The notes beneath the pieces were generated by a model. That model was not told the DNA's origin, did not search any database, and saw only the letters and a program-made list of their open reading frames with translations. Shown here piece after piece: positions 1-64,000 of a DNA stretch of 64,000 nucleotides. The stretch spans positions 1-64,000 of the forward strand of contig JAZDKZ010000007.1 in the NCBI GenBank assembly GCA_043802485.1, written 5' to 3'. Numbering within the stretch: position 1 is the stretch's first letter; every line of letters starts with the position of its first letter. A program made the position numbers and the translations under genes. This stretch comes from Candidatus Aenigmatarchaeota archaeon. GTDB taxonomy: Archaea > Aenigmatarchaeota > Aenigmatarchaeia > Aenigmatarchaeales > Aenigmatarchaeaceae.

Positions 1-3000
1 AGGGCCCAGAGGATCATTACACTCTACTTGGTAGGAGACCGAATCGGAGGCTGAGTTGCCTGTTGAGAGCGAGTTGAACTCATGTCTCCATTCTCCTGAA
101 CCATCTACCTTTTCCAGGGCCATCTCTGTCAGGAAGCACCACTGTGTTTCTCCGGTGTTCCTGATGGTGTACGGTATTGTTATGGAATCGCTCCTTGCTT
201 TCTTTCCAGATGGTGCTGTGTATGTAAGTTCAGCGTCTATGTCCACACAAGAACCCTGCTTGCACACTCCATCACCGCAGTTGGAATGGGACCACTTCAA
301 AGTTGATGTTGACGAGCACTGGCCTGACGGATAAGCTGTTTCCTCAATGATGCTGTTGCCTGGTGTGCATCCACCCTGGGTTTGTGAGCAGCAACATAAT
401 CCTGACGAGCAGCCGTCCTGGCCGATGGATGTGCCGGAGCATGTAGTTTGGGATGACCCTCCGCCCGTGTCAAATGACGCTGTCTTGACCCTTATCTCAT
501 CGCCGGCATCGTTAAGATAATACATGAACCACTTGCCAGCATCCCTGTCAAGGAAGACTGTTACCTCTTTCATATTGCCAAAGTCATACGTCTCTACTGG
601 AGAGCTTAGTTGGTCAAGAGATGACTTTAAAGCAGTCCTCACTTCAGTTGTGTGGGCTACGCGGTTCCTTATGAATAACGCAAGCTTGTCAGAGGAGAGC
701 CATGAAGGCTCGCATGCTCCGTATTCGCTCGGTGTGAGTATCCCTTTTGTAATAGTTAGACCGTCCTTGCTTGAACCCGATGCGAGACCAAGGTCCCACC
801 CAGCATTATAGCCTTTGGCAGTGTAGCAGACATACCACTTGTTGTTGGCTCTGAACGTTCCCAGTGGGAACAGCTCGTCTCCGTAGCCCCAGACAGAGCT
901 GTCAGAGTGTGACAGCACATCTCCATAATCATTAAAGTTATACCCGTCGCTTGAGACAGCTAGACGGACATCGCTGTCAACCGACTCTGAGGTCGAGCTG
1001 CCGGCATCCATGGCGCCGTAATAGAGAACAACATCGCCGTTCTCAAGGGTAGCTCCTGCAGAGAAGATGCCTTCCTCCTCGTTGTTATGAGGAAGATAAG
1101 TGATGATTGGGTTGCCGCTGTACTTGGTGAAATGAATGCCGTCCGTGCTTGTTGCCACACCAAGCGCCCTGTGGCGCGGACCACCATCAGTTGAACGATC
1201 ACCATCAGCGCCGATATAGTAGAGGAAGTACTTCCCGTCCTTTTTGACTACTGTGGTCGGCGATAACATTCCATCTAATCTAACATCCCATGAACCACCT
1301 GAACCCTCTGACAGGGCAACTCCCTTTTCTACCCAATCCGACTGTTTGGGAATTTCAATCTCCTCAGAGCCTCCTGATGTCCAGCCTGCACATTCTCCTG
1401 AAGCGAAGCTTTGCAACTTGCATTTTTCATCACAAGTTTCAGGTTCTATATATCCAGAACAGCAGCAGACACCTGATGAACACTCCCCATTATATATTTC
1501 TGTCCCTGTGCATGTTGGTTGCGTTCCTCCTCCTGTATAGGGTTGACCTACCACATAGTCATCTGGAATTTCCTCTGTTGAAACTACCCAGTTGTCAATA
1601 TATTTTGTTACAGTATAGAGTTCATCTTCTCCAATGTATGACTTGCAAGTTATACCAGTGTAATAATTACCATTAGTTCTTTGAACTTGGTTGTTTTCAT
1701 CTCTATATTTGAACTGTGCGGTATTACCAACGAAATCTATCCACAGTTCACCGTTTACCCATGCTTTGAAAACTCCATTTGAAGGGTGAATAGTCCTATA
1801 ATGTTTGATTGTCAACCACTGACCTTTAGGCAATGATTTTTCACTTGTAACGCTTTCGCCTCCACTAGCAAACCATAGATGTGGCTGTCCGTTACGCATT
1901 ATAATATACAGAGCCCCTGCATTACCTTTCAAGCCTGATACTGAATCAATTATATAATAATCGCTAAACATGTCCCAACCACCGTTAGATCCTGTTGATG
2001 TACGAACACCCAAATTGTAATCCAAAGGCAGATATATATCCTTGCGTTCCCAAATCTCAGTTAATTTGCCGTATCCCTGCTTTCCAAGATTTGAATTTTC
2101 ATCCAGCCTCAACATAACTTGCGACCTGCCATTGGTGCTGCCGTCAGCTGGTGCTTCTGCTGTACATTTCAAGCATTGCCTTCCGTGAGCCTCAACAAGT
2201 TCAGGCATATAACCCCCGCCTTGTTGTGTTACCTGTCCAACTATAGTCCAATGAGGTGCACCGTAATGCTCTGTGTTACCGTTGTTCAATGGATAAGGGT
2301 CTGTGTTAACATATAATGGTTCTTCATCAAAATCATCTTCCCAAATAATTGATGAAGTGTCAAAGTCGCCACCACCTCCTCCACCAGTACCAAAAACGCA
2401 TTCTCCAGAATAAGACGAACCTAATTGATTCTTACATGTCTGGTCGCATGATGCTGTTGTCGGGGTTTTGCATGAGCCGTCTGACTGACACTCATAACCG
2501 GATGGGCAGCCGCACTGGGAACATTTGTTGATTAATGTTCCCTGAGAGCAGTATCTCGGCTTTGTGGAGGAACACTGGCCAAATGAGGTTCCGTCAGAAC
2601 ATTCCTGCACAGCAGCAGGCTCTGTATAGCTGAACTTTATCCTGGCGCTTATCCAGTCCTCGTAGTAATCAATCCTGACAAGGTGATTACCTGCTGCAAG
2701 GTCTGCTGTGAAAGTATCCTCTGTGTAGGACCTCTTTATCCACTTGTCCAATTTCAATTGGCCGTCAATCCACACCCTGACCCCGTCATCACTGCCTAAT
2801 GTGAAGGTGTAAGTTCCAGTAGTCGGGAAGTTGATGGTTCTTCCGGACCTGAAGCCCACATGGTCATAGTAATTTCCGAAAAGCGGCTCTATGCCCCAGT
2901 CGCTGTTGAACTGCAACCTTGACTCTGTTGTCTCTGCTATCTTGTCAGTAAAGGTGTCGTCGCACCAGACCCTGTTCCACCTGTCGTTTGGATAAGAAGG

Positions 3001-6000
3001 TTCTGAAGGGCACGTCTGTGCTTGCTGGCACTGTATCTCCGGTGAGGTTATGCAGTTCCATTGGTTGTATTCGCACATGCACCAGTCCACTTGCGAGCCG
3101 TCATGACAGGTGTAATATCTCATGTCACCATAGCTGCACAATTGTTCGCCTGAACAACAGCATATTCCTGAGGAACAGCCGTCCTGGCCGATGGATACGC
3201 CGGAGCATGTTGACGAGGTTGTAACATCATCGACCAAAGGATGTGGGTAAGGGTAAGGCGTATATGTGAATCCGTCCTGTCCTAATGTTGGTGCGCGAAG
3301 GAAATAATCCACGTTTAGCGTGATTGGATTGCTTCCAATCTCAGGATAATGCACGTCAAACAAATCTGCCGTGGAAGGCACAAGCGTGTTATCGTATATC
3401 CAGACGTCATGCACCTGATACTGTGGATTTGAGTCTGGATTATACTGCCTGAGCTGTATGAAACCATTATAATCCGTACTCGGATCGTTATTGGGAACGC
3501 CATAACCGTTGTTGATGTTGTTAAAGATTATCATACCTCCACAGCAATCCTGTATCCCAATGTCTATAACGCTATTACTGAGACTTCTATCAATTGTAAT
3601 TATATTATTGTAAACTTCCATGAACTGACCTCCAACGGGACTAGGTCCAGTTTGATGATTGTGAAGCATACCATTAATCATAGTGTTATAACGAACTACT
3701 GCATGTGCTGCAGCACTTATGGTTACTGGAGAAAACCAGTTCACGAAATAGTTGTCCTCAACAACCCAAGTTTTGATTGTATACTGTCCAGCAAGGTCTG
3801 ATACGTCATCCCATACTCCAGTTCTTGAGGCAATATTAAGGGCGTACCACGCTGTAAGTCCATCCCAACCTTTTGGAACTATATTTAAATATGCAGGATA
3901 ATTCGTAAATTCACAATGGTCGATAACACCGCGGTTGTGGCCCCACACAGTAATGCCGAAGCCTGCCAAATTTCTCATATTAACATGGTCAAAACGGTAT
4001 TCTGCTGTGCCACTGGTTATTTGTATTCCAGAAGTCATATCTGGTGTTGATGGCTTTGCTTCTCTTTCCCCGACCATTTTGATGCCTGTGAAACGTGTAA
4101 GGTAACTGGATGAGCCGGAATACTCGAACCAGAGCGAGCCATTGCCTGCGGTATGACTCCAAGTTAAAGTTGTGCTCCAGGCGGTAACATGTCCAGTAGT
4201 GTCACGTAATGCCGGCGCACCGTAAATGCTGACTCCTGCGGGAACGTTAACTTTACCAAGCGGCGGAGCAGAATCAAAAACATATGTTCCTGCTGGCAAG
4301 TAAACAGCATACCCGTCTTTTGCGTTGTTTACAGCCGCTTGTATTGCCGTGTTGCTTCCGCCTGTCGCATACAAAGCTCCTATATTCCGTGTGTTCACTC
4401 CGAACACGACCGTCTTTTCAATACCTTTTCCATATACATGCAGCTCGTATTCTCCGTTCTCCAAGTTCATAGTCATGCCTGGCGCGTATGCTTTATTGGA
4501 GGAATAGAGCCAGTTCACTCCGTCGTAGATGTTCCAGTTCACTGTTCCATCGCTTGATATCTGCAGGGGTATTGATGATGTGGTATAATACTTGTTTGTA
4601 GGTCCTGCTATGCTGATCGTCGTGGCTGTTGGTGATGAAGTTGTTCCTAAAGATTGTCCGTCATTAACCAGTGGATGCGGATAAGGATAAGGAGTGTATG
4701 TCCAACCATCCTGTGCTTGATTGGGTGCTCTTAGGAAGTAGTCAACATTAAGTGTAATTGGGTTAGAACCTTCCCTATTAGATCCAGTACCCGTCACACC
4801 GGTTTTAACTTCCACCATATCGCCTTCAGGTGTCATTATGTTGTCCCATATGTAACAGTCGTGGGTTTGGTATTTTGTGTCAAATTCGTCCGGAGTGCCC
4901 TGTCTTAGTATAACGAGACCTTCCCAATCACCACTTACATCAGTAGGAGAACTATAGCCTATTCCCTCATTGTCAAATACAATTGATGCACCAGCTTCGT
5001 TTTGTATAGCGAATTTATTATCAGATCTGGTAATGGTATTGCCATAAACTTCTTGCAATCTTGAGCCTAAGCCCGTAGCTGTGTTGTCATGATTGTTGAC
5101 TGCTACATAAGTGTTCACCACTGTATTGTACCTGAAAACCTTGTGCGCTCCGTTGTTTGATGAGCATGCATCAAAATACCCCGAAAAATAATTGTCTTCT
5201 ACAAAAACTGTTCTGTGGGTATATTTTCCTGCAATACTGCTTATATCATCTTCCCAACTATTAGCTCCACTAGTAACTATCGCATAATGTACACTATTTT
5301 CATCCCAACCGCCTATAAAATTATACGGATCATTTTCAAAAATATTATGGTCCACGACGCCCCTCGCTCTCTGAAACTGCACAGTTGCAGTACCGATTAT
5401 ATTGCGGAAGTAGCAGTGGTCGATGCGGTATTCTGAATTGTCATTAATGATTATGCCTTCTTGTGTGGCTCTTGTATTTGAAGGGTCTATGTCCCTATAC
5501 CCAACCATCTTGATGCCGGAGAATCTAGTAATGTAGCTTGATGTACCAGAAAACTCGAACCAAGCCGTCCAATCCCCTGCATCATAATTCATAGTAAGAA
5601 CAGTTTTCCAATCACCATCATAGGAGCCAAAGATGCTAATGCCGGCAGGGACTTTGACTGATGTCCAAGGAGATGCAGCATCAAAGGCATATGTTCCTGC
5701 AGGAATAACAACAGCATCGCCGGGATTGGCCTGGTTGACTGCCTGCTGTATGTCTGTATTGCTGCCGCTTGCAGCATATATTACATTATTATAAGAGCCA
5801 ATATCCTGGTTGTAAGATGTTGATGTTCCTCCTGAGGTTGTGAGAGAGCCTGAAGAATCTGCCACACAATCCCACGAGCCGAATCCCAATTCATTGCATT
5901 CACTTTCACATTTATTCTCAGGTTCAATTCCAGTGTCATAGCAGCAACACAAACCAGAGGAGCAGCCGTCAGGGCCAATCGATTCCCCTATGGAGCATGT

Positions 6001-9000
6001 TGGTTGTGATGTTCCTGGTGTTGTTGGGTATGAGGTTGACGGCTGGCATTCTTCTATGTCCTCGTCGGTCAGTAGATAATATTTGGATGCTTCAAGGGCC
6101 TGGTTCTGCAATGACTGCCCGTTGCTGCTCCAATAGGCCCATACCTGGAAGCCAACTTTGTTTTCAACAAAAATATTTATCATTTCAGTTAGGAATCTGA
6201 CCTGAAGCGCATCAGTAGACGTTTTTCCACCAGTACCATCCCCTGGTGCCATTGTATTATCTGTTTTCCATGCGAACGTCTCTCCGCTCCAGCACCTCTC
6301 CGCGCCAAACAGCTCGACTGCCGGCTTTACCCATTTGGTTTCGTACCAGTGGGCCTTGCCCTCAGGCGTAAGCCCCATATCCCAACTATTCTCGAATAAA
6401 TATGGGTGGACTATGTCGAATATAACGTTAGGCTTGTTGGTTATTCCCAAAGACTGAAGCTCGTTATACCATTCATTGGCATCAACATAACTGAACTGTC
6501 CCATCGGGTATATTACCACCCTGTTAGGATCTATCTTATGGATTTCGTCTATAAGATAAGCGAATGCCTGCTGGAGTTTTGTGCGGTCGGTTATTGGTCC
6601 TACCGGACCATCCAATGCCCAAGTATCATATCCAACCCAAGTTTCTGATCCAGCGTCGTGGGCAGGCTCGCCGAATATTGCAAAGGCCGCTACCCTGTCG
6701 TCGTCCTTGTATTGCTGAGCCAATGCTTTCCAGTTGTTGACCCAAGCCCAGCTGCCTGCATAGTTTTTGCACGATAATCCATTATTTTGAAGAAGCAGTA
6801 TGCCCTTGGCACCGTAAGAGCTTATGATTTCCAACACCTTTTTCATCTTTGCCTCGTCGTATATTGAACCTCCATATGTCTGTGCGCCTGGAGCGTCAGG
6901 AAAAAAGAATCCGAGCCTGACAGCATTGACATTGTATTTTTCAAATCTTGTTTGAATCCAGCTTTGGTCCCACACCTCTGGTTCGCCATCATTATAATAT
7001 ATCAGGTAATCGTCCCCGAGACCTGTCAGATAGAGGCTGCTGTCGCATTCCTCTGTAGTTGCTTCTGTAGGAGTCTGGGTTGATGCTCCCAATGACAGGT
7101 ATTCGTCAACCAAACCTGCGGCAATCTTAGGGTCGTCCCATCCATTTCCGTCTGCATCTTCGTATCTGAAAATACCCCAATTTATTCGTCCTTCGTACCA
7201 TCCCCATGCCTTTGGCCCGTCCTTGTCCATGTAAACATAGACGAATATGTTCCTCTTCTTGGTCTCCTCGCCGAATATCCTAAAGTAGTCGGCCTGCTGC
7301 TCTTCTGAAAATGTAAGTACGACATTGTTCCAATTAGTATAGCTCTCGGTGGGGCAGCCTGTCTCACTAATCTGTATTGGCTTACCCTTTGATGCTGGAA
7401 TCAGTATTTCGTCCAAATCTGTTATCAACCTTTCTCTCATCTTTGGTAAATTATTATAGAATTCGTTTGAATTGTAATCTTCGAGGTAGATGTGCATATC
7501 CAGGACATCGACATTGTCTATGAATCTGCTAATCCAGTTCTTCCTGTCTTGTATGTAATAGCCTGCAGAGTCCTCGCCATAGTATTTCCACGAAAGGCCG
7601 ACCGTCACCTTGTGCGTCGGGTCCTTCTGCTTTATGTACTGGAGGCCGTAGTTTAGAACCTCTATGAGATTGTTGCACTTGTCTTCTGGGAAATCAGGAT
7701 CCATGCATGGCTCGTTGCATATGTCATAGCCCCATATGCCCTCGTGACCTATAAGATCATCAAGATTCTTGCTATCTATGTATGCTTTCATCTGTTCTTT
7801 GGAATGAAAATACGTCTGACTGTCATACTCACTTTCGTACATGGCGCCTCCGAGAGTGAACATTATTTGCATGCCGTTGTCCCTCGCTGTATTGGCCCTT
7901 TCAAGCATGTTGCCGGGAGACATTCTAACCCTGGTGACGCCTATGCTTTTGGCCAATGTCCAGAAGTCGGGTCTATATTCATCAAAATTTTTCCAGTTTA
8001 TTCCAAAACCTTCTCCAGAGGAGGAAGAGCCACCTGATAAGCATTCGCCAGAACCAAACCCTCGGTCAACACACTCTTCGTTGCAACTCTGCATAGGTTC
8101 CACATAGCTGAACGATACTTGAGCATCACCGCCGTTCTCGTAGTAATCTATTCTAACATTGTGGTAGCCTTGTGATAGGTAAGCATCAAAGGTGTCAGTG
8201 GCATAGGACCTGTCAGACCACTTGTCCAGTTTCAATTGGCCGTCTATCCAAATCCTTACACCGTCATCACTGCCTACGGTAAAGGAGTATGTTCCTGTTG
8301 TTGGTAAATTCAAACTCCTGCCTGACATGAAGCCAATGTAATCGGAATAGCCTGTTATCAGTTGACTAGTACCCCAGTTATTGTCAAACTGTATTGATGA
8401 TTCGTCTGGGTTATCAGCCAGTTTCTCATTAAAGTCATCATCGCACCACACCCTGTCCCATCTGTCTGCAGGGTATGAGGGCTCTGAAGGGCATATGTTT
8501 GTTATGATTCCAGAGCAACAGCATTGTCCTGAAGAGCAGCCGTCCTGGCCGATGGACGTTCCTGAGCATGAAGATTGTGTTCCTGTTGTTATCTGACTTT
8601 CTACAGCAATAGTTTGAGACCATATTTCACCAAGTCTGTTCAGGTTCCATGTTCCATGATCCCAAAGCTGTCCTGGCATATGGTTCCAAACACCATCAAC
8701 CTCCGCATTGTTAAGCCAACTCGTTCCTACGCCATACGTCTCAGAGAACTCTTCTACGTCTCGTATAAAAGCTTCTATGTTCGGATTGTCAATATGTGTT
8801 CCTACCTCGTCCCAAACAACGATTTTTCCCTTGTCTAAAAGGGATTTAACTCCGCTATCATATAGATATTGGTTGTAAGCAATATTTTTAGCTTCCTCTC
8901 TCTTCTCTTGTGTTAAGGGGTTACCGTCATTCCAGTATGCCACATTGCCTTCTTCCCAGCTAGGCGGCACTGAATTCCAGAGTTCGTAGTAATAATGGAA

Positions 9001-12000
9001 AGAAAAGTAGAGTCTGGAACCGGACGGAACATTGAATCTGTGAGCATGTTCTGCAATTTCGTTCAAATCCCAAAACGGAACACTACTCACACTAAAGACA
9101 GCATTAGGTTTAACCTGTGAGATTTCAGCCATAAACCTGTTACAGAAGGTAATATATTTATCCCAAAAATCTGCGGTAGCATAGCTGTTTTCATTACTGC
9201 CCTTAACCTCGTTCATTATCTGAATAATATCTGGGTTCAAACCCTCCACGTAGGTGCCATCCCAGTATCCGCCAACAATAGCTCCTTTACTCCATTCGAT
9301 ATACGTGTCTTGCATACCGTTGGTGTTGTAAATCACTTCTGTTTGCTTTATCACATGTACATCCCAATCGGTGTCTAACTTAAAAGTCCATGGGTAATTC
9401 TGCATGTACACCAAACCGCCTAAACGATGAATTTCTTTGGCATAACGCTGTTTATGTTCTGTCTGGCTTAATCCGTTTTTTTGTATTGGGAGTGGATTCC
9501 CCCAGAGATCAGTGTAAACCCCGGTGTAAATTCCGTTAGCACCCAACCCCATAACGTGCTGTGCTATATCTTCAGGCATAAAAGTATTGATGCTGCCAGC
9601 GCCACCGCTACCAGCAATAAACTTCCATTCACTAGGTGAATTAACCAATTCAGAAGTTACAATTTCCCCTCCAAGAACTATGTCCATTATGTCCTGCGAT
9701 TCTGAGGCAGTATACCAGTCCTTGCCTTCAGTATAATCATAATACCAGTCATAATACTCGCCTTCCAGTGCTCCCCAATGATGCCACTGCCTACCAGCCA
9801 ATTCCTTCGAGTCCATATAATCAACCTGATTCTGCAACTGCGTTCTCCACGTTGTCGGGTAAGCTTCCTTTCCATACTCTTGTGGGTCGAATCCATACTC
9901 TCCAATTATAAGTGGTTTACCGAAAGTATCGACAAGTCTGGGAACAAAAGTATCTATCCAGTTGGACCAGCTGTCAAAATCATGTCTTTTTGTTATGTAG
10001 GAATGGTCCTCCCAAACAACGCCGTCGCGATTTACAGGTTGAACATTATTGTAGTAAAGAGCTAAACCAGAACCTGTTGTCGAAGGGGTTCTTGTAACGT
10101 AAGGCTTGTCTATTATAATTATGTTCTTTGCTCCTGTAGCGTGAATAGCGTCCACGACATTCTCCATCAACTCGCTATAAGTATGACCAAGGTGTCTGTT
10201 CATGCCCACATCGTCTATGTACTCTCCTGCTAGGGGCTCGTTCATAATGCTGAACAACACGTAGGGATTGTTCTTGTAGCGATTAGCCAATGCTACCCAG
10301 GCATTTATGAAAGCCTGCCTGCTTGAATCCATTTTCGAGACATCCGTGTCAAAGAAATCTATCACAGTCTGGGATGACAATGATGAATATGAGCCTTGCC
10401 ATACCCAATATGGAACAGTGTAGCTTGCACCGGAAGAGAAACCTCCCATACCCAAAACAACGTACATATTATTCTGGCTAGCCCAATCAACGTATACGTC
10501 AAGCCAATTTTCAAGATATTCTGTATCAACAATATTTTTTGTTGGCATCACGTCTTTTAACAGTATGAGATGGACTTCAAAGTAGTTGGCCCCGTTAGCC
10601 TTCATGGTTTGAACATCAGTCTCAGTGAACCATGTCTGTTCTGGACTGTCTGCCCCATACGAATGATCCTGCTCATTTCTTCTTTCATTTCGATCCACCT
10701 GAGCTCCCTTAAGGTACACTACGTTTCCACTGGCGTCGCAGAGCTTTGTGTCGCAGACATGAAGCACTGCTGAAGAGGGGCCTGTTGACGAACCTCCTTC
10801 GTTTGAAGAAGTTGGTAACGATTCCAGCGATAAATACTCCTTAACCAAACCTGCAGCAAGCTTGGGCTTATTCATACCATTGACGACTTCCGGCCTGAAC
10901 AGACCGAATCTTTCAGTTGACCACTGATTTTCAAACAAAACATAAATGTTGACGAATATGTTCCTTTTCTTGGTCTCCTCACCGAGGATTCTAAAGTAAT
11001 CAGCCTGCTGTTGCTCAGTGAATGTCAGAATCCTTCCATCCCAAAGTTTGTAATCTTCGGTTGGTAAACCAGCTGCTATTTCAATGGGCTTTCCTTGGCT
11101 TGCTGGAATTAGGACTTGGTCAAGATTCTTTATTAGCCTTTCTCTAAAATTGTCCTCGCTACTTGAGAAGACTTCAATATTGAAATATGAGTAGCTGAGA
11201 ACATCCACAACATCTATAAACCTATTGATCCAATCCTTCCTAAGCTCTATGTAATCGCCTTGAGGGTCTTCATAGTATGCACCAGCAGAATCCAGCTGTA
11301 TTGTGACGGGATGTGTCGGGTCTATGCTTTTAATATATTGGGCGCCCCAACGAAGAACTTCTACAAGATTATCTGTAGCTGCATCATGATTGTTGAAGGG
11401 CTCATCACAGAGATCGTAGCCCCATACTCCAGGATGGTCCTTGTACTGAGCCAAATTATATCCGTCAATGTGCGCTTTCATCGCGGTTATGTTATCATAC
11501 CACGAATTGCAATTATCAGGGGTGTGGCATGAGCCTAACCCAATTTTTATTTTGACTCCATGTTCTGCAGCTTGGTCAGCCCATTCTCTTCTAGGGGCTC
11601 CGTTGAGCCTGTCAGTACCCATATAATCTAAAAGTGTCCAAAGGTCAGGCTCGTAAGAGGATGATTCAGAATAATAATTCGCATAAACGCCAAAACCACC
11701 TTCACTACTATTTGTTCCAGTTTCATCTACACATTCCCCAGAAGTGTATCCCTGGTCGAAGCACTGCTTGTTACAACTCGAAGTATATGATGTGTAGCTG
11801 AATGAAAGCCTTGCGCTCCAACCGTTCTCATAGTAGTCAATCCTGATATCGTGGTAACCTGCTGTCATGTATGCGTTGAATGTGTCAGTTTTGTAGTTCC
11901 TGTCACCCCAACTGTCCAAATTTTTCTGGCCGTCGATCCAGACCCTTACACCATCATCACTGCCAACAGTAAAGGTGTAAGTTCCCGGCTGGAAGTATAT

Positions 12001-15000
12001 CTTTCTGCCGGACCTAAGCCCGACTTCATCGTAGCTGGTTCCATCCACTAGGCCAAGACCCCAGTCATTGTCAAACCAGACGTTCGGTTCTGATGTAACA
12101 GCCAACGCATCTTTAAAGTCTTTGTCGCACCATATCCTGTCCCATATGTCAGTCGGATATGACGGCGCTGACGGACAGGTGCCTGTGGCGATATTTGTAC
12201 AACAGCAAGTTCCTGACGAACAACCGTCCTGGCCTATGGATGTGCCTGAGCATGAAACTGTCGAAGTCTGGGTTGTTTGTGTAGTTGCTCTAATTGTAGT
12301 ATCGCTTCCATCTTTTCGTATTGTGTATTGGTCGCCTCCCCACTTGACTGTAATAACACCGCTTCCCCAATCAGAAACAAGATAGGGGCTGTCAAACAAC
12401 TTGTAGGAAAATGAATCACCGTCTATGGTATATTTTGTGGGCGACGTTATTGTCTCGCCAAAGGTATTCACATAGGTGACCCTGTCGCCTGAGGCCGAGA
12501 CTGCATTATTCTTGATGTCTGCCTTGAACTCGCTGAAGGATTTGCCGTAATCGTCAGCATCCCTCATCTCAACGATTATCCTGCCATTTGATAACGGATT
12601 GCTGACTGCAACAAAAGTCTTGCCTTCTTGGACGAATGTCCAGCCACTCTCCGTGGCCTTTGTAACGCCAACATAGTTTATTTGCTCGTTTCTGGATGTT
12701 ATCAGAACGTTCCTATATTGTACTGCATCGGTCTCGTCATAGAAGTATTCATCGAACTCGTCACCGCTGAATATAACCTTTCTCGGGGATGTATCAAAGC
12801 TGATATCCCAGATGTGCGACCTGGCTCCGGTATTCGTCGTGCTTTCCATCAATGAATCGCGATAATCACCTTGAGCTGTGGCCAAGACAGCGTGAGGTGT
12901 CACATAATAATAGGTGGGTGCTATGTCACGCCTTGACTCAAGTACAAAGGGTTGTTTGTTTCCATTGGCTATGTCCTTTACTATCTGTGGCACCTCGTAG
13001 GATGAATACCAAGCGAATATGTTTATGAAAGGCGTGCTTCCTCCATAATCAGCAGGCGTGTCAAAATAAACTTGGGAAATTCTGTAAACATAGTCAGCGC
13101 TCTGGTCAACAACATGAATTCCGTAATACCTGTAGAAGGGTCCACCACGTATACCATTAACATTAATTAAAGCATGCTCGGCAAGCAGCATGTCCAGCAC
13201 AGCCTCTGCTTTTTTCCTTAGGGTCGGGCTGTCAGCAAAATCGTACAGGTTCCATAGAACTCTGAACTCTGAACCCATATAGGTCGGAGAGTTCAGCTCA
13301 TAGTAATGTCCCTCTAGCCTGTCATCAAGGAAGTTAATCAACCATGCCTCGTTTTGACTATTGCTGCCACCTGTTATCATGTTTCCGAAATAACCTGCAG
13401 AAACTATCATGGCGTTATGATTCTCGGAATAACCAAAATTGGGGTCTTCTGTCATCGGGGTTCCAGCCCTGTTGGAAAGCACGTTCTTCATGTTGTTTTC
13501 AGCGGCTGCTGTCAGTTTGCCGGTTCCCTTGAACTGGAAATAGGCACGTATAATGAATGTGGTGACAAAATCCCAGTCATGGGAAGCACTGTTGGCTTCT
13601 CCCCAGGGATGAGGATATTTCTTATTGCTTGTTGTTCCATACTTGTCTGTTCCACGCACATCGGTTGTCTGCTCTAACCAATCGTTTGCCTCATCAACCC
13701 TGTGATTCAGATAAAGTCTTGCTGTTGCAGCCATGGTATTCCTTTCCCACCATTCCGATTCAGCAATAGAATTAGTATCCCAGTCAGCAATGTCCTGCAA
13801 TATCCCGGAGGTCTGAACAGTAACGCTATCTCCAGCACACTCTCCAGAAGCAAAGTCCCTGTCATTGCAGGCCTGTTCGCACTGAGAAATTACCGCAGGC
13901 TCCTCATAACTGAAGGAAAGCCTTGCAATACCCGTGTTCTCGTAATAGTCAATCCTTATGTCGTGATAGCCCTGTTCAAGTTGAACTTCAACTGTTTTCT
14001 CTTCATAGTTTCCATTCTCCCAATTGTCCAATCTGACGATCCCGTCAATCCACATCTTAACTCCGTCATCCGAACCGACGGTGAAGGTATACATGCCTTC
14101 TTTTGGCAAATAGACCTGCCTGCCTGACCTTAGACCGACATTGTCCGAACCGGTACCGCCCAATGAACCCAGGCCCCAGTTGTCGTTGAACTCCAGGGTT
14201 GATTTTGAAGTTGCACCAAGTTTATTGTTGAAGCCCTTATCGCACCAAACCCTGTCCCAACTGCCTGTTGGATAGGACGGTTCGGAAGGGCATGCGCCTG
14301 TTGTTGTCTCTTTGCATGTACCGTCGGAAAGACAAGTATACCCAGAAAGGCATCCACACTGCTGGCAATTATTGATTAAGGTTCCGCTGCTGCAGTATTT
14401 TGGCTTAGTTGATGAGCATGAGTTGTAAGATGTTCCGTCGGAACATTTTTGTGGTTGTATGACATCAAATATTGCCTTGATGTCACCGCTTGCCTGAGCT
14501 GTAAATGTTACGGGATTGGATGATATAGACGGTGCTCCTCCACTGGGCTGGAATCTTTGGAAAGAGTAGCCAGAAGACGGTGTTGCACTTATTGTTACAG
14601 AAGAGCCTTGGTTAACAGTTATGGATGATAGTGATGTTGTGCACTGGCCATTAATACACATGGTTCCAGAGCCTTGCCCTACTCCGAATGAGTATGTAAC
14701 CTGATTCGTGGCGAATATTGCCTTGATGTCACCGCTTGCCTGAGCTGTAAATGTTACGGGATTGGATGATATAGACGGTGCTCCTCCACTGGGCTGGAAT
14801 CTTTGGAAAGAGTAGCCAGAAGACGGTGTTGCACTTATTGTTACAGAAGAACCCTTGCTGACTGTTATGGATGACGTGCCACTAGTACACTGACTATTGA
14901 TGCACATGCTTCCTGAACCTTGTCCTACTCCAAAAGTGTAGGTTATTAAACCACCGCTACAGCCAGAGACACCACACGTACCTCCAGTAGGAACAGAACA

Positions 15001-15459
15001 ATAACCAGGAACACCTACTGACCAACCTGAATGCGCATCACAGTAGATGTTGTAATAACAGGTGCTGCCTGTTTGGCAATATCCATTATCACATGTACCT
15101 GTTGTCACACAATTACAGTTTAAAGTTCCTGCAGTAGTATCTTCACGGTATCCGCATTTGTCATAGTAACAATAACCGTTATTGGTACCGCCTATGCACT
15201 GGACAGACGCAGGATTTGTGAGCGAGCAGTGGGCTCCGCACAGGCTTGCCTTGCAAGTGCATGCGCCAAAGCTGCAACTACTTCCTACACAGTCTCCTGG
15301 ACAGTATGTCATGGTCCATCCAGCTTCTGTGCTGCACTTTCCCGGGCATTCTGAATCAGATGTACAGGAATCTGCCGCATCCGCTCGCCAAGTTTCTGAG
15401 AAGCTAAAAAGAAACAGAAAAAGGATTAAAACTATTAGGAAAGACTTTCTGCTAATCAT
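1..15459 (-). CDS. Giant secreted multi-domain carbohydrate-active surface protein, at least 5,153 aa, 3' end beyond window start
   Basis: Manual translation: ATG at 15459 (ATGA overlap with the upstream stop), signal peptide MISRKSFLIVLILFLFLFSFS. The frame stays open to position 1 (...SYQVECNDPLGP). The ORF track lists no closed minus-strand ORF in this frame, consistent with no internal stop. Confidence 0.95.
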   Translation of the reverse strand, partial: MISRKSFLIVLILFLFLFSFSETWRADAADSCTSDSECPGKCSTEAGWTMTYCPGDCVGSSCSFGACTCKASLCGAHCSLTNPASVQCIGGTNNGYCYYDKCGYREDTTAGTLNCNCVTTGTCDNGYCQTGSTCYYNIYCDAHSGWSVGVPGYCSVPTGGTCGVSGCSGGLITYTFGVGQGSGSMCINSQCTSGTSSITVSKGSSVTISATPSSGYSFQRFQPSGGAPSISSNPVTFTAQASGDIKAIFATNQVTYSFGVGQGSGTMCINGQCTTSLSSITVNQGSSVTISATPSSGYSFQRFQPSGGAPSISSNPVTFTAQASGDIKAIFDVIQPQKCSDGTSYNSCSSTKPKYCSSGTLINNCQQCGCLSGYTCLSDGTCKETTTGACPSEPSYPTGSWDRVWCDKGFNNKLGATSKSTLEFNDNWGLGSLGGTGSDNVGLRSGRQVYLPKEGMYTFTVGSDDGVKMWIDGIVRLDNWENGNYEEKTVEVQLEQGYHDIRIDYYENTGIARLSFSYEEPAVISQCEQACNDRDFASGECAGDSVTVQTSGILQDIADWDTNSIAESEWWERNTMAATARLYLNHRVDEANDWLEQTTDVRGTDKYGTTSNKKYPHPWGEANSASHDWDFVTTFIIRAYFQFKGTGKLTAAAENNMKNVLSNRAGTPMTEDPNFGYSENHNAMIVSAGYFGNMITGGSNSQNEAWLINFLDDRLEGHYYELNSPTYMGSEFRVLWNLYDFADSPTLRKKAEAVLDMLLAEHALINVNGIRGGPFYRYYGIHVVDQSADYVYRISQVYFDTPADYGGSTPFINIFAWYSSYEVPQIVKDIANGNKQPFVLESRRDIAPTYYYVTPHAVLATAQGDYRDSLMESTTNTGARSHIWDISFDTSPRKVIFSGDEFDEYFYDETDAVQYRNVLITSRNEQINYVGVTKATESGWTFVQEGKTFVAVSNPLSNGRIIVEMRDADDYGKSFSEFKADIKNNAVSASGDRVTYVNTFGETITSPTKYTIDGDSFSYKLFDSPYLVSDWGSGVITVKWGGDQYTIRKDGSDTTIRATTQTTQTSTVSCSGTSIGQDGCSSGTCCCTNIATGTCPSAPSYPTDIWDRIWCDKDFKDALAVTSEPNVWFDNDWGLGLVDGTSYDEVGLRSGRKIYFQPGTYTFTVGSDDGVRVWIDGQKNLDSWGDRNYKTDTFNAYMTAGYHDIRIDYYENGWSARLSFSYTSYTSSCNKQCFDQGYTSGECVDETGTNSSEGGFGVYANYYSESSSYEPDLWTLLDYMGTDRLNGAPRREWADQAAEHGVKIKIGLGSCHTPDNCNSWYDNITAMKAHIDGYNLAQYKDHPGVWGYDLCDEPFNNHDAATDNLVEVLRWGAQYIKSIDPTHPVTIQLDSAGAYYEDPQGDYIELRKDWINRFIDVVDVLSYSYFNIEVFSSSEDNFRERLIKNLDQVLIPASQGKPIEIAAGLPTEDYKLWDGRILTFTEQQQADYFRILGEETKKRNIFVNIYVLFENQWSTERFGLFRPEVVNGMNKPKLAAGLVKEYLSLESLPTSSNEGGSSTGPSSAVLHVCDTKLCDASGNVVYLKGAQVDRNERRNEQDHSYGADSPEQTWFTETDVQTMKANGANYFEVHLILLKDVMPTKNIVDTEYLENWLDVYVDWASQNNMYVVLGMGGFSSGASYTVPYWVWQGSYSSLSSQTVIDFFDTDVSKMDSSRQAFINAWVALANRYKNNPYVLFSIMNEPLAGEYIDDVGMNRHLGHTYSELMENVVDAIHATGAKNIIIIDKPYVTRTPSTTGSGLALYYNNVQPVNRDGVVWEDHSYITKRHDFDSWSNWIDTFVPRLVDTFGKPLIIGEYGFDPQEYGKEAYPTTWRTQLQNQVDYMDSKELAGRQWHHWGALEGEYYDWYYDYTEGKDWYTASESQDIMDIVLGGEIVTSELVNSPSEWKFIAGSGGAGSINTFMPEDIAQHVMGLGANGIYTGVYTDLWGNPLPIQKNGLSQTEHKQRYAKEIHRLGGLVYMQNYPWTFKLDTDWDVHVIKQTEVIYNTNGMQDTYIEWSKGAIVGGYWDGTYVEGLNPDIIQIMNEVKGSNENSYATADFWDKYITFCNRFMAEISQVKPNAVFSVSSVPFWDLNEIAEHAHRFNVPSGSRLYFSFHYYYELWNSVPPSWEEGNVAYWNDGNPLTQEKREEAKNIAYNQYLYDSGVKSLLDKGKIVVWDEVGTHIDNPNIEAFIRDVEEFSETYGVGTSWLNNAEVDGVWNHMPGQLWDHGTWNLNRLGEIWSQTIAVESQITTGTQSSCSGTSIGQDGCSSGQCCCSGIITNICPSEPSYPADRWDRVWCDDDFNEKLADNPDESSIQFDNNWGTSQLITGYSDYIGFMSGRSLNLPTTGTYSFTVGSDDGVRIWIDGQLKLDKWSDRSYATDTFDAYLSQGYHNVRIDYYENGGDAQVSFSYVEPMQSCNEECVDRGFGSGECLSGGSSSSGEGFGINWKNFDEYRPDFWTLAKSIGVTRVRMSPGNMLERANTARDNGMQIMFTLGGAMYESEYDSQTYFHSKEQMKAYIDSKNLDDLIGHEGIWGYDICNEPCMDPDFPEDKCNNLIEVLNYGLQYIKQKDPTHKVTVGLSWKYYGEDSAGYYIQDRKNWISRFIDNVDVLDMHIYLEDYNSNEFYNNLPKMRERLITDLDEILIPASKGKPIQISETGCPTESYTNWNNVVLTFSEEQQADYFRIFGEETKKRNIFVYVYMDKDGPKAWGWYEGRINWGIFRYEDADGNGWDDPKIAAGLVDEYLSLGASTQTPTEATTEECDSSLYLTGLGDDYLIYYNDGEPEVWDQSWIQTRFEKYNVNAVRLGFFFPDAPGAQTYGGSIYDEAKMKKVLEIISSYGAKGILLLQNNGLSCKNYAGSWAWVNNWKALAQQYKDDDRVAAFAIFGEPAHDAGSETWVGYDTWALDGPVGPITDRTKLQQAFAYLIDEIHKIDPNRVVIYPMGQFSYVDANEWYNELQSLGITNKPNVIFDIVHPYLFENSWDMGLTPEGKAHWYETKWVKPAVELFGAERCWSGETFAWKTDNTMAPGDGTGGKTSTDALQVRFLTEMINIFVENKVGFQVWAYWSSNGQSLQNQALEASKYYLLTDEDIEECQPSTSYPTTPGTSQPTCSIGESIGPDGCSSGLCCCYDTGIEPENKCESECNELGFGSWDCVADSSGSLTTSGGTSTSYNQDIGSYNNVIYAASGSNTDIQQAVNQANPGDAVVIPAGTYAFDAASPWTSVKVPAGISIFGSYDGDWKTVLTMNYDAGDWTAWFEFSGTSSYITRFSGIKMVGYRDIDPSNTRATQEGIIINDNSEYRIDHCYFRNIIGTATVQFQRARGVVDHNIFENDPYNFIGGWDENSVHYAIVTSGANSWEDDISSIAGKYTHRTVFVEDNYFSGYFDACSSNNGAHKVFRYNTVVNTYVAVNNHDNTATGLGSRLQEVYGNTITRSDNKFAIQNEAGASIVFDNEGIGYSSPTDVSGDWEGLVILRQGTPDEFDTKYQTHDCYIWDNIMTPEGDMVEVKTGVTGTGSNREGSNPITLNVDYFLRAPNQAQDGWTYTPYPYPHPLVNDGQSLGTTSSPTATTISIAGPTNKYYTTSSIPLQISSDGTVNWNIYDGVNWLYSSNKAYAPGMTMNLENGEYELHVYGKGIEKTVVFGVNTRNIGALYATGGSNTAIQAAVNNAKDGYAVYLPAGTYVFDSAPPLGKVNVPAGVSIYGAPALRDTTGHVTAWSTTLTWSHTAGNGSLWFEYSGSSSYLTRFTGIKMVGEREAKPSTPDMTSGIQITSGTAEYRFDHVNMRNLAGFGITVWGHNRGVIDHCEFTNYPAYLNIVPKGWDGLTAWYALNIASRTGVWDDVSDLAGQYTIKTWVVEDNYFVNWFSPVTISAAAHAVVRYNTMINGMLHNHQTGPSPVGGQFMEVYNNIITIDRSLSNSVIDIGIQDCCGGMIIFNNINNGYGVPNNDPSTDYNGFIQLRQYNPDSNPQYQVHDVWIYDNTLVPSTADLFDVHYPEIGSNPITLNVDYFLRAPTLGQDGFTYTPYPYPHPLVDDVTTSSTCSGVSIGQDGCSSGICCCSGEQLCSYGDMRYYTCHDGSQVDWCMCEYNQWNCITSPEIQCQQAQTCPSEPSYPNDRWNRVWCDDTFTDKIAETTESRLQFNSDWGIEPLFGNYYDHVGFRSGRTINFPTTGTYTFTLGSDDGVRVWIDGQLKLDKWIKRSYTEDTFTADLAAGNHLVRIDYYEDWISARIKFSYTEPAAVQECSDGTSFGQCSSTKPRYCSQGTLINKCSQCGCPSGYECQSDGSCKTPTTASCDQTCKNQLGSSYSGECVFGTGGGGGGDFDTSSIIWEDDFDEEPLYVNTDPYPLNNGNTEHYGAPHWTIVGQVTQQGGGYMPELVEAHGRQCLKCTAEAPADGSTNGRSQVMLRLDENSNLGKQGYGKLTEIWERKDIYLPLDYNLGVRTSTGSNGGWDMFSDYYIIDSVSGLKGNAGALYIIMRNGQPHLWFASGGESVTSEKSLPKGQWLTIKHYRTIHPSNGVFKAWVNGELWIDFVGNTAQFKYRDENNQVQRTNGNYYTGITCKSYIGEDELYTVTKYIDNWVVSTEEIPDDYVVGQPYTGGGTQPTCTGTEIYNGECSSGVCCCSGYIEPETCDEKCKLQSFASGECAGWTSGGSEEIEIPKQSDWVEKGVALSEGSGGSWDVRLDGMLSPTTVVKKDGKYFLYYIGADGDRSTDGGPRHRALGVATSTDGIHFTKYSGNPIITYLPHNNEEEGIFSAGATLENGDVVLYYGAMDAGSSTSESVDSDVRLAVSSDGYNFNDYGDVLSHSDSSVWGYGDELFPLGTFRANNKWYVCYTAKGYNAGWDLGLASGSSKDGLTITKGILTPSEYGACEPSWLSSDKLALFIRNRVAHTTEVRTALKSSLDQLSSPVETYDFGNMKEVTVFLDRDAGKWFMYYLNDAGDEIRVKTASFDTGGGSSQTTCSGTSIGQDGCSSGLCCCSQTQGGCTPGNSIIEETAYPSGQCSSTSTLKWSHSNCGDGVCKQGSCVDIDAELTYTAPSGKKARSDSITIPYTIRNTGETQWCFLTEMALEKVDGSGEWRHEFNSLSTGNSASDSVSYQVECNDPLGP
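480..1350 (-). other. Five-bladed beta-propeller glycoside hydrolase-like module (GH43/32/130-type), boundaries approximate
   Basis: GSWDVRLDGMLSPTTVVKKDGKYFLYYIG...ALGVATSTDGIHFTKYSGNPII; LAVSSDGYNF. Confidence 0.8.
1545..2360 (-). other. Concanavalin-A-like jelly-roll / polysaccharide-lyase-like module, boundaries approximate
   Basis: IWEDDFDE start; LPKGQWLTI...NGVFKAWVNGELWIDFVGNT; YIDNWVVS end. Confidence 0.6.
2626..3012 (-). other. PA14 domain 4 of giant protein
   Basis: GTYTFTLGSDDGVRVWIDG...NHLVRIDYYED. Confidence 0.9.
3235..4380 (-). other. Right-handed parallel beta-helix module 2, boundaries approximate
   Basis: IQAAVNNAKDGYAVYLPAGTY cap, same rung pattern and the same GSNPITLNVDYFLRAP...TYTPYPYPHPLV ending as module 1. 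Confidence 0.85.
4668..5790 (-). other. Right-handed parallel beta-helix module 1 (pectate-lyase-like), boundaries approximate
   Basis: IQQAVNQANPGDAVVIPAGTY cap, RIDHCYF / VVDHNIF / VEDNYF / VFRYNT rungs, ending YTPYPYPHPL. Confidence 0.85.
6070..7035 (-). other. GH5-like module, boundaries approximate
   Basis: NAVRLGF, WKALAQQYKDDDRVAAFAIFGEP, IHKIDPNRVVI, DIVHPY, WSGETF. Confidence 0.75.
7092..8010 (-). other. Clan GH-A TIM-barrel module A2 (paralog of A1, both catalytic Glu present), boundaries approximate
   Basis: WGYDICNEP, LDMHIY, KPIQISETG; shares EQQADYFRI.GEETKKRNIFV and K.AAGLV.EYLSL with module A1. Confidence 0.8.
8104..8493 (-). other. PA14 domain 3 of giant protein
   Basis: GTYSFTVGSDDGVRIWIDG...GYHNVRIDYYENGG. 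Confidence 0.9.
8610..9630 (-). other. Divergent GH5-like (clan GH-A) module, boundaries approximate
   Basis: IQIMNEV, FSFHYY, IVVWDEVG motifs. Confidence 0.7.
9690..10770 (-). other. GH5-like module, boundaries approximate
   Basis: LHVCDTKLCDASGNVVYLKG start, SIMNEP (Glu 10237-10239), EDHSY, PLIIGEYG (Glu 9898-9900). Confidence 0.85.
10830..11700 (-). other. Clan GH-A TIM-barrel module A1 (nucleophile Glu appears missing), boundaries approximate
   Basis: WGYDLCDEP acid/base motif; KPIEIAAGLPT where the paralog has KPIQISETGCPT. Confidence 0.75.
11794..12177 (-). other. PA14 domain 2 of giant protein
   Basis: GTYTFTVGSDDGVRVWIDG...GYHDIRIDYYENG. Confidence 0.9.
12300..13800 (-). other. Putative alpha/alpha plus beta-sandwich glycan-active module (heparinase II/III-like?), boundaries approximate
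   Basis: Motifs YSENHNAMI, YELNSPTY, LWNLYDFADSPTLRKKAEAVLDMLLAEHA, GIRGGPFYRYY; family assignment is inference. Confidence 0.45.
13906..14292 (-). other. PA14 domain 1 of giant protein
   Basis: CPSEPSYP..WDRVWCD...YTFTVGSDDGVKMWIDG...HDIRIDYYEN..ARLSFSY, the PA14 SDDG/YYE signature. Confidence 0.9.
14468..14850 (-). repeat. Tandem 82-aa beta-rich repeat (InlB-B-repeat-like) with a 137-bp identical DNA duplication
   Basis: 14468-14604 is identical to 14714-14850 (offset 246 bp). Encodes SSVTISATPSSGYSFQRFQPSGGAPSISSNPVTFTAQASGDIKAIF twice. Confidence 0.9.
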
Positions 15460-15881
15460 GGCATATCACTTGGCAGAGTCATGGGTGGTGAGTCTGGAGG
15501 CATTTCCTCTGAATCAGTCATAACCATGCCGCACATGCAAATGTCCCTACACTGCTCCTCGTCTGCACTGTAATGGCACTTGCAGAGCATGTACAGGTTG
15601 TCCTGTGAAGTACCGCCCTTTTCCATGCACCCGTCTATGGCAATGCCCGGATCAAGAGAACCGTCCTTGTCAGCGTCAAAGTTGTCTATGACGACAAAAT
15701 TAACGTCATTCCTGCAATTGCCCAGAAGGCGCTTGCAGCTGCTTGATTTTACAGCCTCCAGGCTTATGACACCAGAAATATTGAACCAACTACCGTAGAA
15801 CAAGCCAACTACAGATAGGAGAACTATGGCAGCCACTACAACTATTACCAAAACGCTTATTGGGAGCTCGATACCTTTCAT
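15456..15881 (-). CDS. Class III signal peptide (pilin-like) Cys-rich protein
   Basis: MKG-IELPISVLVIVVVAAIVLL N-terminus; DADKDGSLD Ca-loop-like motif; several Cys; stop overlaps the giant ORF start. Confidence 0.75.
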   Translation of the reverse strand: MKGIELPISVLVIVVVAAIVLLSVVGLFYGSWFNISGVISLEAVKSSSCKRLLGNCRNDVNFVVIDNFDADKDGSLDPGIAIDGCMEKGGTSQDNLYMLCKCHYSADEEQCRDICMCGMVMTDSEEMPPDSPPMTLPSDMP

Positions 15882-15957
15882 TAAAATCGTTACAAAAAAC
15901 TAATGAAACTATTTTTTATAATAATAGTTTCAGAAAGCACCATATAAAACTAACGAA

Positions 15958-17106
15958 TCACTTCTCGAGGAGAATTATGCTCTCCCTGACCTGGCCGACC
16001 TTGATAGTTCTTGCTCTTGTGCACCAGGAGTTCCTTGCGACCAACACTTCCCTTACAACAAAGCCTATCTTTTCGGCAAGCTCGGCAGTTATCCTGTCGC
16101 ACTCGATGGCACGGTCAGGATAGCATCCCCCACCTATAACTATGGCCAGCTTTGCTCCATCCTTGCAGACTCTGTGTAACTCCCGGAGAACATCATTAAT
16201 GTCGCTGAAATAGGCCTTGGCTGTCAAGGGAAAATCTTCACCCAGTTCTTTTCCCATCTTGTCAATATTCGAACCAATGTACGACCTAACCCTGCTTTCA
16301 GGAAAGTCAAAGAAAAGGCTGGTCTCTATGTTGTAGATTTTAGAATATTCTATCTTGTTCAAGTAAGGTGGAGAGGTTATGACAGCGTCAACTGTATTAT
16401 CATCAATATCGAGCTTTCTCGAATCACCCAGATTGACTGTTGTTTCAACAGGATTTATCTCAGACCTTTTCAAGTCCTTGAACATCTTCTTTACCTTATA
16501 TTTGAAGAACTTTTTCAGCGGAGGCTTGCCCCTCTTCTGTATCTTGACAACAGCGCCGTCTTTCATGGTCCAGCTAGACTTTATGGCAGAATCAACCAAT
16601 GCTAACAGAAGAAAGTCTCTGGAGTATTCATCTTCAACCTCTAGAATCTTTTTCTTGTAGAACATGGTATCCTGGAGTGTGTATTTCGAGAAAACCTTCC
16701 TTATGTACTTGTCGTTCGGAATTCTGTCAGGCCTCTCAAACCTCCAAGATATCGCAGTGTCAATATCCTGCTTCAGCTTTTCCAAGTCGTAATCCCTTGT
16801 TTTTACTTTGGAGACAAAAACGAAAAACGGAGAAACGTCAAAACTGATAGATTTGATGCCTCTTTGCTTACAGGAGAGAGGAACCGTACCCGAACCGCAG
16901 AAAGGTTCTAACACTAGTGACTTGTTATTAAGGTTGAATTTGTCAATGAAAACATCAACCAACTGTTTGGAGAAGCCTTCCTTGAAATAGTACCAGTTAT
17001 GTATCGGCTCAATCTTGTTAGGAATGTATGTCACGAGTTCCTTTAGCTCAAGCGCTTCGGTGAATTTTATCATAGAATCATAACTTTTTTTCCAAATAAT
17101 AAACAT
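15958..17106 (-). CDS. DNA amino-methyltransferase (N4-C/N6-A), apparently orphan
   Basis: SAM-binding EPFCGSGT followed by catalytic TSPPY; no adjacent restriction enzyme recognised. Confidence 0.9.
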   Translation of the reverse strand: MFIIWKKSYDSMIKFTEALELKELVTYIPNKIEPIHNWYYFKEGFSKQLVDVFIDKFNLNNKSLVLEPFCGSGTVPLSCKQRGIKSISFDVSPFFVFVSKVKTRDYDLEKLKQDIDTAISWRFERPDRIPNDKYIRKVFSKYTLQDTMFYKKKILEVEDEYSRDFLLLALVDSAIKSSWTMKDGAVVKIQKRGKPPLKKFFKYKVKKMFKDLKRSEINPVETTVNLGDSRKLDIDDNTVDAVITSPPYLNKIEYSKIYNIETSLFFDFPESRVRSYIGSNIDKMGKELGEDFPLTAKAYFSDINDVLRELHRVCKDGAKLAIVIGGGCYPDRAIECDRITAELAEKIGFVVREVLVARNSWCTRARTIKVGQVRESIILLEK

Positions 17107-17509
17107 GAGCTCTCTGTTTAAATCCTGTATCCTTTAGTAATGACGTTGATACTTCATTCAAAGCATAAGAAATGACAGCCTTATATCTAGTCTTTTTCCA
17201 AGACCTCAAAAAAGCTTTTGTTAGTTTTGTGGCAACCCCTTTATTACGATATTTCTTGACCACGTAAACCATCGCCAATTCTATCATCTTACCACTATTC
17301 AAAATTCCTTTTTTGAATACTATGTCGCCATAAAGATATCCCACTATTTCCATATTATCTTCTGCAATCCAAATTAGATTTTTGTCTCTATTGAAAATTT
17401 TTAAAAAATCTTTGGAAGTTTCTTTATCTTGTTTCAATTCTTTAGAAGCTATTTCTGAGAGCCCTGCCAAGAATTCTGCATCTTTTTTTCTAAATCTTCT
17501 GATTTTCAT
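17078..17509 (-). CDS. GNAT family N-acetyltransferase
   Basis: MKIRRF N-terminus; VYVVKKYRNKGVATKL acetyl-CoA motif; AT-rich. Confidence 0.85.
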   Translation of the reverse strand: MKIRRFRKKDAEFLAGLSEIASKELKQDKETSKDFLKIFNRDKNLIWIAEDNMEIVGYLYGDIVFKKGILNSGKMIELAMVYVVKKYRNKGVATKLTKAFLRSWKKTRYKAVISYALNEVSTSLLKDTGFKQRAHVYYLEKKL

Positions 17510-18516
17510 TTAAACCAGCTTCCCAAAGATTTTTGCTTATCCTCTGTTATGGTCTTGATGACCTTTTCTATCCTGTCCTGCGAAAAGTCATGCTCGTCGA
17601 CCAGGAACTTTAGAATTTTTTCAGGCTCAGATTGTCTGAACTTGACATCAACGTCCTTGACAGGTGGGTTGAGGTAGAAATCATAAACGCTCTGGGCAGG
17701 GGTGTCATAGTCCCACTCTATCTTTTTGAGAACTTTCTCAAGAGTCTTCTCCTTCGCGACAAGCTTGAGCGCCTTCTTGGGACCAATGCCCTTTATCCCA
17801 GGATTATAATCGCTGCCGACAAGTATGCCCAATACGACCAACTGTTCTCTGGTTATCCCCAGCGCTTTCAGAACGCCTTTCAATTCTATGAGCTCTGGCT
17901 TCACTTCAATATAAGAGTTCCGTCCTGGTATCTTTCTCTTCCCTGTTATGGACAAATTCCTTATCAGCCTGGGTGAATTGAACAGAAGGCTGTCGCTGTC
18001 CTGGCTAGCAACAGAATAGACCAATTTCTTCTGACACATGTAAGCGCACTGGGCCTCTCCCTCAGAAGGAGCCTGAACAACAGGTATGCCCATGTATTCA
18101 AGCAGCCGCTTCGACTCATCAATCATCTCACTTGTAAGGCTTGATGTCATCTGAGCTGCCTTTTTCGCCTCCTCCAGGTTTCCCAACGCTAATGCCTCCT
18201 GCCACTTTTTGTAGGCCTCTTTCTTCCTCTCTTTCCTCTCTTCTATAGTCATGGTCTTTAGGTCAGGCTTCTCGCCGTCGAAAACCCATACAAGCCTGAC
18301 ATCGTTCTCCAATAGTTTGGCGGAACGGTAGAGTATGCCACTAAGATGGCTAGTAGTTCTTCCTTTAGAATCTTTCAAGGGAGTGCCGTCTCTCTGCCTT
18401 ATTATGCTAAGGAACTGATGCAACCAAAGGAAAGCGTCAACAGCCAATGTCTTTCCCGATAGATGTTTTATATCAATCTCTTGCTTCGGCAGTATCTTGT
18501 AAATCTGAACTCCCAT
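17506..18516 (-). CDS. fen: Flap endonuclease 1
   Basis: MGVQI start; LAVDA, HLSGILYR, VFDG, QAPSEGEAQ, SQDSDSLLF, GSDYNPG; C-terminal PIP box QKSLGSWF. Confidence 0.97.
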   Translation of the reverse strand: MGVQIYKILPKQEIDIKHLSGKTLAVDAFLWLHQFLSIIRQRDGTPLKDSKGRTTSHLSGILYRSAKLLENDVRLVWVFDGEKPDLKTMTIEERKERKKEAYKKWQEALALGNLEEAKKAAQMTSSLTSEMIDESKRLLEYMGIPVVQAPSEGEAQCAYMCQKKLVYSVASQDSDSLLFNSPRLIRNLSITGKRKIPGRNSYIEVKPELIELKGVLKALGITREQLVVLGILVGSDYNPGIKGIGPKKALKLVAKEKTLEKVLKKIEWDYDTPAQSVYDFYLNPPVKDVDVKFRQSEPEKILKFLVDEHDFSQDRIEKVIKTITEDKQKSLGSWFK

Positions 18517-18611
18517 AAGATACAATAAGAAGTCTGAACATTATAAAATTATTCGACTTTTGCAGGCACTGATAGTAAACTATTTTTATAGGGCTCTGTA
18601 ATATTCAATAG

Positions 18612-19934
18612 ATGCAGAAAAAAAGCGAAAAAACAAAAATAAAGAAAAGGCTAAATTTCCAGGACCTGCTTTTCATGGCAATAGGCTCGACCATCGGTGC
18701 GGGCGTGTTCGTGCTCCTGCCCATAGGCATAAACATGGCAGGGTTTGGCATAATACTTTCTCTTGTTTTGGCAGCAGTAACCACCTTGATAGTGGCTGCC
18801 AACTACGGCGAGCTAGCAGCATCAATGCCCATCGAAGGCGGGGGCTACTCGTGGATAACAAGGGCTTTTGGAAAGGAGAGCAGCAGCTTTATAGTGGGCT
18901 GGCTGATATGGTTGGGCAACATGGGCTATGCAGCACTGTCAGCGATAGGCTTCTCCATATATGCGGGTCCTCTGTTCAACATGGCAAATCCATTGCCCCT
19001 TGCTCTGATTGCCATGGGCATCTTTATGATGTTCAACGTGGTTACCATGAAATCCTCAATAAATTTTGAGAAATTCTCGACAATAGCACTTCTTTTCATA
19101 TTCCTAGTCATGTGGCTTTTCTGGGGGAGTGATTTTAATGTCGCCAACATACAAAGCTCAATCGCCCACACACAGTTCATACCCATCTTCACTTCAGCCT
19201 CTCTGCTATATGTCCTGTTCGTAGGTTTCGAGGCAGTTTCAACCATGTCAGGAGAGGCCAAAAGACCGTCACTTCTTCCCAAAGCCTTTGTGTATTGCGT
19301 CATGATAGTAACAGTTGTCTACATACTGACCTCTCTGGCTATCATGGGCTTTGTGCCCTACTCGTCGATAGAAACAGAAGGCGCCTTCCTTCTGAACATA
19401 AGCGGCTCAATGGCGCCGCTGGTGATATTTGCAGCAATGCTGGCGACCCTGACATCAACCAATGCCGGCCTGATAGCTGCCAGCAGGAACGTATATGCCA
19501 TATCAAGGGACGGTATGATGCCCAGGATGTTCAGGAAGATAAGTCGCCAATTCAACACGCCGTTTGTCGGCGTCATAGCAAGCGGCCTAATATCAGGCAT
19601 GTTTATAATGACCAATGCTGTGGAGTATGTAGCCTCCATAGCAGACTTTGGTTATCTTCTCTGCGTCTCAATGGTCTGCTCGAGCGTCATGTTCCTGAGA
19701 CTTTCCGAACCAAAACTGAAAAGGCCCTACAAGGTCCCATTTTTTCCATACTCTTCTTTATTGGGCATAGTGCTCCCCCTGTTGCTTATCATATTCCTAG
19801 AAGAGACGGCAGTCAACACAGGACTAATATGGATATTCGTAGGCTTCTTCGTCTACAATTTCTACAGGCTTGTGAAGATCGAGACCCGTCTCAAAAGAAC
19901 AAAGTTTTATAACACCCTTAGAAGATTCCTCTAG
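18612..19934 (+). CDS. APC family amino acid permease
   Basis: GSTIGAGVF, ELAASMPIEGGGY, FVGFEAV; about 12 TM segments. Confidence 0.93.
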   Translation: MQKKSEKTKIKKRLNFQDLLFMAIGSTIGAGVFVLLPIGINMAGFGIILSLVLAAVTTLIVAANYGELAASMPIEGGGYSWITRAFGKESSSFIVGWLIWLGNMGYAALSAIGFSIYAGPLFNMANPLPLALIAMGIFMMFNVVTMKSSINFEKFSTIALLFIFLVMWLFWGSDFNVANIQSSIAHTQFIPIFTSASLLYVLFVGFEAVSTMSGEAKRPSLLPKAFVYCVMIVTVVYILTSLAIMGFVPYSSIETEGAFLLNISGSMAPLVIFAAMLATLTSTNAGLIAASRNVYAISRDGMMPRMFRKISRQFNTPFVGVIASGLISGMFIMTNAVEYVASIADFGYLLCVSMVCSSVMFLRLSEPKLKRPYKVPFFPYSSLLGIVLPLLLIIFLEETAVNTGLIWIFVGFFVYNFYRLVKIETRLKRTKFYNTLRRFL

Positions 19935-21457
19935 ACATTCTGCCTTTTGTAAAAGTCCTGCTCAAGCTTCCTTCCGGTTTTCTTCTCCCACTCTGCTATG
20001 GGCAGGGAATATTTTTCCTGTATCTTGTCCCTGTACCACTGCGGGATAACGTTGAAGGCGCAGAATGGGACAATCTTGCCGTCAGGCTGCGCATAGTGGA
20101 TGCAGCAGCGCTTGACGCGTTCGATGTCGTAATTATAAAGGTCCTGGAAGTGCATCATGCCCACGAACAACGACTTGTGGTGCAAGTCTCCCAGTGCACG
20201 ATAGTCATGTTTAATCAAAGCGTTTACAAGTATCGATTTCAAGTCAAGATTCTTGGGCTGCTTGTCCTTGTCTATGAAGCTTCCCAACTTACCAAGAACC
20301 TTCATCGAGGTTATGGCCCTATTCTTGCCAGAGTTCATCTCCTCTGCCATCTCGTCCAAGTATTTCATAAGCCCGTCAACATCAACAAACCTTGGCAGAG
20401 GAACTATCTTGTCACCGTCCATGAAAAGATAAGTGGCCATGCCGCATGCTGGGTGTGCAGTTAACTCGTATCTCATCTTCTTGGTCAAGGCCTCCACGAA
20501 ATGGGTTATCGCCGTGACCGTGGGAACTGGGTACCAGTCCTCTTTGGCAACAGCACCGTCTGTCTGCTCTTCAAGCCTCTTGATAACATCAGGTATGGTT
20601 ATCCTGAACTTCTCCCTGTCAGCCTTGGTTATCCTGCCCACAAGGGAGACGGGCTGGTAGTTTATGCCGCGCACAACATCACTGTTCTTTATGCCGAACC
20701 TGAGGATGTTGCCGACATCATGATCATTAACAGTATTAATGACAGTGGGAACCAGAACAATGCCCATCCCGGCCTTTCTGGCGTTTTCCATCATTCTCGG
20801 AATTTCCTGATGATTCTTCGGATTGGTCTGCTGGGTGGTCCCGTCAAAGCTCAGATAAACAGTATTGACCCCTGCTTCCCTGACCTTCTTTGCCCATTCC
20901 ACATCATGCTGCAGTTTGTGGGTCCCGTTGATGTTCAGCTGTATATGATCATAGCCCTCTTCCTTGGCAATCTTGATTATGTCTAACAGGTCCTCCCTTA
21001 TCTCAGGATTGCCGCCTGTCAACTGGACAGCATTGCAAGGGACAGGTCTCTCCTTTCTCATGCTTCTCAGCATCTCCCTTATCTGGTCAAGCGTTGGCTC
21101 GTAGACATAGCCCATGGCCTTGGCGTAGAAGAAGCAGTAGAAGCACTGCAGGTCGCAGCGGTTGGTGACAACTATATTTCCTAAAGCAGTATGGGACTTG
21201 TGCATCTTGCATAGGCCGCAGTTCTGGGGGCAGGGCTTCATGCCCGCTATGTTAGGGTTCTCTATGCCTTTACCGTCATGAGCAAAACCAACAGCCTTCT
21301 TGTACATGTCATAGTCGCCCCAGTAGACGTCTTGGAACTCGCCGTGCTCCGGGCATTCCTTCTTTATCATCACTTTCCCGTCTTTCTCGAAGATAGTGGC
21401 TGATAGAATCTTCAGACATTCCGGACATACTGATTGCGTAGTTTTAATGACATTCAA
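19931..21457 (-). CDS. tes: Radical SAM tetraether lipid synthase (Tes / GDGT-MAS, MJ0619 family)
   Basis: N-terminal CPEC...CPEHG; CPQNCGLCKMHKSHT; radical SAM CDLQCFYC; HPACGMATY; C-terminal RCCIHYAQPDGKIVPFCAFN. Confidence 0.88.
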   Translation of the reverse strand: MNVIKTTQSVCPECLKILSATIFEKDGKVMIKKECPEHGEFQDVYWGDYDMYKKAVGFAHDGKGIENPNIAGMKPCPQNCGLCKMHKSHTALGNIVVTNRCDLQCFYCFFYAKAMGYVYEPTLDQIREMLRSMRKERPVPCNAVQLTGGNPEIREDLLDIIKIAKEEGYDHIQLNINGTHKLQHDVEWAKKVREAGVNTVYLSFDGTTQQTNPKNHQEIPRMMENARKAGMGIVLVPTVINTVNDHDVGNILRFGIKNSDVVRGINYQPVSLVGRITKADREKFRITIPDVIKRLEEQTDGAVAKEDWYPVPTVTAITHFVEALTKKMRYELTAHPACGMATYLFMDGDKIVPLPRFVDVDGLMKYLDEMAEEMNSGKNRAITSMKVLGKLGSFIDKDKQPKNLDLKSILVNALIKHDYRALGDLHHKSLFVGMMHFQDLYNYDIERVKRCCIHYAQPDGKIVPFCAFNVIPQWYRDKIQEKYSLPIAEWEKKTGRKLEQDFYKRQNV

Positions 21458-21527
21458 TAAATCAACTTTTGCAACTTTTGAAAAGTTATAAAAGTTTATA
21501 AATTCGAGATTATATAAAATTATCTAC

Positions 21528-22094
21528 ATGGTATACAACAAGTATGATTTTTTATCATTTGTCTTTTCGCCAACAACTGCGGCGATTCTTTCAACAATAG
21601 TGTTTTCTCTGTTCTCGCCGATAGGCCTTGGTAATACAGATATACTTTCAAGCATGTTGATAGGCGCAGCATTCTTGACTCTGGCACCTGTGTTTATCGT
21701 CTACTATTTTGAAAGGGACTTTGATATTGAAGATAGGAAAAGAAGGTCAAAACCATATCTGATAACAATAATGAGCTTTTTGGCGTGCTCTGTGATATTC
21801 TGGCTCCTTGATTCCAAGGCAATGTTCATGCTGTCGTTATCTTACCTTCTTGTCACTTCTGCGATAGCAGTCATAAACATGTTCTGGAAGATATCGGCCC
21901 ACTCATCAGGCATGGCAGGACCTACCACGGCTCTTGTTTATGTCTTCGGCCCGAGCCTTGCACCTCTTTATTTGCTGACACTGATGATCGTATTGATAAG
22001 GCTAAAAGCCAAAGCACATGACATATTGCAGCTCGTAGCAGGAGTGTTGGTGGCCATTTTAATAACATTGGCTGTATACTTGACTTTGTGGTAA
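21528..22094 (+). CDS. PAP2-like integral membrane protein
   Basis: Multiple TM; WKISAHSSG and R...KAH motifs. Confidence 0.6.
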   Translation: MVYNKYDFLSFVFSPTTAAILSTIVFSLFSPIGLGNTDILSSMLIGAAFLTLAPVFIVYYFERDFDIEDRKRRSKPYLITIMSFLACSVIFWLLDSKAMFMLSLSYLLVTSAIAVINMFWKISAHSSGMAGPTTALVYVFGPSLAPLYLLTLMIVLIRLKAKAHDILQLVAGVLVAILITLAVYLTLW

Positions 22095-22095
22095 C

Positions 22096-22566
22096 ATGAA
22101 AACAAAAGACATTGAAAAAAGCATATACTCGACCTTCGCTGACATAGCAACAGCAATAGGCTATTCGGAAATACACGGCAGAGTAATAGGAGCCTTGCTT
22201 GTTTCTAACAAGAAGCTGTCACTTAACGGGCTTGCCAAAAAGACAGGCTATTCGCTGTCAACCGTTTCCCTCAGCCTCGATTTATTGGAATTCCTAGGCA
22301 TGATAAAGAAGACCAAAAAGGCAGGGGACAGGAAGCTGTATATAGAGCTTCACGGCAACCTTTTGGAAGGCTTGAAAAAAGCGTTTTTGATGAGAATCCA
22401 GAAAAGCATAGACAACACATTGACAAAGTTCGGAGAGTACAAGGGAGAGCTGGAAAAAATAAATGACGGTGAGGAGCAGAAGAACGTGATGAAAGCTTTA
22501 AACATTCTGGAAGAAGAAGTTAAATCTGTGAACAAGTATGTGGGCTTGTTGCACAAGCTAAAGTGA
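22096..22566 (+). CDS. GbsR/MarR-family winged-helix regulator
   Basis: IGYSEIHGRVIGALL...LAKKTGYSLSTVSLSL...GDRKLY. Confidence 0.85.
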   Translation: MKTKDIEKSIYSTFADIATAIGYSEIHGRVIGALLVSNKKLSLNGLAKKTGYSLSTVSLSLDLLEFLGMIKKTKKAGDRKLYIELHGNLLEGLKKAFLMRIQKSIDNTLTKFGEYKGELEKINDGEEQKNVMKALNILEEEVKSVNKYVGLLHKLK

Positions 22567-22570
22567 TTTT

Positions 22571-22705
22571 ATGATGAAAATGGGCTTATGTGCTTCCTGC
22601 GGCAGTATAGCAACACAGAGCTGCCCATCATGCGGAGCAATAGTTTGCATAAAGTGCAGAGAAGAGTGCGGCTGCAAGCTTTGTCATGGTAAAAAGAAAG
22701 TTTAG
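22571..22705 (+). CDS. Small Cys-rich zinc-finger protein (44 aa), below ORF-track cutoff
   Basis: MMKMGLCASCGSIATQSCPSCGAIVCIKCREECGCKLCHGKKKV; four CxxC pairs; starts 4 nt after the upstream stop. Confidence 0.75.
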   Translation: MMKMGLCASCGSIATQSCPSCGAIVCIKCREECGCKLCHGKKKV

Positions 22706-22768
22706 TCTCATCTCATTTCTGATTGACTATAAATCCAATGAATCTTTGGTTGAGAGAATCTTGAGAAT

Positions 22769-22996
22769 CTAAATAGATTGCAGAGCTTCTATCAACTGTG
22801 TTTTTATTTCGTCTTCAGCTGGGAAACCCAAAGCATTCTTGAATCTCTTCTGACCCATAGGTGTTATGAATCCTTTCGAGATTGAAATGAACTCGTTCTC
22901 TCCCTCTGGAGTCTTTGCTATTTTTCTAGCTACTTCCAAGAACTTGTTGTTTCCGAACTTGACTTCACGGGTCTCTTTTGTTTCGAATTCTACCAT
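22769..22996 (-). CDS. Small conserved archaeal protein, possibly PC4/PUR-like nucleic-acid binding
   Basis: GGAGG RBS upstream; beta-rich then C-terminal helix; fold call is inference. Confidence 0.55.
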   Translation of the reverse strand: MVEFETKETREVKFGNNKFLEVARKIAKTPEGENEFISISKGFITPMGQKRFKNALGFPAEDEIKTQLIEALQSI

Positions 22997-23078
22997 TTCT
23001 ATTACCTCCTGTTTTCTAATCTAAATAGCTGTTGATATTATTTAAATGACTATGTTAGACTCATGTTGCAGAATCAGA

Positions 23079-23327
23079 CTAGAGTATGGTGACAGAGCCT
23101 GCTTCTACCTCTGAAACACCATCAATTTCCTTTATCTTGCCCTCGAGGTCACCTGTCTCTCCGTCAGGAACAACCACAAGTATCTTTAGCTGCTTCAGAC
23201 CAAAGGCAATAGGCTCTATCTTTGAATCTTGGAGCTTCATCTTCTCAGAAATCTTGTCTCTTAGCTTCTCCATGTCTACCTCAGAAGACTCTGGCATTAC
23301 CTTTAGTTCTACAGCTACATTACCCAT
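23079..23327 (-). CDS. ef1b: Translation elongation factor aEF-1beta
   Basis: LKVMPES..VD, EPIAFGLK motifs. Confidence 0.95.
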   Translation of the reverse strand: MGNVAVELKVMPESSEVDMEKLRDKISEKMKLQDSKIEPIAFGLKQLKILVVVPDGETGDLEGKIKEIDGVSEVEAGSVTIL

Positions 23328-23491
23328 TATGGACCCTCAAAATTGCATATAGAGCACTTGTAGGGGTTTGACATCTTCTTGCACTTTTTGCACCTGATTA
23401 TGGTGCCCTCACCGCAAGAAGGACACTTGAATTTTACAAACTCTTCCTGTCCCACGACATTCTCCCCACAACTCGAGCATATCAACTTCAT
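23327..23491 (-). CDS. Zn-ribbon protein (DUF1610/HVO_2753-like, 54 aa), below ORF-track cutoff
   Basis: MKLICSSCG...FKCPSCG...IIRCKKCKK.SNPYKCSICNFEGP; TAATG overlap with ef1b, the usual archaeal gene pair. Confidence 0.92.
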   Translation of the reverse strand: MKLICSSCGENVVGQEEFVKFKCPSCGEGTIIRCKKCKKMSNPYKCSICNFEGP

Positions 23492-23574
23492 TCAAATCAC
23501 TTTATAGAATAACAGTTATTGATTAAATATATTTAAAGTTATTCTATTAGCATCCAAAGAAAATTCCGAACAAA

Positions 23575-23877
23575 CTAGTTTTTCAGGGTTTTTACTAGGG
23601 TTTTCCTCAAGGCAACGCCCTTTAGCGAGCCTTTGGTAAAGTCTTCCTTGATGTTCACTAGATCGTCCGCCACAGCATGCTCCTCCATAACGTTCCTGAG
23701 CCATGACTCGAAATCGTTCCTGTCCTCCCTTAGGTGGAACTTTATGGACTTCATGGGCACCTTCCTGAAAGCTTCTTTTAGCTCCTTTGTAGTGTGCGCG
23801 ACAAAACCCACGCTGCCTTCTTCTGTAGAAAACCAGAAAGCCTCGTTGTCTGCAACATTTTTTGACATTGAAATCAT
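23575..23877 (-). CDS. DUF5752-like protein
   Basis: AFWF...EL......SIKFHL...RNDFESWLRNV pattern; divergent from the glycogen operon. Confidence 0.65.
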   Translation of the reverse strand: MISMSKNVADNEAFWFSTEEGSVGFVAHTTKELKEAFRKVPMKSIKFHLREDRNDFESWLRNVMEEHAVADDLVNIKEDFTKGSLKGVALRKTLVKTLKN

Positions 23878-23994
23878 CCTTATATAATCTCTTATAAGAT
23901 AACTTTAATATAAAGCTTACCATATATTTAATTTGTTTGAATTAAGAAAAAATTCATCTAAAATTTCGGGAATTTGAGATGAAAAGATGGTCCA

Positions 23995-25134
23995 ATGAGA
24001 GTTCTTATTTTGGGATGGGAGTTCCCTCCTGCGAAGACAGGAGGTCTTGGTACGCATTGCTATGAACTGGTAAAAAACCTCGGAGAGAAGGGCATCAAGG
24101 TCCTTCTGTTCATCCCCAAAAGGACAAGCAATGTCAAGCACAACCTCAAGAACGTGGAGATAGTCGAGGTGGGCAGTTCTATCGTCTCTACCTATAACAC
24201 CACAGCACCGGAAATCTTCGAAAAGGGCTATGGCTGGAACTTTTTCCAAGAAGTTGAGGCGTTCAACAGGAAATGCGTCGATTTGGCGATGAAAATGGAC
24301 TTTGACGTCATACACTCGCATGACTGGATAAGCATTCCAGCCGGCATGGAGCTGAAAAGAAGGAAGGGAAAGCCCCTTGTGCTGACCATGCACTCGACAG
24401 AATACGACAGAACAGCCAACATATACCCTCTCCAGAAGATAGTGGACATTGAGAAGACGGGCTTGGATGAGGCGAACATGATAATAACAGTCAGCAGGCA
24501 GATGAAGGCCCAGCTGATAGACAGGTACCAGGCTGACAGCAACAAAATCAAGGTAATATACAACGGCATAGACTATAGAAAGTTCTTTGGGCTCACGAAG
24601 AAAGGCGACAAGAAGATTGTCCTCTTCCTTGGAAGGCTCACCAACCAGAAGGGGCCGTATTTCTTTTTGCATGCAGCTGCCAAGGTGCTGGAAAAAAGAA
24701 AGGACGTGCTGTTCGCAGTGTCTGGCCAAGGCGAGAAGATGACCGAGCTGATCAAGATGGCCATAAATATGAACATAATGGGCAACATGGTCTTCACTGG
24801 CTATCTGTCAGAAGAGGAGATACGCCATGCATATTCAATGGCCGATGTTTACGTGATGCCTTCTGTGGCAGAGCCTTTCGGCATAACAGCTTTGGAGGCG
24901 ATAGCCTCAGGAACGCCTGTCATAGTCTCGAAGAATGCAGGAGTGGCAGAGAAGATATCACACTGCTTCAAGGTCGACTATTGGGACACACATGAAATGG
25001 CGAACAAGATAATAGGAATTCTTGACTATCCTGCACTAGGAAGCTGCATGAGGAGGAACTCCTACAGGGAATTGGATGGTTTCGGCTGGGACAAGGTGGC
25101 TGACCAGACAATAGCTGTTTACAGGGGAGTTTAA
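23995..25134 (+). CDS. GT4 glycosyltransferase (glycogen-synthase-like)
   Basis: WEFPPAKTGGLG, HSHDW, MPSVAEPFGITALEA. Confidence 0.92.
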   Translation: MRVLILGWEFPPAKTGGLGTHCYELVKNLGEKGIKVLLFIPKRTSNVKHNLKNVEIVEVGSSIVSTYNTTAPEIFEKGYGWNFFQEVEAFNRKCVDLAMKMDFDVIHSHDWISIPAGMELKRRKGKPLVLTMHSTEYDRTANIYPLQKIVDIEKTGLDEANMIITVSRQMKAQLIDRYQADSNKIKVIYNGIDYRKFFGLTKKGDKKIVLFLGRLTNQKGPYFFLHAAAKVLEKRKDVLFAVSGQGEKMTELIKMAINMNIMGNMVFTGYLSEEEIRHAYSMADVYVMPSVAEPFGITALEAIASGTPVIVSKNAGVAEKISHCFKVDYWDTHEMANKIIGILDYPALGSCMRRNSYRELDGFGWDKVADQTIAVYRGV

Positions 25135-26294
25135 TGACATCATTATGCTTCTACTTCCAGGTTCACCAACCATTAAGGCTGAACAGGTTCACTGTTTTCA
25201 CAAAGAACACTCCTTATTTTGACGAGGCAAGAAACAAAAAGTACTTTGAAAGGATTGCCAGAAAGTGTTACTTGCCGACAAACAAGGTGCTTCTTGATCT
25301 GATTGACCAGTATGGCAAGGATTTCAAAGTAGCTTTCAGCCTAACAGGAGTTTTCGTGGAACAGTGCAAAAAGTTCGCTCCTGAAGTTTTGGATTCCTTT
25401 GTGGAACTGTCAAAGACAGGCTCTGCAGAATTCCTCAACGAGACTTATTATCATTCCTTGGCTGCTCTGTTCTCTGTGGAGGAGTTCAAGAAGCAGATTG
25501 AATTGCACAGGTCAATGGTAAAGGACACCTTCAACCAGAGCCCGTCGGTTTTCAGGAACACAGAGGCGATGTATTCGAACGAAATCGCAAAAACAATCGA
25601 AAATCTGGGATACAAGGGAATAATAACAGAAGGGCACGAGTCCATTCTCGGCTGGAGGTCCCCCAACTATCTCTACCAGCCAAAAGGCTGCTCCAAGATC
25701 GTAGCCCTGCTAAGGAACTACAAACTGAGCGACGACATTGGCTTCAGGTTCTCCGCCAAATGGTGGAAGGAGCATCCGTTGACAGCGGACAAGTACGCTT
25801 CGTGGCTGTCCTCGTGCGAGGGCAACTGCATCAACCTGTTCATAGACTATGAGACTTTCGGAGAGCACCAGTGGGAAGACACTGGCATCTTCGAGTTCCT
25901 GAAACACTTGCCCAATGAAGTGTCAAAGTACAAGCATCTTGATTTCAAAACACCGTCAGAAGTCGCCAAGTCATACAAGCATGTCGGTGAAATAGACGTT
26001 CCCTTCATCCTGTCGTGGGCTGACGTGCAAAGGGACACTTCAGCATGGCTGGAGAACGAGATGCAGAAGCTTGCCTTTGAGCAGATGTCCAAGCTGGAAG
26101 GCCTTGTCAAGAACGACCCAGAACTCCTGCACGTGTGGAGGCTGATGCAGACATCGGACCACTTCTACTACATGTGCACAAAGTGGTGGGCTGACGGCGA
26201 CGTGCACAAATATTTCAATCCTTATGACTCTCCGTATGACGCTTTCATCAATTACATGAACATCCTTCAGGACATCAAGAGGAGAATAAAATGA
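25134..26294 (+). CDS. GH57 alpha-amylase family
   Basis: FQVHQP, ETYYHSL, FRNTE, DYETFGEH, QTSDHFYY. Confidence 0.95.
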   Translation: MTSLCFYFQVHQPLRLNRFTVFTKNTPYFDEARNKKYFERIARKCYLPTNKVLLDLIDQYGKDFKVAFSLTGVFVEQCKKFAPEVLDSFVELSKTGSAEFLNETYYHSLAALFSVEEFKKQIELHRSMVKDTFNQSPSVFRNTEAMYSNEIAKTIENLGYKGIITEGHESILGWRSPNYLYQPKGCSKIVALLRNYKLSDDIGFRFSAKWWKEHPLTADKYASWLSSCEGNCINLFIDYETFGEHQWEDTGIFEFLKHLPNEVSKYKHLDFKTPSEVAKSYKHVGEIDVPFILSWADVQRDTSAWLENEMQKLAFEQMSKLEGLVKNDPELLHVWRLMQTSDHFYYMCTKWWADGDVHKYFNPYDSPYDAFINYMNILQDIKRRIK

Positions 26295-28069
26295 GCGAAA
26301 TGAAAGCAGACGTTGTCTTCGAGGCATCGTTCGAAGTGTGCAACAAGGTCGGCGGCATATACGCTGTACTAAAGTCAAAGGCATCCAGTATGGTGGACCA
26401 CTACAATGAGGACTATTTCCTGATAGGCCCATGGTTCAAGGAGAAGGCTGTCCTAGAGACGATGAAGCGCAAGCCGCCAGTCTTCATGAAGAATGTGTTC
26501 GATGAATTGGAAAAAACCGGCTTGAAATGCTTCTACGGCAAGTGGCTGATACCCAGCAAGCCGAACGTTATACTGATCGATTATTTTGACATGATGAAAA
26601 ACACGAGCCAGATAAAGGAAAGGTTGTGGAAGGATTACGGGGTTGACTCGTGGAACGCTGGATACGACTTTGACGAACCGGTTGTCTGGTCCACTGCAGT
26701 GGGAATGCTTCTCGAAAAATTAATTCCAAGGATCCAGGACAAAAAAGTGGTCTGCCAGTTCCATGAATGGCTGTCAGGAGCAGGTTTATTACATCTAAAG
26801 GGAAAGGCACCGACTGTTTTCACTACGCATGCAACAATCCTCGGCAGGTCGATAGCAGGCAGCGGCGAGGATTTGTACTCTGAGGTGAACAGCGGCAATG
26901 TAATTGAACCGAAAAGGTCTTACAAATACGGCATCCAAGCAAAGCATCTGCTGGAAAAGGCGTGCGCAGAGAACTGCGACGTCTTCACAACAGTTTCCGA
27001 GATAACCGGCAGGGAAGCCGAGTACATACTGGGCAAAAAACCTGACATCATACTGCCGAACGGCCTTGACACGTCAAAGTTCCCGACAATGGAGGAGCTG
27101 GCGCTCTCTCACAGAAAATACAGGAGGAAGATAAAGGACTTTCTCAACTCTTACTTTGGACCTTATTATGACACGAATCTTTTCGACTCCATGCTTTTCT
27201 TCACCTCGGGCAGGTACGAGTTCAGAAACAAGGGTTTTGATGTTTTCATAGACGCGCTGGGTGAGCTGAACAAGAAGATGAAAGACAACAATATGAAGAA
27301 GCAGGTGTTTGTATTTTTCTTCGTTCCCAGCTGGAACGCTGGAGCGAACATCGAAGTCCTAGAGAACATAAGGCTCTATGAGGACATGCAAGAGGAGATA
27401 AAGGACGAGCTGCCGTGGATAGAGGAGATGACAATCGAATCATTGGTAAGGGGCAAGCTGCCCAAGACGTCAAACATATTCAGAACGGATTTCCTGCAGG
27501 AGCTGAAAAGAAAGATGATGGCTTTCAAGCGCAAGGGACTGCCTCCTCTCTGCGTCTTCAACATCGATTGCAAAAACGATTCCATAGTTAATGCCTTCAA
27601 AAAGAACGGACTCTTGAACAAGAGAGATGATAGGGTGAAGGTAATATTCTACCCGTCATACTTGTCATCGACAGACAAGCTGATGGGTCTGAACTATGAG
27701 CAGGCTGTGCAGGGAATGCACCTCGGAGTTTTCCCGTCATACTACGAACCTTGGGGCTATACGCCGCTGGACGCGGCAGCCAACGGCGTGCTTGCTGTCA
27801 CGTCAGACCTGGCAGGCTTTGGCATATTCATCAGGCCCCAGCTGAAGGACAAGGAAGGCATAATGCTGCTTGAAAGGAACGGCAAGACCAATGATGAGAT
27901 AGTGGGGAACATGACAGAAATACTCTGGAAGGTCGTTACCATGAAGAGAAAGGACAGAATTCCAAAGAAAGCAGAGGCAAAGGACCTTGCCACTTTATCT
28001 GACTGGAAGATACTTGTCAAGAGGTATGTCAAGGCTCATGACATGGCCTTGGAGAAATTCAAACGGTAA
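26291..28069 (+). CDS. GT3 glycogen synthase (eukaryote/Bacteroidota type)
   Basis: FEASFEVCNKVGGIY, FHEW, FTTHATILGR, SGRYEFRNKG, GVFPSYYEPWGYTP. Confidence 0.92.
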   Translation: MSEMKADVVFEASFEVCNKVGGIYAVLKSKASSMVDHYNEDYFLIGPWFKEKAVLETMKRKPPVFMKNVFDELEKTGLKCFYGKWLIPSKPNVILIDYFDMMKNTSQIKERLWKDYGVDSWNAGYDFDEPVVWSTAVGMLLEKLIPRIQDKKVVCQFHEWLSGAGLLHLKGKAPTVFTTHATILGRSIAGSGEDLYSEVNSGNVIEPKRSYKYGIQAKHLLEKACAENCDVFTTVSEITGREAEYILGKKPDIILPNGLDTSKFPTMEELALSHRKYRRKIKDFLNSYFGPYYDTNLFDSMLFFTSGRYEFRNKGFDVFIDALGELNKKMKDNNMKKQVFVFFFVPSWNAGANIEVLENIRLYEDMQEEIKDELPWIEEMTIESLVRGKLPKTSNIFRTDFLQELKRKMMAFKRKGLPPLCVFNIDCKNDSIVNAFKKNGLLNKRDDRVKVIFYPSYLSSTDKLMGLNYEQAVQGMHLGVFPSYYEPWGYTPLDAAANGVLAVTSDLAGFGIFIRPQLKDKEGIMLLERNGKTNDEIVGNMTEILWKVVTMKRKDRIPKKAEAKDLATLSDWKILVKRYVKAHDMALEKFKR

Positions 28070-28121
28070 AAACCTAACTAAATCTAAAGGATATTTAAGC
28101 GGGCTCAACAAAAAAATAGTT

Positions 28122-30248
28122 ATGAAAGGCAGAACAGCATTCATTGTTTTGGGTTTAGTATTAGTTTTAATTGTTTTCGTTGCAGTCTTTTATCAGAATC
28201 CGACAGGAACCAACGAAGGCATAAAGAAATTTTCTTCTTACAGCGAGCTGCAGAACTTTCTAAAAGCAGGTTCAGAGTCATGGGAATACGGCTCTTTTGG
28301 AGCTCCAATGACAACTGGGGTAACAAGACAAGCTGTCTCGGAAACAGCCATGGGCACCAGCTCTGATTCTGCAAAGGCAGAGTCTGTGCCAGCCCCGACA
28401 GCCGGCGGCTCTGATTACTCTGAAACAAACATACAGGTGGCAGGGGTCGACGAGGCGGACATCATAAAGAACGATGGCAAGTACATCTATGTTGTCTCTG
28501 GGAGAAAGGTTGTTATTGTTGACGCCTATCCTGCTGAGCAAGCACAGATTATTTCTGAAATAGAGTTCAACGGCAGCGTGAACGAGATATTCATAAACGG
28601 CAATAAATTGGTGGTGTTCGGATGGGAGGACTATTACAGCGCAGGCATACCGGAAATCGGCATAGCGAGAAGGTACTCGCAAAATACCTTTGCCAAGGTG
28701 TATGACATTTCCGACAGAGCTAATCCGGAAATGAAAAGGAGCGTCTCTGCCGAGGGCAACTTTTATGATTCTAGGATGATCGGAGACTATGTCTACCTTG
28801 TCATCAACCAGCCAGTATACTATGGCGGGTCGGACCCGATACCGCTTCCTGTGATAAGCTCTGGCTCGTCAACGAAAAGGCTGGCAGCTTCTGACATCTA
28901 CTATTTCGACTATCATGACAGTTCTTACATGTTCACAAACATCATCGCAATAAACACCCAGAACGACCAGGAGGCTTTTTCCAGCAAGACGTTCCTGATG
29001 GGCTACACGCAGAACATGTACGTCTCACAGAACAACATATACGTCGTCTACACCAAGAGGCTCAGCGAAGCTGATTATTATGACAGGATAATAGACGAGG
29101 CCATAATACCTAATGTTCCCTTTGAAATACAATTGAAGATAAGCGAGATAAGAAATTCCGACAAGGAAGATTATGAAAAGATGAATGATATCGGAGAAGT
29201 GATTCAGGATTATATCGAAACCTTGGGGCCTGAGGCAGGAGCAGCTTTCATGAAAAGAGTCGAGGAGAGGGTGCAGCAGGTCTACCAGGATATTGCCAAG
29301 GAACTCGAGAAGACCATCATTCATAAGATTTCGATTACTGGCGGCAGCATAGAATACGCGACCAACGGCGAAGTGCCAGGCTACACTCTGAACCAGTTCT
29401 CCATGGACGAATACAACGGCAACTTCAGGGTTGCAACAACAACGAACAACTGGAGGACAGACTCCCTGAATCACATGTATGTGCTTGACAGCAATCTCAA
29501 CATAATAGGAAAGCTGGAAGACCTTGCAAGCGGCGAGAGAATCTATTCTGTCAGGTTCATTGGAGACAAGGCCTACATGGTTACTTTCAGGCAAATCGAC
29601 CCGCTGTTTGTGATTGACTTGTCCAACCCAACAAATCCACAAGTGTTAGGATTTTTGAAGATACCTGGAGTGTCTGATTACCTGCACCCTTACGACGAGA
29701 CACACATCATCGGAATAGGCAGGGATGCAACAGAACAAGGCATGATAACAGGAATGAAACTGTCCTTGTTCGACGTTAGCGACGTTTCCAATCCTACGGA
29801 AGTTTCAAAGTATATAATCGGCGAGAGGGGAACTTACTCGGAGGCTTTGAATGACCACAAGGCATTCCTGTTCAGCAGGGAGAAGAACCTTTTGGTCATA
29901 CCTGTGAGGGTTTACGAAGAGAATTATAAAGAAGCCTTCCAAGGAGCATATGTGTTCAATGTTGACTTGACCAACGGTTTTGTTCTGAAGGGAACAGTGA
30001 CCCATGTCAATGAGACAGCAAAGGAAGAGAAAGAATGGTATTATGAGTGGAACTCTGAAGTCAGGAGGTCATTGTACATTGATGATGTTTTGTACACTGT
30101 TTCAAATAAAATGGTAAAGGCGAATGACCTTATTGACATGAGTGAAATCAATAAAGTGGAACTTCCTGTAGAAGATGTGTACGGATATATCCGCGGTGGA
30201 GTAGGAATAGCTATGACAGATACATCAGAAGCTCCTATTGCTCAATAG
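28122..30248 (+). CDS. Secreted/membrane-anchored beta-propeller protein (Beta_propel family)
   Basis: N-terminal TM; YSETNIQVAGVDEADIIKNDG, LNQFSMDEYNG, ERIYSVRF, VTFRQIDPLFVIDL; start moved to ATG 28122. Confidence 0.88.
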   Translation: MKGRTAFIVLGLVLVLIVFVAVFYQNPTGTNEGIKKFSSYSELQNFLKAGSESWEYGSFGAPMTTGVTRQAVSETAMGTSSDSAKAESVPAPTAGGSDYSETNIQVAGVDEADIIKNDGKYIYVVSGRKVVIVDAYPAEQAQIISEIEFNGSVNEIFINGNKLVVFGWEDYYSAGIPEIGIARRYSQNTFAKVYDISDRANPEMKRSVSAEGNFYDSRMIGDYVYLVINQPVYYGGSDPIPLPVISSGSSTKRLAASDIYYFDYHDSSYMFTNIIAINTQNDQEAFSSKTFLMGYTQNMYVSQNNIYVVYTKRLSEADYYDRIIDEAIIPNVPFEIQLKISEIRNSDKEDYEKMNDIGEVIQDYIETLGPEAGAAFMKRVEERVQQVYQDIAKELEKTIIHKISITGGSIEYATNGEVPGYTLNQFSMDEYNGNFRVATTTNNWRTDSLNHMYVLDSNLNIIGKLEDLASGERIYSVRFIGDKAYMVTFRQIDPLFVIDLSNPTNPQVLGFLKIPGVSDYLHPYDETHIIGIGRDATEQGMITGMKLSLFDVSDVSNPTEVSKYIIGERGTYSEALNDHKAFLFSREKNLLVIPVRVYEENYKEAFQGAYVFNVDLTNGFVLKGTVTHVNETAKEEKEWYYEWNSEVRRSLYIDDVLYTVSNKMVKANDLIDMSEINKVELPVEDVYGYIRGGVGIAMTDTSEAPIAQ

Positions 30249-30676
30249 CTTTTCAAATGACTCTGTCCATGTTTTTGGAAAATTGTAAGAAATACAAGAT
30301 TGTTTCTACCTTTGTTAACAACCCTATGCCAAGAATTGAAAGGAACTGTTATCAGGTCGTCTTTTTTCACAGAAAATCTCTTCTTGTCTATCAGAATCTT
30401 CCCACTGCCCTTCAAGAAAATATAAACTTCCTCCGCATTGTGCTTGTGGCCTCGTGTCATCCTGAATTCCTTGTTGACCTTGCCTGATGGGATTGTATTA
30501 AGGGTAATCATCAGTTTTTTCAGGCCAGACTCTTTAGAAGGAACGTCCACAAGAATTTCATTTATCTGGTTACCGCAACCTCTGATGTCTTTGTAAATAT
30601 TTTTGCCGTCTTTGACAGCTTCCCTTACCTTCATTGTCACTTTTTTTCCCTTGAACCTATTCAGATTCGTCTTCAT
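30242..30676 (-). CDS. pgiA: Cupin-type glucose-6-phosphate isomerase-like protein
   Basis: MTRGHKH..EEVYIFLKGSG and WHRVVNKG cupin motifs; operon with tpi and fbp. Confidence 0.75.
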   Translation of the reverse strand: MKTNLNRFKGKKVTMKVREAVKDGKNIYKDIRGCGNQINEILVDVPSKESGLKKLMITLNTIPSGKVNKEFRMTRGHKHNAEEVYIFLKGSGKILIDKKRFSVKKDDLITVPFNSWHRVVNKGRNNLVFLTIFQKHGQSHLKSY

Positions 30677-31338
30677 AGCATTCCCATTACAAGCTCTTCC
30701 ATCACATGCTCGATGTCATCGGCCTTGACAACGCCCGAGGCGACAAGAACGCCCTTGGCTCCTAGGTATATCGCCTTCTTGACATCCATCTTGGTCTTGA
30801 CTCCTGCTCCACAGAGAATCTCTATGCCAGGATACAACTCCTTGACATCCTCGACAGATTTCTTTATTATGTCTGGCCTGGCAGTCGAGATAGAAACATC
30901 GCCACCTATAAGTTCGGGAGGCTCCAAGGCGATGAAATCCGGCTTGAACTTTGCCAGCTGCATCACCTCTCTATTGTCCTGCGCGCACACTATTGATGTC
31001 AGTTCATATTTCCTGCACAGCTCCACGCATTTCTTGATGTCCTCGTGCGGAATCCTCTTCTCAGAATGGTTTATCAGAGAGCCGACGCCGCCCAACTCTT
31101 TTACTTCTTTGGCCAACATGGCTCCTGTATGCGCTCCAGGCTCATATGGATCAATATGCTGTGCTATTGTCTGTGCTATTTTTGATATATTGTCTATCAA
31201 CGGCGCAGGCGGAGCGATAAGAATCGTGACATCATATTTCTCAGAAAGGTTCTTGGCAGCTATGGCAAAATCCAAAGGCCTGTTGCCTAGAGCCTGGTCA
31301 TATTCTTTAAGATTGACTATAAGTAAAGGTGTTTTCAT
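30673..31338 (-). CDS. tpiA: Triosephosphate isomerase (archaeal type)
   Basis: IVNLK, AQHID, INHSEK, EPPELIGG, GVLVASG. Confidence 0.97.
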   Translation of the reverse strand: MKTPLLIVNLKEYDQALGNRPLDFAIAAKNLSEKYDVTILIAPPAPLIDNISKIAQTIAQHIDPYEPGAHTGAMLAKEVKELGGVGSLINHSEKRIPHEDIKKCVELCRKYELTSIVCAQDNREVMQLAKFKPDFIALEPPELIGGDVSISTARPDIIKKSVEDVKELYPGIEILCGAGVKTKMDVKKAIYLGAKGVLVASGVVKADDIEHVMEELVMGML

Positions 31339-31341
31339 AAA

Positions 31342-32436
31342 TTATATATCTTTGAACCTTTTCTTAAGCTTTTTCTTTATCGACGGCAGTGTAGTGTACT
31401 CCATTGCTTCAGAATCAAGCCTGTGCGGTTCGAATGGTCCGTTGGCTCTCATGAAATCTGCAAGTTCATTAGCCTTCTCTCTGGTCCTGTCAAACGACTT
31501 GTCAGCAAGCATGTCCCTGGGTATACCAAGCATGCCGTCGGCTAGCTGGAAGCCCAAAGCCATAACCCTTGGCGGGCCGTCGAACCTTGTCGGCGTGGCA
31601 TCCTCTACTGCAACAGGCATTAATGGGCCGTGATGACTACCTCTCATCCACCCTGCAACAAGCCATGGTTGGGCGAATGCCTCAAGAATCTCTCCAACTG
31701 CTGGCAAACCGTGCTGCGCCCTTACAATCATGACAGGATCGTCCTTTCCAACATATCTTCCTGCTATCAAGCTAAGACGGCTTGTGGAAGTAGAAGATGC
31801 GTAAAGCTTGTCATCATTCCTGTAAACATGCTTTATGACATACCTTCCAGGCTGGCCGATAAAGGCTAGTAAATCGTAAATCTCATCCGGGCACTTTAAC
31901 TCAATCTTCTTGTTCTCTATGACATCATGAACCTCGAAAGTGAAGCCTGCGTGCAGCTCCGGATCAATGACAAGACCTACTGTGTTGAACGGGTCTGCGA
32001 ACATTTTATACAACGGAATGTTCCATGCGCCTGGCTCTGTCTTGTCTGCCATGAAAATTATGACCGGCTCTGAAGGCCTTTCCTCGAACTCCAGCTCAGC
32101 GACTCCAGGACCCATGCCGTGCAGGTTTCCCGAGAAGGTGTCCTTTAGCAAATCCTGGCCTGCTCCGTACAGTTTCAACTCCTTGGCCTTTTCTGTGCAT
32201 GTCTTGAAGACGTTCCAGGCCATGCCGTGTATATCGCTGTTGTCATTGCCGTGCTGGTGCGTCATTATCAGCTGCAAATCGTCACCGCATGCCGTAACAT
32301 AGAAGTCCTTGATAAAACCCTTGTTCTTCTCCTCCTGTAGTATGTTTCTTGCCATCTGCAGAATTTCAGGGTGGCTTGAAGAATGGCCGACCCAACCACC
32401 TATGTCAGCTTTAATCACGCTTAGCGTAGTTCTCAT
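31342..32436 (-). CDS. fbp: Bifunctional fructose-1,6-bisphosphate aldolase/phosphatase
   Basis: SVIKADIGG, CGDDL, LYGAGQDLL, DKTEPGAWN, YVGKDDP, WMRGSHHGP. Confidence 0.97.
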   Translation of the reverse strand: MRTTLSVIKADIGGWVGHSSSHPEILQMARNILQEEKNKGFIKDFYVTACGDDLQLIMTHQHGNDNSDIHGMAWNVFKTCTEKAKELKLYGAGQDLLKDTFSGNLHGMGPGVAELEFEERPSEPVIIFMADKTEPGAWNIPLYKMFADPFNTVGLVIDPELHAGFTFEVHDVIENKKIELKCPDEIYDLLAFIGQPGRYVIKHVYRNDDKLYASSTSTSRLSLIAGRYVGKDDPVMIVRAQHGLPAVGEILEAFAQPWLVAGWMRGSHHGPLMPVAVEDATPTRFDGPPRVMALGFQLADGMLGIPRDMLADKSFDRTREKANELADFMRANGPFEPHRLDSEAMEYTTLPSIKKKLKKRFKDI

Positions 32437-32521
32437 ACATTACATTTTGTAAAAAGTCCCATATAAAGGTTTTGTTGATTTAAAGTAATTCTTTTATTCT
32501 GGAAATATCAATATTCTATCT

Positions 32522-33700
32522 ATGTCAGCCAACCAGGAGACAAGATTAAAGACAGAAAACTTTGATTGGGACAAGAAACAGGTTCTCAAGACTTTCAAAG
32601 CTGCTGCTAATCTGTTCGTAAAGGACGTTGGTGGAGAGGTCCAGCTATGGGCTGCTAGCAGGGATTGGTTCATGCACGAGTATGGAAGGGATACGTTCGT
32701 ATCGCTGCCAGGCCTACTGCTCACACAAGGAAAGTTCAAGGAAGCGAAACAGGTATTCCAGAGGTTTGCAAAACTGCAGAAGAAAGGTCTAATACCCAAC
32801 ACCATACAGAACGGCGCTGCAGAATACAACTCTGCTGACGCTTCCATGTGGTTCATAAACGCGATGAGAAAGTATCTGGAATACACCAATGATTCCAAAT
32901 TCGTCAAGGAAATGATGCCTGCAATGAAGAAAATTATGGAAGCTTATGGGAAAGGGACAGCTTACAAGAGATTCGGCAAGAGGCTTAACATCTGGATGGA
33001 CGACGACGGCCTGATAGCAAGCCCTGCCCAGGCTACATGGATGGACGCTGACTGCTTTGGCAAGATTGACCCAATAACGCCGAGGAACGGCAAGGCTGTC
33101 GAGATAAACGTTCTCTGGTATGACAACCTAAAGTTTCTGTCAAAGTTTGACAACGACTATGTTTACCTTGCAGAGAATGTGAAGAAATCTTTCAACAAAA
33201 AGTTCTGGAACAGGTCAGAGAACGCGCTTCACGACGTAATAGGCGGCGACCTGCATGGCAGGGCCGTGCGGCCGAACATGATCTTCGCTGTCCGCAGCGA
33301 CCTGCTGTCCAAGATGAGGCAGAAGCAGGTTGTCAAGAAAGTTGAGAGCGAGCTGCTCACGCCAGGAGGCTTGAGGACCCTGTCTCACAAGGATTCCCAG
33401 TACGTCGGAACCTATGACACCAGCATGCCTTCGGAGGAAAAGGACAATGCATACCATCAGGGAACTGTATGGCCCTGGCTGATTGGCGGTTACTGTGACG
33501 CCCTTGCTAAAGTCGGCAGGGAGAAGGAAATCAAAAAGGTCATTACGCCTCTTACAAGATTCTGTTTGGAAAGCCCTTACAAATCGCTGCCAGAAGTTTT
33601 CTCCGGTGATTCTCCTTATGAGCCTGGCGGAACAACCTCCCAGGCATGGAGTGTTGCAGAAGTTCTGAGAATTCTGGTTGAACATAAATTAATCGAATAA
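32522..33700 (+). CDS. Amylo-alpha-1,6-glucosidase (glycogen debranching, GDE_C)
   Basis: GRDTFVSLPGL, YNSADAS, TWMDA, YHQGTVWPWL, SQAWSVAE. Confidence 0.93.
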   Translation: MSANQETRLKTENFDWDKKQVLKTFKAAANLFVKDVGGEVQLWAASRDWFMHEYGRDTFVSLPGLLLTQGKFKEAKQVFQRFAKLQKKGLIPNTIQNGAAEYNSADASMWFINAMRKYLEYTNDSKFVKEMMPAMKKIMEAYGKGTAYKRFGKRLNIWMDDDGLIASPAQATWMDADCFGKIDPITPRNGKAVEINVLWYDNLKFLSKFDNDYVYLAENVKKSFNKKFWNRSENALHDVIGGDLHGRAVRPNMIFAVRSDLLSKMRQKQVVKKVESELLTPGGLRTLSHKDSQYVGTYDTSMPSEEKDNAYHQGTVWPWLIGGYCDALAKVGREKEIKKVITPLTRFCLESPYKSLPEVFSGDSPYEPGGTTSQAWSVAEVLRILVEHKLIE

Positions 33701-33749
33701 AGCACTACACAAACAACACAAATATATAGGGCATCACAATATTCTATAT

Positions 33750-35210
33750 ATGCCAAACATTTTCGATGAAATAAAATCAAAAGACGCTTACAAGATTCTG
33801 ATCAACGGCAAGTGGGTCAACTCTTCCACCAAGAAGACCTCTGAGGTAATGAACCCTGCAGACGGCTCGGTGATTGCCAAGGTGCAGAGAGCGTCCAAGA
33901 TAGACGCAGAAAAGGCGATAAAGGCTGCTTTCGAATCCAAGGCAAAAGCCAACATGCCAGCATTCCAAAGGTGCCAGATTTTGAACAAGATGGCAGACCT
34001 AATCGAAGAGCATTCAGAAGAGTTCCTGGACATTATCTGCAAAGAGTCTGGCAAGACCAAGAGCCTTGCGCAAGGAGAGGTTCATGCTTCAGTAGAAAGG
34101 CTGAGGATGGCCGGTGATGAGGCAACGTGCTTAAGGGGAGAAATAATACAAGGTGATGTTATTTCAAAGACAAAGGCAACAGCCATGGTTGTCAGGCAGC
34201 CTTTGGGAGTCATACTGGCAATAACGCCTTTCAACTATCCGCTGTTCACTGCTATTTCCAAAATTGCGCCTGCCATAGCTGCAGGAAACAGCCTGGTAGT
34301 AAAGCCTGCAAGCGCTGACCCGATATGCCTGCTGATGTTTGGCAGGATAATGCAAGAGGCTGGCATGCCTGACGGAACAGTCAACGTGATAACAGGCTCT
34401 GGCTCAGAGATTGGGGATTTCATGGTTTCTCATCCTGACATCAACATGATATCTTTCACAGGAAGCAGCGCTGCTGGAAAGCATCTGGCAGGCATTGCTG
34501 GCATGAAGAAGCTGCACCTGGAGTTGGGAGGCAAGGCGCCTGCCATTGTATTGGAGGACTGTGACCTTGACAAGGCTGTCAAAGAGTGCCTGGCAGGCTC
34601 GATAAAGTTCTCCGGGCAAAGATGCGACGCGATAAGCAGGGTTCTTGTTGTTGATTCTATAGCAGACCAGTTCGTCTCCAAGACCCTGGAGGAGATAAAG
34701 AAATGGAAGTTCGGCGACCCAAGGCAAGAGGACACTGTTGTCGGTCCCATGATAAGCGAGGGGGCTGCCAAGTTTGTGGAGGAACTGGTGAACGATGCAG
34801 TAAAGAAGGGAGCAAAACTTCTCTTTGGCGGGAAGAGGTTTGAGCATGGCTACTTTGAACCTACGGTTCTGGACAATGTCACAAAGGACATGAGAATCGC
34901 CTGGGAGGAGACCTTCGGCCCTGTCGTCACTATCATAAGAGTCAAGGACTATGAGGAAGCCATCAGCCTCTCAAATGAGTCGGAATACGGTCTAGACTCT
35001 TGCATATTCACACAAGACATTGACAAGGCCTTTGATGCTGGCCGGAGACTGGAATGCGGCTCTGTGCACATAAACGCTCATCCTACGCACGGTATCGGTC
35101 TGTTCACTTTCGGCGGTGACGAGAGCTCTGGCATAGGCAGGCAGGGCATCATGCACAGCGCAGAGGACATGACCAAGCCTCACACGATTGTGCTGCATCC
35201 GAAAGAATAG
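33750..35210 (+). CDS. gapN: Non-phosphorylating glyceraldehyde-3-phosphate dehydrogenase (ALDH family)
   Basis: ITPFNYP, FTGS, ELGGK, FSGQRCDAI, EETFGP; glycolytic gene context. Confidence 0.8.
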   Translation: MPNIFDEIKSKDAYKILINGKWVNSSTKKTSEVMNPADGSVIAKVQRASKIDAEKAIKAAFESKAKANMPAFQRCQILNKMADLIEEHSEEFLDIICKESGKTKSLAQGEVHASVERLRMAGDEATCLRGEIIQGDVISKTKATAMVVRQPLGVILAITPFNYPLFTAISKIAPAIAAGNSLVVKPASADPICLLMFGRIMQEAGMPDGTVNVITGSGSEIGDFMVSHPDINMISFTGSSAAGKHLAGIAGMKKLHLELGGKAPAIVLEDCDLDKAVKECLAGSIKFSGQRCDAISRVLVVDSIADQFVSKTLEEIKKWKFGDPRQEDTVVGPMISEGAAKFVEELVNDAVKKGAKLLFGGKRFEHGYFEPTVLDNVTKDMRIAWEETFGPVVTIIRVKDYEEAISLSNESEYGLDSCIFTQDIDKAFDAGRRLECGSVHINAHPTHGIGLFTFGGDESSGIGRQGIMHSAEDMTKPHTIVLHPKE

Positions 35211-35280
35211 TTATTTTCTTTAAAAATCTTGTAGCATACGCAGCCTTTACTTATTTTAAAACCAGCGCCAATTATATTAT

Positions 35281-36609
35281 ATGGTGTTGTTCAGAGCCTA
35301 TGACATACGGGGCGTCTACAAGAAGGACTTGGACGAGAAGATAATGCTGAAACTGGGCAAGGCGCTCGGAACCATTCTCAAAGGGAACAAGAACATAGCA
35401 GTAGGCTATGACACGAGGCTTTCTTCGAAAAGATTGTTCGACCAGTTCGCAAAAGGAATAATGTCAACAGGCTGCAATGTCATATCCTTGGGAATGGTCA
35501 CCACCCCGATGCTAAACTTCTATGCTTGGAAAAACAAGACCTATGGAGCAATGATCAGCGCGTCCCACAACCCAAAGGATTGGAACGGCCTGAAGATCAT
35601 CAGACCGTCTGGCGTAAGCTTCATCAACGAGATGGACGAGCTGAAGAAGACCTTCAAGTTCAACAAGTTCATTAGCGGCAGCGGCAAGATGACGAAAAAG
35701 AACGTCATTGAGGAATACTCAACCTTCATCAGGAGGAAGCTAGGCCGCATCAAGAAAAAGGTTGTCGTCGAATTTTTCGGCGGCGCCGGCGTTGCAACGC
35801 TTCCCATACTGAAACAACTAGGACTGGACGTGACAAGCCTGCACGACGTGCCTGACTGCAACTTCTTTGGTTTCGAGAGGCCTGACCCGCAAAAGCCAGG
35901 CAACCTGAAGATGATCAAAGAAACGGTCAAGGAAAAGGAAGCCGAATTTGGGGTGGCCTTTGACGGCGACGGAGACAGGGCCATATTCATAGACGACAAG
36001 GGCAATGAGCTTAACACGAGCATGGCAATGGCCGTATTCATAGACTATATACTAAGCAAGAAAAGAAGGGGTAAAATAATAATCACAAGGGATTCGGCCA
36101 GCGGCCTCAAGGAGCTGACAGAAAAGTTAGGTGGGAAGCTGATATGGGGCAAGATAGGGCACGGCTACATGGAAAGGAGGATATCCTTTGAAAATGCCCT
36201 TTTCGGCGGGGAGCAGAGCGGCCACCTGTCTTTTGGTGATTTTTACCCGTTCTCGGACGGCTTTCTGGCAGCAGCCTACATGGCCAAGATACTCTCGGAA
36301 AGCGGGGAGAAGCTATCCACTGTCACGAGCAAAAAGGAATTCTCGGGAATAAACCAGATAGGCAAGTTCTACATCGATGCCAAATCTAGGGAGAACATGG
36401 TCAAGGTGATAAAGAAGCTGAAGAAGAAATACCACAATGACCAGCAGGTCATGGGCGGGGTCAGGATAAAGCTGAGCAGGTCCGAGTGGGTGCTTATGCG
36501 GCCAAGCCAAGAAACCCCTGAAATAAACCTGTGCATAGAGGCGAAGACCAAGACAAAGCTGAACGAGCTTTTCCAAAAGTATTCGAAGGTTGTCAGAAAG
36601 TTTATCTGA
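35281..36609 (+). CDS. Phosphoglucomutase/phosphomannomutase
   Basis: FRAYDIRG, SASHNP, FDGDGDR, GEQSGH. Confidence 0.93.
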   Translation: MVLFRAYDIRGVYKKDLDEKIMLKLGKALGTILKGNKNIAVGYDTRLSSKRLFDQFAKGIMSTGCNVISLGMVTTPMLNFYAWKNKTYGAMISASHNPKDWNGLKIIRPSGVSFINEMDELKKTFKFNKFISGSGKMTKKNVIEEYSTFIRRKLGRIKKKVVVEFFGGAGVATLPILKQLGLDVTSLHDVPDCNFFGFERPDPQKPGNLKMIKETVKEKEAEFGVAFDGDGDRAIFIDDKGNELNTSMAMAVFIDYILSKKRRGKIIITRDSASGLKELTEKLGGKLIWGKIGHGYMERRISFENALFGGEQSGHLSFGDFYPFSDGFLAAAYMAKILSESGEKLSTVTSKKEFSGINQIGKFYIDAKSRENMVKVIKKLKKKYHNDQQVMGGVRIKLSRSEWVLMRPSQETPEINLCIEAKTKTKLNELFQKYSKVVRKFI

Positions 36610-37108
36610 CAATCGCATAAGGTGTAATCTCTTCCAGAATTTCTTGCGGGCTCTTTTCTGGGTCATATTTTTTCTCTTTAAAAATCTTCTTCAACTTCTC
36701 GCCTATAACAGGGCTCCTCATAACAGTGTCAAGAAGCGTTGCCTCGTTCTTGTAGAGGTAATGACCAATTTCTCCATTCACCTTTATTTCTGTGTTTTGA
36801 CCATTATCCCCAAGATATATTGGTACCTCTTCGGAAAGTCGTTCATCCTCAACAAAAACTTTCCACTTTGAACGACCCTTACTAACACTTACTTTATCAA
36901 AAGTCTGCTTCAAGTAGGACAAGATACCTTCTAAATCTCCGTCATTTAGCTTTACAGGAGGGAATAATGATTTGTCAAAAATATTATGTTTATACCTTAT
37001 ACCGTAGACAGTACCTTCTCCTGTTTGTTGACTAATAAACCTTATGTCGCAGACAATACTTTCTCCTGTCTGCTGACTATTTTTTTCCTTTTCAAAAATA
37101 GCAGACAT
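36602..37108 (-). CDS. Hypothetical protein (AT-rich)
   Basis: 168-aa ORF filling the gap; no motif recognised. Confidence 0.65.
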   Translation of the reverse strand: MSAIFEKEKNSQQTGESIVCDIRFISQQTGEGTVYGIRYKHNIFDKSLFPPVKLNDGDLEGILSYLKQTFDKVSVSKGRSKWKVFVEDERLSEEVPIYLGDNGQNTEIKVNGEIGHYLYKNEATLLDTVMRSPVIGEKLKKIFKEKKYDPEKSPQEILEEITPYAIVR

Positions 37109-37139
37109 ACTTTGTGTTAGAATCTGAGAAATTTAAGTC

Positions 37140-38150
37140 TTATCCAATCTGCCTCGCCAGTTCTGCAATCTTTTCAGGATCTATGTGAGGGACTGTCTCG
37201 CCCATGAACTCAAGATAGCCCTCCCAGACCTTCAGCGCCTTGTTCATTGGAGCCCTTGGGAACACCCTGAACTGGTTGCAATAATCATCATCCTGAGCTG
37301 CCGAGAGGTTCACGATATTCATCTGGTCGCTTATCTCGCTCACTATGCTGACAGACCTCTGCAAGAATCTGGCCACAGCATCCGTCTCTTTCTCGCTCAT
37401 CGTTACGAATGATGGGCTTTCAAGGTTGATTATGACAAGTTCCACCTTGCCAAAGACAGGCGACCATTCGACGTACAGAACAGTCTTCGACTCCTCATCA
37501 AAGTCAACGACCATGTCAATATTGTTCATAGCTTTGACCCAAGACTTCCAGTAAGCGCGGTTTGACCTTTCCATCGAAAGCTGGGTTCTTGCCAAAGGCA
37601 TGTCCTCGCAGTGGAATTGACCATGGAAATGCTCCAGTGATGCGGCTGCCTTTGAGCCGAAATTATTATGAAGTGAAACATAACTTTTCTTGGTCAGCTT
37701 ACCTATCTTTTTGACAAGGTTCAGGCTGTCGAGCCAGTTCTCCATTGTGAGGTCCTTTGGACGAATGATGTGCTGCTTGTAATTGTAAACGACGACACCG
37801 TGGATTTCGCCACTGGTGAACCAGTTAGAAAACGACATGGAATCGTTGAGAAAGTACTGCTTCTCAAGCCCTGTTTCAGGAGCGAACTTGGCGCACTTTT
37901 CCGGGTCGCAGAACATGCAATCGTCGGACAGAATCTTGGGCCTTAGGTCGGCTGTTATCTCCAGCTTCCTCATCTCCCTTCCAGGCGCGACCCTTGACTT
38001 TGAGAGAAACGCAGGGTTGTCCCTTATCTTTATGTCGAAAGATACCGGACCGCCAGTCGGGTCAAGAACATGGGACGTTATGTCCTTCTCCAGCGCTCCC
38101 AAATCAGTTGCTTGGACGTCCTTCAGATACGCGTCAAGTTCTTTTAGCAT
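37140..38150 (-). CDS. GalT-like HIT-family nucleotidyltransferase
   Basis: CMFC Zn site and AAASLEHFHGQ (HxHxQ) motif. Confidence 0.75.
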   Translation of the reverse strand: MLKELDAYLKDVQATDLGALEKDITSHVLDPTGGPVSFDIKIRDNPAFLSKSRVAPGREMRKLEITADLRPKILSDDCMFCDPEKCAKFAPETGLEKQYFLNDSMSFSNWFTSGEIHGVVVYNYKQHIIRPKDLTMENWLDSLNLVKKIGKLTKKSYVSLHNNFGSKAAASLEHFHGQFHCEDMPLARTQLSMERSNRAYWKSWVKAMNNIDMVVDFDEESKTVLYVEWSPVFGKVELVIINLESPSFVTMSEKETDAVARFLQRSVSIVSEISDQMNIVNLSAAQDDDYCNQFRVFPRAPMNKALKVWEGYLEFMGETVPHIDPEKIAELARQIG

Positions 38151-38191
38151 AACAATAATTTATTAACCTTTATTAATATCTTATTCTTACA

Positions 38192-38276
38192 GTCCCCATA
38201 GTTCAATGGATAGAATTGCTCCCTGCGGTTCCTTAGCAGAAAGGAGCAGATTTGGGTTCGAATCCCAATGGGGACA
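38192..38276 (+). tRNA. tRNA-Arg(GCG) with 13-nt canonical intron (38229-38241)
   Basis: Acceptor GTCCCCA/TGGGGAC, anticodon stem GCTCC/GGAGC, TTCGAAT loop; BHB helix CTGC/GCAG. Confidence 0.92.
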
Positions 38277-38305
38277 TTAATATTTACAAATTTCATATTC
38301 TTTTT

Positions 38306-38596
38306 ATGGCAATAAGGTCGCCGCTGGTCATCCTGTTCGAACTACTGGCAAGTTTGATATTGAATATAATCGAGAGCTTTGTGACCATATACACCAAGCT
38401 GATAGAGCTGTTCGTCACGCTGGGCTTTATTTCAGGCCTGAGCCCGCTGGGCTTTATAGTCGCCCTGTTCGTCGGGTCGCTGGTAGTTTATTTTGTGATA
38501 AAGTTCGTGTTCGGCTCTTCGAGAATGCTGGTGTTCATATTCCTGTTCTACTTTGCAATACTGGTGCTGTTATCGATATCAATGCTATTTGTTTAG
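38306..38596 (+). CDS. Small membrane protein
   Basis: Hydrophobic ORF; start moved to MAIRSP to clear the tRNA. Confidence 0.7.
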   Translation: MAIRSPLVILFELLASLILNIIESFVTIYTKLIELFVTLGFISGLSPLGFIVALFVGSLVVYFVIKFVFGSSRMLVFIFLFYFAILVLLSISMLFV

Positions 38597-39277
38597 TTCC
38601 CTTGAGACCTCGAGAAGTAGCTTTTCTGTCTTTGATGTGTCGTACTTGTGCTTTGTCACAAACTCAACCGAGGTAACGAAACCGTCCAGGGTGAAGCTTG
38701 GAGTCACCTCGATGTAGGCTTTGGACGACCTGGCAAAGCCTCTTAACTTCCTGTTCCTGTTCAAGAGCTTGCTGGCCTCCTTGTTCTTGCCGCTGAGCAA
38801 CGCCACTATTCTGGCTATGCTCACCGAGAAGATGTAGAATCCCAGAACAAATATTACCACCAGGAACGATGCCCTCAGCGGTATCATGTTCGGGGCTTCG
38901 AACAAAGTTGACATTATGAGATACGAAGTGTACAGAAGGAAAGTGCCTAACAGGAAGAGGAACCCGACCTCTATGGGCATGTCCCTGAAATCTGCAGGCC
39001 TGAACCTTTTCTCGTTCTTGTCGTATTTCACCCACAAGTCCCTTGGCTTGAAGAACGACCTAAATAGGAACGAATGCCCGAAGGTGACCTCCTCTATCTT
39101 GACGCTTCCTTTTTTCTTCCTCTTCGTGCTGTCCACGAACCTTGCCAGGCACGCTGCCAGGAAGACTGCCGACAGTATGGCGAAGATTCCAGCTATCGCT
39201 GTCGAGAACGGATAGAAGATGAAGATGAATACGAAGGACGCTGCGAACAGGCCTGTCAAAAATCTTAGGGTTTTCAT
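38585..39277 (-). CDS. Membrane protein, hypothetical
   Basis: Four TM segments, host-like codon usage. Confidence 0.75.
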   Translation of the reverse strand: MKTLRFLTGLFAASFVFIFIFYPFSTAIAGIFAILSAVFLAACLARFVDSTKRKKKGSVKIEEVTFGHSFLFRSFFKPRDLWVKYDKNEKRFRPADFRDMPIEVGFLFLLGTFLLYTSYLIMSTLFEAPNMIPLRASFLVVIFVLGFYIFSVSIARIVALLSGKNKEASKLLNRNRKLRGFARSSKAYIEVTPSFTLDGFVTSVEFVTKHKYDTSKTEKLLLEVSRELNK

Positions 39278-39365
39278 ATACTTTATAGAGAATTTTTGGC
39301 TTATATTAGTTTGTGAAAGAGGAAGACAAACGAATATAAATTGGTATTATTTTATATAATATTTT

Positions 39366-39911
39366 ATGAGTATTTTCAAGAAATTAAATAATTTTATTTG
39401 TAATACATCGACTCATATAATTGCAGTTTTTTATACTCTTTTATTTATTCCGTTAACTCTTCCTTGGTTCATTTTATTAAATTTAAGTTTTTTATCATCA
39501 ATTCTAATATCATTTTTATTCATATCAGTTCACAGAATAATTGACTATTATTCTACATACATTTTTTCAAAGGAATTTGATAGGGATTTTCGTAAATATA
39601 AATTAGAAAAATATTATAGAGAGATGTCTCCACTTTTACCAAAACATCCTACTAAAAGAAGCATATTTTCTTATAAAAATATATTTTTAACTTTATTTGT
39701 TTTTGTAATTCTTTTTGGATTGCCTACATGGTGGTATCAATCGTATGATTATGGTACTACAATATGCTTTTCATTCTTGATGTCAATACCAATTATATAT
39801 TTGAACAACACGCTGGTAACATACGACATAAGGAATTCTAAGAGAATCGCTAAAGAGGTTGAAAGTTGTAAAAGAAACGATAAAAAGAAAAAAATAATCC
39901 TTAAATCCTAA
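39366..39911 (+). CDS. Very AT-rich membrane protein, hypothetical
   Basis: 181-aa ORF with TM segments; strongly AT-biased. Confidence 0.65.
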   Translation: MSIFKKLNNFICNTSTHIIAVFYTLLFIPLTLPWFILLNLSFLSSILISFLFISVHRIIDYYSTYIFSKEFDRDFRKYKLEKYYREMSPLLPKHPTKRSIFSYKNIFLTLFVFVILFGLPTWWYQSYDYGTTICFSFLMSIPIIYLNNTLVTYDIRNSKRIAKEVESCKRNDKKKKIILKS

Positions 39912-39930
39912 TTTCTCCATATTCTCTTCC

Positions 39931-40260
39931 ATGATAACGTTCGACGATTTCCAGAAAGTGGACATAAGGATTGGAAAAATCCTGTCAGTGGAGGACGCGG
40001 AAACAAGGAAGCCCATGTTCAAGATAAAACTAGATTTCGGAGAGCTGGGCATCAAGCAGACCATAGCAGGACTGAAAGATTTCTATGAAAAGGAAGAACT
40101 GGAAGGCAAGATGGTCGCAGCCGTGGTAAACTTGGAGCCAAGGAAGATGGGACCGGAAGTTTCAGAATGCATGATAATGGCCGCGGTCGTGGGCGACGAC
40201 GAGAAAGTGACAGTCCTGAACCCGCAGAGCGACATAGACCCTGGCGCCAAGGTCTACTGA
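39931..40260 (+). CDS. tRNA-binding OB-fold protein (Trbp111/CsaA/MetRS-C-like)
   Basis: ITFDDFQKVDIRIGKI, VVNLEPRKM, SECM. Confidence 0.92.
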   Translation: MITFDDFQKVDIRIGKILSVEDAETRKPMFKIKLDFGELGIKQTIAGLKDFYEKEELEGKMVAAVVNLEPRKMGPEVSECMIMAAVVGDDEKVTVLNPQSDIDPGAKVY

Positions 40261-40832
40261 TATATCTTCAGAACGTGGGCAAGCACGACGACAGCAAAGG
40301 CAAACCCAAGGGAAACAGCAATGTCCACCCAATGAGTAAGAACGTGACCCATGCTCCATTCTACAGACTCCCTGCCCAGGTACCATGCCACATTATCCAA
40401 AGCCAGGTACATCATGAACAAGGTGAACAGCACTAAAAACAGAAATATCTTTCTCAGCTGATTCAGCGAACCAAGCAGACCACCAAGCATGCCGAACACA
40501 GCACCTATGGCAGCCAGCATCACTACAGAAGCGAAAGGTATGCCGCTGATGCTGAAAGGTGATATCGAATTCTCGATGGAAGCTGAAAGCGATACGCCGT
40601 AGACAGTGGGAACAGACATGGCAACAATGCCTAAAGCAAGACCGCCTATAATGCCTACCAAGAAACCGTTCTTGGCTCCGTCCAGACTCTTAACCTTGAA
40701 GCCTGCGTAGATGCCAGCGACAAGCGCAGCTACCACCAGGGCCCATGAAAGCAACGGAGCGACAAGAAAGCCTATGAGAACTGACCAGACCATGTATATC
40801 AAAGAGCCGATGACAATCTTGTGGACATTCAT
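40254..40832 (-). CDS. Multi-TM membrane protein (paralog of next gene)
   Basis: Gly-rich TM helices; ALDNVAW...W.MGHV..HWVDI. Confidence 0.8.
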   Translation of the reverse strand: MNVHKIVIGSLIYMVWSVLIGFLVAPLLSWALVVAALVAGIYAGFKVKSLDGAKNGFLVGIIGGLALGIVAMSVPTVYGVSLSASIENSISPFSISGIPFASVVMLAAIGAVFGMLGGLLGSLNQLRKIFLFLVLFTLFMMYLALDNVAWYLGRESVEWSMGHVLTHWVDIAVSLGFAFAVVVLAHVLKIYQ

Positions 40833-41449
40833 CTTTTCTCATCCTTCTTGAACAGGTTCATAATATAGGTAAGAACTGTGACAAAGGCAGCGAATATCAC
40901 GGCAACAATGATGTCAATCTCGTTATGAAACACATGGGAAAAGCTGTCCGTCCAGGTCCAGTTTGGAGTCTGGATGTTCCAGGCAGCGTTGTCCACGGCT
41001 CCCAAAAGTATGAAAAGGAAGAACATGACCGCAAACAGGAAACCCGGCTTCAGTATCCTTATCGTCCCGAGCAGTCCGCCCACAGAACCGAACAGCAGCC
41101 CTATCACCGCAAGCATGGTGGCTGAAAAAAGATACGAGGAAGGCGTTATCGAGCTTATCAGAGGAGCCAAATGCTCAGTTATGGATATGGAAATGGGTAT
41201 GCCGAACACTTCCTTGACACTTGATGACACCAAACCAGTGGCAAGGCCTCCAGCCAAGCCTGCGATCAGGCCGTTGGCCATGCCATAAACAAGACTGGAG
41301 CCGTAGCCAGCGTAGACCCCAACAGAAAAGGCGGCTATTATGGCAGCATACGGTTCGAGTTCGGGCACAAAGTAGCCTATCAATATAACAGAGATGCTGA
41401 ACAGCGCTGCTCCGTACACTATCTTGGCAGAATTAAGCTTTTGATCCAT
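40829..41449 (-). CDS. Multi-TM membrane protein (paralog of previous gene)
   Basis: Gly-rich TM helices; AVDNAAW...W....HVFHNEIDI. Confidence 0.8.
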   Translation of the reverse strand: MDQKLNSAKIVYGAALFSISVILIGYFVPELEPYAAIIAAFSVGVYAGYGSSLVYGMANGLIAGLAGGLATGLVSSSVKEVFGIPISISITEHLAPLISSITPSSYLFSATMLAVIGLLFGSVGGLLGTIRILKPGFLFAVMFFLFILLGAVDNAAWNIQTPNWTWTDSFSHVFHNEIDIIVAVIFAAFVTVLTYIMNLFKKDEKR

Positions 41450-41508
41450 CCAGATTAACCTTTGGAATGATTTAAATATAAAATCAATATATTAGATTTA
41501 GTGAATTT

Positions 41509-42048
41509 ATGGTTGATTTGTGGATAGAGTTCGTGAAAGCGCTTCTGATACTGCTTCCCGCCTTTGCGGCGAACGCCTTCCCGCCTCTTGCAAAAGGCAA
41601 AAGACCCATTGACTTTGGAAAAAAGCTGTTAGGCAACAGGATTTTCGGGGACGGCAAGACCATCGAAGGCTTCATCCTTGGAACAGCAGCAGGCTTCCTG
41701 GTCGGAGCAGTAGAAACCTTGCTGTATCCGAACCTTAACGCGTACGCGATGCAATATGGAGTCACGCTGCCATTGATGACGATGACAGTCGGCTTTCTGA
41801 TTTCATTCGGGGCATTGATAGGAGACCTTGTAGGAAGCTTCTTCAAGAGAAGGTTCGGATTGGAGAGAGGAGCCAACGTTCCTTTCCTGGACCAATGGAA
41901 CTTTATAGTGATGGCAGTGCTGTTCTCGATCTGGTTCACAGAGATAAGCATCTGGATGTTCGTCATAATGCTGTTAACAACCCTAATTGTTCATAGGGCA
42001 GCCAACATCATAGCGCACAGGCTGAAGATAAAGAGGGAGCCGTGGTAA
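41509..42048 (+). CDS. carS: CDP-archaeol synthase
   Basis: PAFAAN..P, PIDFGK, RIFGDGKTIEG, GDLVGSFFKRR, PFLDQ, C-terminal KREPW. Confidence 0.93.
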   Translation: MVDLWIEFVKALLILLPAFAANAFPPLAKGKRPIDFGKKLLGNRIFGDGKTIEGFILGTAAGFLVGAVETLLYPNLNAYAMQYGVTLPLMTMTVGFLISFGALIGDLVGSFFKRRFGLERGANVPFLDQWNFIVMAVLFSIWFTEISIWMFVIMLLTTLIVHRAANIIAHRLKIKREPW

Positions 42049-42049
42049 A

Positions 42050-42736
42050 ATGAGAGTTGATTGCCACTGCCACACCATCTACAGCAAGCATTTCTTATGG
42101 GGCTATGACTCCATAAGCAGGCCAAGGGATCTGGTAAAGGCTGCTGTAAAGAAGGGCCTTGACGGCATAGCTGTCACAGACCACGACAATATCAAGGGCA
42201 GCCTTGCCACCAAGAAGGTAGCAAGAAGCTTCAAGGGCTTCACAGTTTTAACTGGCTCTGAGATCAAGACAAAAGAAGGCGAGATACAGGGTCTTGGAAT
42301 AACAAAAGACGTGCCAAAAGGCTTGAGCATTGAAGAGACTGTAGAAAGAATACATGACCTGGGCGGCATAGCAGTCGCTGTCCATCCCTACGGAAGCTAC
42401 ATCTTCAGGAAGGGCGTCGAGCTGGGAGCAGTAAAGGCCGACGCCATAGAGATATTCAACGCCTCCAACCTTTTCGAGTACTCGAACGTGAAAGCAAAGA
42501 ACCTGGCCAGAAGATACAGGAAGCCTGTGACAGCAGGAAGCGACGCGCATAGCACAAGGGAAGTGGGCAACGCAGGCATAGTATTCGACGGCGACCCTCT
42601 GGAAGCCATAATGAAAAAGAGATTAAAGGTATTCGGCGAGAAGAACTCGATGGTCGACATGGCAAGGCTCATGTCAAAAAAGTTCATGCGCTCGACTGAA
42701 TGGAGACTTTTAAGAAGAAGAGGCAAACATTTCTAG
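42050..42736 (+). CDS. PHP-domain phosphoesterase
   Basis: DCHCHT, AVTDHD, VHP, AGSDAH. Confidence 0.92.
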   Translation: MRVDCHCHTIYSKHFLWGYDSISRPRDLVKAAVKKGLDGIAVTDHDNIKGSLATKKVARSFKGFTVLTGSEIKTKEGEIQGLGITKDVPKGLSIEETVERIHDLGGIAVAVHPYGSYIFRKGVELGAVKADAIEIFNASNLFEYSNVKAKNLARRYRKPVTAGSDAHSTREVGNAGIVFDGDPLEAIMKKRLKVFGEKNSMVDMARLMSKKFMRSTEWRLLRRRGKHF

Positions 42737-43198
42737 CACCCAACCCATGCTGTAGAAGCCTGCATAAGCAACCAATAAATGCAGGGCAATCTTGCCTATC
42801 AGGGTCGCCAAAAAGAATTTCTTGAAAGGATACCTCACGGTTCCAGAGAATATGCCTATTATGTCAAATGGTAACGGTGTAAACGCAAATATCATTATCA
42901 TGAAAAAACCACCATATTTTTCAAAATGCTTCTCAAGATTTTTCATGTCCTTCTTCCACCTTCTTTCTATAATCTTCTCCCCTCCAAAACCAAGAGCATA
43001 GGACGTCATCTCGCCGATGGCAGAGCCAAGGCCTGCAAACAGACCCACGAGTACCGGGTTCAGAAATGAACTTGAGGCGAATATCACTGCGATTGAGGGC
43101 AGGGGAAATATTATGGAGGACGAGCCTATCATGCTGATTAGGAAAGCCCCGCCATAGCCGTACGCCTTCAGCAGCAAATAGAAGAACTCAAAGTTCAT
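42710..43198 (-). CDS. DedA/VTT family membrane protein
   Basis: GSAIGEMTSYALG, TPLPFDIIG, FFLATLIGK. Confidence 0.88.
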   Translation of the reverse strand: MNFEFFYLLLKAYGYGGAFLISMIGSSSIIFPLPSIAVIFASSSFLNPVLVGLFAGLGSAIGEMTSYALGFGGEKIIERRWKKDMKNLEKHFEKYGGFFMIMIFAFTPLPFDIIGIFSGTVRYPFKKFFLATLIGKIALHLLVAYAGFYSMGWVLEMFASSS

Positions 43199-43250
43199 TT
43201 AAACACTGTTAAATTATATAAGACGAAACAAATATAGTTTATAGGTTAAG

Positions 43251-43844
43251 ATGCTCTACATAAAGAGAAAGTATTTCGACGAACTTGGGAGAAGGATAGG
43301 AGAAACTGTGGGAAGGCTTCCTATAACGCCCAACCAGTGGACTATGTCCAGCCTTCTTATTGTGCTGTTAAGCTTCTATTTTCTGGTAACCCAGAACTTT
43401 ATCGTGGCAGGCATAGTCTTCCTGATAGCAGCCTCAGTGGACATGATAGACGGCTCTGTGGCAAGGGCAAAGAGAAGGGTGACTGTCTTCGGCGCATACC
43501 TTGACACCATCATAGACAGGATAATAGAGTTCGTGATAATACTGGGCCTTTTGCTGATTCCATATCCGGACTTTATCATGCCAATGAACATCTGGCTCTT
43601 CGTGATGCTGTTCAGCTCTTTGATGGTGACTTACATCAAAGCGGCTGCAACAGAGAAAAGAATAGTGTTAGGTGGTATGAAGGGTGGAGGCCTGTTGGAG
43701 CATCCGGACAGAATGATTCTCATAGCAGCAACCATAATCGCGTCTCATTTCTCGTTCGAATACGCGTCCTACCTGATTGCCATAACCACAACGCTCATAA
43801 TAATAACAGCTGTCCAGAGATTCCTCATAGCGATAAGAAGATAA
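43251..43844 (+). CDS. CDP-alcohol phosphatidyltransferase (archaetidylinositol-phosphate-synthase-like)
   Basis: ITPNQWT; DMIDGSVAR......FGAYLDTIIDR signature. Confidence 0.92.
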   Translation: MLYIKRKYFDELGRRIGETVGRLPITPNQWTMSSLLIVLLSFYFLVTQNFIVAGIVFLIAASVDMIDGSVARAKRRVTVFGAYLDTIIDRIIEFVIILGLLLIPYPDFIMPMNIWLFVMLFSSLMVTYIKAAATEKRIVLGGMKGGGLLEHPDRMILIAATIIASHFSFEYASYLIAITTTLIIITAVQRFLIAIRR

Positions 43845-43867
43845 ATGACTAAAACAGATTTGATTCC

Positions 43868-44206
43868 ATGAAACAGGCCATCGTAATCAGGACCGACTTG
43901 AAGATGGAAAAAGGCAAAATAGCAAGCCAGTGCGCCCACGCTTCTGTGTCGGCTTTCTTGGAGGCGGACAAGAAGAAGAGCGACGCATGGCTGAAGCAGG
44001 GCATGAAAAAGATTGTTCTGAAGGTGGAAAACGAGAAGGAACTGCTCAGCATGTGTAGGAAGGCCAAGGCAGAGAAGCTGCCGTGTGTGATAATAACCGA
44101 CGCAGGCATGACCCAAATAGAACCTGGAACCCTGACAGCACTGGGTATAGGGCCTGATGCTGATGAGAAAATAGACAAGGTAACAAATAGACTCAAGCTT
44201 CTGTGA
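43868..44206 (+). CDS. pth2: Peptidyl-tRNA hydrolase Pth2
   Basis: [29 protein letters not shown]. Confidence 0.97.
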
Positions 44207-44210
44207 TAAG

Positions 44211-44402
44211 ATGAAAAAGAAAAGCAAATTCATGCTGAAACTAACGGAGAACTACCTCAATGCGGTCATGGTCCTTGTTCTGGCAGTTCTGGTCGTCCAC
44301 TCGATAGTCTACAGGGACGCGTTAACAACAGTGCTGGCAGTCATATGGGTATTAACAATACCGTTCCTAGGAACCTTTGTGGACATGAAATCGAACAAGT
44401 GA
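44211..44402 (+). CDS. Small membrane protein
   Basis: 63 aa, two TM segments, tightly packed in the operon. Confidence 0.65.
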   Translation: MKKKSKFMLKLTENYLNAVMVLVLAVLVVHSIVYRDALTTVLAVIWVLTIPFLGTFVDMKSNK

Positions 44403-44406
44403 TTTA

Positions 44407-45198
44407 ATGATAGAAGAATTCATCAATGACAACTTCCTGAATCCTTTGTGCCATTACTATACGACAGTTGGAACCCTGACATACGGCATCATCCTTATAA
44501 CAGCTGTCTGGCTGACTTACAAGCTTCTCAGAAGGCTGAAGATAAAGATTGACAAGAGGTTCTTCATCGCCTTGCTGCCGTTCATAATCTACGGCGGCTG
44601 GACTCGAGCATTGCGGGACCACCTACTGGGAATTTATCAAAGCAAGCTCTTCTGCTCGCCGCCGATATACTTTTTCATATTCGCCATAACCCTAGGTTCG
44701 CTGCTTTTAGGCCTGCTATTGGAAAAGAAGCTCAAGATTCCGTACGAAAGGACAATGATGGCAATAGGCTCGCTGTTGCTAATCTACAACATAACACTGA
44801 CGCAGATAAGCAACTTTGACGGCTTCTTCATCATAGTCGGCCTGGTGAGCTTGTGGACCTTGATATTCTTCGGCATAAGCCACTTCAAATCAAAGTGGCT
44901 GTCGAGTGTCAACGCAGGAATTCTCGTATCACACCTGCTGGACGCAAGCTCGACATACACCGCGTTGACATATTTCGGCTACTATGAGCAGCACGTGCTG
45001 CCGAGTTTCCTCATCGATATTTTCGGGGCTTGGGTGATGTTCCCGCTGAAAATCTCGGTGGTGTGGACAGTCCTTTACGTCATTGACCAGTCAAAAGAGG
45101 ACAAGTTCTTCAAGAGGCTGATGAAGATAATAATATTGATTCTCGGCTTAGCTTTAGGCATAAGGGACTTTCTGACAGTCTCTATGTTAAGCTATTAA
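44407..45198 (+). CDS. DUF63 family membrane protein
   Basis: TLTYG, RALRD, SPPIYF, HLLDASSTY, YYEQHVLP, LGLALGIRD. Confidence 0.85.
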   Translation: MIEEFINDNFLNPLCHYYTTVGTLTYGIILITAVWLTYKLLRRLKIKIDKRFFIALLPFIIYGGWTRALRDHLLGIYQSKLFCSPPIYFFIFAITLGSLLLGLLLEKKLKIPYERTMMAIGSLLLIYNITLTQISNFDGFFIIVGLVSLWTLIFFGISHFKSKWLSSVNAGILVSHLLDASSTYTALTYFGYYEQHVLPSFLIDIFGAWVMFPLKISVVWTVLYVIDQSKEDKFFKRLMKIIILILGLALGIRDFLTVSMLSY

Positions 45199-45229
45199 AA
45201 CTTGCCCGAAAAGATATTATTGTGTGTAA

Positions 45230-46435
45230 ATGGCAGACCTTGTAATAGACATTGTTAACAGCATCTTTGCCATAAGCGGCATATACTTCACAGTCCTATT
45301 CATAATGCTGTTCTTCTCGCACGAAAAAAAGCTTTTCAAAAGGCCTAAGATGAAAAAGTTCCCGTCAATAAGCATCATAGTTCCAGTCTTCAACGAAGAG
45401 TGTATAATAGAGAAAACGATAAGCAACGTCAAGGCGATGTCCTATCCAAGGGAGAAGGAAATAATAGTGGTGGATGACGGCTCGACCGACAAGACGTTTG
45501 AAATACTGAAAGGCATCAAAAGCATTAGGGTCTTCAGGAAGAAGAACGGCGGCAGAGCCAGCGCAGTGAACTTCGGCCTGAAAAGAGCAAAAGGAGAAAT
45601 AATCGTCCGAATAGACGCGGATTCCTTCCCAGAGAAGAATGCTTTGATGAAAGCGATACCTCATTTCGAGGACAACGTTGCATCTGTGGCAACAACCGTG
45701 CTGATAAAGAGCCCAAAAGGCCTGCTGGAAAAGCTGCAGGACCTGGAATACATCATGATCGCCTGGTCAAGGAAGATTCTAGAGTATCTGGATGCCATAT
45801 ACGTCACGCCAGGAGCCATGAGCTTCTACAGGAGGGACGCGCTGCTGAAGGTCGGCGGCTTTGACGAGAAGAACCTCACAGAGGACATAGAGATAGCATG
45901 GAGGCTGCTGAAGCACAAGTACAGGATAAAGATGGCCCTTGACACTGTAGTATACACAAAGCCCCCGAACACCATGAGAAGGTGGTGGGACCAGAGGATA
46001 AGGTGGAACATAGGAGGCATGCAGACCTTCCTAAAGTACATAAACCTCTTTTTCAGCAAAAAGTTCAAGAACGTGGGCATGCTGCTGCTGCCCTTGTTCT
46101 CAATATCGTACGTGCTGAACCTGATAGGCTTCATGTTCACAGGCTATGTCTTCCTGAGAGGAGCAGAATATCTCGTAGGCGCCTACATATTTGGCTTCAA
46201 CCCAATCAGGATATCGCTGGTGCTTATACCTGACATGTTCGTCTTCCTTGCTGTATTCTCTTTCATGCTTGCCCTGGTTTTCATAAAGATAAACTTCAGG
46301 ACAATGAAAAGGATAGGCATACTGCCTGTGAAGCTGGCCAATTTCATGGTGTATCTTTTCATTTATATCCTTTTGTCGCCATTAAACCTTTTACACAGCA
46401 CAATAAAATTTTTGACAGGAAAGTACAAGTGGTAA
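45230..46435 (+). CDS. GT2 processive glycosyltransferase
   Basis: VPVFNEE, DDGSTD, DAD, TED, QRIRW. Confidence 0.93.
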   Translation: MADLVIDIVNSIFAISGIYFTVLFIMLFFSHEKKLFKRPKMKKFPSISIIVPVFNEECIIEKTISNVKAMSYPREKEIIVVDDGSTDKTFEILKGIKSIRVFRKKNGGRASAVNFGLKRAKGEIIVRIDADSFPEKNALMKAIPHFEDNVASVATTVLIKSPKGLLEKLQDLEYIMIAWSRKILEYLDAIYVTPGAMSFYRRDALLKVGGFDEKNLTEDIEIAWRLLKHKYRIKMALDTVVYTKPPNTMRRWWDQRIRWNIGGMQTFLKYINLFFSKKFKNVGMLLLPLFSISYVLNLIGFMFTGYVFLRGAEYLVGAYIFGFNPIRISLVLIPDMFVFLAVFSFMLALVFIKINFRTMKRIGILPVKLANFMVYLFIYILLSPLNLLHSTIKFLTGKYKW

Positions 46436-46436
46436 A

Positions 46437-47081
46437 ATGAAGAACGTCTTTTTGAAAACAGCCATAATAACAGCAGCAGTCTTCATAATAGGGGTCTACT
46501 TCGGCTTCATCCTGGACAGCATGAGGGTTGACGAGGCCAAGAGCAGGCTCACTGAGATAGACAACCTATGGAACGACGTGAGGCTGATGCAGTCTTACAT
46601 ACAGCAATCATCCAACAGCTCAGAATACTGCGGCTTCCTGCTGGAAGAGAACCTGAAGATAGGGGACAAGATATACGCAGAAGGTATTCTGGTTGAGGAG
46701 TATGAAAATGTGAACCGGTTCGGCTCCCTATTTCTCTTGGAGAAGCAGCGATATGCTCTGCTGGACTTGCAGTTCTGGCTGAACAGCATAGAACTGAAGA
46801 AGGTATGCAACGGCAACTATTCTACCGTGATATATTTCTATTCCCAGTATGATAAAAGTCCAGAACAGAGGTTCCAGGACATGGTGCTGTGGGAGCTGAA
46901 GCAGCAATGCGGGCCCAAGATAATCTACATAACCTTCCCATCAGACATCGACATAACCACCATAGAGGTAGTCAAGAGCATTTATGGAATTGAAAAGGTG
47001 CCTTCTGTCCTGATAAACGAGGCAGTGCTTCTGGAAAGCCCTGTGACAATGGACCAATTGGAAGATTACATCAGCTGTTGA
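46437..47081 (+). CDS. Membrane-anchored protein with C-terminal thioredoxin-like region
   Basis: N-terminal TM; VIYFYS...YGIEKVPSVLIN. Confidence 0.65.
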   Translation: MKNVFLKTAIITAAVFIIGVYFGFILDSMRVDEAKSRLTEIDNLWNDVRLMQSYIQQSSNSSEYCGFLLEENLKIGDKIYAEGILVEEYENVNRFGSLFLLEKQRYALLDLQFWLNSIELKKVCNGNYSTVIYFYSQYDKSPEQRFQDMVLWELKQQCGPKIIYITFPSDIDITTIEVVKSIYGIEKVPSVLINEAVLLESPVTMDQLEDYISC

Positions 47082-47688
47082 CGCTCATAAGGACCAGAAT
47101 CAGCTTGTCCACTGCCAAGTCAAGGTCAGTATAGTCCCTGTCTTCTTCTTGGAAGCTCTCTCCCTCTGCGGTTATGAGGTAGTTCTCTACAGAGACGGCC
47201 GTCCTGTTGGCTGTTGAAGGCCCTCTCAAGAGTATGACAGGCTCTATGGGGGTCGGTATGAGATCGTCTGTGGAGTTTATGGGCACAGACTTGAAGCACC
47301 TGACGTGCTTGTTTGGGTAGAATATCATGCAGGCACTGCCGTCTTTATCCTGGAAGGTGGTGACCTCTGTTCCAAGGAAACTCCTGTAGATTATAGAGAG
47401 CTTGTTGGTTATCTCAAAGCTCGACGCAAAATAGAACGAGTTCTCTGCGTCGTTTGGAAAGAACGCGATGTGTATCTTGTAGACATCTGGGTTCATCAAA
47501 ATACTTATTATTGACCTTTCATCAGGATAGACTGGGACCTTGGCAGCCTCGTTCAGGTTGCCTCGGAAATTCCTCACGTCCCCTGCATAGAATTTCTGGT
47601 ATGGCGTAAGGAAATCAATGGACCGCAATAGAAGAACGAACAATATGACTGCCGCAATAATTAAAGAGGCGATGATGTATTTTTTCAT
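47071..47688 (-). CDS. Membrane-anchored hypothetical protein
   Basis: MKKYIIASLII N-terminal TM; start moved to clear the terminator. Confidence 0.75.
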   Translation of the reverse strand: MKKYIIASLIIAAVILFVLLLRSIDFLTPYQKFYAGDVRNFRGNLNEAAKVPVYPDERSIISILMNPDVYKIHIAFFPNDAENSFYFASSFEITNKLSIIYRSFLGTEVTTFQDKDGSACMIFYPNKHVRCFKSVPINSTDDLIPTPIEPVILLRGPSTANRTAVSVENYLITAEGESFQEEDRDYTDLDLAVDKLILVLMSVNS

Positions 47689-47710
47689 GCTATAACCTTT
47701 GGTTTTGAAG

Positions 47711-47748
47711 AAATAAAAAAGAAAAGGGAGTGGGGGTGAACCCCCCAC
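47711..47748 (-). terminator. Hairpin plus U-tract terminator after the S-layer gene
   Basis: Minus strand GTGGGGG-GTTCA-CCCCCAC followed by TCCCTTTTCTTTTTTATTT. Confidence 0.7.
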
Positions 47749-47764
47749 AAATTTGTTCAGACTA

Positions 47765-50422
47765 TTACGAATAGGCTGGTGAAGATACGCTTCCAGTTAC
47801 TTCTATTGCTGCTTCAGCCTTCTGTGCGGCTGTTGCGCCTGGGAAGCCAGTCTGCACTATTCTTCCTGCCAAGTCTGTGTCTGCTGCTCTTGTACCGGCA
47901 ATTACCAGTGCTGTGTATCCGGATGCGAATGCATCAGATATCACTTCCACTCTTCCAAAGTTGCTGCCTGGCCAGTCTGCACAGGTGTATGGGAATTTTC
48001 CTGCCGTTGCTAACTCTGATACTAGAGAGTTTATACAAGGCCCGCCCATCAAGACCAAGTCCTTTCCTGTCTTGTCTGATGCTGCGACCTCAGTGTCCAA
48101 CTTGACAACGTCTGCCGTTATTGGCAAGACTGTCTCAGTTGTTACAGTTCCGCCTCCTGCTCCACCGGATGGGGCTGGAGATACTCCTACACCAACAATT
48201 GCCTGTGCCTGTGTTGATGGTATGGACAAAGACAGTGTACCTGGTGCTGTGGAATCATATGTTACATATGTTCCGAATGCATCCATGTATCTGTTCAATG
48301 TCGAACCACTAACTGTTGGGTTAGTTGTCACAGGTGCTGTGAAACTTGGTGCTGCTGCAAGGTCTACTCTGTTGTATGATACATCACCTGCCATTCTAAC
48401 TGCAATTACACCTCTTTGCTGGTTCTGATCCAAACCTTCTGATATCAAAAGACCTGGTGTATCCCAAGCTGCTCCTGGTGCTGCTGCAGGAGTATTGTCT
48501 GTAGCTCTTACATAGATCCATGTTCCGTCTGCTACTCCAGTCACGTTGTATGTTGCATTTCCGACTACCTGAGCACCTTGTCCTGTACCTACAGTTATGT
48601 TAGGCACAACAGAAAGTGCTCCTGTTGGCAAGTTCAAGATATAGGTTGTTCCTGTTGTTAGACCTGACATGTTTACTGGATTTGTTATTGAAACCCAAGC
48701 TCCTTTGCTTGTCATCAATGTTGGGTACACGTCTGTTGCTGTACCAACTGAGTTGTTTGTAGCGCTTGTTCCCCAGAAGAACCTAGCATGTGTAGTGTTT
48801 ACTACATCCAAGGCGTATGCCTGTCCGTCCAGATATAGTGTGGTGTCTCCACCCGTTACTGTCAATGTTGCTCCGCTAGCTACATCCTGAAGTGTTGTTG
48901 TTGCTGCTGCTGAGGTTTCTACTGACAATACTCTAATTATGTGTCCGAATGAGTTTTGCCCTGCACCTGCTAAGCTGTTCTGTCCTAGAACGACATATTC
49001 GTTCTCTGCTACAGTTGCACCTTCTACTACATGTAGTGCGTAACCACCTGCATCTTGCAGTGCTACGTTTGCTACACCGATTGCTGAGGACCTTACAAAG
49101 TTCTGTGTAAGTGTTTGTCCGTCTGACGTTGTGAGACTCAATGTTCCTGCTGTTCCAGAAGGTGTTATTGACACAGTCTCTCTGTCTGTGCTGCCTATTG
49201 CCGGTGTTATTCCACCGAAGAATATCTTGAATCCTCCGGTTGCTGGGTCAGTCAAGCTGTTTCCAGCGGTTACAAACTGCTCCAACGAAGGCGTCCATAC
49301 TAACTGTATGTTATCCATTGTCAAAGATGTTGCGTCTGCTGTTCCTGTCATGACGACTCTCACGTCTGTCAAAGTCTGTCCATTTACTCTAACACCTGAA
49401 TATGGTGTCGAGCTTGTCATGTCTGTGTCTGCAAGTTCCAGCTTGTCTGCTCCTAAGAACACGACTGCGCTGTCAATTGCTCCTGTCTTTGTTGTGGTGA
49501 AGATAGATGTTACACCCATAAGTGTTCCATCGTTCAAGGTCTTTGTTCCTCCAGACAATACTTGTACTGTCTGTGGTGCTGAAAGACCTCCACCCTCAAT
49601 TGTCACTGTTGCGGCTGCAACAGCGTTAATTGTACCTACAGCTACTAGTGTTACCGTGTATGCGTTGCCGTCAACATCGTACGATGCTGGCTCTTCTGTG
49701 GTAACTGTCTGAGCATTCTTTCCTGACAACAATGTCAAAGAAATGCTGTTCGCTCCCACATATGTTGCTGCAGTTATTGTCCAATCCTTTCCAAGCATGG
49801 ACATCTGGCTGTTCACCATGTTTGTGATACTTGATGAAGCTATAGCCTCTGATATCTGCTTTGTATAGGACATCAGGTATGTGTATACGTTGCTGCTACC
49901 TGTTATTTTCAGACCGAGCTCTGGTGCTGTTCCACCGTTCTTTGTATCATAGACAATCTGGCCGTTTGCTGCGGCGTTTGCGAATGTCAGATACTGTGCG
50001 TATGGAACTGAGACACTTGCCTGGTCTACATAGTTTCCACCTGCTAACAAGGTTGGCAGATCAGTTGCTGTTAGGACCTGCTTGGAGCTTGCAAGGTTGT
50101 CCCAAGTGACCAATGGGTTTGTTCCCGTGGCCATTGAGGTTCCGCCTGTTACTCCTACAGATACTCCCTCTACAGATACCTGAGATGTTGTCTTGGCGTT
50201 TGCAGCCATGTTTACGGCTACATTAATTCCAGCGGCAACGTCTGCAGTAGCTGCTCCTGCTCCGATTACGAACAGGGGGAAGCTAACTGTTGAATCTGCA
50301 ACTCCTACCATGTCACTGATGCTGTCTAAACTTGTCACAGATGTTGCTAATGCCGGGGCGACTAATGTCATTCCTGCCATTAATGCTGAACCGGCTATAG
50401 CGGCTAATTTTTTGAATTGCAT
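47765..50422 (-). CDS. S-layer protein
   Basis: MQFKKLAAIAGSALMAGMTL and VIGAGAATADV N-terminal motifs; C-terminal LVLMGGPCINSL and LVIAG...ADT; Thr/Ser/Gly/Ala-rich; GAGG RBS. Confidence 0.92.
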   Translation of the reverse strand: MQFKKLAAIAGSALMAGMTLVAPALATSVTSLDSISDMVGVADSTVSFPLFVIGAGAATADVAAGINVAVNMAANAKTTSQVSVEGVSVGVTGGTSMATGTNPLVTWDNLASSKQVLTATDLPTLLAGGNYVDQASVSVPYAQYLTFANAAANGQIVYDTKNGGTAPELGLKITGSSNVYTYLMSYTKQISEAIASSSITNMVNSQMSMLGKDWTITAATYVGANSISLTLLSGKNAQTVTTEEPASYDVDGNAYTVTLVAVGTINAVAAATVTIEGGGLSAPQTVQVLSGGTKTLNDGTLMGVTSIFTTTKTGAIDSAVVFLGADKLELADTDMTSSTPYSGVRVNGQTLTDVRVVMTGTADATSLTMDNIQLVWTPSLEQFVTAGNSLTDPATGGFKIFFGGITPAIGSTDRETVSITPSGTAGTLSLTTSDGQTLTQNFVRSSAIGVANVALQDAGGYALHVVEGATVAENEYVVLGQNSLAGAGQNSFGHIIRVLSVETSAAATTTLQDVASGATLTVTGGDTTLYLDGQAYALDVVNTTHARFFWGTSATNNSVGTATDVYPTLMTSKGAWVSITNPVNMSGLTTGTTYILNLPTGALSVVPNITVGTGQGAQVVGNATYNVTGVADGTWIYVRATDNTPAAAPGAAWDTPGLLISEGLDQNQQRGVIAVRMAGDVSYNRVDLAAAPSFTAPVTTNPTVSGSTLNRYMDAFGTYVTYDSTAPGTLSLSIPSTQAQAIVGVGVSPAPSGGAGGGTVTTETVLPITADVVKLDTEVAASDKTGKDLVLMGGPCINSLVSELATAGKFPYTCADWPGSNFGRVEVISDAFASGYTALVIAGTRAADTDLAGRIVQTGFPGATAAQKAEAAIEVTGSVSSPAYS

Positions 50423-50450
50423 TTTTTATTACCTCTTTTATTTTATTTTT

Positions 50451-50580
50451 GTGCGGTGTATGCACATTTCTTGGCGCCAATTGTGCGCTTACGCGCCAAA
50501 AGGATGAAATCGATGTTGTATCGATATTTCTAGGCGCCTTATTTGTAAAAAGTAATGCGCAAAATTAGGATATATATATT
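50451..50580 (-). promoter_or_regulatory. S-layer promoter and structured leader
   Basis: TATA-like ATATATAT near 50570-50579; inverted repeats TTGGCGC/GCGCCAA and ATCGAT...ATCGAT. Confidence 0.45.
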
Positions 50581-50678
50581 CATAGAAACAGTTTCCAGCC
50601 ATGCTTTGTATTGTTTCTGGGTACAATTTCAATCAAAAATAACTAATTTTATATTATCTAATTGTTTCTAAAGGTGTT

Positions 50679-51578
50679 TTATGGCTTCTTTTGAAAATCC
50701 TTGACTATATATACCTTGTTTGACCTGCCGATTCGTTCAAGTTTGACAAGTCCTCTTTCCTTCAAAGAACTCAGCACCTTTGACACTTTTGCCTTGGAAT
50801 AGCCGCTGTCGCGCACAATAATTTTCTGATTGACACCGCTTCCGTGCTTCATTATGGTGTTGAAAATTGTTTTCTCGTCTTTTTTCAGGACAGGAATAAT
50901 AAATTTTATTCCTTTGCCTTTTAGATAGAACTGATAGAAGAGAACGAAGCCAGAAAAAGTTATGACAACAATGACCAAAAGGTACTGCATGGGTAATCCT
51001 GCAATAACTTCGCCTGTACTATCGAAAGCAATGGAAACATCAAACCTTTCCCCGACATCCAGATCATTCTTCAGCCAGTTTATTATCAGCCTTCTCCCGT
51101 CAGATCCCTTCAGAGCGTCAGAAGGACTGTAGGAATTCTCTATCGGCTCTCTCAGTCCGGTTGCTTCTGGCAATTTTACCAAAACGGAAAGTGTGTTTAC
51201 ATCGTCGTCTAAAACGAAAGAGTCAGAAAAAAGAAGATAACCTTCCCTCTTCTTGACGTTCTCATCAGAACTGTACAAGACCTGTATGTCTGTCCTATTA
51301 GAAGCATCCATATCACATGTGACAACTGTTCCCAAGACCCTCTTAACAATCTTACAATCAGCCTTTGTCTCTATGCTTATGTTCGATGGGCTTCCAAGAG
51401 TGAAGGAAACATTCTGTTCAGGATTATTGACATATATTAAATTAATCTTGTAATTCACAGTATTGTTCTCCAGAATATCTGCGTCAACACTGTACTGAAA
51501 TATCTGGCAGAACCCTGGCATTGAGAATAGAATAAAACCTAGCAATATTGTTAGCAATACCTTTTTCATGCGTATCAT
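50679..51578 (-). CDS. Membrane-anchored protein: extracellular domain, TM and cytoplasmic winged HTH
   Basis: Signal peptide, TM near aa 195-218, VNQKIIVRDSGYSKAKVSKVLSSLKERGLVKLERIGRSNKV. Confidence 0.85.
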   Translation of the reverse strand: MIRMKKVLLTILLGFILFSMPGFCQIFQYSVDADILENNTVNYKINLIYVNNPEQNVSFTLGSPSNISIETKADCKIVKRVLGTVVTCDMDASNRTDIQVLYSSDENVKKREGYLLFSDSFVLDDDVNTLSVLVKLPEATGLREPIENSYSPSDALKGSDGRRLIINWLKNDLDVGERFDVSIAFDSTGEVIAGLPMQYLLVIVVITFSGFVLFYQFYLKGKGIKFIIPVLKKDEKTIFNTIMKHGSGVNQKIIVRDSGYSKAKVSKVLSSLKERGLVKLERIGRSNKVYIVKDFQKKP

Positions 51579-52030
51579 TTTCCTCTAACCAGAACCATGC
51601 CGCCGGTTCCAGCTGCTGCGAACTGGTGCATGACATGGGAAACCGTGTTAAGGATCGACTGGGCCTCTCCTGCATCTGTCTCGAACTTTTTGGGCTCAAG
51701 AACCTCAATCGCAGACGGGCCATACTCTATGACTATCTGGACCAGGTTGTCAAAATTGCTCGAAACAAGCTCTATCTCGCTGGTCATAGAATAACCTTTC
51801 TCAACGTTCTTTATCGGCTTTTCAACCTCTTTGGTCTCCCCGAACTCCTTCTTGCACATCTTCACCCTACTGTCATTATCCAAGCGGTCAAGAAGACCTT
51901 CCAAAGACTTTTTGGTAGTTTCCTCGCTAACAGCCAAAACCTCAAACATCATCCAGGCTCTTATGTTCCCTTCCTTGACCTTTGCATCTGCCTCTTCCTT
52001 TGTAATCATAAGAACTAATTTCATTTTCAA
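51575..52030 (-). CDS. Conserved archaeal hypothetical protein
   Basis: MMFEVLA, YSMTSEIE, EYGPSAIEVLEP; true start may be 52024 or 52009. Confidence 0.75.
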   Translation of the reverse strand: MKMKLVLMITKEEADAKVKEGNIRAWMMFEVLAVSEETTKKSLEGLLDRLDNDSRVKMCKKEFGETKEVEKPIKNVEKGYSMTSEIELVSSNFDNLVQIVIEYGPSAIEVLEPKKFETDAGEAQSILNTVSHVMHQFAAAGTGGMVLVRGK

Positions 52031-52040
52031 AGCTTTAAAT

Positions 52041-53075
52041 TTATTTCCATAGCCTGCTAGGAACCCATTTCAAACCCCTGACAGGCATTTTCTCTCCGCA
52101 TTTGGGGCATTTCAGGTCCTTTTTGAGCAAGAGCCTTTTTACGCCCATGATGCTTCTTTCAATGGCCAGTTCTCCGCATTCCGGGCAGTATGTGTTCTCC
52201 AGCTTGTGGCCATGAACGTTACCGACATAGACATATTTCAGGCCCTGTTCCTTGGCTACCTTGTAGGCCTTTTCCAAAGTTTCCACGGGTGTCCTAGGCA
52301 ATTCTGTCATCTTGTGTGTTGGAAAGAACTGCAGAATATGAAAAGGCATCTCCTCCCCCAGATTGTCAACAATCCACTTGCACAGCTTTTTCAAATCCTC
52401 CATATTGTCGCCTATTTCCGGAACTAACAGGTCGGTTATTTCAGTGTAGACCTTGCTCTTCTTGTAGGCCAGCAAGGCATCGAATATGGGCTCGACTTTT
52501 GGTACTTGGGATAACTTGCTGTAAAAGTCCGGATTTGCAGAGCCCTTGAAATCCACGGTGGCGGCGTCAAGGTATCTTGATATCTTATTTATCGCTTTAG
52601 GAGAGGTGTAGCCGTTGGTCACAAACATGTTGTACAGGCCCTGCTCTGATGCTATTTTGGCTGTGTCATAAGCGAATTCATAGAATACAGTAGGCTCGAC
52701 ATAAGTGTAGGAGATGCCTTGCACTCCATTTTTCTTTGCCAGTTCCACGACTGCTTCTGGTGTATAGTCCTCGCCCGAGATATCAGCCTCCTGTGATATC
52801 TGCCAGTTGCAGCAAAAATCACAGCGAAAGTTACAGCCAACGCTGGATATGGACAAGGTCTTTGAACCGGGAGCAAACATGTACAAAGGCTTCTTTTCTA
52901 TAGGATCCACAGCCACGGAATAGAGCTTTCCGTAGACAAGCGAATAGAGCTTTCCCTTTACGTTCTTTCTGACCCTGCAAAACCCGGTCTGGCCCTCGGG
53001 TATATTGCAATTTCTAGCGCACAAGCCACAGCTAACGGCATTTTCCAGCTTTTTGTAGAACAAGGCTTCCTTCAT
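52041..53075 (-). CDS. amrS: AmmeMemoRadiSam-type radical SAM enzyme
   Basis: CGLCARNC...GFCRVR, DPIEKKPL, GCNFRCDFCCNWQIS, YVYVGNV, TYCPECG. Confidence 0.9.
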   Translation of the reverse strand: MKEALFYKKLENAVSCGLCARNCNIPEGQTGFCRVRKNVKGKLYSLVYGKLYSVAVDPIEKKPLYMFAPGSKTLSISSVGCNFRCDFCCNWQISQEADISGEDYTPEAVVELAKKNGVQGISYTYVEPTVFYEFAYDTAKIASEQGLYNMFVTNGYTSPKAINKISRYLDAATVDFKGSANPDFYSKLSQVPKVEPIFDALLAYKKSKVYTEITDLLVPEIGDNMEDLKKLCKWIVDNLGEEMPFHILQFFPTHKMTELPRTPVETLEKAYKVAKEQGLKYVYVGNVHGHKLENTYCPECGELAIERSIMGVKRLLLKKDLKCPKCGEKMPVRGLKWVPSRLWK

Positions 53076-53114
53076 GATAGTTATTTAATTTTCAAAGCAT
53101 TTTATACTTATTAT

Positions 53115-53200
53115 GCCCTAGTAGCTTAATCTGGTGAAGCGTTCGCCTCGTATAAGTTCGGGAAAGCGAAAGATTGCAGGTTCAAATCCTGCCTAGGGCT
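53115..53200 (+). tRNA. tRNA-Thr(CGT) with 12-nt canonical intron (53153-53164)
   Basis: GCCCTAG/CTAGGGC acceptor, T discriminator, TTCGC/GCGAA stem, BHB CTCG/CGGG. Confidence 0.9.
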
Positions 53201-53255
53201 CTTTACCACAGCAAGTGGTAAAAAAGCACAAGCACTGTAAATACATACTATTTAC

Positions 53256-54091
53256 ATGCACTTAGAAACTAAATACCTAAAAGAGCTTTCCAAAAATGAA
53301 AGGGATAAGATTTTTGTTAAAATTGGTATTAAGAAAAATAAATTGAAATGCATAAGAAAATTGCCGCCAAAGCAAAAACTAATAGAATCTGCCAAAATAG
53401 CACTTCAAATAGACCCTACCACAAATGAGGATTTCATTGAGTGGATAGCCGGATATGAATGGAGAGGAATTGTTCATAATTACTTTGATAATTTAGATGC
53501 TCTTCTTTCTTTTGCCAAAAAGGAGTTGCCTGTCATTAGAAAGAGTTTTGTATACAAAAACAATCCTAAAAAGATAGATATCCTTAGAATATTGCCATCA
53601 AAAATAGATATTCTGGATTTACATTGTGATATCAATGAGGATGAAATTCATATCTGGCAAAAAAATAATAGCCGCATCAGAAGCGTTAAATTAAGAAGAG
53701 AAATAGACAAAAAATCTTTCTTGTTGGCATGTCTCTCTACGCGGGAGAGGGAACAAAATCCAAAGGAAGGCATGATGTAGAAATAGTAAATTCCAACTTC
53801 TCTTTAATAAGAATATTTATTAAATTTCTTTCGGCACTGGGCATCAAAAAAGATGAAATAGGAGCTAGAGTGCATGTGCATGATAAAAAAGACGTAGAAC
53901 ATGCAACCCAGTTATGGATGGAAAATGTCGGATTGACTAGAAAACAATTTAAGAAACCTTTGATGAAGAAAAGAGGCCGCAAAGTGAACAAGAGGTGTTT
54001 TACCTTGGATTTACGCGTCTATAATTCCATGTTACAAAATCTATTATTATACTGGCTATCTGATTTGGAAAGAATAATAGACTATATTTAA
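53256..54091 (+). pseudogene. LAGLIDADG-like homing-endonuclease-type gene split by a -1 frameshift
   Basis: ORFs 53256-53780 and 53729-54091 join at the A6 run 53709-53714 to give KLRREIDKKIFLVGMSLYAGEGTK...IVNSNFSLIRIFIKFL; AT-rich. Confidence 0.65.
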
Positions 54092-54133
54092 TCTCCCTCG
54101 GGGCTTTTTATTTCTATTGTCTCAATTATCATT

Positions 54134-54325
54134 ATGGCCGAACTAAGAGGCTATAAAAAAATCATGAACTCAATAGAACATGATAGAATGAGAATGGCTG
54201 TAACTGGTGAATCATTTGATGATATTGTGAACGAGGGCATTTCTCCGGAAGACAGAAAATATTTGGATGATATAGATCGAAAAGTTGCTGCTGATCTCGG
54301 AAGAAAAAGAGGATATAACAAATAA
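54134..54325 (+). CDS. Hypothetical protein
   Basis: 63-aa ORF in an intergenic gap. Confidence 0.5.
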   Translation: MAELRGYKKIMNSIEHDRMRMAVTGESFDDIVNEGISPEDRKYLDDIDRKVAADLGRKRGYNK

Positions 54326-54403
54326 TAAGAAGATAGTATATTTCTCTTAGCAGAAAGCTATAAATTTGTCAACATAATAATTAAAAGAGTAAAGGGTGAT
54401 GAA

Positions 54404-54874
54404 ATGGAAGTTAGAATATACGAGATAGAAAAGAACGCTGTTTCAAAGGTGAAGAGTATACTGGAAAGTACGGACAAAAGTGACATAGAACTCAAATGTC
54501 AAAAGTGCGAAAAAACTGAAACTAAAACAATAGACGCTGGTAGACTTACATCAGATGAGAGCAACGAAAGGTTTGAGAAAGCCAATCCTTGTACATGTGG
54601 AGGACCAACAAAAATAGTTTCCAGTAAAATTTCTTATATAAATGAACTTGTTAGAAATGGGTATGGTTTACATGGTGCTCAGGCAATCGAAGTTGAAAAG
54701 GATTCATCATTCCTCTACATAAAAGCAGACGAAGATTTTTTCAGAAAGAATGAAAAATTGTTAATGATTGAGGGTGTAAAGAAAATGGAAGGAAATGAGA
54801 TGGAAAAAATAAAAAACAAAATAGAGGAACTCGAAGAAAAGGCCTTAGAAGGCTTTGGAGGCATATTCGGATGA
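54404..54874 (+). CDS. Hypothetical protein with Zn-ribbon-like insert
   Basis: CQKC...CTCGG; C-terminal helix ending GFGGIFG; GGTGA RBS. Confidence 0.75.
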   Translation: MEVRIYEIEKNAVSKVKSILESTDKSDIELKCQKCEKTETKTIDAGRLTSDESNERFEKANPCTCGGPTKIVSSKISYINELVRNGYGLHGAQAIEVEKDSSFLYIKADEDFFRKNEKLLMIEGVKKMEGNEMEKIKNKIEELEEKALEGFGGIFG

Positions 54875-55131
54875 TGGCTGTCTTCACGATTGGGGCTGAC
54901 GAAAGAAGGGTGGCCCAGATGATGGAGATTGCCCAGGCATGGGGCTTTATTGGCAAGTATTCTGATTCCAAGAGGCTCTTGGACGACGTGATAAAGAAGA
55001 AGATTGCCTATGTCCTGGTAGTCGACCCAGAGGCAATAGAAGAAAACGTAAAAAAACAGCTCCAAACCATGAACGTCAAGATAGTCAACTTCAATGACAA
55101 GAAAAGGCTCGAAGGCCTTATAAGAGTCTGA
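54871..55131 (+). CDS. Hypothetical protein
   Basis: ATGA overlap with the upstream gene; host-like codons. Confidence 0.7.
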   Translation: MMAVFTIGADERRVAQMMEIAQAWGFIGKYSDSKRLLDDVIKKKIAYVLVVDPEAIEENVKKQLQTMNVKIVNFNDKKRLEGLIRV

Positions 55132-55147
55132 TTCTTAATTATTTTAG

Positions 55148-55235
55148 GCGCCGATAGTCTAGCCTGGTAGGACATAAGCTTCCCAATTATCCAAGGAAAC
55201 AGCTTAGGACCCGGGTTCAAATCCCGGTCGGCGCA
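55148..55235 (+). tRNA. tRNA-Gly(CCC) with 15-nt canonical intron (55186-55200)
   Basis: GCGCCGA/TCGGCGC acceptor, TAAGC/GCTTA stem, BHB TTCC/GGAA. Confidence 0.9.
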
Positions 55236-55267
55236 CTATCATATTGATAAAAATTTCTGACATCCGA

Positions 55268-55933
55268 TTATATAGCCCCAATAGCCATCAGGTTACGACA
55301 AAAGGCGAAAATTTTATCCGTCAGGCTTAAGGTTAGAGGCTGGATGTCGTGGCTGACATAGAGGTAGTACAGAACAACAATGGTCAAACCGATTAATTCT
55401 ATGGCAGCACCTAAAGAAAATATGAACTTTTTCTTACTTACACCGTAATAAATCAAGTAGTAAATAGTTATGGCCTGCCATAAAAAGGCTACTATATATC
55501 CGATGGCGGATCTTGACAGCAGAAAACTGGAAAAGGCCGTGTTGGTCAAGATTGTAGCAAATAGCATTATAAGGTTGGCATAGTTCAAAGCAGATTTCTT
55601 AAAGTAAAGAAAGCAACCCACTGAGATAACTATACGATGCAGGCCCGCCCACATGTTCATTCCCACACCCGCACCAGCTGTTTTCGGAATAATAAAGCTG
55701 AACGAGGGTATGAAATAAAGGTCTGATATGAACATAGGAACAGTACTGGCTAGCATTATCAACCAGAACTTGTCCTTTGTCTTGTAAAAGGCGTAAGAGA
55801 AGGCTAGGAAGGCAATGGCATCGCCTGCCAAGTAGGCTTGAGTTGCCGGTGTACGTATCAACATGCTCCTAATGATTAGAATAAACGAGACTATCGCTAC
55901 TGTGTAAACAAGCAGTCTGACCTTGTCCGCCAT
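55268..55933 (-). CDS. Multi-TM hypothetical membrane protein
   Basis: About 7 hydrophobic segments; directly 3' of tRNA-Gly. Confidence 0.7.
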   Translation of the reverse strand: MADKVRLLVYTVAIVSFILIIRSMLIRTPATQAYLAGDAIAFLAFSYAFYKTKDKFWLIMLASTVPMFISDLYFIPSFSFIIPKTAGAGVGMNMWAGLHRIVISVGCFLYFKKSALNYANLIMLFATILTNTAFSSFLLSRSAIGYIVAFLWQAITIYYLIYYGVSKKKFIFSLGAAIELIGLTIVVLYYLYVSHDIQPLTLSLTDKIFAFCRNLMAIGAI

Positions 55934-56044
55934 AGTAATATTTTTTTGTCCAGCTATTTATCTTTTCTAGAAATATGATGCTCACAAACCATGTTCAAAC
56001 CCCGCCAGCCGCACCATTTTATTAAAGAAAAGTAAAGATTTAGT

Positions 56045-56527
56045 ATGGCAGAGAAGACGTATCTGGTGTTCCATCCCACAAGGCTGGCATTCATCAAACT
56101 GTATATTTTATTCTTAATCTTCATTGTAACAGGAGCAGCGTTGCTGCTTTCCATGTTCGGATTGCTGCCGTTTGATGTGCCGCTTCCTGAGGAATATTCA
56201 CTCTATGCAGCAGCGGTTTCTATTGTCATTGGGATTGTTTTGCTGATAGTAGCGGAAATAAAGCATAGAATCGACACCTACATAATGACCAATTACAGGA
56301 TAATAGAAAGACGAGGAATAGTGAGCATAAAGGAGGACTCTGTGGAATGGAATAACATAGCCAACTACACTTTTACGCAGAGCTTCCTGGAGAAGCTGCT
56401 GAACATAGGAACCATCAGACTGTATTCTTCGGGCGGGGTAGAGCATGAAGCAGAGGTTTTAATCAAGAAAACGCCTCACATAAAGAAAATAAGATTTCTT
56501 TTGGACAAATTGATACAGAGAGGGTAA
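56045..56527 (+). CDS. Membrane protein with bacterial PH (bPH_2) domain
   Basis: Two TM then YIMTNYRIIERRGI...QSFLEKLLNIGTI. Confidence 0.85.
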   Translation: MAEKTYLVFHPTRLAFIKLYILFLIFIVTGAALLLSMFGLLPFDVPLPEEYSLYAAAVSIVIGIVLLIVAEIKHRIDTYIMTNYRIIERRGIVSIKEDSVEWNNIANYTFTQSFLEKLLNIGTIRLYSSGGVEHEAEVLIKKTPHIKKIRFLLDKLIQRG

Positions 56528-56564
56528 TGTCTTATAAATATTCATGTTTTAATTAAATTAGCAA

Positions 56565-56636
56565 GGGCCCATGGTCTAGCGGTATGACGCCACCTTGACA
56601 GGGTGGAGGCCGAGAGTTCGAATCTCTCTGGGCCCA
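56565..56636 (+). tRNA. tRNA-Val(GAC), no intron
   Basis: GGGCCCA/TGGGCCC acceptor, CCACC-TTGACAG-GGTGG arm, GAGAG-TTCGAAT-CTCTC. Confidence 0.95.
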
Positions 56637-56650
56637 CTCATAGTGTTTTG

Positions 56651-59047
56651 ATGAAAATCTTTGCGGACTTGCATTTGCACAGCCATTACAGCAGAGCCAC
56701 TTCCAACAGGATGAACATAGAGAACCTGGAGAGATACGGCAAACTGAAAGGATTAAATCTCATAGGCACAGGAGACTTTACCCATCCGCTCTGGCTGAAA
56801 GAGCTTAAGGGAATCCTAAAAGAAGTGGACGGCTTCTACAAGTACAAGGAAAGCAGCGTCTCTTTTGTTCTTCAGGCAGAGGTCGCCATTATCTACAGGC
56901 AGGATGAAAAGTCAAGAAGGGTGCATCTTGTCCTTCTTGCGCCAAGCTTTGGTGTTGTCGACCAGGTTAACGATTTTTTATCAAAATATGGAAAGCTAGC
57001 ATCAGACGGCAGGCCCATTCTTACAAAGATAGACTGCGCGGAACTGACGGAAAGGCTGATGCAGATATCAAAGGATATTATGGTTATACCCGCACACTGT
57101 CTATTACCGAACACAAAAATTATTGCCAATCCAGAAGTCAAAAGCATAGAAGATGTTAAAAGGGGGGATTTTGTATATACGCACACGGGACTGAAGAGAA
57201 AAGTAACAAAGGTCTTTTCCCATAGGTATAGAGGAAAACTGCTCAAAATCACACCCTGGTATTTTTCTGTTGAAACCCCTTCAACACCTGAACACCCTTT
57301 CCTAGCTATAAAAACCAAAAAAAACTGCTCTTGGACCAGTGGAATTTGCAAACCGTCAGAAACTCATTTGAAAAGGTGTAATTCAGAGGAGCACAAAAAG
57401 TATCATCCCGAATGGATACAAGCTAAGAATCTAGAGATTGGGGATGTTTTGGTTTATCCAAGATTCAGAGAGAAAAACATAGATGTCGGCCATATAGCGT
57501 TTGGAGACAGAAAAATTGAATTAGATAGAGATTTCTGCAGGCTTGTTGGATATTACCTTGCGGAAGGCTACACTCAAGGCAATGAAGCGATAACATTTAC
57601 GTTCAATAAAAAAGAGAAAGGCTATGTTTTTGATGTGTGTTTTCTAATGAGAAAAATATTCGGTTTGAAACCATCTAAAGGAAAAACAGAAAGTGATGCC
57701 ATATTCTATTCCAAGGCCATAACTGAAAAATTTAAAGAGCTGTTTTATACTAGAAAGCCGTATAGGGCGTTTAACAAAAAATTGCCAGAGGACTTTATTT
57801 ACCTGCCAGAAGAAAAGCAAGTCGAAATTCTCAAAGGCTGGTGGAGAGGCGACAAAGGAAGCACATCATCCAGATTATTGGCGAATCAAATGAAAATTGT
57901 CTGTTTAAGATTAGGCATAATACCATCCTTTACAATCGACACTGTGCAGTCCCATAAAGAAAGGGGCAAACATTTAATAGGGGATAGAGAAATCCGAGCA
58001 AAGCATGACAATTTCATACTTCACCGATTGAGCTTTTTTGAAGACAGACTCAACCTGCTGAAGGATCCCGCATTTAAAAAATGCGTATCAAAAACAAAGA
58101 TGAGGCATGGGTGGCTGGATGGAAGGTTTATTTACATACCCATAAGAAAAATAGACATTGCTTTTTACGACGGCAATGTACTAAATTTAGAGGTCGAGAA
58201 AGATAATTCATACTTGACTGAATCTGCTGCTGTTCATAATTGCTGGACGCCGTGGTTCGCGCTTTTTGGCAGCAAGTCAGGCTTTGACAGGATAGAGGAC
58301 TGCTTCAAGGACCAGACAAAGAACATATTCGCCTTGGAGACAGGCCTTTCAAGCGATCCGGCAATGAACTGGCGCCTGTCCGCCTTGGACAAATACACGC
58401 TGATAAGCAACAGCGACTCTCACAGTCCCTGGCCGTCAAGGATAGGTAGGGAGGCGAATGTCTTCAATGCTGAAATGACCTACAAGGACGTGTTAGATGT
58501 TCTGAAGAAGAAGGACCCTAAAAGATTCCTTTACACGATAGAGGTCGACCCGTCATGGGGTAAGTACCACTGGGACGGCCACAGGGCATGCAACGTCTGC
58601 ATGAGCCCGAAGGAATCGCTAAAGCACAAGAACATTTGCCCTGTCTGTAAAAGGGAACTGACCATAGGCGTTGAGCACCGCGTCGAGGAATTAGCAGACA
58701 GGGAAGATGGCTTCAGGCCTGATGGAGCGATACCATTCAAGAAGATTATACCCCTTTCTGAATTGATAGCAACAGTGTACAACACCCAATCTTTCGCGAA
58801 AAAGGTGTGGGCAGAGTCATCCAAATTATTGAACGAGTTCGGCTCAGAGTTCAAGGTCCTTTTGGAGACGCCGGAGGAGAACCTGAGAATAGTGACGCAT
58901 GAGAAGATTGCCAAGCTGATAATAAAGAACCGGAACGGCGATTTGAAAATACACCCTGGCTACGACGGCGAATACGGCAAGCTTATCCTCGAAGAAGAGG
59001 GCTACATCAAACAGCCACAAAAGAGACTGGACTCTTTCACAAAATAA
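56651..59047 (+). CDS. endoQ: Endonuclease Q family (PHP plus Zn) with intein; mature about 417 aa
   Basis: DLHLHSHYSRATS, GTGDFTHP, PAH-[intein]-CWTPW, ETGLSSD, NSDSHS, GKYH...CNVC...CPVC, PGYDGEYG. Confidence 0.9.
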   Translation: MKIFADLHLHSHYSRATSNRMNIENLERYGKLKGLNLIGTGDFTHPLWLKELKGILKEVDGFYKYKESSVSFVLQAEVAIIYRQDEKSRRVHLVLLAPSFGVVDQVNDFLSKYGKLASDGRPILTKIDCAELTERLMQISKDIMVIPAHCLLPNTKIIANPEVKSIEDVKRGDFVYTHTGLKRKVTKVFSHRYRGKLLKITPWYFSVETPSTPEHPFLAIKTKKNCSWTSGICKPSETHLKRCNSEEHKKYHPEWIQAKNLEIGDVLVYPRFREKNIDVGHIAFGDRKIELDRDFCRLVGYYLAEGYTQGNEAITFTFNKKEKGYVFDVCFLMRKIFGLKPSKGKTESDAIFYSKAITEKFKELFYTRKPYRAFNKKLPEDFIYLPEEKQVEILKGWWRGDKGSTSSRLLANQMKIVCLRLGIIPSFTIDTVQSHKERGKHLIGDREIRAKHDNFILHRLSFFEDRLNLLKDPAFKKCVSKTKMRHGWLDGRFIYIPIRKIDIAFYDGNVLNLEVEKDNSYLTESAAVHNCWTPWFALFGSKSGFDRIEDCFKDQTKNIFALETGLSSDPAMNWRLSALDKYTLISNSDSHSPWPSRIGREANVFNAEMTYKDVLDVLKKKDPKRFLYTIEVDPSWGKYHWDGHRACNVCMSPKESLKHKNICPVCKRELTIGVEHRVEELADREDGFRPDGAIPFKKIIPLSELIATVYNTQSFAKKVWAESSKLLNEFGSEFKVLLETPEENLRIVTHEKIAKLIIKNRNGDLKIHPGYDGEYGKLILEEEGYIKQPQKRLDSFTK
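57098..58240 (+). mobile_element. Intein (381 aa) with LAGLIDADG endonuclease domain
   Basis: Starts CLLPNTKII, block B TPEHPFL, LVGYYLAEG, ends VLNLEVEKDNSYLTESAAVHN, followed by Cys +1; AT-richer than the exteins. Confidence 0.95.
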
Positions 59048-59085
59048 AAAAGAAGTAGAGAAACCATAGCTTCTCCAAAAAAAGT

Positions 59086-60054
59086 CTATCTTCCAGAAAC
59101 ACTAACGCTAGCTGTTCTCTCAGCCATGTAACCGTATGTTGCGGTTACTGTGAGCTGATACGACTGCATTGTTGTCGGCGCGCTGTCAATTGTCAAATCA
59201 CAGGACAGTGTTATGTCTCTTCCTGCTACCAGTTCCTGCTCGCCTTCGCAGCTTTCGAAACCGGAAAGACCAGATGCCTCTATGTCAATCTCAACTCTGT
59301 TGAGCTCTGTGTCTGCGTCCAATGACAAGTCAGGACTGCCGCTCGAATAGTCTATCGAACCAGCCTTGTATAGTGTCGATCCACCTACATTGCTAATCTT
59401 TATCTGTAGCGTGACAACGTCAGAATCCGATGCGATTATAATCGGGTCTGGAATGGCCTTTACGTACAAAGCGACAGGTCCTCCTGTTGAAGACAGGGCT
59501 GCGCTGTTAAGTGCCTTTTCAGACGCCCTTGCGGCATCAGCTTCTGCTTGTGAGTAAACCCAAACGTTTCCCGAAACAGTTGTTGAATAGTCATAGTAGA
59601 CTCTACCTATGAAGATATCGTTCCTAATAGTTCCCTTTGATATCCCCGTCGGTGATGAGAGTGTATATGTAACGGTCTGCTCTCCTGCAGGTGTTCCCCT
59701 CACAGGGTCCTCAGGATTGAGAGCCTTTGTCAATGCAGTGTAAACGCTATCAGTTGTTCCCCTACCGCTCCAGTACAAACCGTCTGACAAGTCGTCCTTG
59801 ACACCAGAACCTGTAAGGTATATTATCGCGTCATCCATGTCAACTGCTGCCCCGCCCAGGTTGCTCACCGTCATCATCACTCTTCCTGATGAAGTGGTGT
59901 AAACCTCGGTCGGATCCGCAGTAAACTCTGTTATGACTAGGCCGTTACCCCCAACAACCGTTGTCGTTGTCTGCAGCCAAGAAGACATGTCTCCTTGTAT
60001 ACATCCAGCTACAAGCATGGTGGATAAAACTGCCAATAAAATTGCTTTTCTCAT
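59086..60054 (-). CDS. Surface lipoprotein (tandem Ig-like folds)
   Basis: Lipobox LVAGC; close paralog of 60116-61051. Confidence 0.85.
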   Translation of the reverse strand: MRKAILLAVLSTMLVAGCIQGDMSSWLQTTTTVVGGNGLVITEFTADPTEVYTTSSGRVMMTVSNLGGAAVDMDDAIIYLTGSGVKDDLSDGLYWSGRGTTDSVYTALTKALNPEDPVRGTPAGEQTVTYTLSSPTGISKGTIRNDIFIGRVYYDYSTTVSGNVWVYSQAEADAARASEKALNSAALSSTGGPVALYVKAIPDPIIIASDSDVVTLQIKISNVGGSTLYKAGSIDYSSGSPDLSLDADTELNRVEIDIEASGLSGFESCEGEQELVAGRDITLSCDLTIDSAPTTMQSYQLTVTATYGYMAERTASVSVSGR

Positions 60055-60115
60055 TTGTTCACCTTTACTATGAAGAATTGTAAAGTTGATATTTATAATT
60101 TGTGGTAGAAGGCAA

Positions 60116-61051
60116 CTATCTGCCCTGGACTGTCACGGAAGCGGTCCTTTCGGTGTAGTAGCCATAGTCTACGGTGACATCAAACTGGAACGACTGGAAG
60201 GTTGATACATCAGTAGTGACGTCTATATCACAGACTATTGTCATGTCCCTTCCTGCTACCAGTTCCTGGTCATCCAGACTCTGGCATTCTGAATCCAGAG
60301 TCAAACCAGACCCAACATCTATGCTCACATCCACCCTGTTTATTTCTTCCATGGTTAATGTGACATCACTACTGTCACTACCATAGGGTATGGCACCTGG
60401 CGAATATATCGTACCTGACGCGAGGTTGTTTATTTTTATAAAAACAGTGAACGTGTTGCTTCCCTCATATACTATCAGGGGTGTGGGAGAGACTGAAATG
60501 CTTAGACCAACAGGACCCTTGGTATAAGTGAATGAAGGCGTGTACAACTGCCTTCCTGCTGCCCTTGCGGCATCAGCCTCAGACTCGGAATACACCCAAA
60601 CGTTCCCGTTTGCGCTAGTAGAATAATCATGATAGACTCTTGCTATGAAAATGTCGTTTCTTGTCTGTCCTGGGTCCAAATCAGGCGCAGTCAGAGTTTC
60701 TGAGTACCTGTAAGTAGACGGTGGGACACCTCTCACAACGTCCTCAGCCCTCATTTCCTTGTCAAGGGTCTCGAAATCGGCCACCGAACCAAACCAGTCA
60801 ACAAAGTTCGAACCTGTGACATATATCTTTGAACCACCGTCAGCAACGGTTGTTCCTCCGCGGTTTTCAATTTCCATGACAAGCCTGACAGAACTGCCAC
60901 TGAATATGGATGTTGGCTCTGCCGTGAAGCTGATAATCTCCAGCCCGCTGCCGCCTGTTAAAGAACTACCGCCCAGATTTCCCATGTCAATGTCTACACA
61001 ACCGGCTACAAGAAGCACTGATAAAACTGATAGCAAAATTTTTGATTTCAT
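60116..61051 (-). CDS. Surface lipoprotein (tandem Ig-like folds)
   Basis: Lipobox LVAGC; RNDIFIARVYHDYST, GNVWVYS..EADAARA, QELVAGRD shared with neighbour. Confidence 0.85.
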   Translation of the reverse strand: MKSKILLSVLSVLLVAGCVDIDMGNLGGSSLTGGSGLEIISFTAEPTSIFSGSSVRLVMEIENRGGTTVADGGSKIYVTGSNFVDWFGSVADFETLDKEMRAEDVVRGVPPSTYRYSETLTAPDLDPGQTRNDIFIARVYHDYSTSANGNVWVYSESEADAARAAGRQLYTPSFTYTKGPVGLSISVSPTPLIVYEGSNTFTVFIKINNLASGTIYSPGAIPYGSDSSDVTLTMEEINRVDVSIDVGSGLTLDSECQSLDDQELVAGRDMTIVCDIDVTTDVSTFQSFQFDVTVDYGYYTERTASVTVQGR

Positions 61052-61112
61052 CTTTTCACTCTAAAATAAGATTATCAAATTGGTATTTATAATTTGCAGT
61101 AAACACACTACA

Positions 61113-62162
61113 TCATGTACTGCAACAACATTTGCCTTCATCTTGGCAATCAATTGCCATAAAATTGCAGGTTCCACCAGTACAATCTCCTGTATCGATA
61201 CACCTACCTGTACTAAGTGTGAACATTTCAGAGCACAGTGTTCCTTCTTCAGTCCCAGTTTCTTCGCTAGAACCACCAGAAGTTTCAGTGACCAATCTGC
61301 TTGGTTTAACTTTTACAGTAACAGACTTGTCTATCATGTATGTGTATTCTGCGGTTATGTTCATGGTCTCTATGCTTATGGGCTGGCCTATATTGTCAGT
61401 TGTAAAGTAGCAGGTCTTCCTCGGCGCCTTGTTGTTTATGAAGTTCAACTTGTCGCCACTGGAGCCACCAGCGCATGATGTAATTCGCATGTTTCCGGCA
61501 CCATTGACTTGTATGCTGTTGTCGTTGTTGTAGACTGTCAGGAAGCCATCCCCAACGTTGTAATAATCAATGTAAAAGCTGTATTCGCTAGTATCCGCTA
61601 AAAAGGGCTGCTTTTCAGGAAAGGTCAGCACTATGTTAAAGGGCGATTTCGAAGAGCTTTTCTGCACAGGAATGTTGTACAAAGTACCCTTTACCTGCCT
61701 CGACAAGTACTCGTCCTGGGACAGCACCACAATGTCATTATAGAGCGTTAAATCGCTCGTGAAAGTAGCACTTATCTTGATTTCACAGTCCTTCTCAAGG
61801 CGCGTATAACCTGTTTCCCATTCCCATCTCCAACTATCAGACTGATTAGGCTTCAGAGTACCGATATTTCTGACTGAAGCAGTTCTCTCAGAACCTTCAT
61901 CAGTTATAAAAACGCAAGTGTCATAAGCCTTCACACTCAAACCCCTTATTTCAAAAGCATTGTTGTTTGTCACATCAATTATCAGATTCAATGTTCTGTA
62001 TGGAACGACCTCGGTAGGTATTGTTTGAACATTAAAGTCAAGATACTGGACTTGGCTTAGACTCTGACCGCTGGGAAGCGACGGCAACGGCAGGTCAAAT
62101 GGCATGCCAGCGCACATAGAAGTAAACAACAATAGCAACAGCAAAGCATAGAGATACTTCAT
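61113..62162 (-). CDS. Surface lipoprotein with C-terminal 8-Cys domain
   Basis: Lipobox-like FTSMC; tail CSEMFTLSTGRCIDTGDCTGGTCNFMAIDCQDEGKCCC. Confidence 0.8.
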   Translation of the reverse strand: MKYLYALLLLLLFTSMCAGMPFDLPLPSLPSGQSLSQVQYLDFNVQTIPTEVVPYRTLNLIIDVTNNNAFEIRGLSVKAYDTCVFITDEGSERTASVRNIGTLKPNQSDSWRWEWETGYTRLEKDCEIKISATFTSDLTLYNDIVVLSQDEYLSRQVKGTLYNIPVQKSSSKSPFNIVLTFPEKQPFLADTSEYSFYIDYYNVGDGFLTVYNNDNSIQVNGAGNMRITSCAGGSSGDKLNFINNKAPRKTCYFTTDNIGQPISIETMNITAEYTYMIDKSVTVKVKPSRLVTETSGGSSEETGTEEGTLCSEMFTLSTGRCIDTGDCTGGTCNFMAIDCQDEGKCCCST

Positions 62163-62192
62163 AAAGAATAATTAGAGCCTATTAAAATAAGT

Positions 62193-63113
62193 TTATGCTG
62201 TCAACGGGTTGACATTCACGCTAACTTCCTTCAACACCTCGTACACATAACTGTGGAAATAGGCGTTCAAAAAGTACGTCTGCTCTATGTCCACTTTGTC
62301 CTCTCCTGGAACCATCAAGGAGCACTTTATTTTGTATGTCTTCTTCCCGACAAGCGGAATTGAATCAATGTTAGTATAATAACCAGCATAACCAGACGGC
62401 CCCATAGCTGCGCAATCACTTTCAATCACATCAAACCCACCAGGAATTCCGAGAAAAAGCTCTCCCTGAGCAACCTCATCAAAAAGACCACTGCCTTTGT
62501 TCTGAACTGTGATATAGACAGGCAGGATGCTTCCTGTCCTAATTGGCAAGGCAGCGCCCAGCTCCATGTATATCTTGATAGGTCCTCTGCCAACAGTCAG
62601 TGTCGGGATGAAGGTCGTGAACTCTCCTGCCTGCTGCAGCTGTGTGTACCTTTCACTGCTAATCACATTCACCTCTATCTCAGACTCTGAAAAATAGCTA
62701 TAGCTGACTTTGAACCTAACCGGACAAGCTGTCTTTATGTAGGCGATATCCTGACTTATAGGGGTCTTGAAGGTCCATTCGACGAATTCTACCTGGCCCG
62801 GAACAAAGGGATCAACGAATGTTCTACTTTTCAAACCTGTTATCGGGTCTCCGCACAGACCAGCGTCCAGAACACGGTAACTGACATCATAAACAGGGTC
62901 ATCTTCCTCGTAATTGACTATATTGAACGACAAAGAAAATTGGTCTCCTGCAATTATGGGCGGTGCTGGGAGGACGTTAATATTCTCGACGCTTATCACA
63001 TCCTCGGGCATCTCCTTCACTTCTTCCTTTTGCCCAAAGATGTTAAAGCCTGGCAGTCCCGTGCAACCCGAGACTAGCAAAACCAGAACCAAAAGCGCGA
63101 TTATTTTTCTCAT
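62193..63113 (-). CDS. Surface lipoprotein (tandem Ig-like folds)
   Basis: Lipobox LVSGC; GPIKI, I.VQNKGSG motifs shared with the array. Confidence 0.85.
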   Translation of the reverse strand: MRKIIALLVLVLLVSGCTGLPGFNIFGQKEEVKEMPEDVISVENINVLPAPPIIAGDQFSLSFNIVNYEEDDPVYDVSYRVLDAGLCGDPITGLKSRTFVDPFVPGQVEFVEWTFKTPISQDIAYIKTACPVRFKVSYSYFSESEIEVNVISSERYTQLQQAGEFTTFIPTLTVGRGPIKIYMELGAALPIRTGSILPVYITVQNKGSGLFDEVAQGELFLGIPGGFDVIESDCAAMGPSGYAGYYTNIDSIPLVGKKTYKIKCSLMVPGEDKVDIEQTYFLNAYFHSYVYEVLKEVSVNVNPLTA

Positions 63114-63144
63114 CTTATCATTCCTTTTTTGTTAGATTAAACCC

Positions 63145-64000
63145 TTATGTCCCAAAGGGGGCAATAGCAACCTGTATATTGACGTTCTTAGTGTCCATGT
63201 ATTCGTACGAGGCCACGCCTGTTATCAGCCTTGTTATTATGCTTTGATCATCAAAACCGTCGAGGTTAGGCTTTATTAAAAAGACCACGGTCCTGTATTC
63301 ACCAGGACCTATCTGAGGTATTCTATTATCAATATCAGAAAAGTAAGTACATGTTATTTCACCGCTACCAAATGTATCACCTTCTGTACAACCACTAAAT
63401 GTAGACGCTTCTATTTCTATTGGTTGTTCATCATTGAGTATCTGTGGAACGTATATTTTCAAATCATCTACAAAAGTTATGTTTCCCCTGCCTTCGTTCT
63501 TGAGAGAAACTCTTATCAAAGTCTCTTCACCATCCCTTATGGGCTGGCGCTGGCAGTATATGGTAGCCTTGACAGGACCGCCCGTGTACTCTGAAATCAG
63601 TTCCTCTAGCTTTATCTCCCTCGCCTGAAGCAATCTATAATATTCATTCAAAGGTATGACATCAATCGGTATCGAGACATTGACATTGTAATTATAATTG
63701 TAAGACGCCCTGACCTTCACAGTTTCACCGGAATGAGCGTATACAGCTCCAGGTGAACACGATGATGTAGGAGTGTCACAGTTCTCTGCATCAACAGGAC
63801 AACAATAGCCAAGTTCTCCCCAACCATCTCTGCTGAATTTGAACGTAGCGAATTTTATCTCAGTCGGATATATTACTCTGCCCCAATAACAAGAATCAGT
63901 TGATTCCACAGGACTACCAGAATCACTACTACAGGTAATCGGTTCCAAAGACCCTACGGATGTTTCAGGTTCAACGTTTGAAGCAGTCGTTCTTTTCCAG
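63145..64000 (-). CDS. Surface protein of the same family, 5' end beyond window
   Basis: Frame open to 64000 (WKRTTASNVEPETSVGSLEPI...); YNYNY, GGPVKA, LKNEGRG motifs. Confidence 0.8.
   Translation of the reverse strand, partial: WKRTTASNVEPETSVGSLEPITCSSDSGSPVESTDSCYWGRVIYPTEIKFATFKFSRDGWGELGYCCPVDAENCDTPTSSCSPGAVYAHSGETVKVRASYNYNYNVNVSIPIDVIPLNEYYRLLQAREIKLEELISEYTGGPVKATIYCQRQPIRDGEETLIRVSLKNEGRGNITFVDDLKIYVPQILNDEQPIEIEASTFSGCTEGDTFGSGEITCTYFSDIDNRIPQIGPGEYRTVVFLIKPNLDGFDDQSIITRLITGVASYEYMDTKNVNIQVAIAPFGT

Follow-up and report, generated by a model that had tools for sequence, protein, structure and literature searches.

A giant protein of at least 5,153 amino acids, encoded by a DPANN archaeon of the Aenigmatarchaeota, is, as predicted from its sequence, a secreted chain of the multi-CAZyme type with ten putative enzyme modules of five folds. 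Its backbone consists of PA14 domains and Cys-rich spacers, and six times one to three enzyme modules are placed between the two halves of an eight-cysteine mini-domain, here termed the clasp. The gene lies in a variable island, where it follows a pilin-like gene to which it is coupled, and the payload of this island differs between congeners. The reading we favor is a secreted, polymorphic, and probably pilus-associated enzyme array that would attach to, and cleave, capsule or surface glycans of the host or of neighboring microbes. In the literature listings searched, neither the protein nor its scaffold was described; subscription papers and supplementary CAZyme tables could list these genes.

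Genome and domain organization of the giant protein

The source genome is 769 kb in size, consists of 7 contigs and is 89% complete; contig C7 begins with the analyzed stretch of 64,000 nucleotides (the window). The archaeon is tiny (0.77-Mb genome) and probably host-dependent. A minus-strand frame at window positions 1..15459 contains 5,153 codons, open from an ATG and stop-free up to base 1. Since this frame exits the contig end, it is missing from an ORF list made without open ends. The giant single-chain frame and the small DPANN archaeon described in the initial annotation were thus both confirmed, the latter as a member of the Aenigmatarchaeota. The features of the protein and of the adjoining genes, all on the minus strand (-), are as follows.

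1..15459 (-): giant open frame of 5,153 aa or more; the contig end leaves it 3'-open (open-frame reading)
15456..15881 (-): 141-aa pilin-like gene, MKG plus hydrophobic helix (by-eye motif); its stop overlaps the giant start (ATGA)
15958..17106 (-): DNA methyltransferase gene; borders the variable island as a conserved flank (gene order in relatives)
15379..15459 (-): predicted Sec signal peptide, about aa 1-27 (hydropathy)
14950..15378 (-): Cys-rich N-terminal region (a C1-encoded Cys/Big_1 protein shares part of it)
14464..14946 (-): two divergent InlB B-repeats (PF18998, E 6e-16)
13897..14298 (-): PA14 domain 1, outside clasps (Pfam)
13837..13881 (-): clasp 1 N-half, C-x3-C-x9-G-x-C (Cys pattern)
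12295..13818 (-): heparinase-III/PL33/PL8-like module, alpha/alpha plus beta-sandwich, with invariant N680-H681 and Y727 (AlphaFold model, alignment)
12199..12252 (-): clasp 1 C-half, C-x9-C-x4-CCC (Cys pattern)
11788..12183 (-): PA14 domain 2 (Pfam)
11731..11775 (-): clasp 2 N-half (Cys pattern)
10816..11706 (-): barrel B1, GH5-like; acid/base E1353 present, nucleophile Glu absent (family alignment)
9670..10776 (-): barrel B2, GH5; E1741, E1854 (Pfam GH5)
8605..9657 (-): barrel B3, GH5-like; E2084, E2218 by motif; common to G002 and P0088 (language-model features)
8515..8568 (-): clasp 2 C-half (Cys pattern)
8095..8499 (-): PA14 domain 3 (Pfam)
8041..8085 (-): clasp 3 N-half (Cys pattern)
7084..8022 (-): barrel B4, GH5-like; E2583, E2699; 47% identity to B1 (family profile)
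6064..7062 (-): barrel B5, GH5; E2931, E3060 (Pfam GH5)
5941..5997 (-): clasp 3 C-half (Cys pattern)
5866..5910 (-): clasp 4 N-half (Cys pattern)
4660..5808 (-): right-handed beta-helix BH1 (family profile)
4390..4638 (-): small beta-rich domain, inferred to be Ig-like; also precedes the beta-helix in stand-alone homologues
3226..4389 (-): right-handed beta-helix BH2; 67% identity to stand-alone P0019
3154..3207 (-): clasp 4 C-half (Cys pattern)
2620..3018 (-): PA14 domain 4 (Pfam)
2398..2448 (-): clasp 5 N-half (Cys pattern)
1552..2364 (-): jelly-roll module, PF14099 polysaccharide-lyase-like (sequence and cluster similarity)
1459..1512 (-): clasp 5 C-half (Cys pattern)
1390..1434 (-): clasp 6 N-half (Cys pattern)
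472..1368 (-): beta-propeller, GH32/GH130/GH117-like (Pfam matches to several families)
388..441 (-): clasp 6 C-half (Cys pattern)
1..372 (-): beta module flanked by Cys and truncated at the contig end; CARDB-like at E 0.08 only; the G002 orthologue has two copies

Strong hydrophobicity is confined to one stretch at the N-terminus of the giant, which supports the initially claimed signal peptide as a predicted Sec signal. The four claimed PA14 domains all scored above the Pfam cut-off, and each contains the motif GSDDG, whose Asp-Asp pair we take to be the calcium motif. For the PGxGYW domain, the N-terminal Cys region, and the C-terminal beta module, no usable family match was obtained. The initial annotation had listed the PA14 domains and enzyme modules and missed the two InlB B-repeats and the split Cys domains; of its interpretation, the DPANN origin, the secreted multi-CAZyme-type chain and the folds stand, and its putative role against host glycans or EPS is still the reading to be preferred, while the variable island, the pilin link, module swapping between congeners, the purge of glycosylation sites and the probable inactivity of B1 had been left out.

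Continuity of the gene

The annotation had proposed extending the contig to find the stop and any anchor. No exact overlap of at least 4 nt between the left end of C7 and other contig ends was detected. The probable last 114 aa of the giant were located by synteny and homology at G000:C3:28890-29231 (-), and the C7-C3 link rests on these two kinds of evidence because an exact end overlap is absent. This probable C-terminal end lacks a helix or ATPase, and no membrane anchor was seen there. One contig from the matching runs extends 179 nt beyond base 1. Two other frames were rejected as continuations, namely a 4,407-aa frame on C4, which by eye resembles the Ig-like giant at the right end of C7, and a 261-aa frame on C5, a contig joined to C1 via an 8-nt in-frame overlap.

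Contigs from three runs of two studies covered 30, 30, and 29 of the 30 bins of the giant gene, and those of a fourth run covered 10 of 30; run X4, containing 0.08 of the words, was left out. The listed indels in matching contigs were of 3 nt only. The listed matching datasets included no RNA runs; this has no bearing on expression. One could suppose that the gene is an assembly chimera, in which repeated linkers led to the joining of shorter arrays from paralogous loci or from co-occurring strains, the real proteins being about 2,000-2,500 aa long as in the congener G002. No single contig piece across the whole gene was found in the matching runs, the same runs show other linker joints (2450-3154 and 14411-385), loose contig ends occur at 141, 443, 3152, and 3209, five consecutive junctions from BH1 to the propeller are among the seven (of 18) that listed pieces leave unbridged, and the best-matching run may be the source sample. 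However, 24 listed pieces (of 186; runs X1-X3) bridge the other 11 of the 18 module junctions. Moreover, the longest exact repeat within the gene (137 nt) is shorter than the contig overlap of 141 nt, which points to the assembler's largest k; sequencing depth is roughly even apart from some short spikes and the B-repeat; and the clasp halves are in register throughout. We consider a chimera very improbable; even if the giant were one, the conclusions on swapping and on the clasp scaffold would hold.

Enzyme-type modules and their predicted catalytic residues

The claim of about ten modules of five folds holds, with each of the five folds supported. By sequence and fold, the chain has the two or more CAZyme-type catalytic modules per polypeptide that define multicatalytic CAZymes, its continuity being partly checked. 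The five barrels, initially assigned to clan GH-A, are all GH5-like. B2 and B5 matched Pfam GH5 (E 1.4e-19 and E 5.3e-7), the B1/B4 family profile matched solved GH5 mannanases (best E 7.7e-9), and B3 matched GH5 clusters through language-model features only (0.94). Single-sequence searches of PDB gave marginal matches for B4 (best E 0.045) and nothing useful for BH1. The pair of acid/base and nucleophile Glu residues is present in four of the five barrels, B2-B5 (in B3 by motif and features only), and the catalytic Glu residues of B4 and B5 are invariant or nearly so in family alignments. The assignment needs correction for B1, which contains PIEIAAGLPT in place of the family's PIIIGETGCPT; with the nucleophile Glu missing from its sequence, B1 is probably a pseudo-enzyme.

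Sequence searches of Pfam, NCBIfam, and PDB returned nothing for the heparinase-like module. Its AlphaFold model (pLDDT 84.7, pTM 0.90) shows the two-domain (alpha/alpha)+beta-sandwich fold of uronic-acid lyases (heparinase III, PL33, PL8, PL17). In Foldseek, it matched heparinase III, PL33, chondroitinases, and alginate lyases (E 6e-6), with 6-12% identity in the fold matches; the best structural match had a Z of 9.8 and an rmsd of 5.3 Å over 371 residues. Structure prediction with Foldseek, the check suggested at the outset, therefore agrees with the original assignment. The Asn-His and Tyr residues of this module are invariant in 14 of 14 aligned sequences. The fold class of the two beta-helices, candidates for lyase, epimerase, or hydrolase families, is supported by their own family, in which 29 of 94 members matched Pfam Beta_helix. 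An Asp present in 84 of the 94 members is absent from both BH1 and BH2, and an Arg present in 90 is absent from BH2. The jelly roll was related to polysaccharide-lyase clusters (0.96) and shares 24% identity (E 2e-8) with a PF14099-matching module of G002, and the propeller matched GH32N (E 2.8e-8) and, more weakly, GH43 and GH130; both agree with the lyase-like jelly roll and the GH43/32/130-like propeller originally proposed. Several cassettes represent enzyme families without a sequence match in Pfam, NCBIfam, or PDB.

The defect of B1 and the deviation of both beta-helices at family-conserved polar residues, as well as the four PA14 domains and the pilin link, would also suit a protein that is mainly an adhesin, in which captured enzyme folds recognize glycans and cutting is minor or serves only for detachment. 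This is improbable, since four barrels retain both Glu residues and the Asn-His and Tyr of the lyase-like module are conserved.

The split clasp, a proposed scaffold

In the giant, N- and C-halves of the clasp strictly alternate in all six cases, with 10 of 10 enzyme modules within clasps and 4 of 4 PA14 domains outside. Eight proteins contained 18 N-C pairs for 19 C-halves, and the only unpaired C-half belongs to a protein whose start has no signal peptide. Some payloads in relatives are located outside clasps. The inserts splitting the clasps of the giant range from 281 to 1,054 aa; two empty clasps, with inserts of 3 and 6 aa, are known. The clasp profile match in G109 is weak (E 4e-4), yet it corresponds to an empty clasp.

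The model of an empty clasp (pLDDT 82) comprises one helix, with the CxxxC pattern, and three strands. Of its 27 fold matches, 26 were defensins or similar small Cys-rich peptides, all weak (best Z 3.1), while Foldseek returned nothing at E<=0.001 and a Pfam search of the empty clasp gave no match. The model thus suggests a compact and weakly defensin-like fold. Like the defensins and other CS-alpha-beta peptides, the empty clasp as modeled is a small Cys-rich helix-plus-sheet domain with a CxxxC helix (Z <=3.1); unlike defensins, which are free peptides, the clasp is split by enzyme inserts and would act as a scaffold. The split clasp would represent a natural loop-display scaffold for 3 to >1,000 residues, relevant to protein evolution and engineering.

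Probable capture of cassettes from stand-alone enzymes

The cassettes share up to 64-67% identity with stand-alone homologues. Of 371 genomes of the class, 2 contained the B5 family and 8 the beta-helix family. A single clade for the scaffold-borne B5 copies was rejected (p-AU 5e-96) in an analysis of 32 of 79 rows, picked after a quick tree and computed under the simpler LG+G4 model, with the direction of transfer unrooted. The tree indicates that this cassette family probably entered the scaffold at least two times. Stand-alone B5 genes were located among glycosyltransferase genes at two of the five inspected loci. The taxon labels among 120 listed beta-helix homologues included one each of Bathyarchaeales, Promethearchaeota, Aenigmatarchaeota, and Fervidobacterium. 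In the stretches fetched from seven other genomes of the class, the beta-helix homologues had neither a clasp nor a loss of glycosylation sites. The GC3 of the modules was 0.32-0.62 (genome mean 0.53, sd 0.09), a spread too noisy for dating of capture.

The variable island and the probable pilin link

In four of the six relatives checked (G003, G004, G013, and G015), the island is empty and the methyltransferase and pcm genes directly adjoin. In G001, they are separated by a 552-aa pilin-clasp-barrel gene, while the G002 island contains two arrays with payloads largely different from those of the giant. The arrays of G002 also contain M64 and M14 peptidases and a metallophosphoesterase.

The 141-aa gene product had no Pfam or NCBIfam match; its MKG with a hydrophobic helix may be a class III pilin signal. 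The gene has paralogues in a pilin-like cluster, and the genome encodes a prepilin peptidase. Pilin heads homologous to this product are fused to arrays in G002 and G001, and a third G002 array lies directly upstream of a tandem pilin cluster. No pilus ATPase or platform gene was found in the island around the giant gene. The giant carries a signal peptide of its own and is unfused to the pilin, so the pilus link in this genome is based on gene order and relatives.

The array could alternatively serve nutritional scavenging, digesting biofilm EPS or detrital polysaccharide with import of the sugars for glycolysis and glycogen storage and no special role at the host surface. The genome encodes two MFS transporters and a ROK kinase, and genes for GH57, glycogen synthase, debranching enzyme, PGM, TIM, and FBPase are located 8-20 kb away; therefore, feeding is possible. 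One study with matching runs is a biofilm metagenome, and mixed polymers would suit the mix of folds. On the other hand, no ABC permease or PUL-like transporter adjoins the gene, a search of the 89%-complete genome revealed no ABC permease, four of the six relatives checked have an empty island and the other two a reshuffled one, and the peptidases and metallophosphoesterase of the G002 arrays fit an attack on the cell envelope better. Scavenging as the main role is thus unlikely.

Predicted export and loss of N-glycosylation sequons

The giant contains 3 N-glycosylation sequons against 51.6 expected, and none of 200 shuffles was as low. Five control motifs, as well as 135 cytoplasmic-like proteins, were near expectation. 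AglB is encoded in the genome. This near-total loss, seen in the sequence, is indirect evidence of the giant's export. The clasp protein P0041 showed no sequon depletion, and stand-alone homologues were partly depleted (O/E 0.26 for the lyase and 0.44 for B5). On the contrary, sequons are enriched 2.8- to 3.1-fold in the SPEARE-like frames of the same genome (C7 right end and C4). Loss in the giant and 2- to 3-fold enrichment in the other secreted giants sort the secretome into two classes.

Proposed function and relation to known systems

In the favored enzyme array reading, the chain would be exported by Sec with N-glycosylation almost absent. Disulfides would shut each clasp and leave its payload looped out, much as charms hang from a bracelet, and the chain would be held on or near the type IV pilus, directly or via the co-encoded pilin. 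PA14 domains and the probably inactive barrel would grip the glycan, and its cutting by the GH5-like barrels, the lyase-like modules, and the propeller would clear a path to the host envelope. New payloads may come from stand-alone enzymes that other archaea encode, and recombination between clasp halves may swap them, which would alter the range of attackable glycans.

Cellulosomes hold many glycan-cutting and binding modules at the cell surface through non-covalent cohesin/dockerin docking. Modules of glycan-cutting type and binding modules are likewise held together in the giant, but here the gene itself fixes a covalent assembly, with the modules in split disulfide domains. No cohesin or dockerin Pfam matches were found over the known 5,153 aa, and the cellulosome-like assembly initially claimed was not upheld. 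Caldicellulosiruptor CelA, CbXyn10C/Cel48B, and flavobacterial CelAly (GH5 and PL31) are multicatalytic enzymes with two catalytic domains each (PMC13235733). Like them, the giant has several catalytic and binding modules per secreted chain and combines hydrolase and lyase folds; unlike them, its ten enzyme-type modules of five folds are inserted in split disulfide domains, vary between congeners, and are encoded in a 0.77-Mb archaeal genome.

SPEARE-type giants of nanohaloarchaea are Ig-rich and membrane-anchored, end in a VirB4/TraG-like ATPase, and were suggested to contain no other enzymes (PMC10266531). Both are very large DPANN proteins of the Sec pathway, by prediction in the case of the giant, with a proposed action at the host surface; unlike the SPEARE type, the giant lacks Ig-like tandem repeats and, given the probable C-terminus on C3, a membrane anchor and C-terminal ATPase. 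The Archaeovorin and Dockerin types of Omnitrophota giants are bacterial proteins that span 30,000 aa or more and include transmembrane and SecA-like parts; they also contain glycan-active domains, with attachment to prey cell walls and their breakdown as the suggested role, and the main text mentions neither PA14 nor DPANN nor Aenigmarchaeota (10.1101/2023.11.21.568195). CCP (type IV pilus-like) loci with coiled-coil proteins in cluster-2 DPANN, including Aenigmarchaeota, were proposed for host contact (PMC11291902). Pilus or pilin-like genes of DPANN archaea occur in both cases, but here a pilin-like gene is coupled to an enzyme array, with no ATPase or platform gene in the island.

Host choice and host access of DPANN are a long-standing open question, and the hosts of Aenigmatarchaeota discussed in PMC8407114 are inferred only. 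Close stand-alone homologues of the cassettes may name the host lineage, and the substrates of the ten separately expressible modules would name the target glycans. Tentatively, and as a possibility short of an even chance, a DPANN symbiont would capture glycan-editing enzymes of other archaea, possibly from its hosts' own surface-glycan loci, clasp them, strip their sequons, and carry them on a type IV pilus, which would make this a new polymorphic enzyme-display system. If the enzyme-display reading is true, the cassette list would be a record of the hosts that can be breached.

Architecture and continuity of the giant protein

The giant protein is encoded in genome G000 (768,849 bases, 7 contigs, 89% complete) as follows:

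Window 1..15459 (-): frame open for 5,153 codons from its ATG.

The window takes in the first 64 kb of contig C7, so the gene runs off the contig end. The sole strongly hydrophobic stretch of the protein is its N-terminus. Pfam recognized four PA14 domains and two InlB B-repeats, and self-comparison paired barrel B1 with B4 and beta-helix BH1 with BH2. The initial annotation, which described a single multi-module chain in this frame, had seen it correctly; the frame is real and richer than was described.

Two studies (groundwater and biofilm) supplied three runs whose contigs covered 30, 30, and 29 of 30 bins of the gene, and contigs of a fourth run covered 10; one of the runs covering the gene may be the source sample of G000. 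Among 40 of the 125 differences, 19 substitutions in the gene fell in 18 codons (12 synonymous, 6 missense, 0 stop), and both indels listed were of 3 nt. Barrel B3 contains a divergent allele block (window 9085-9361) with a 3-nt insertion in three runs. With 24 of the 186 contig pieces from runs X1-X3, 11 of the 18 module junctions were bridged and 7 were not, five of the latter being consecutive, from BH1 to the propeller. Exact repeats within the gene reach 137 nt at most, and G000 contig ends elsewhere overlap by 141 nt.

The same runs contained joints and loose ends with alternative linker combinations. One joint connected position 3154, where clasp 4 ends, to 2450, where clasp 5 begins, and so left out PA14-4; others were found at 385, 443, 3152, and 3209, every one at halves of the clasp, the split mini-domain described below. 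They may represent strain variants or more copies in an assembly gap. Their position supports swapping at clasps; they would also fit an assembly chimera, which we regard as very improbable.

Contig C3 ends in a 5'-open frame of 114 aa (C3:28890-29231), 42% identical to the PGxGYW domain of the related genome G002 and followed, as in G003, by pcm, ribose-1,5-bisphosphate isomerase, and form III RuBisCO. Judging from synteny and homology, this frame is most likely the C-terminus of the giant; no membrane helix was found in it. The duplicated PGxGYW domain occurs at either end of arrays (G000:C3:28890-29231, L031:9395-9835, and the N-terminus of P0059), has no family match in Pfam or NCBIfam, and is a candidate anchor or docking module.

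Enzyme-type modules

B2 and B5 were assigned to GH5 by Pfam (E 1.4e-19 and 5.3e-7), and a profile from B1, B4, and 16 homologues matched solved GH5 mannanases (best E 7.7e-9), while the GH5 assignment of B3 comes from language-model features only (0.94). Sequence motifs with both the acid/base and the nucleophile Glu are there in B2-B5; B1 has kept the acid/base Glu and lacks the nucleophile.

The 508-aa module after PA14-1 had no sequence match in Pfam, NCBIfam, or the PDB. Its structural model (14 sequences, pLDDT 84.7, pTM 0.90) matched heparinase III, PL33 hyaluronan lyases, chondroitinases, alginate lyases, and dermatan-sulfate epimerase (Foldseek E 6e-6; best Z 9.8, rmsd 5.3 A over 371 residues). 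Asn680-His681 and Tyr727 are invariant in the 14-sequence alignment; residues of this kind are catalytic in such lyases.

In the family to which BH1 and BH2 belong, 29 of 94 aligned members matched Pfam Beta_helix, and its profile meets alginate epimerases at the N-terminal cap only. The activity of BH1 and BH2 is uncertain because both differ at an Asp conserved in 84 of 94 family rows. The jelly roll matched polysaccharide-lyase clusters (0.96) and a G002 module bearing PF14099, and the propeller gave weak matches to GH32, GH43, GH130, and GH117. A role of the giant mainly in adhesion appears improbable.

The clasp domain

The clasp is a split eight-cysteine mini-domain, with an N-half C-x3-C-x9/11-(G/W)-x-C and a C-half C-x9/10-C-x4-CCC. 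The halves alternate strictly six times in the giant (1 in 924 for random order) and enclose 295-1,054 aa, so that all ten enzyme modules lie inside clasps and all four PA14 domains outside. The motif scan gave 18 N-C pairs for 19 C-halves across eight proteins and no other C-half among 4,579 frames of G000. Since the halves are just 3 aa apart in P0059 and 6 aa apart in genome G109, the domain also occurs empty. Among 14 aligned copies, seven of the eight cysteines are invariant and one nearly so. In the model of the empty clasp (pLDDT 82), a single helix accompanies three strands, and the loop of the first hairpin contains the insertion site; 26 of its 27 fold matches at Z>=2 were defensins or similar small Cys-rich peptides (best Z just 3.1), and Foldseek found no significant match. 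The split halves presumably pair around the payload.

Of 371 genomes of the class, 4 contained the C-half profile and 11 the PA14 subtype; some payloads in relatives lie outside clasps. The PA14 subtype was also found in secreted proteins labelled Patescibacteria, Saccharibacteria, Methanobacteriota, and uncultured archaea (L033, L034, L035, L037, L038), some with other hydrolase-like domains. No description of the clasp scaffold was found in the literature searched; supplements might list the genes.

A variable island linked to pilin-like genes

The nearest PA14 scaffolds among named genomes belong to Ca. Aenigmatarchaeota. Locus L031 has the gene order of the window, FEN1-methyltransferase-pilin-array. 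The methyltransferase directly adjoins pcm in G003, G004, G013, and G015. FEN1 adjoins the methyltransferase in G003 and L031; between them in the window is one gene:

Window 17078-17509 (-): GNAT gene.

The island of G001 holds a 552-aa gene with a pilin head, a Cys module, and one clasp with a barrel-like payload. In G002, a pilin gene is followed by an array of ~2,530 aa, across two contigs overlapping by 141 nt, with a PGxGYW-repeat domain, two PA14, a GHL15-like barrel, a metallophosphoesterase, a lyase-like jelly roll, and the giant's 508-aa lyase-like module (83% identical). This is followed by another array, of 2,379 aa, that has a pilin head and contains GH5 barrels, two PA14, B3, and an M64 peptidase; a subtilase and pcm come after it. 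The third array of G002, 2,114 aa long, is encoded immediately upstream of tandem pilins.

The 141-aa gene directly upstream of the giant has an MKG start, presumably a class III signal, followed by a hydrophobic helix; its stop codon shares bases with the ATG of the giant. It has no match in Pfam or NCBIfam. Its paralogues belong to a pilin-like gene cluster on contig C6, arrays of G002 and G001 begin with the same domain (E 7e-11), and G000 encodes a prepilin peptidase. Because the giant has its own signal peptide, we only infer its link to the pilus. Conserved DPANN pilus loci have been described with coiled-coil proteins (PMC11291902).

Origin of the cassettes

Among the best 150 of 1,020 matches to B4-B5-BH1, most contained one such module each and three had clasps. 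The closest homologues of the lyase-like module, B5, and BH2 were 64%, 64%, and 67% identical, and of the 371 genomes of the class, 2 contained B5 and 8 the beta-helix. A tree was built from 32 of the 79 B5 domains; in it, the giant's copy and two other clasp-borne copies fell into different supported clades among unclasped proteins; a single clade for them was rejected (p-AU 5e-96).

Five of the 14 metagenome loci that carry B5 homologues were long enough for inspection. In two (L138:1-20957 and L149), stand-alone GH5-like genes were surrounded by glycosyltransferase and DUF2206 genes, and one of these two loci also had GDP-mannose dehydratase and UDP-GlcNAc epimerase; another of the five lay near TFIIB. 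A glycan-editing step is possible for the L138 and L149 genes. Taxon labels were scarce among the 120 beta-helix homologues listed, with one each of Bathyarchaeales, Promethearchaeota, Aenigmatarchaeota, and Fervidobacterium; many of the homologues probably resemble Bathyarchaeia proteins. A study of the phylum Aenigmatarchaeota (PMC8407114) ranks Bathyarchaeota second among its gene donors and argues for symbiotic life.

Loss of N-glycosylation sequons

The giant contains 3 N-x-S/T sequons versus 51.6 expected (as low in 0/200 shuffles), while the reversed and five control motifs reached 0.8-1.1 of expectation and sequons in 135 cytoplasmic-like proteins 1.03. Seven of eight other clasp-array sequences tested were also depleted, the exception being P0041. 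Stand-alone homologues of the beta-helix and B1/B4 were not depleted and those of the lyase-like module and B5 partly so; in the ten closest stand-alone comparisons, 10/10 stand-alone sequons were absent at aligned sites in the giant. AglB is present in G000. We read the loss as selection for an unglycosylated state of an exported protein, perhaps avoiding self-binding or self-cutting.

Large secreted proteins of G000 fall into two classes, sequon-rich (O/E 2-3.5) versus sequon-free (O/E near 0, often Cys-rich). Zero sequons were found in three secreted, Cys-rich proteins of ~900-1,000 aa, two of which are encoded in the C6 pilin-like cluster, while Ig-like giants are enriched 2- to 3-fold. 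Large frames and proteins observed in G000 and the window are:

G000:C1:2-3073 (-): Cys-rich Big_1 protein with zero sequons, apparently running on into the left end of C5 via an 8-nt in-frame overlap.
G000:C7:112570-130047 (+): giant open frame, 5,826 aa, 3'-open.
G000:C4:2-13222 (+): giant open frame, 4,407 aa, 5'-open, whose end, judged by eye, has a membrane helix plus an ATPase-like domain.
Window 47765-50422 (-): S-layer-like protein of 885 aa.
Window 56603-59047 (+): protein of 814 aa whose single family match, to intein splicing, is weak (E 5e-6, below cut-off).

The C7 and C4 frames, enriched in sequons ~3-fold, probably encode one SPEARE-type protein or two; a joined protein might exceed 10,000 aa. 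The giant itself is not of the SPEARE type (PMC10266531).

Proposed function

The array could serve feeding on EPS. G000 encodes two MFS transporters and a ROK kinase, and a sugar cluster lies nearby:

Window 23995-36609: glycogen/sugar cluster with glycosyltransferase, GH57, glycogen synthase, cupin GPI-like, TIM, FBPase, debranching enzyme, aldehyde dehydrogenase, and PGM.

However, an ABC permease was not found in G000 (89% complete), and we consider feeding unlikely.

The giant is not a cellulosome. It would work like multicatalytic CAZymes, although the examples in PMC13235733 have two catalytic domains, and resembles Omnitrophota giant proteins proposed, in a preprint (bioRxiv 10.1101/2023.11.21.568195), to attack prey walls. 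For other DPANN genomes, PMC8561730 lists single extracellular glycoside hydrolases and a lyase.

We favor, with moderate confidence, a pilus-associated array that would hold surface glycans of host or neighbour cells, cut them, and be renewed through capture of new cassettes. More tentatively, the giant might represent a novel type of display system directed at hosts.
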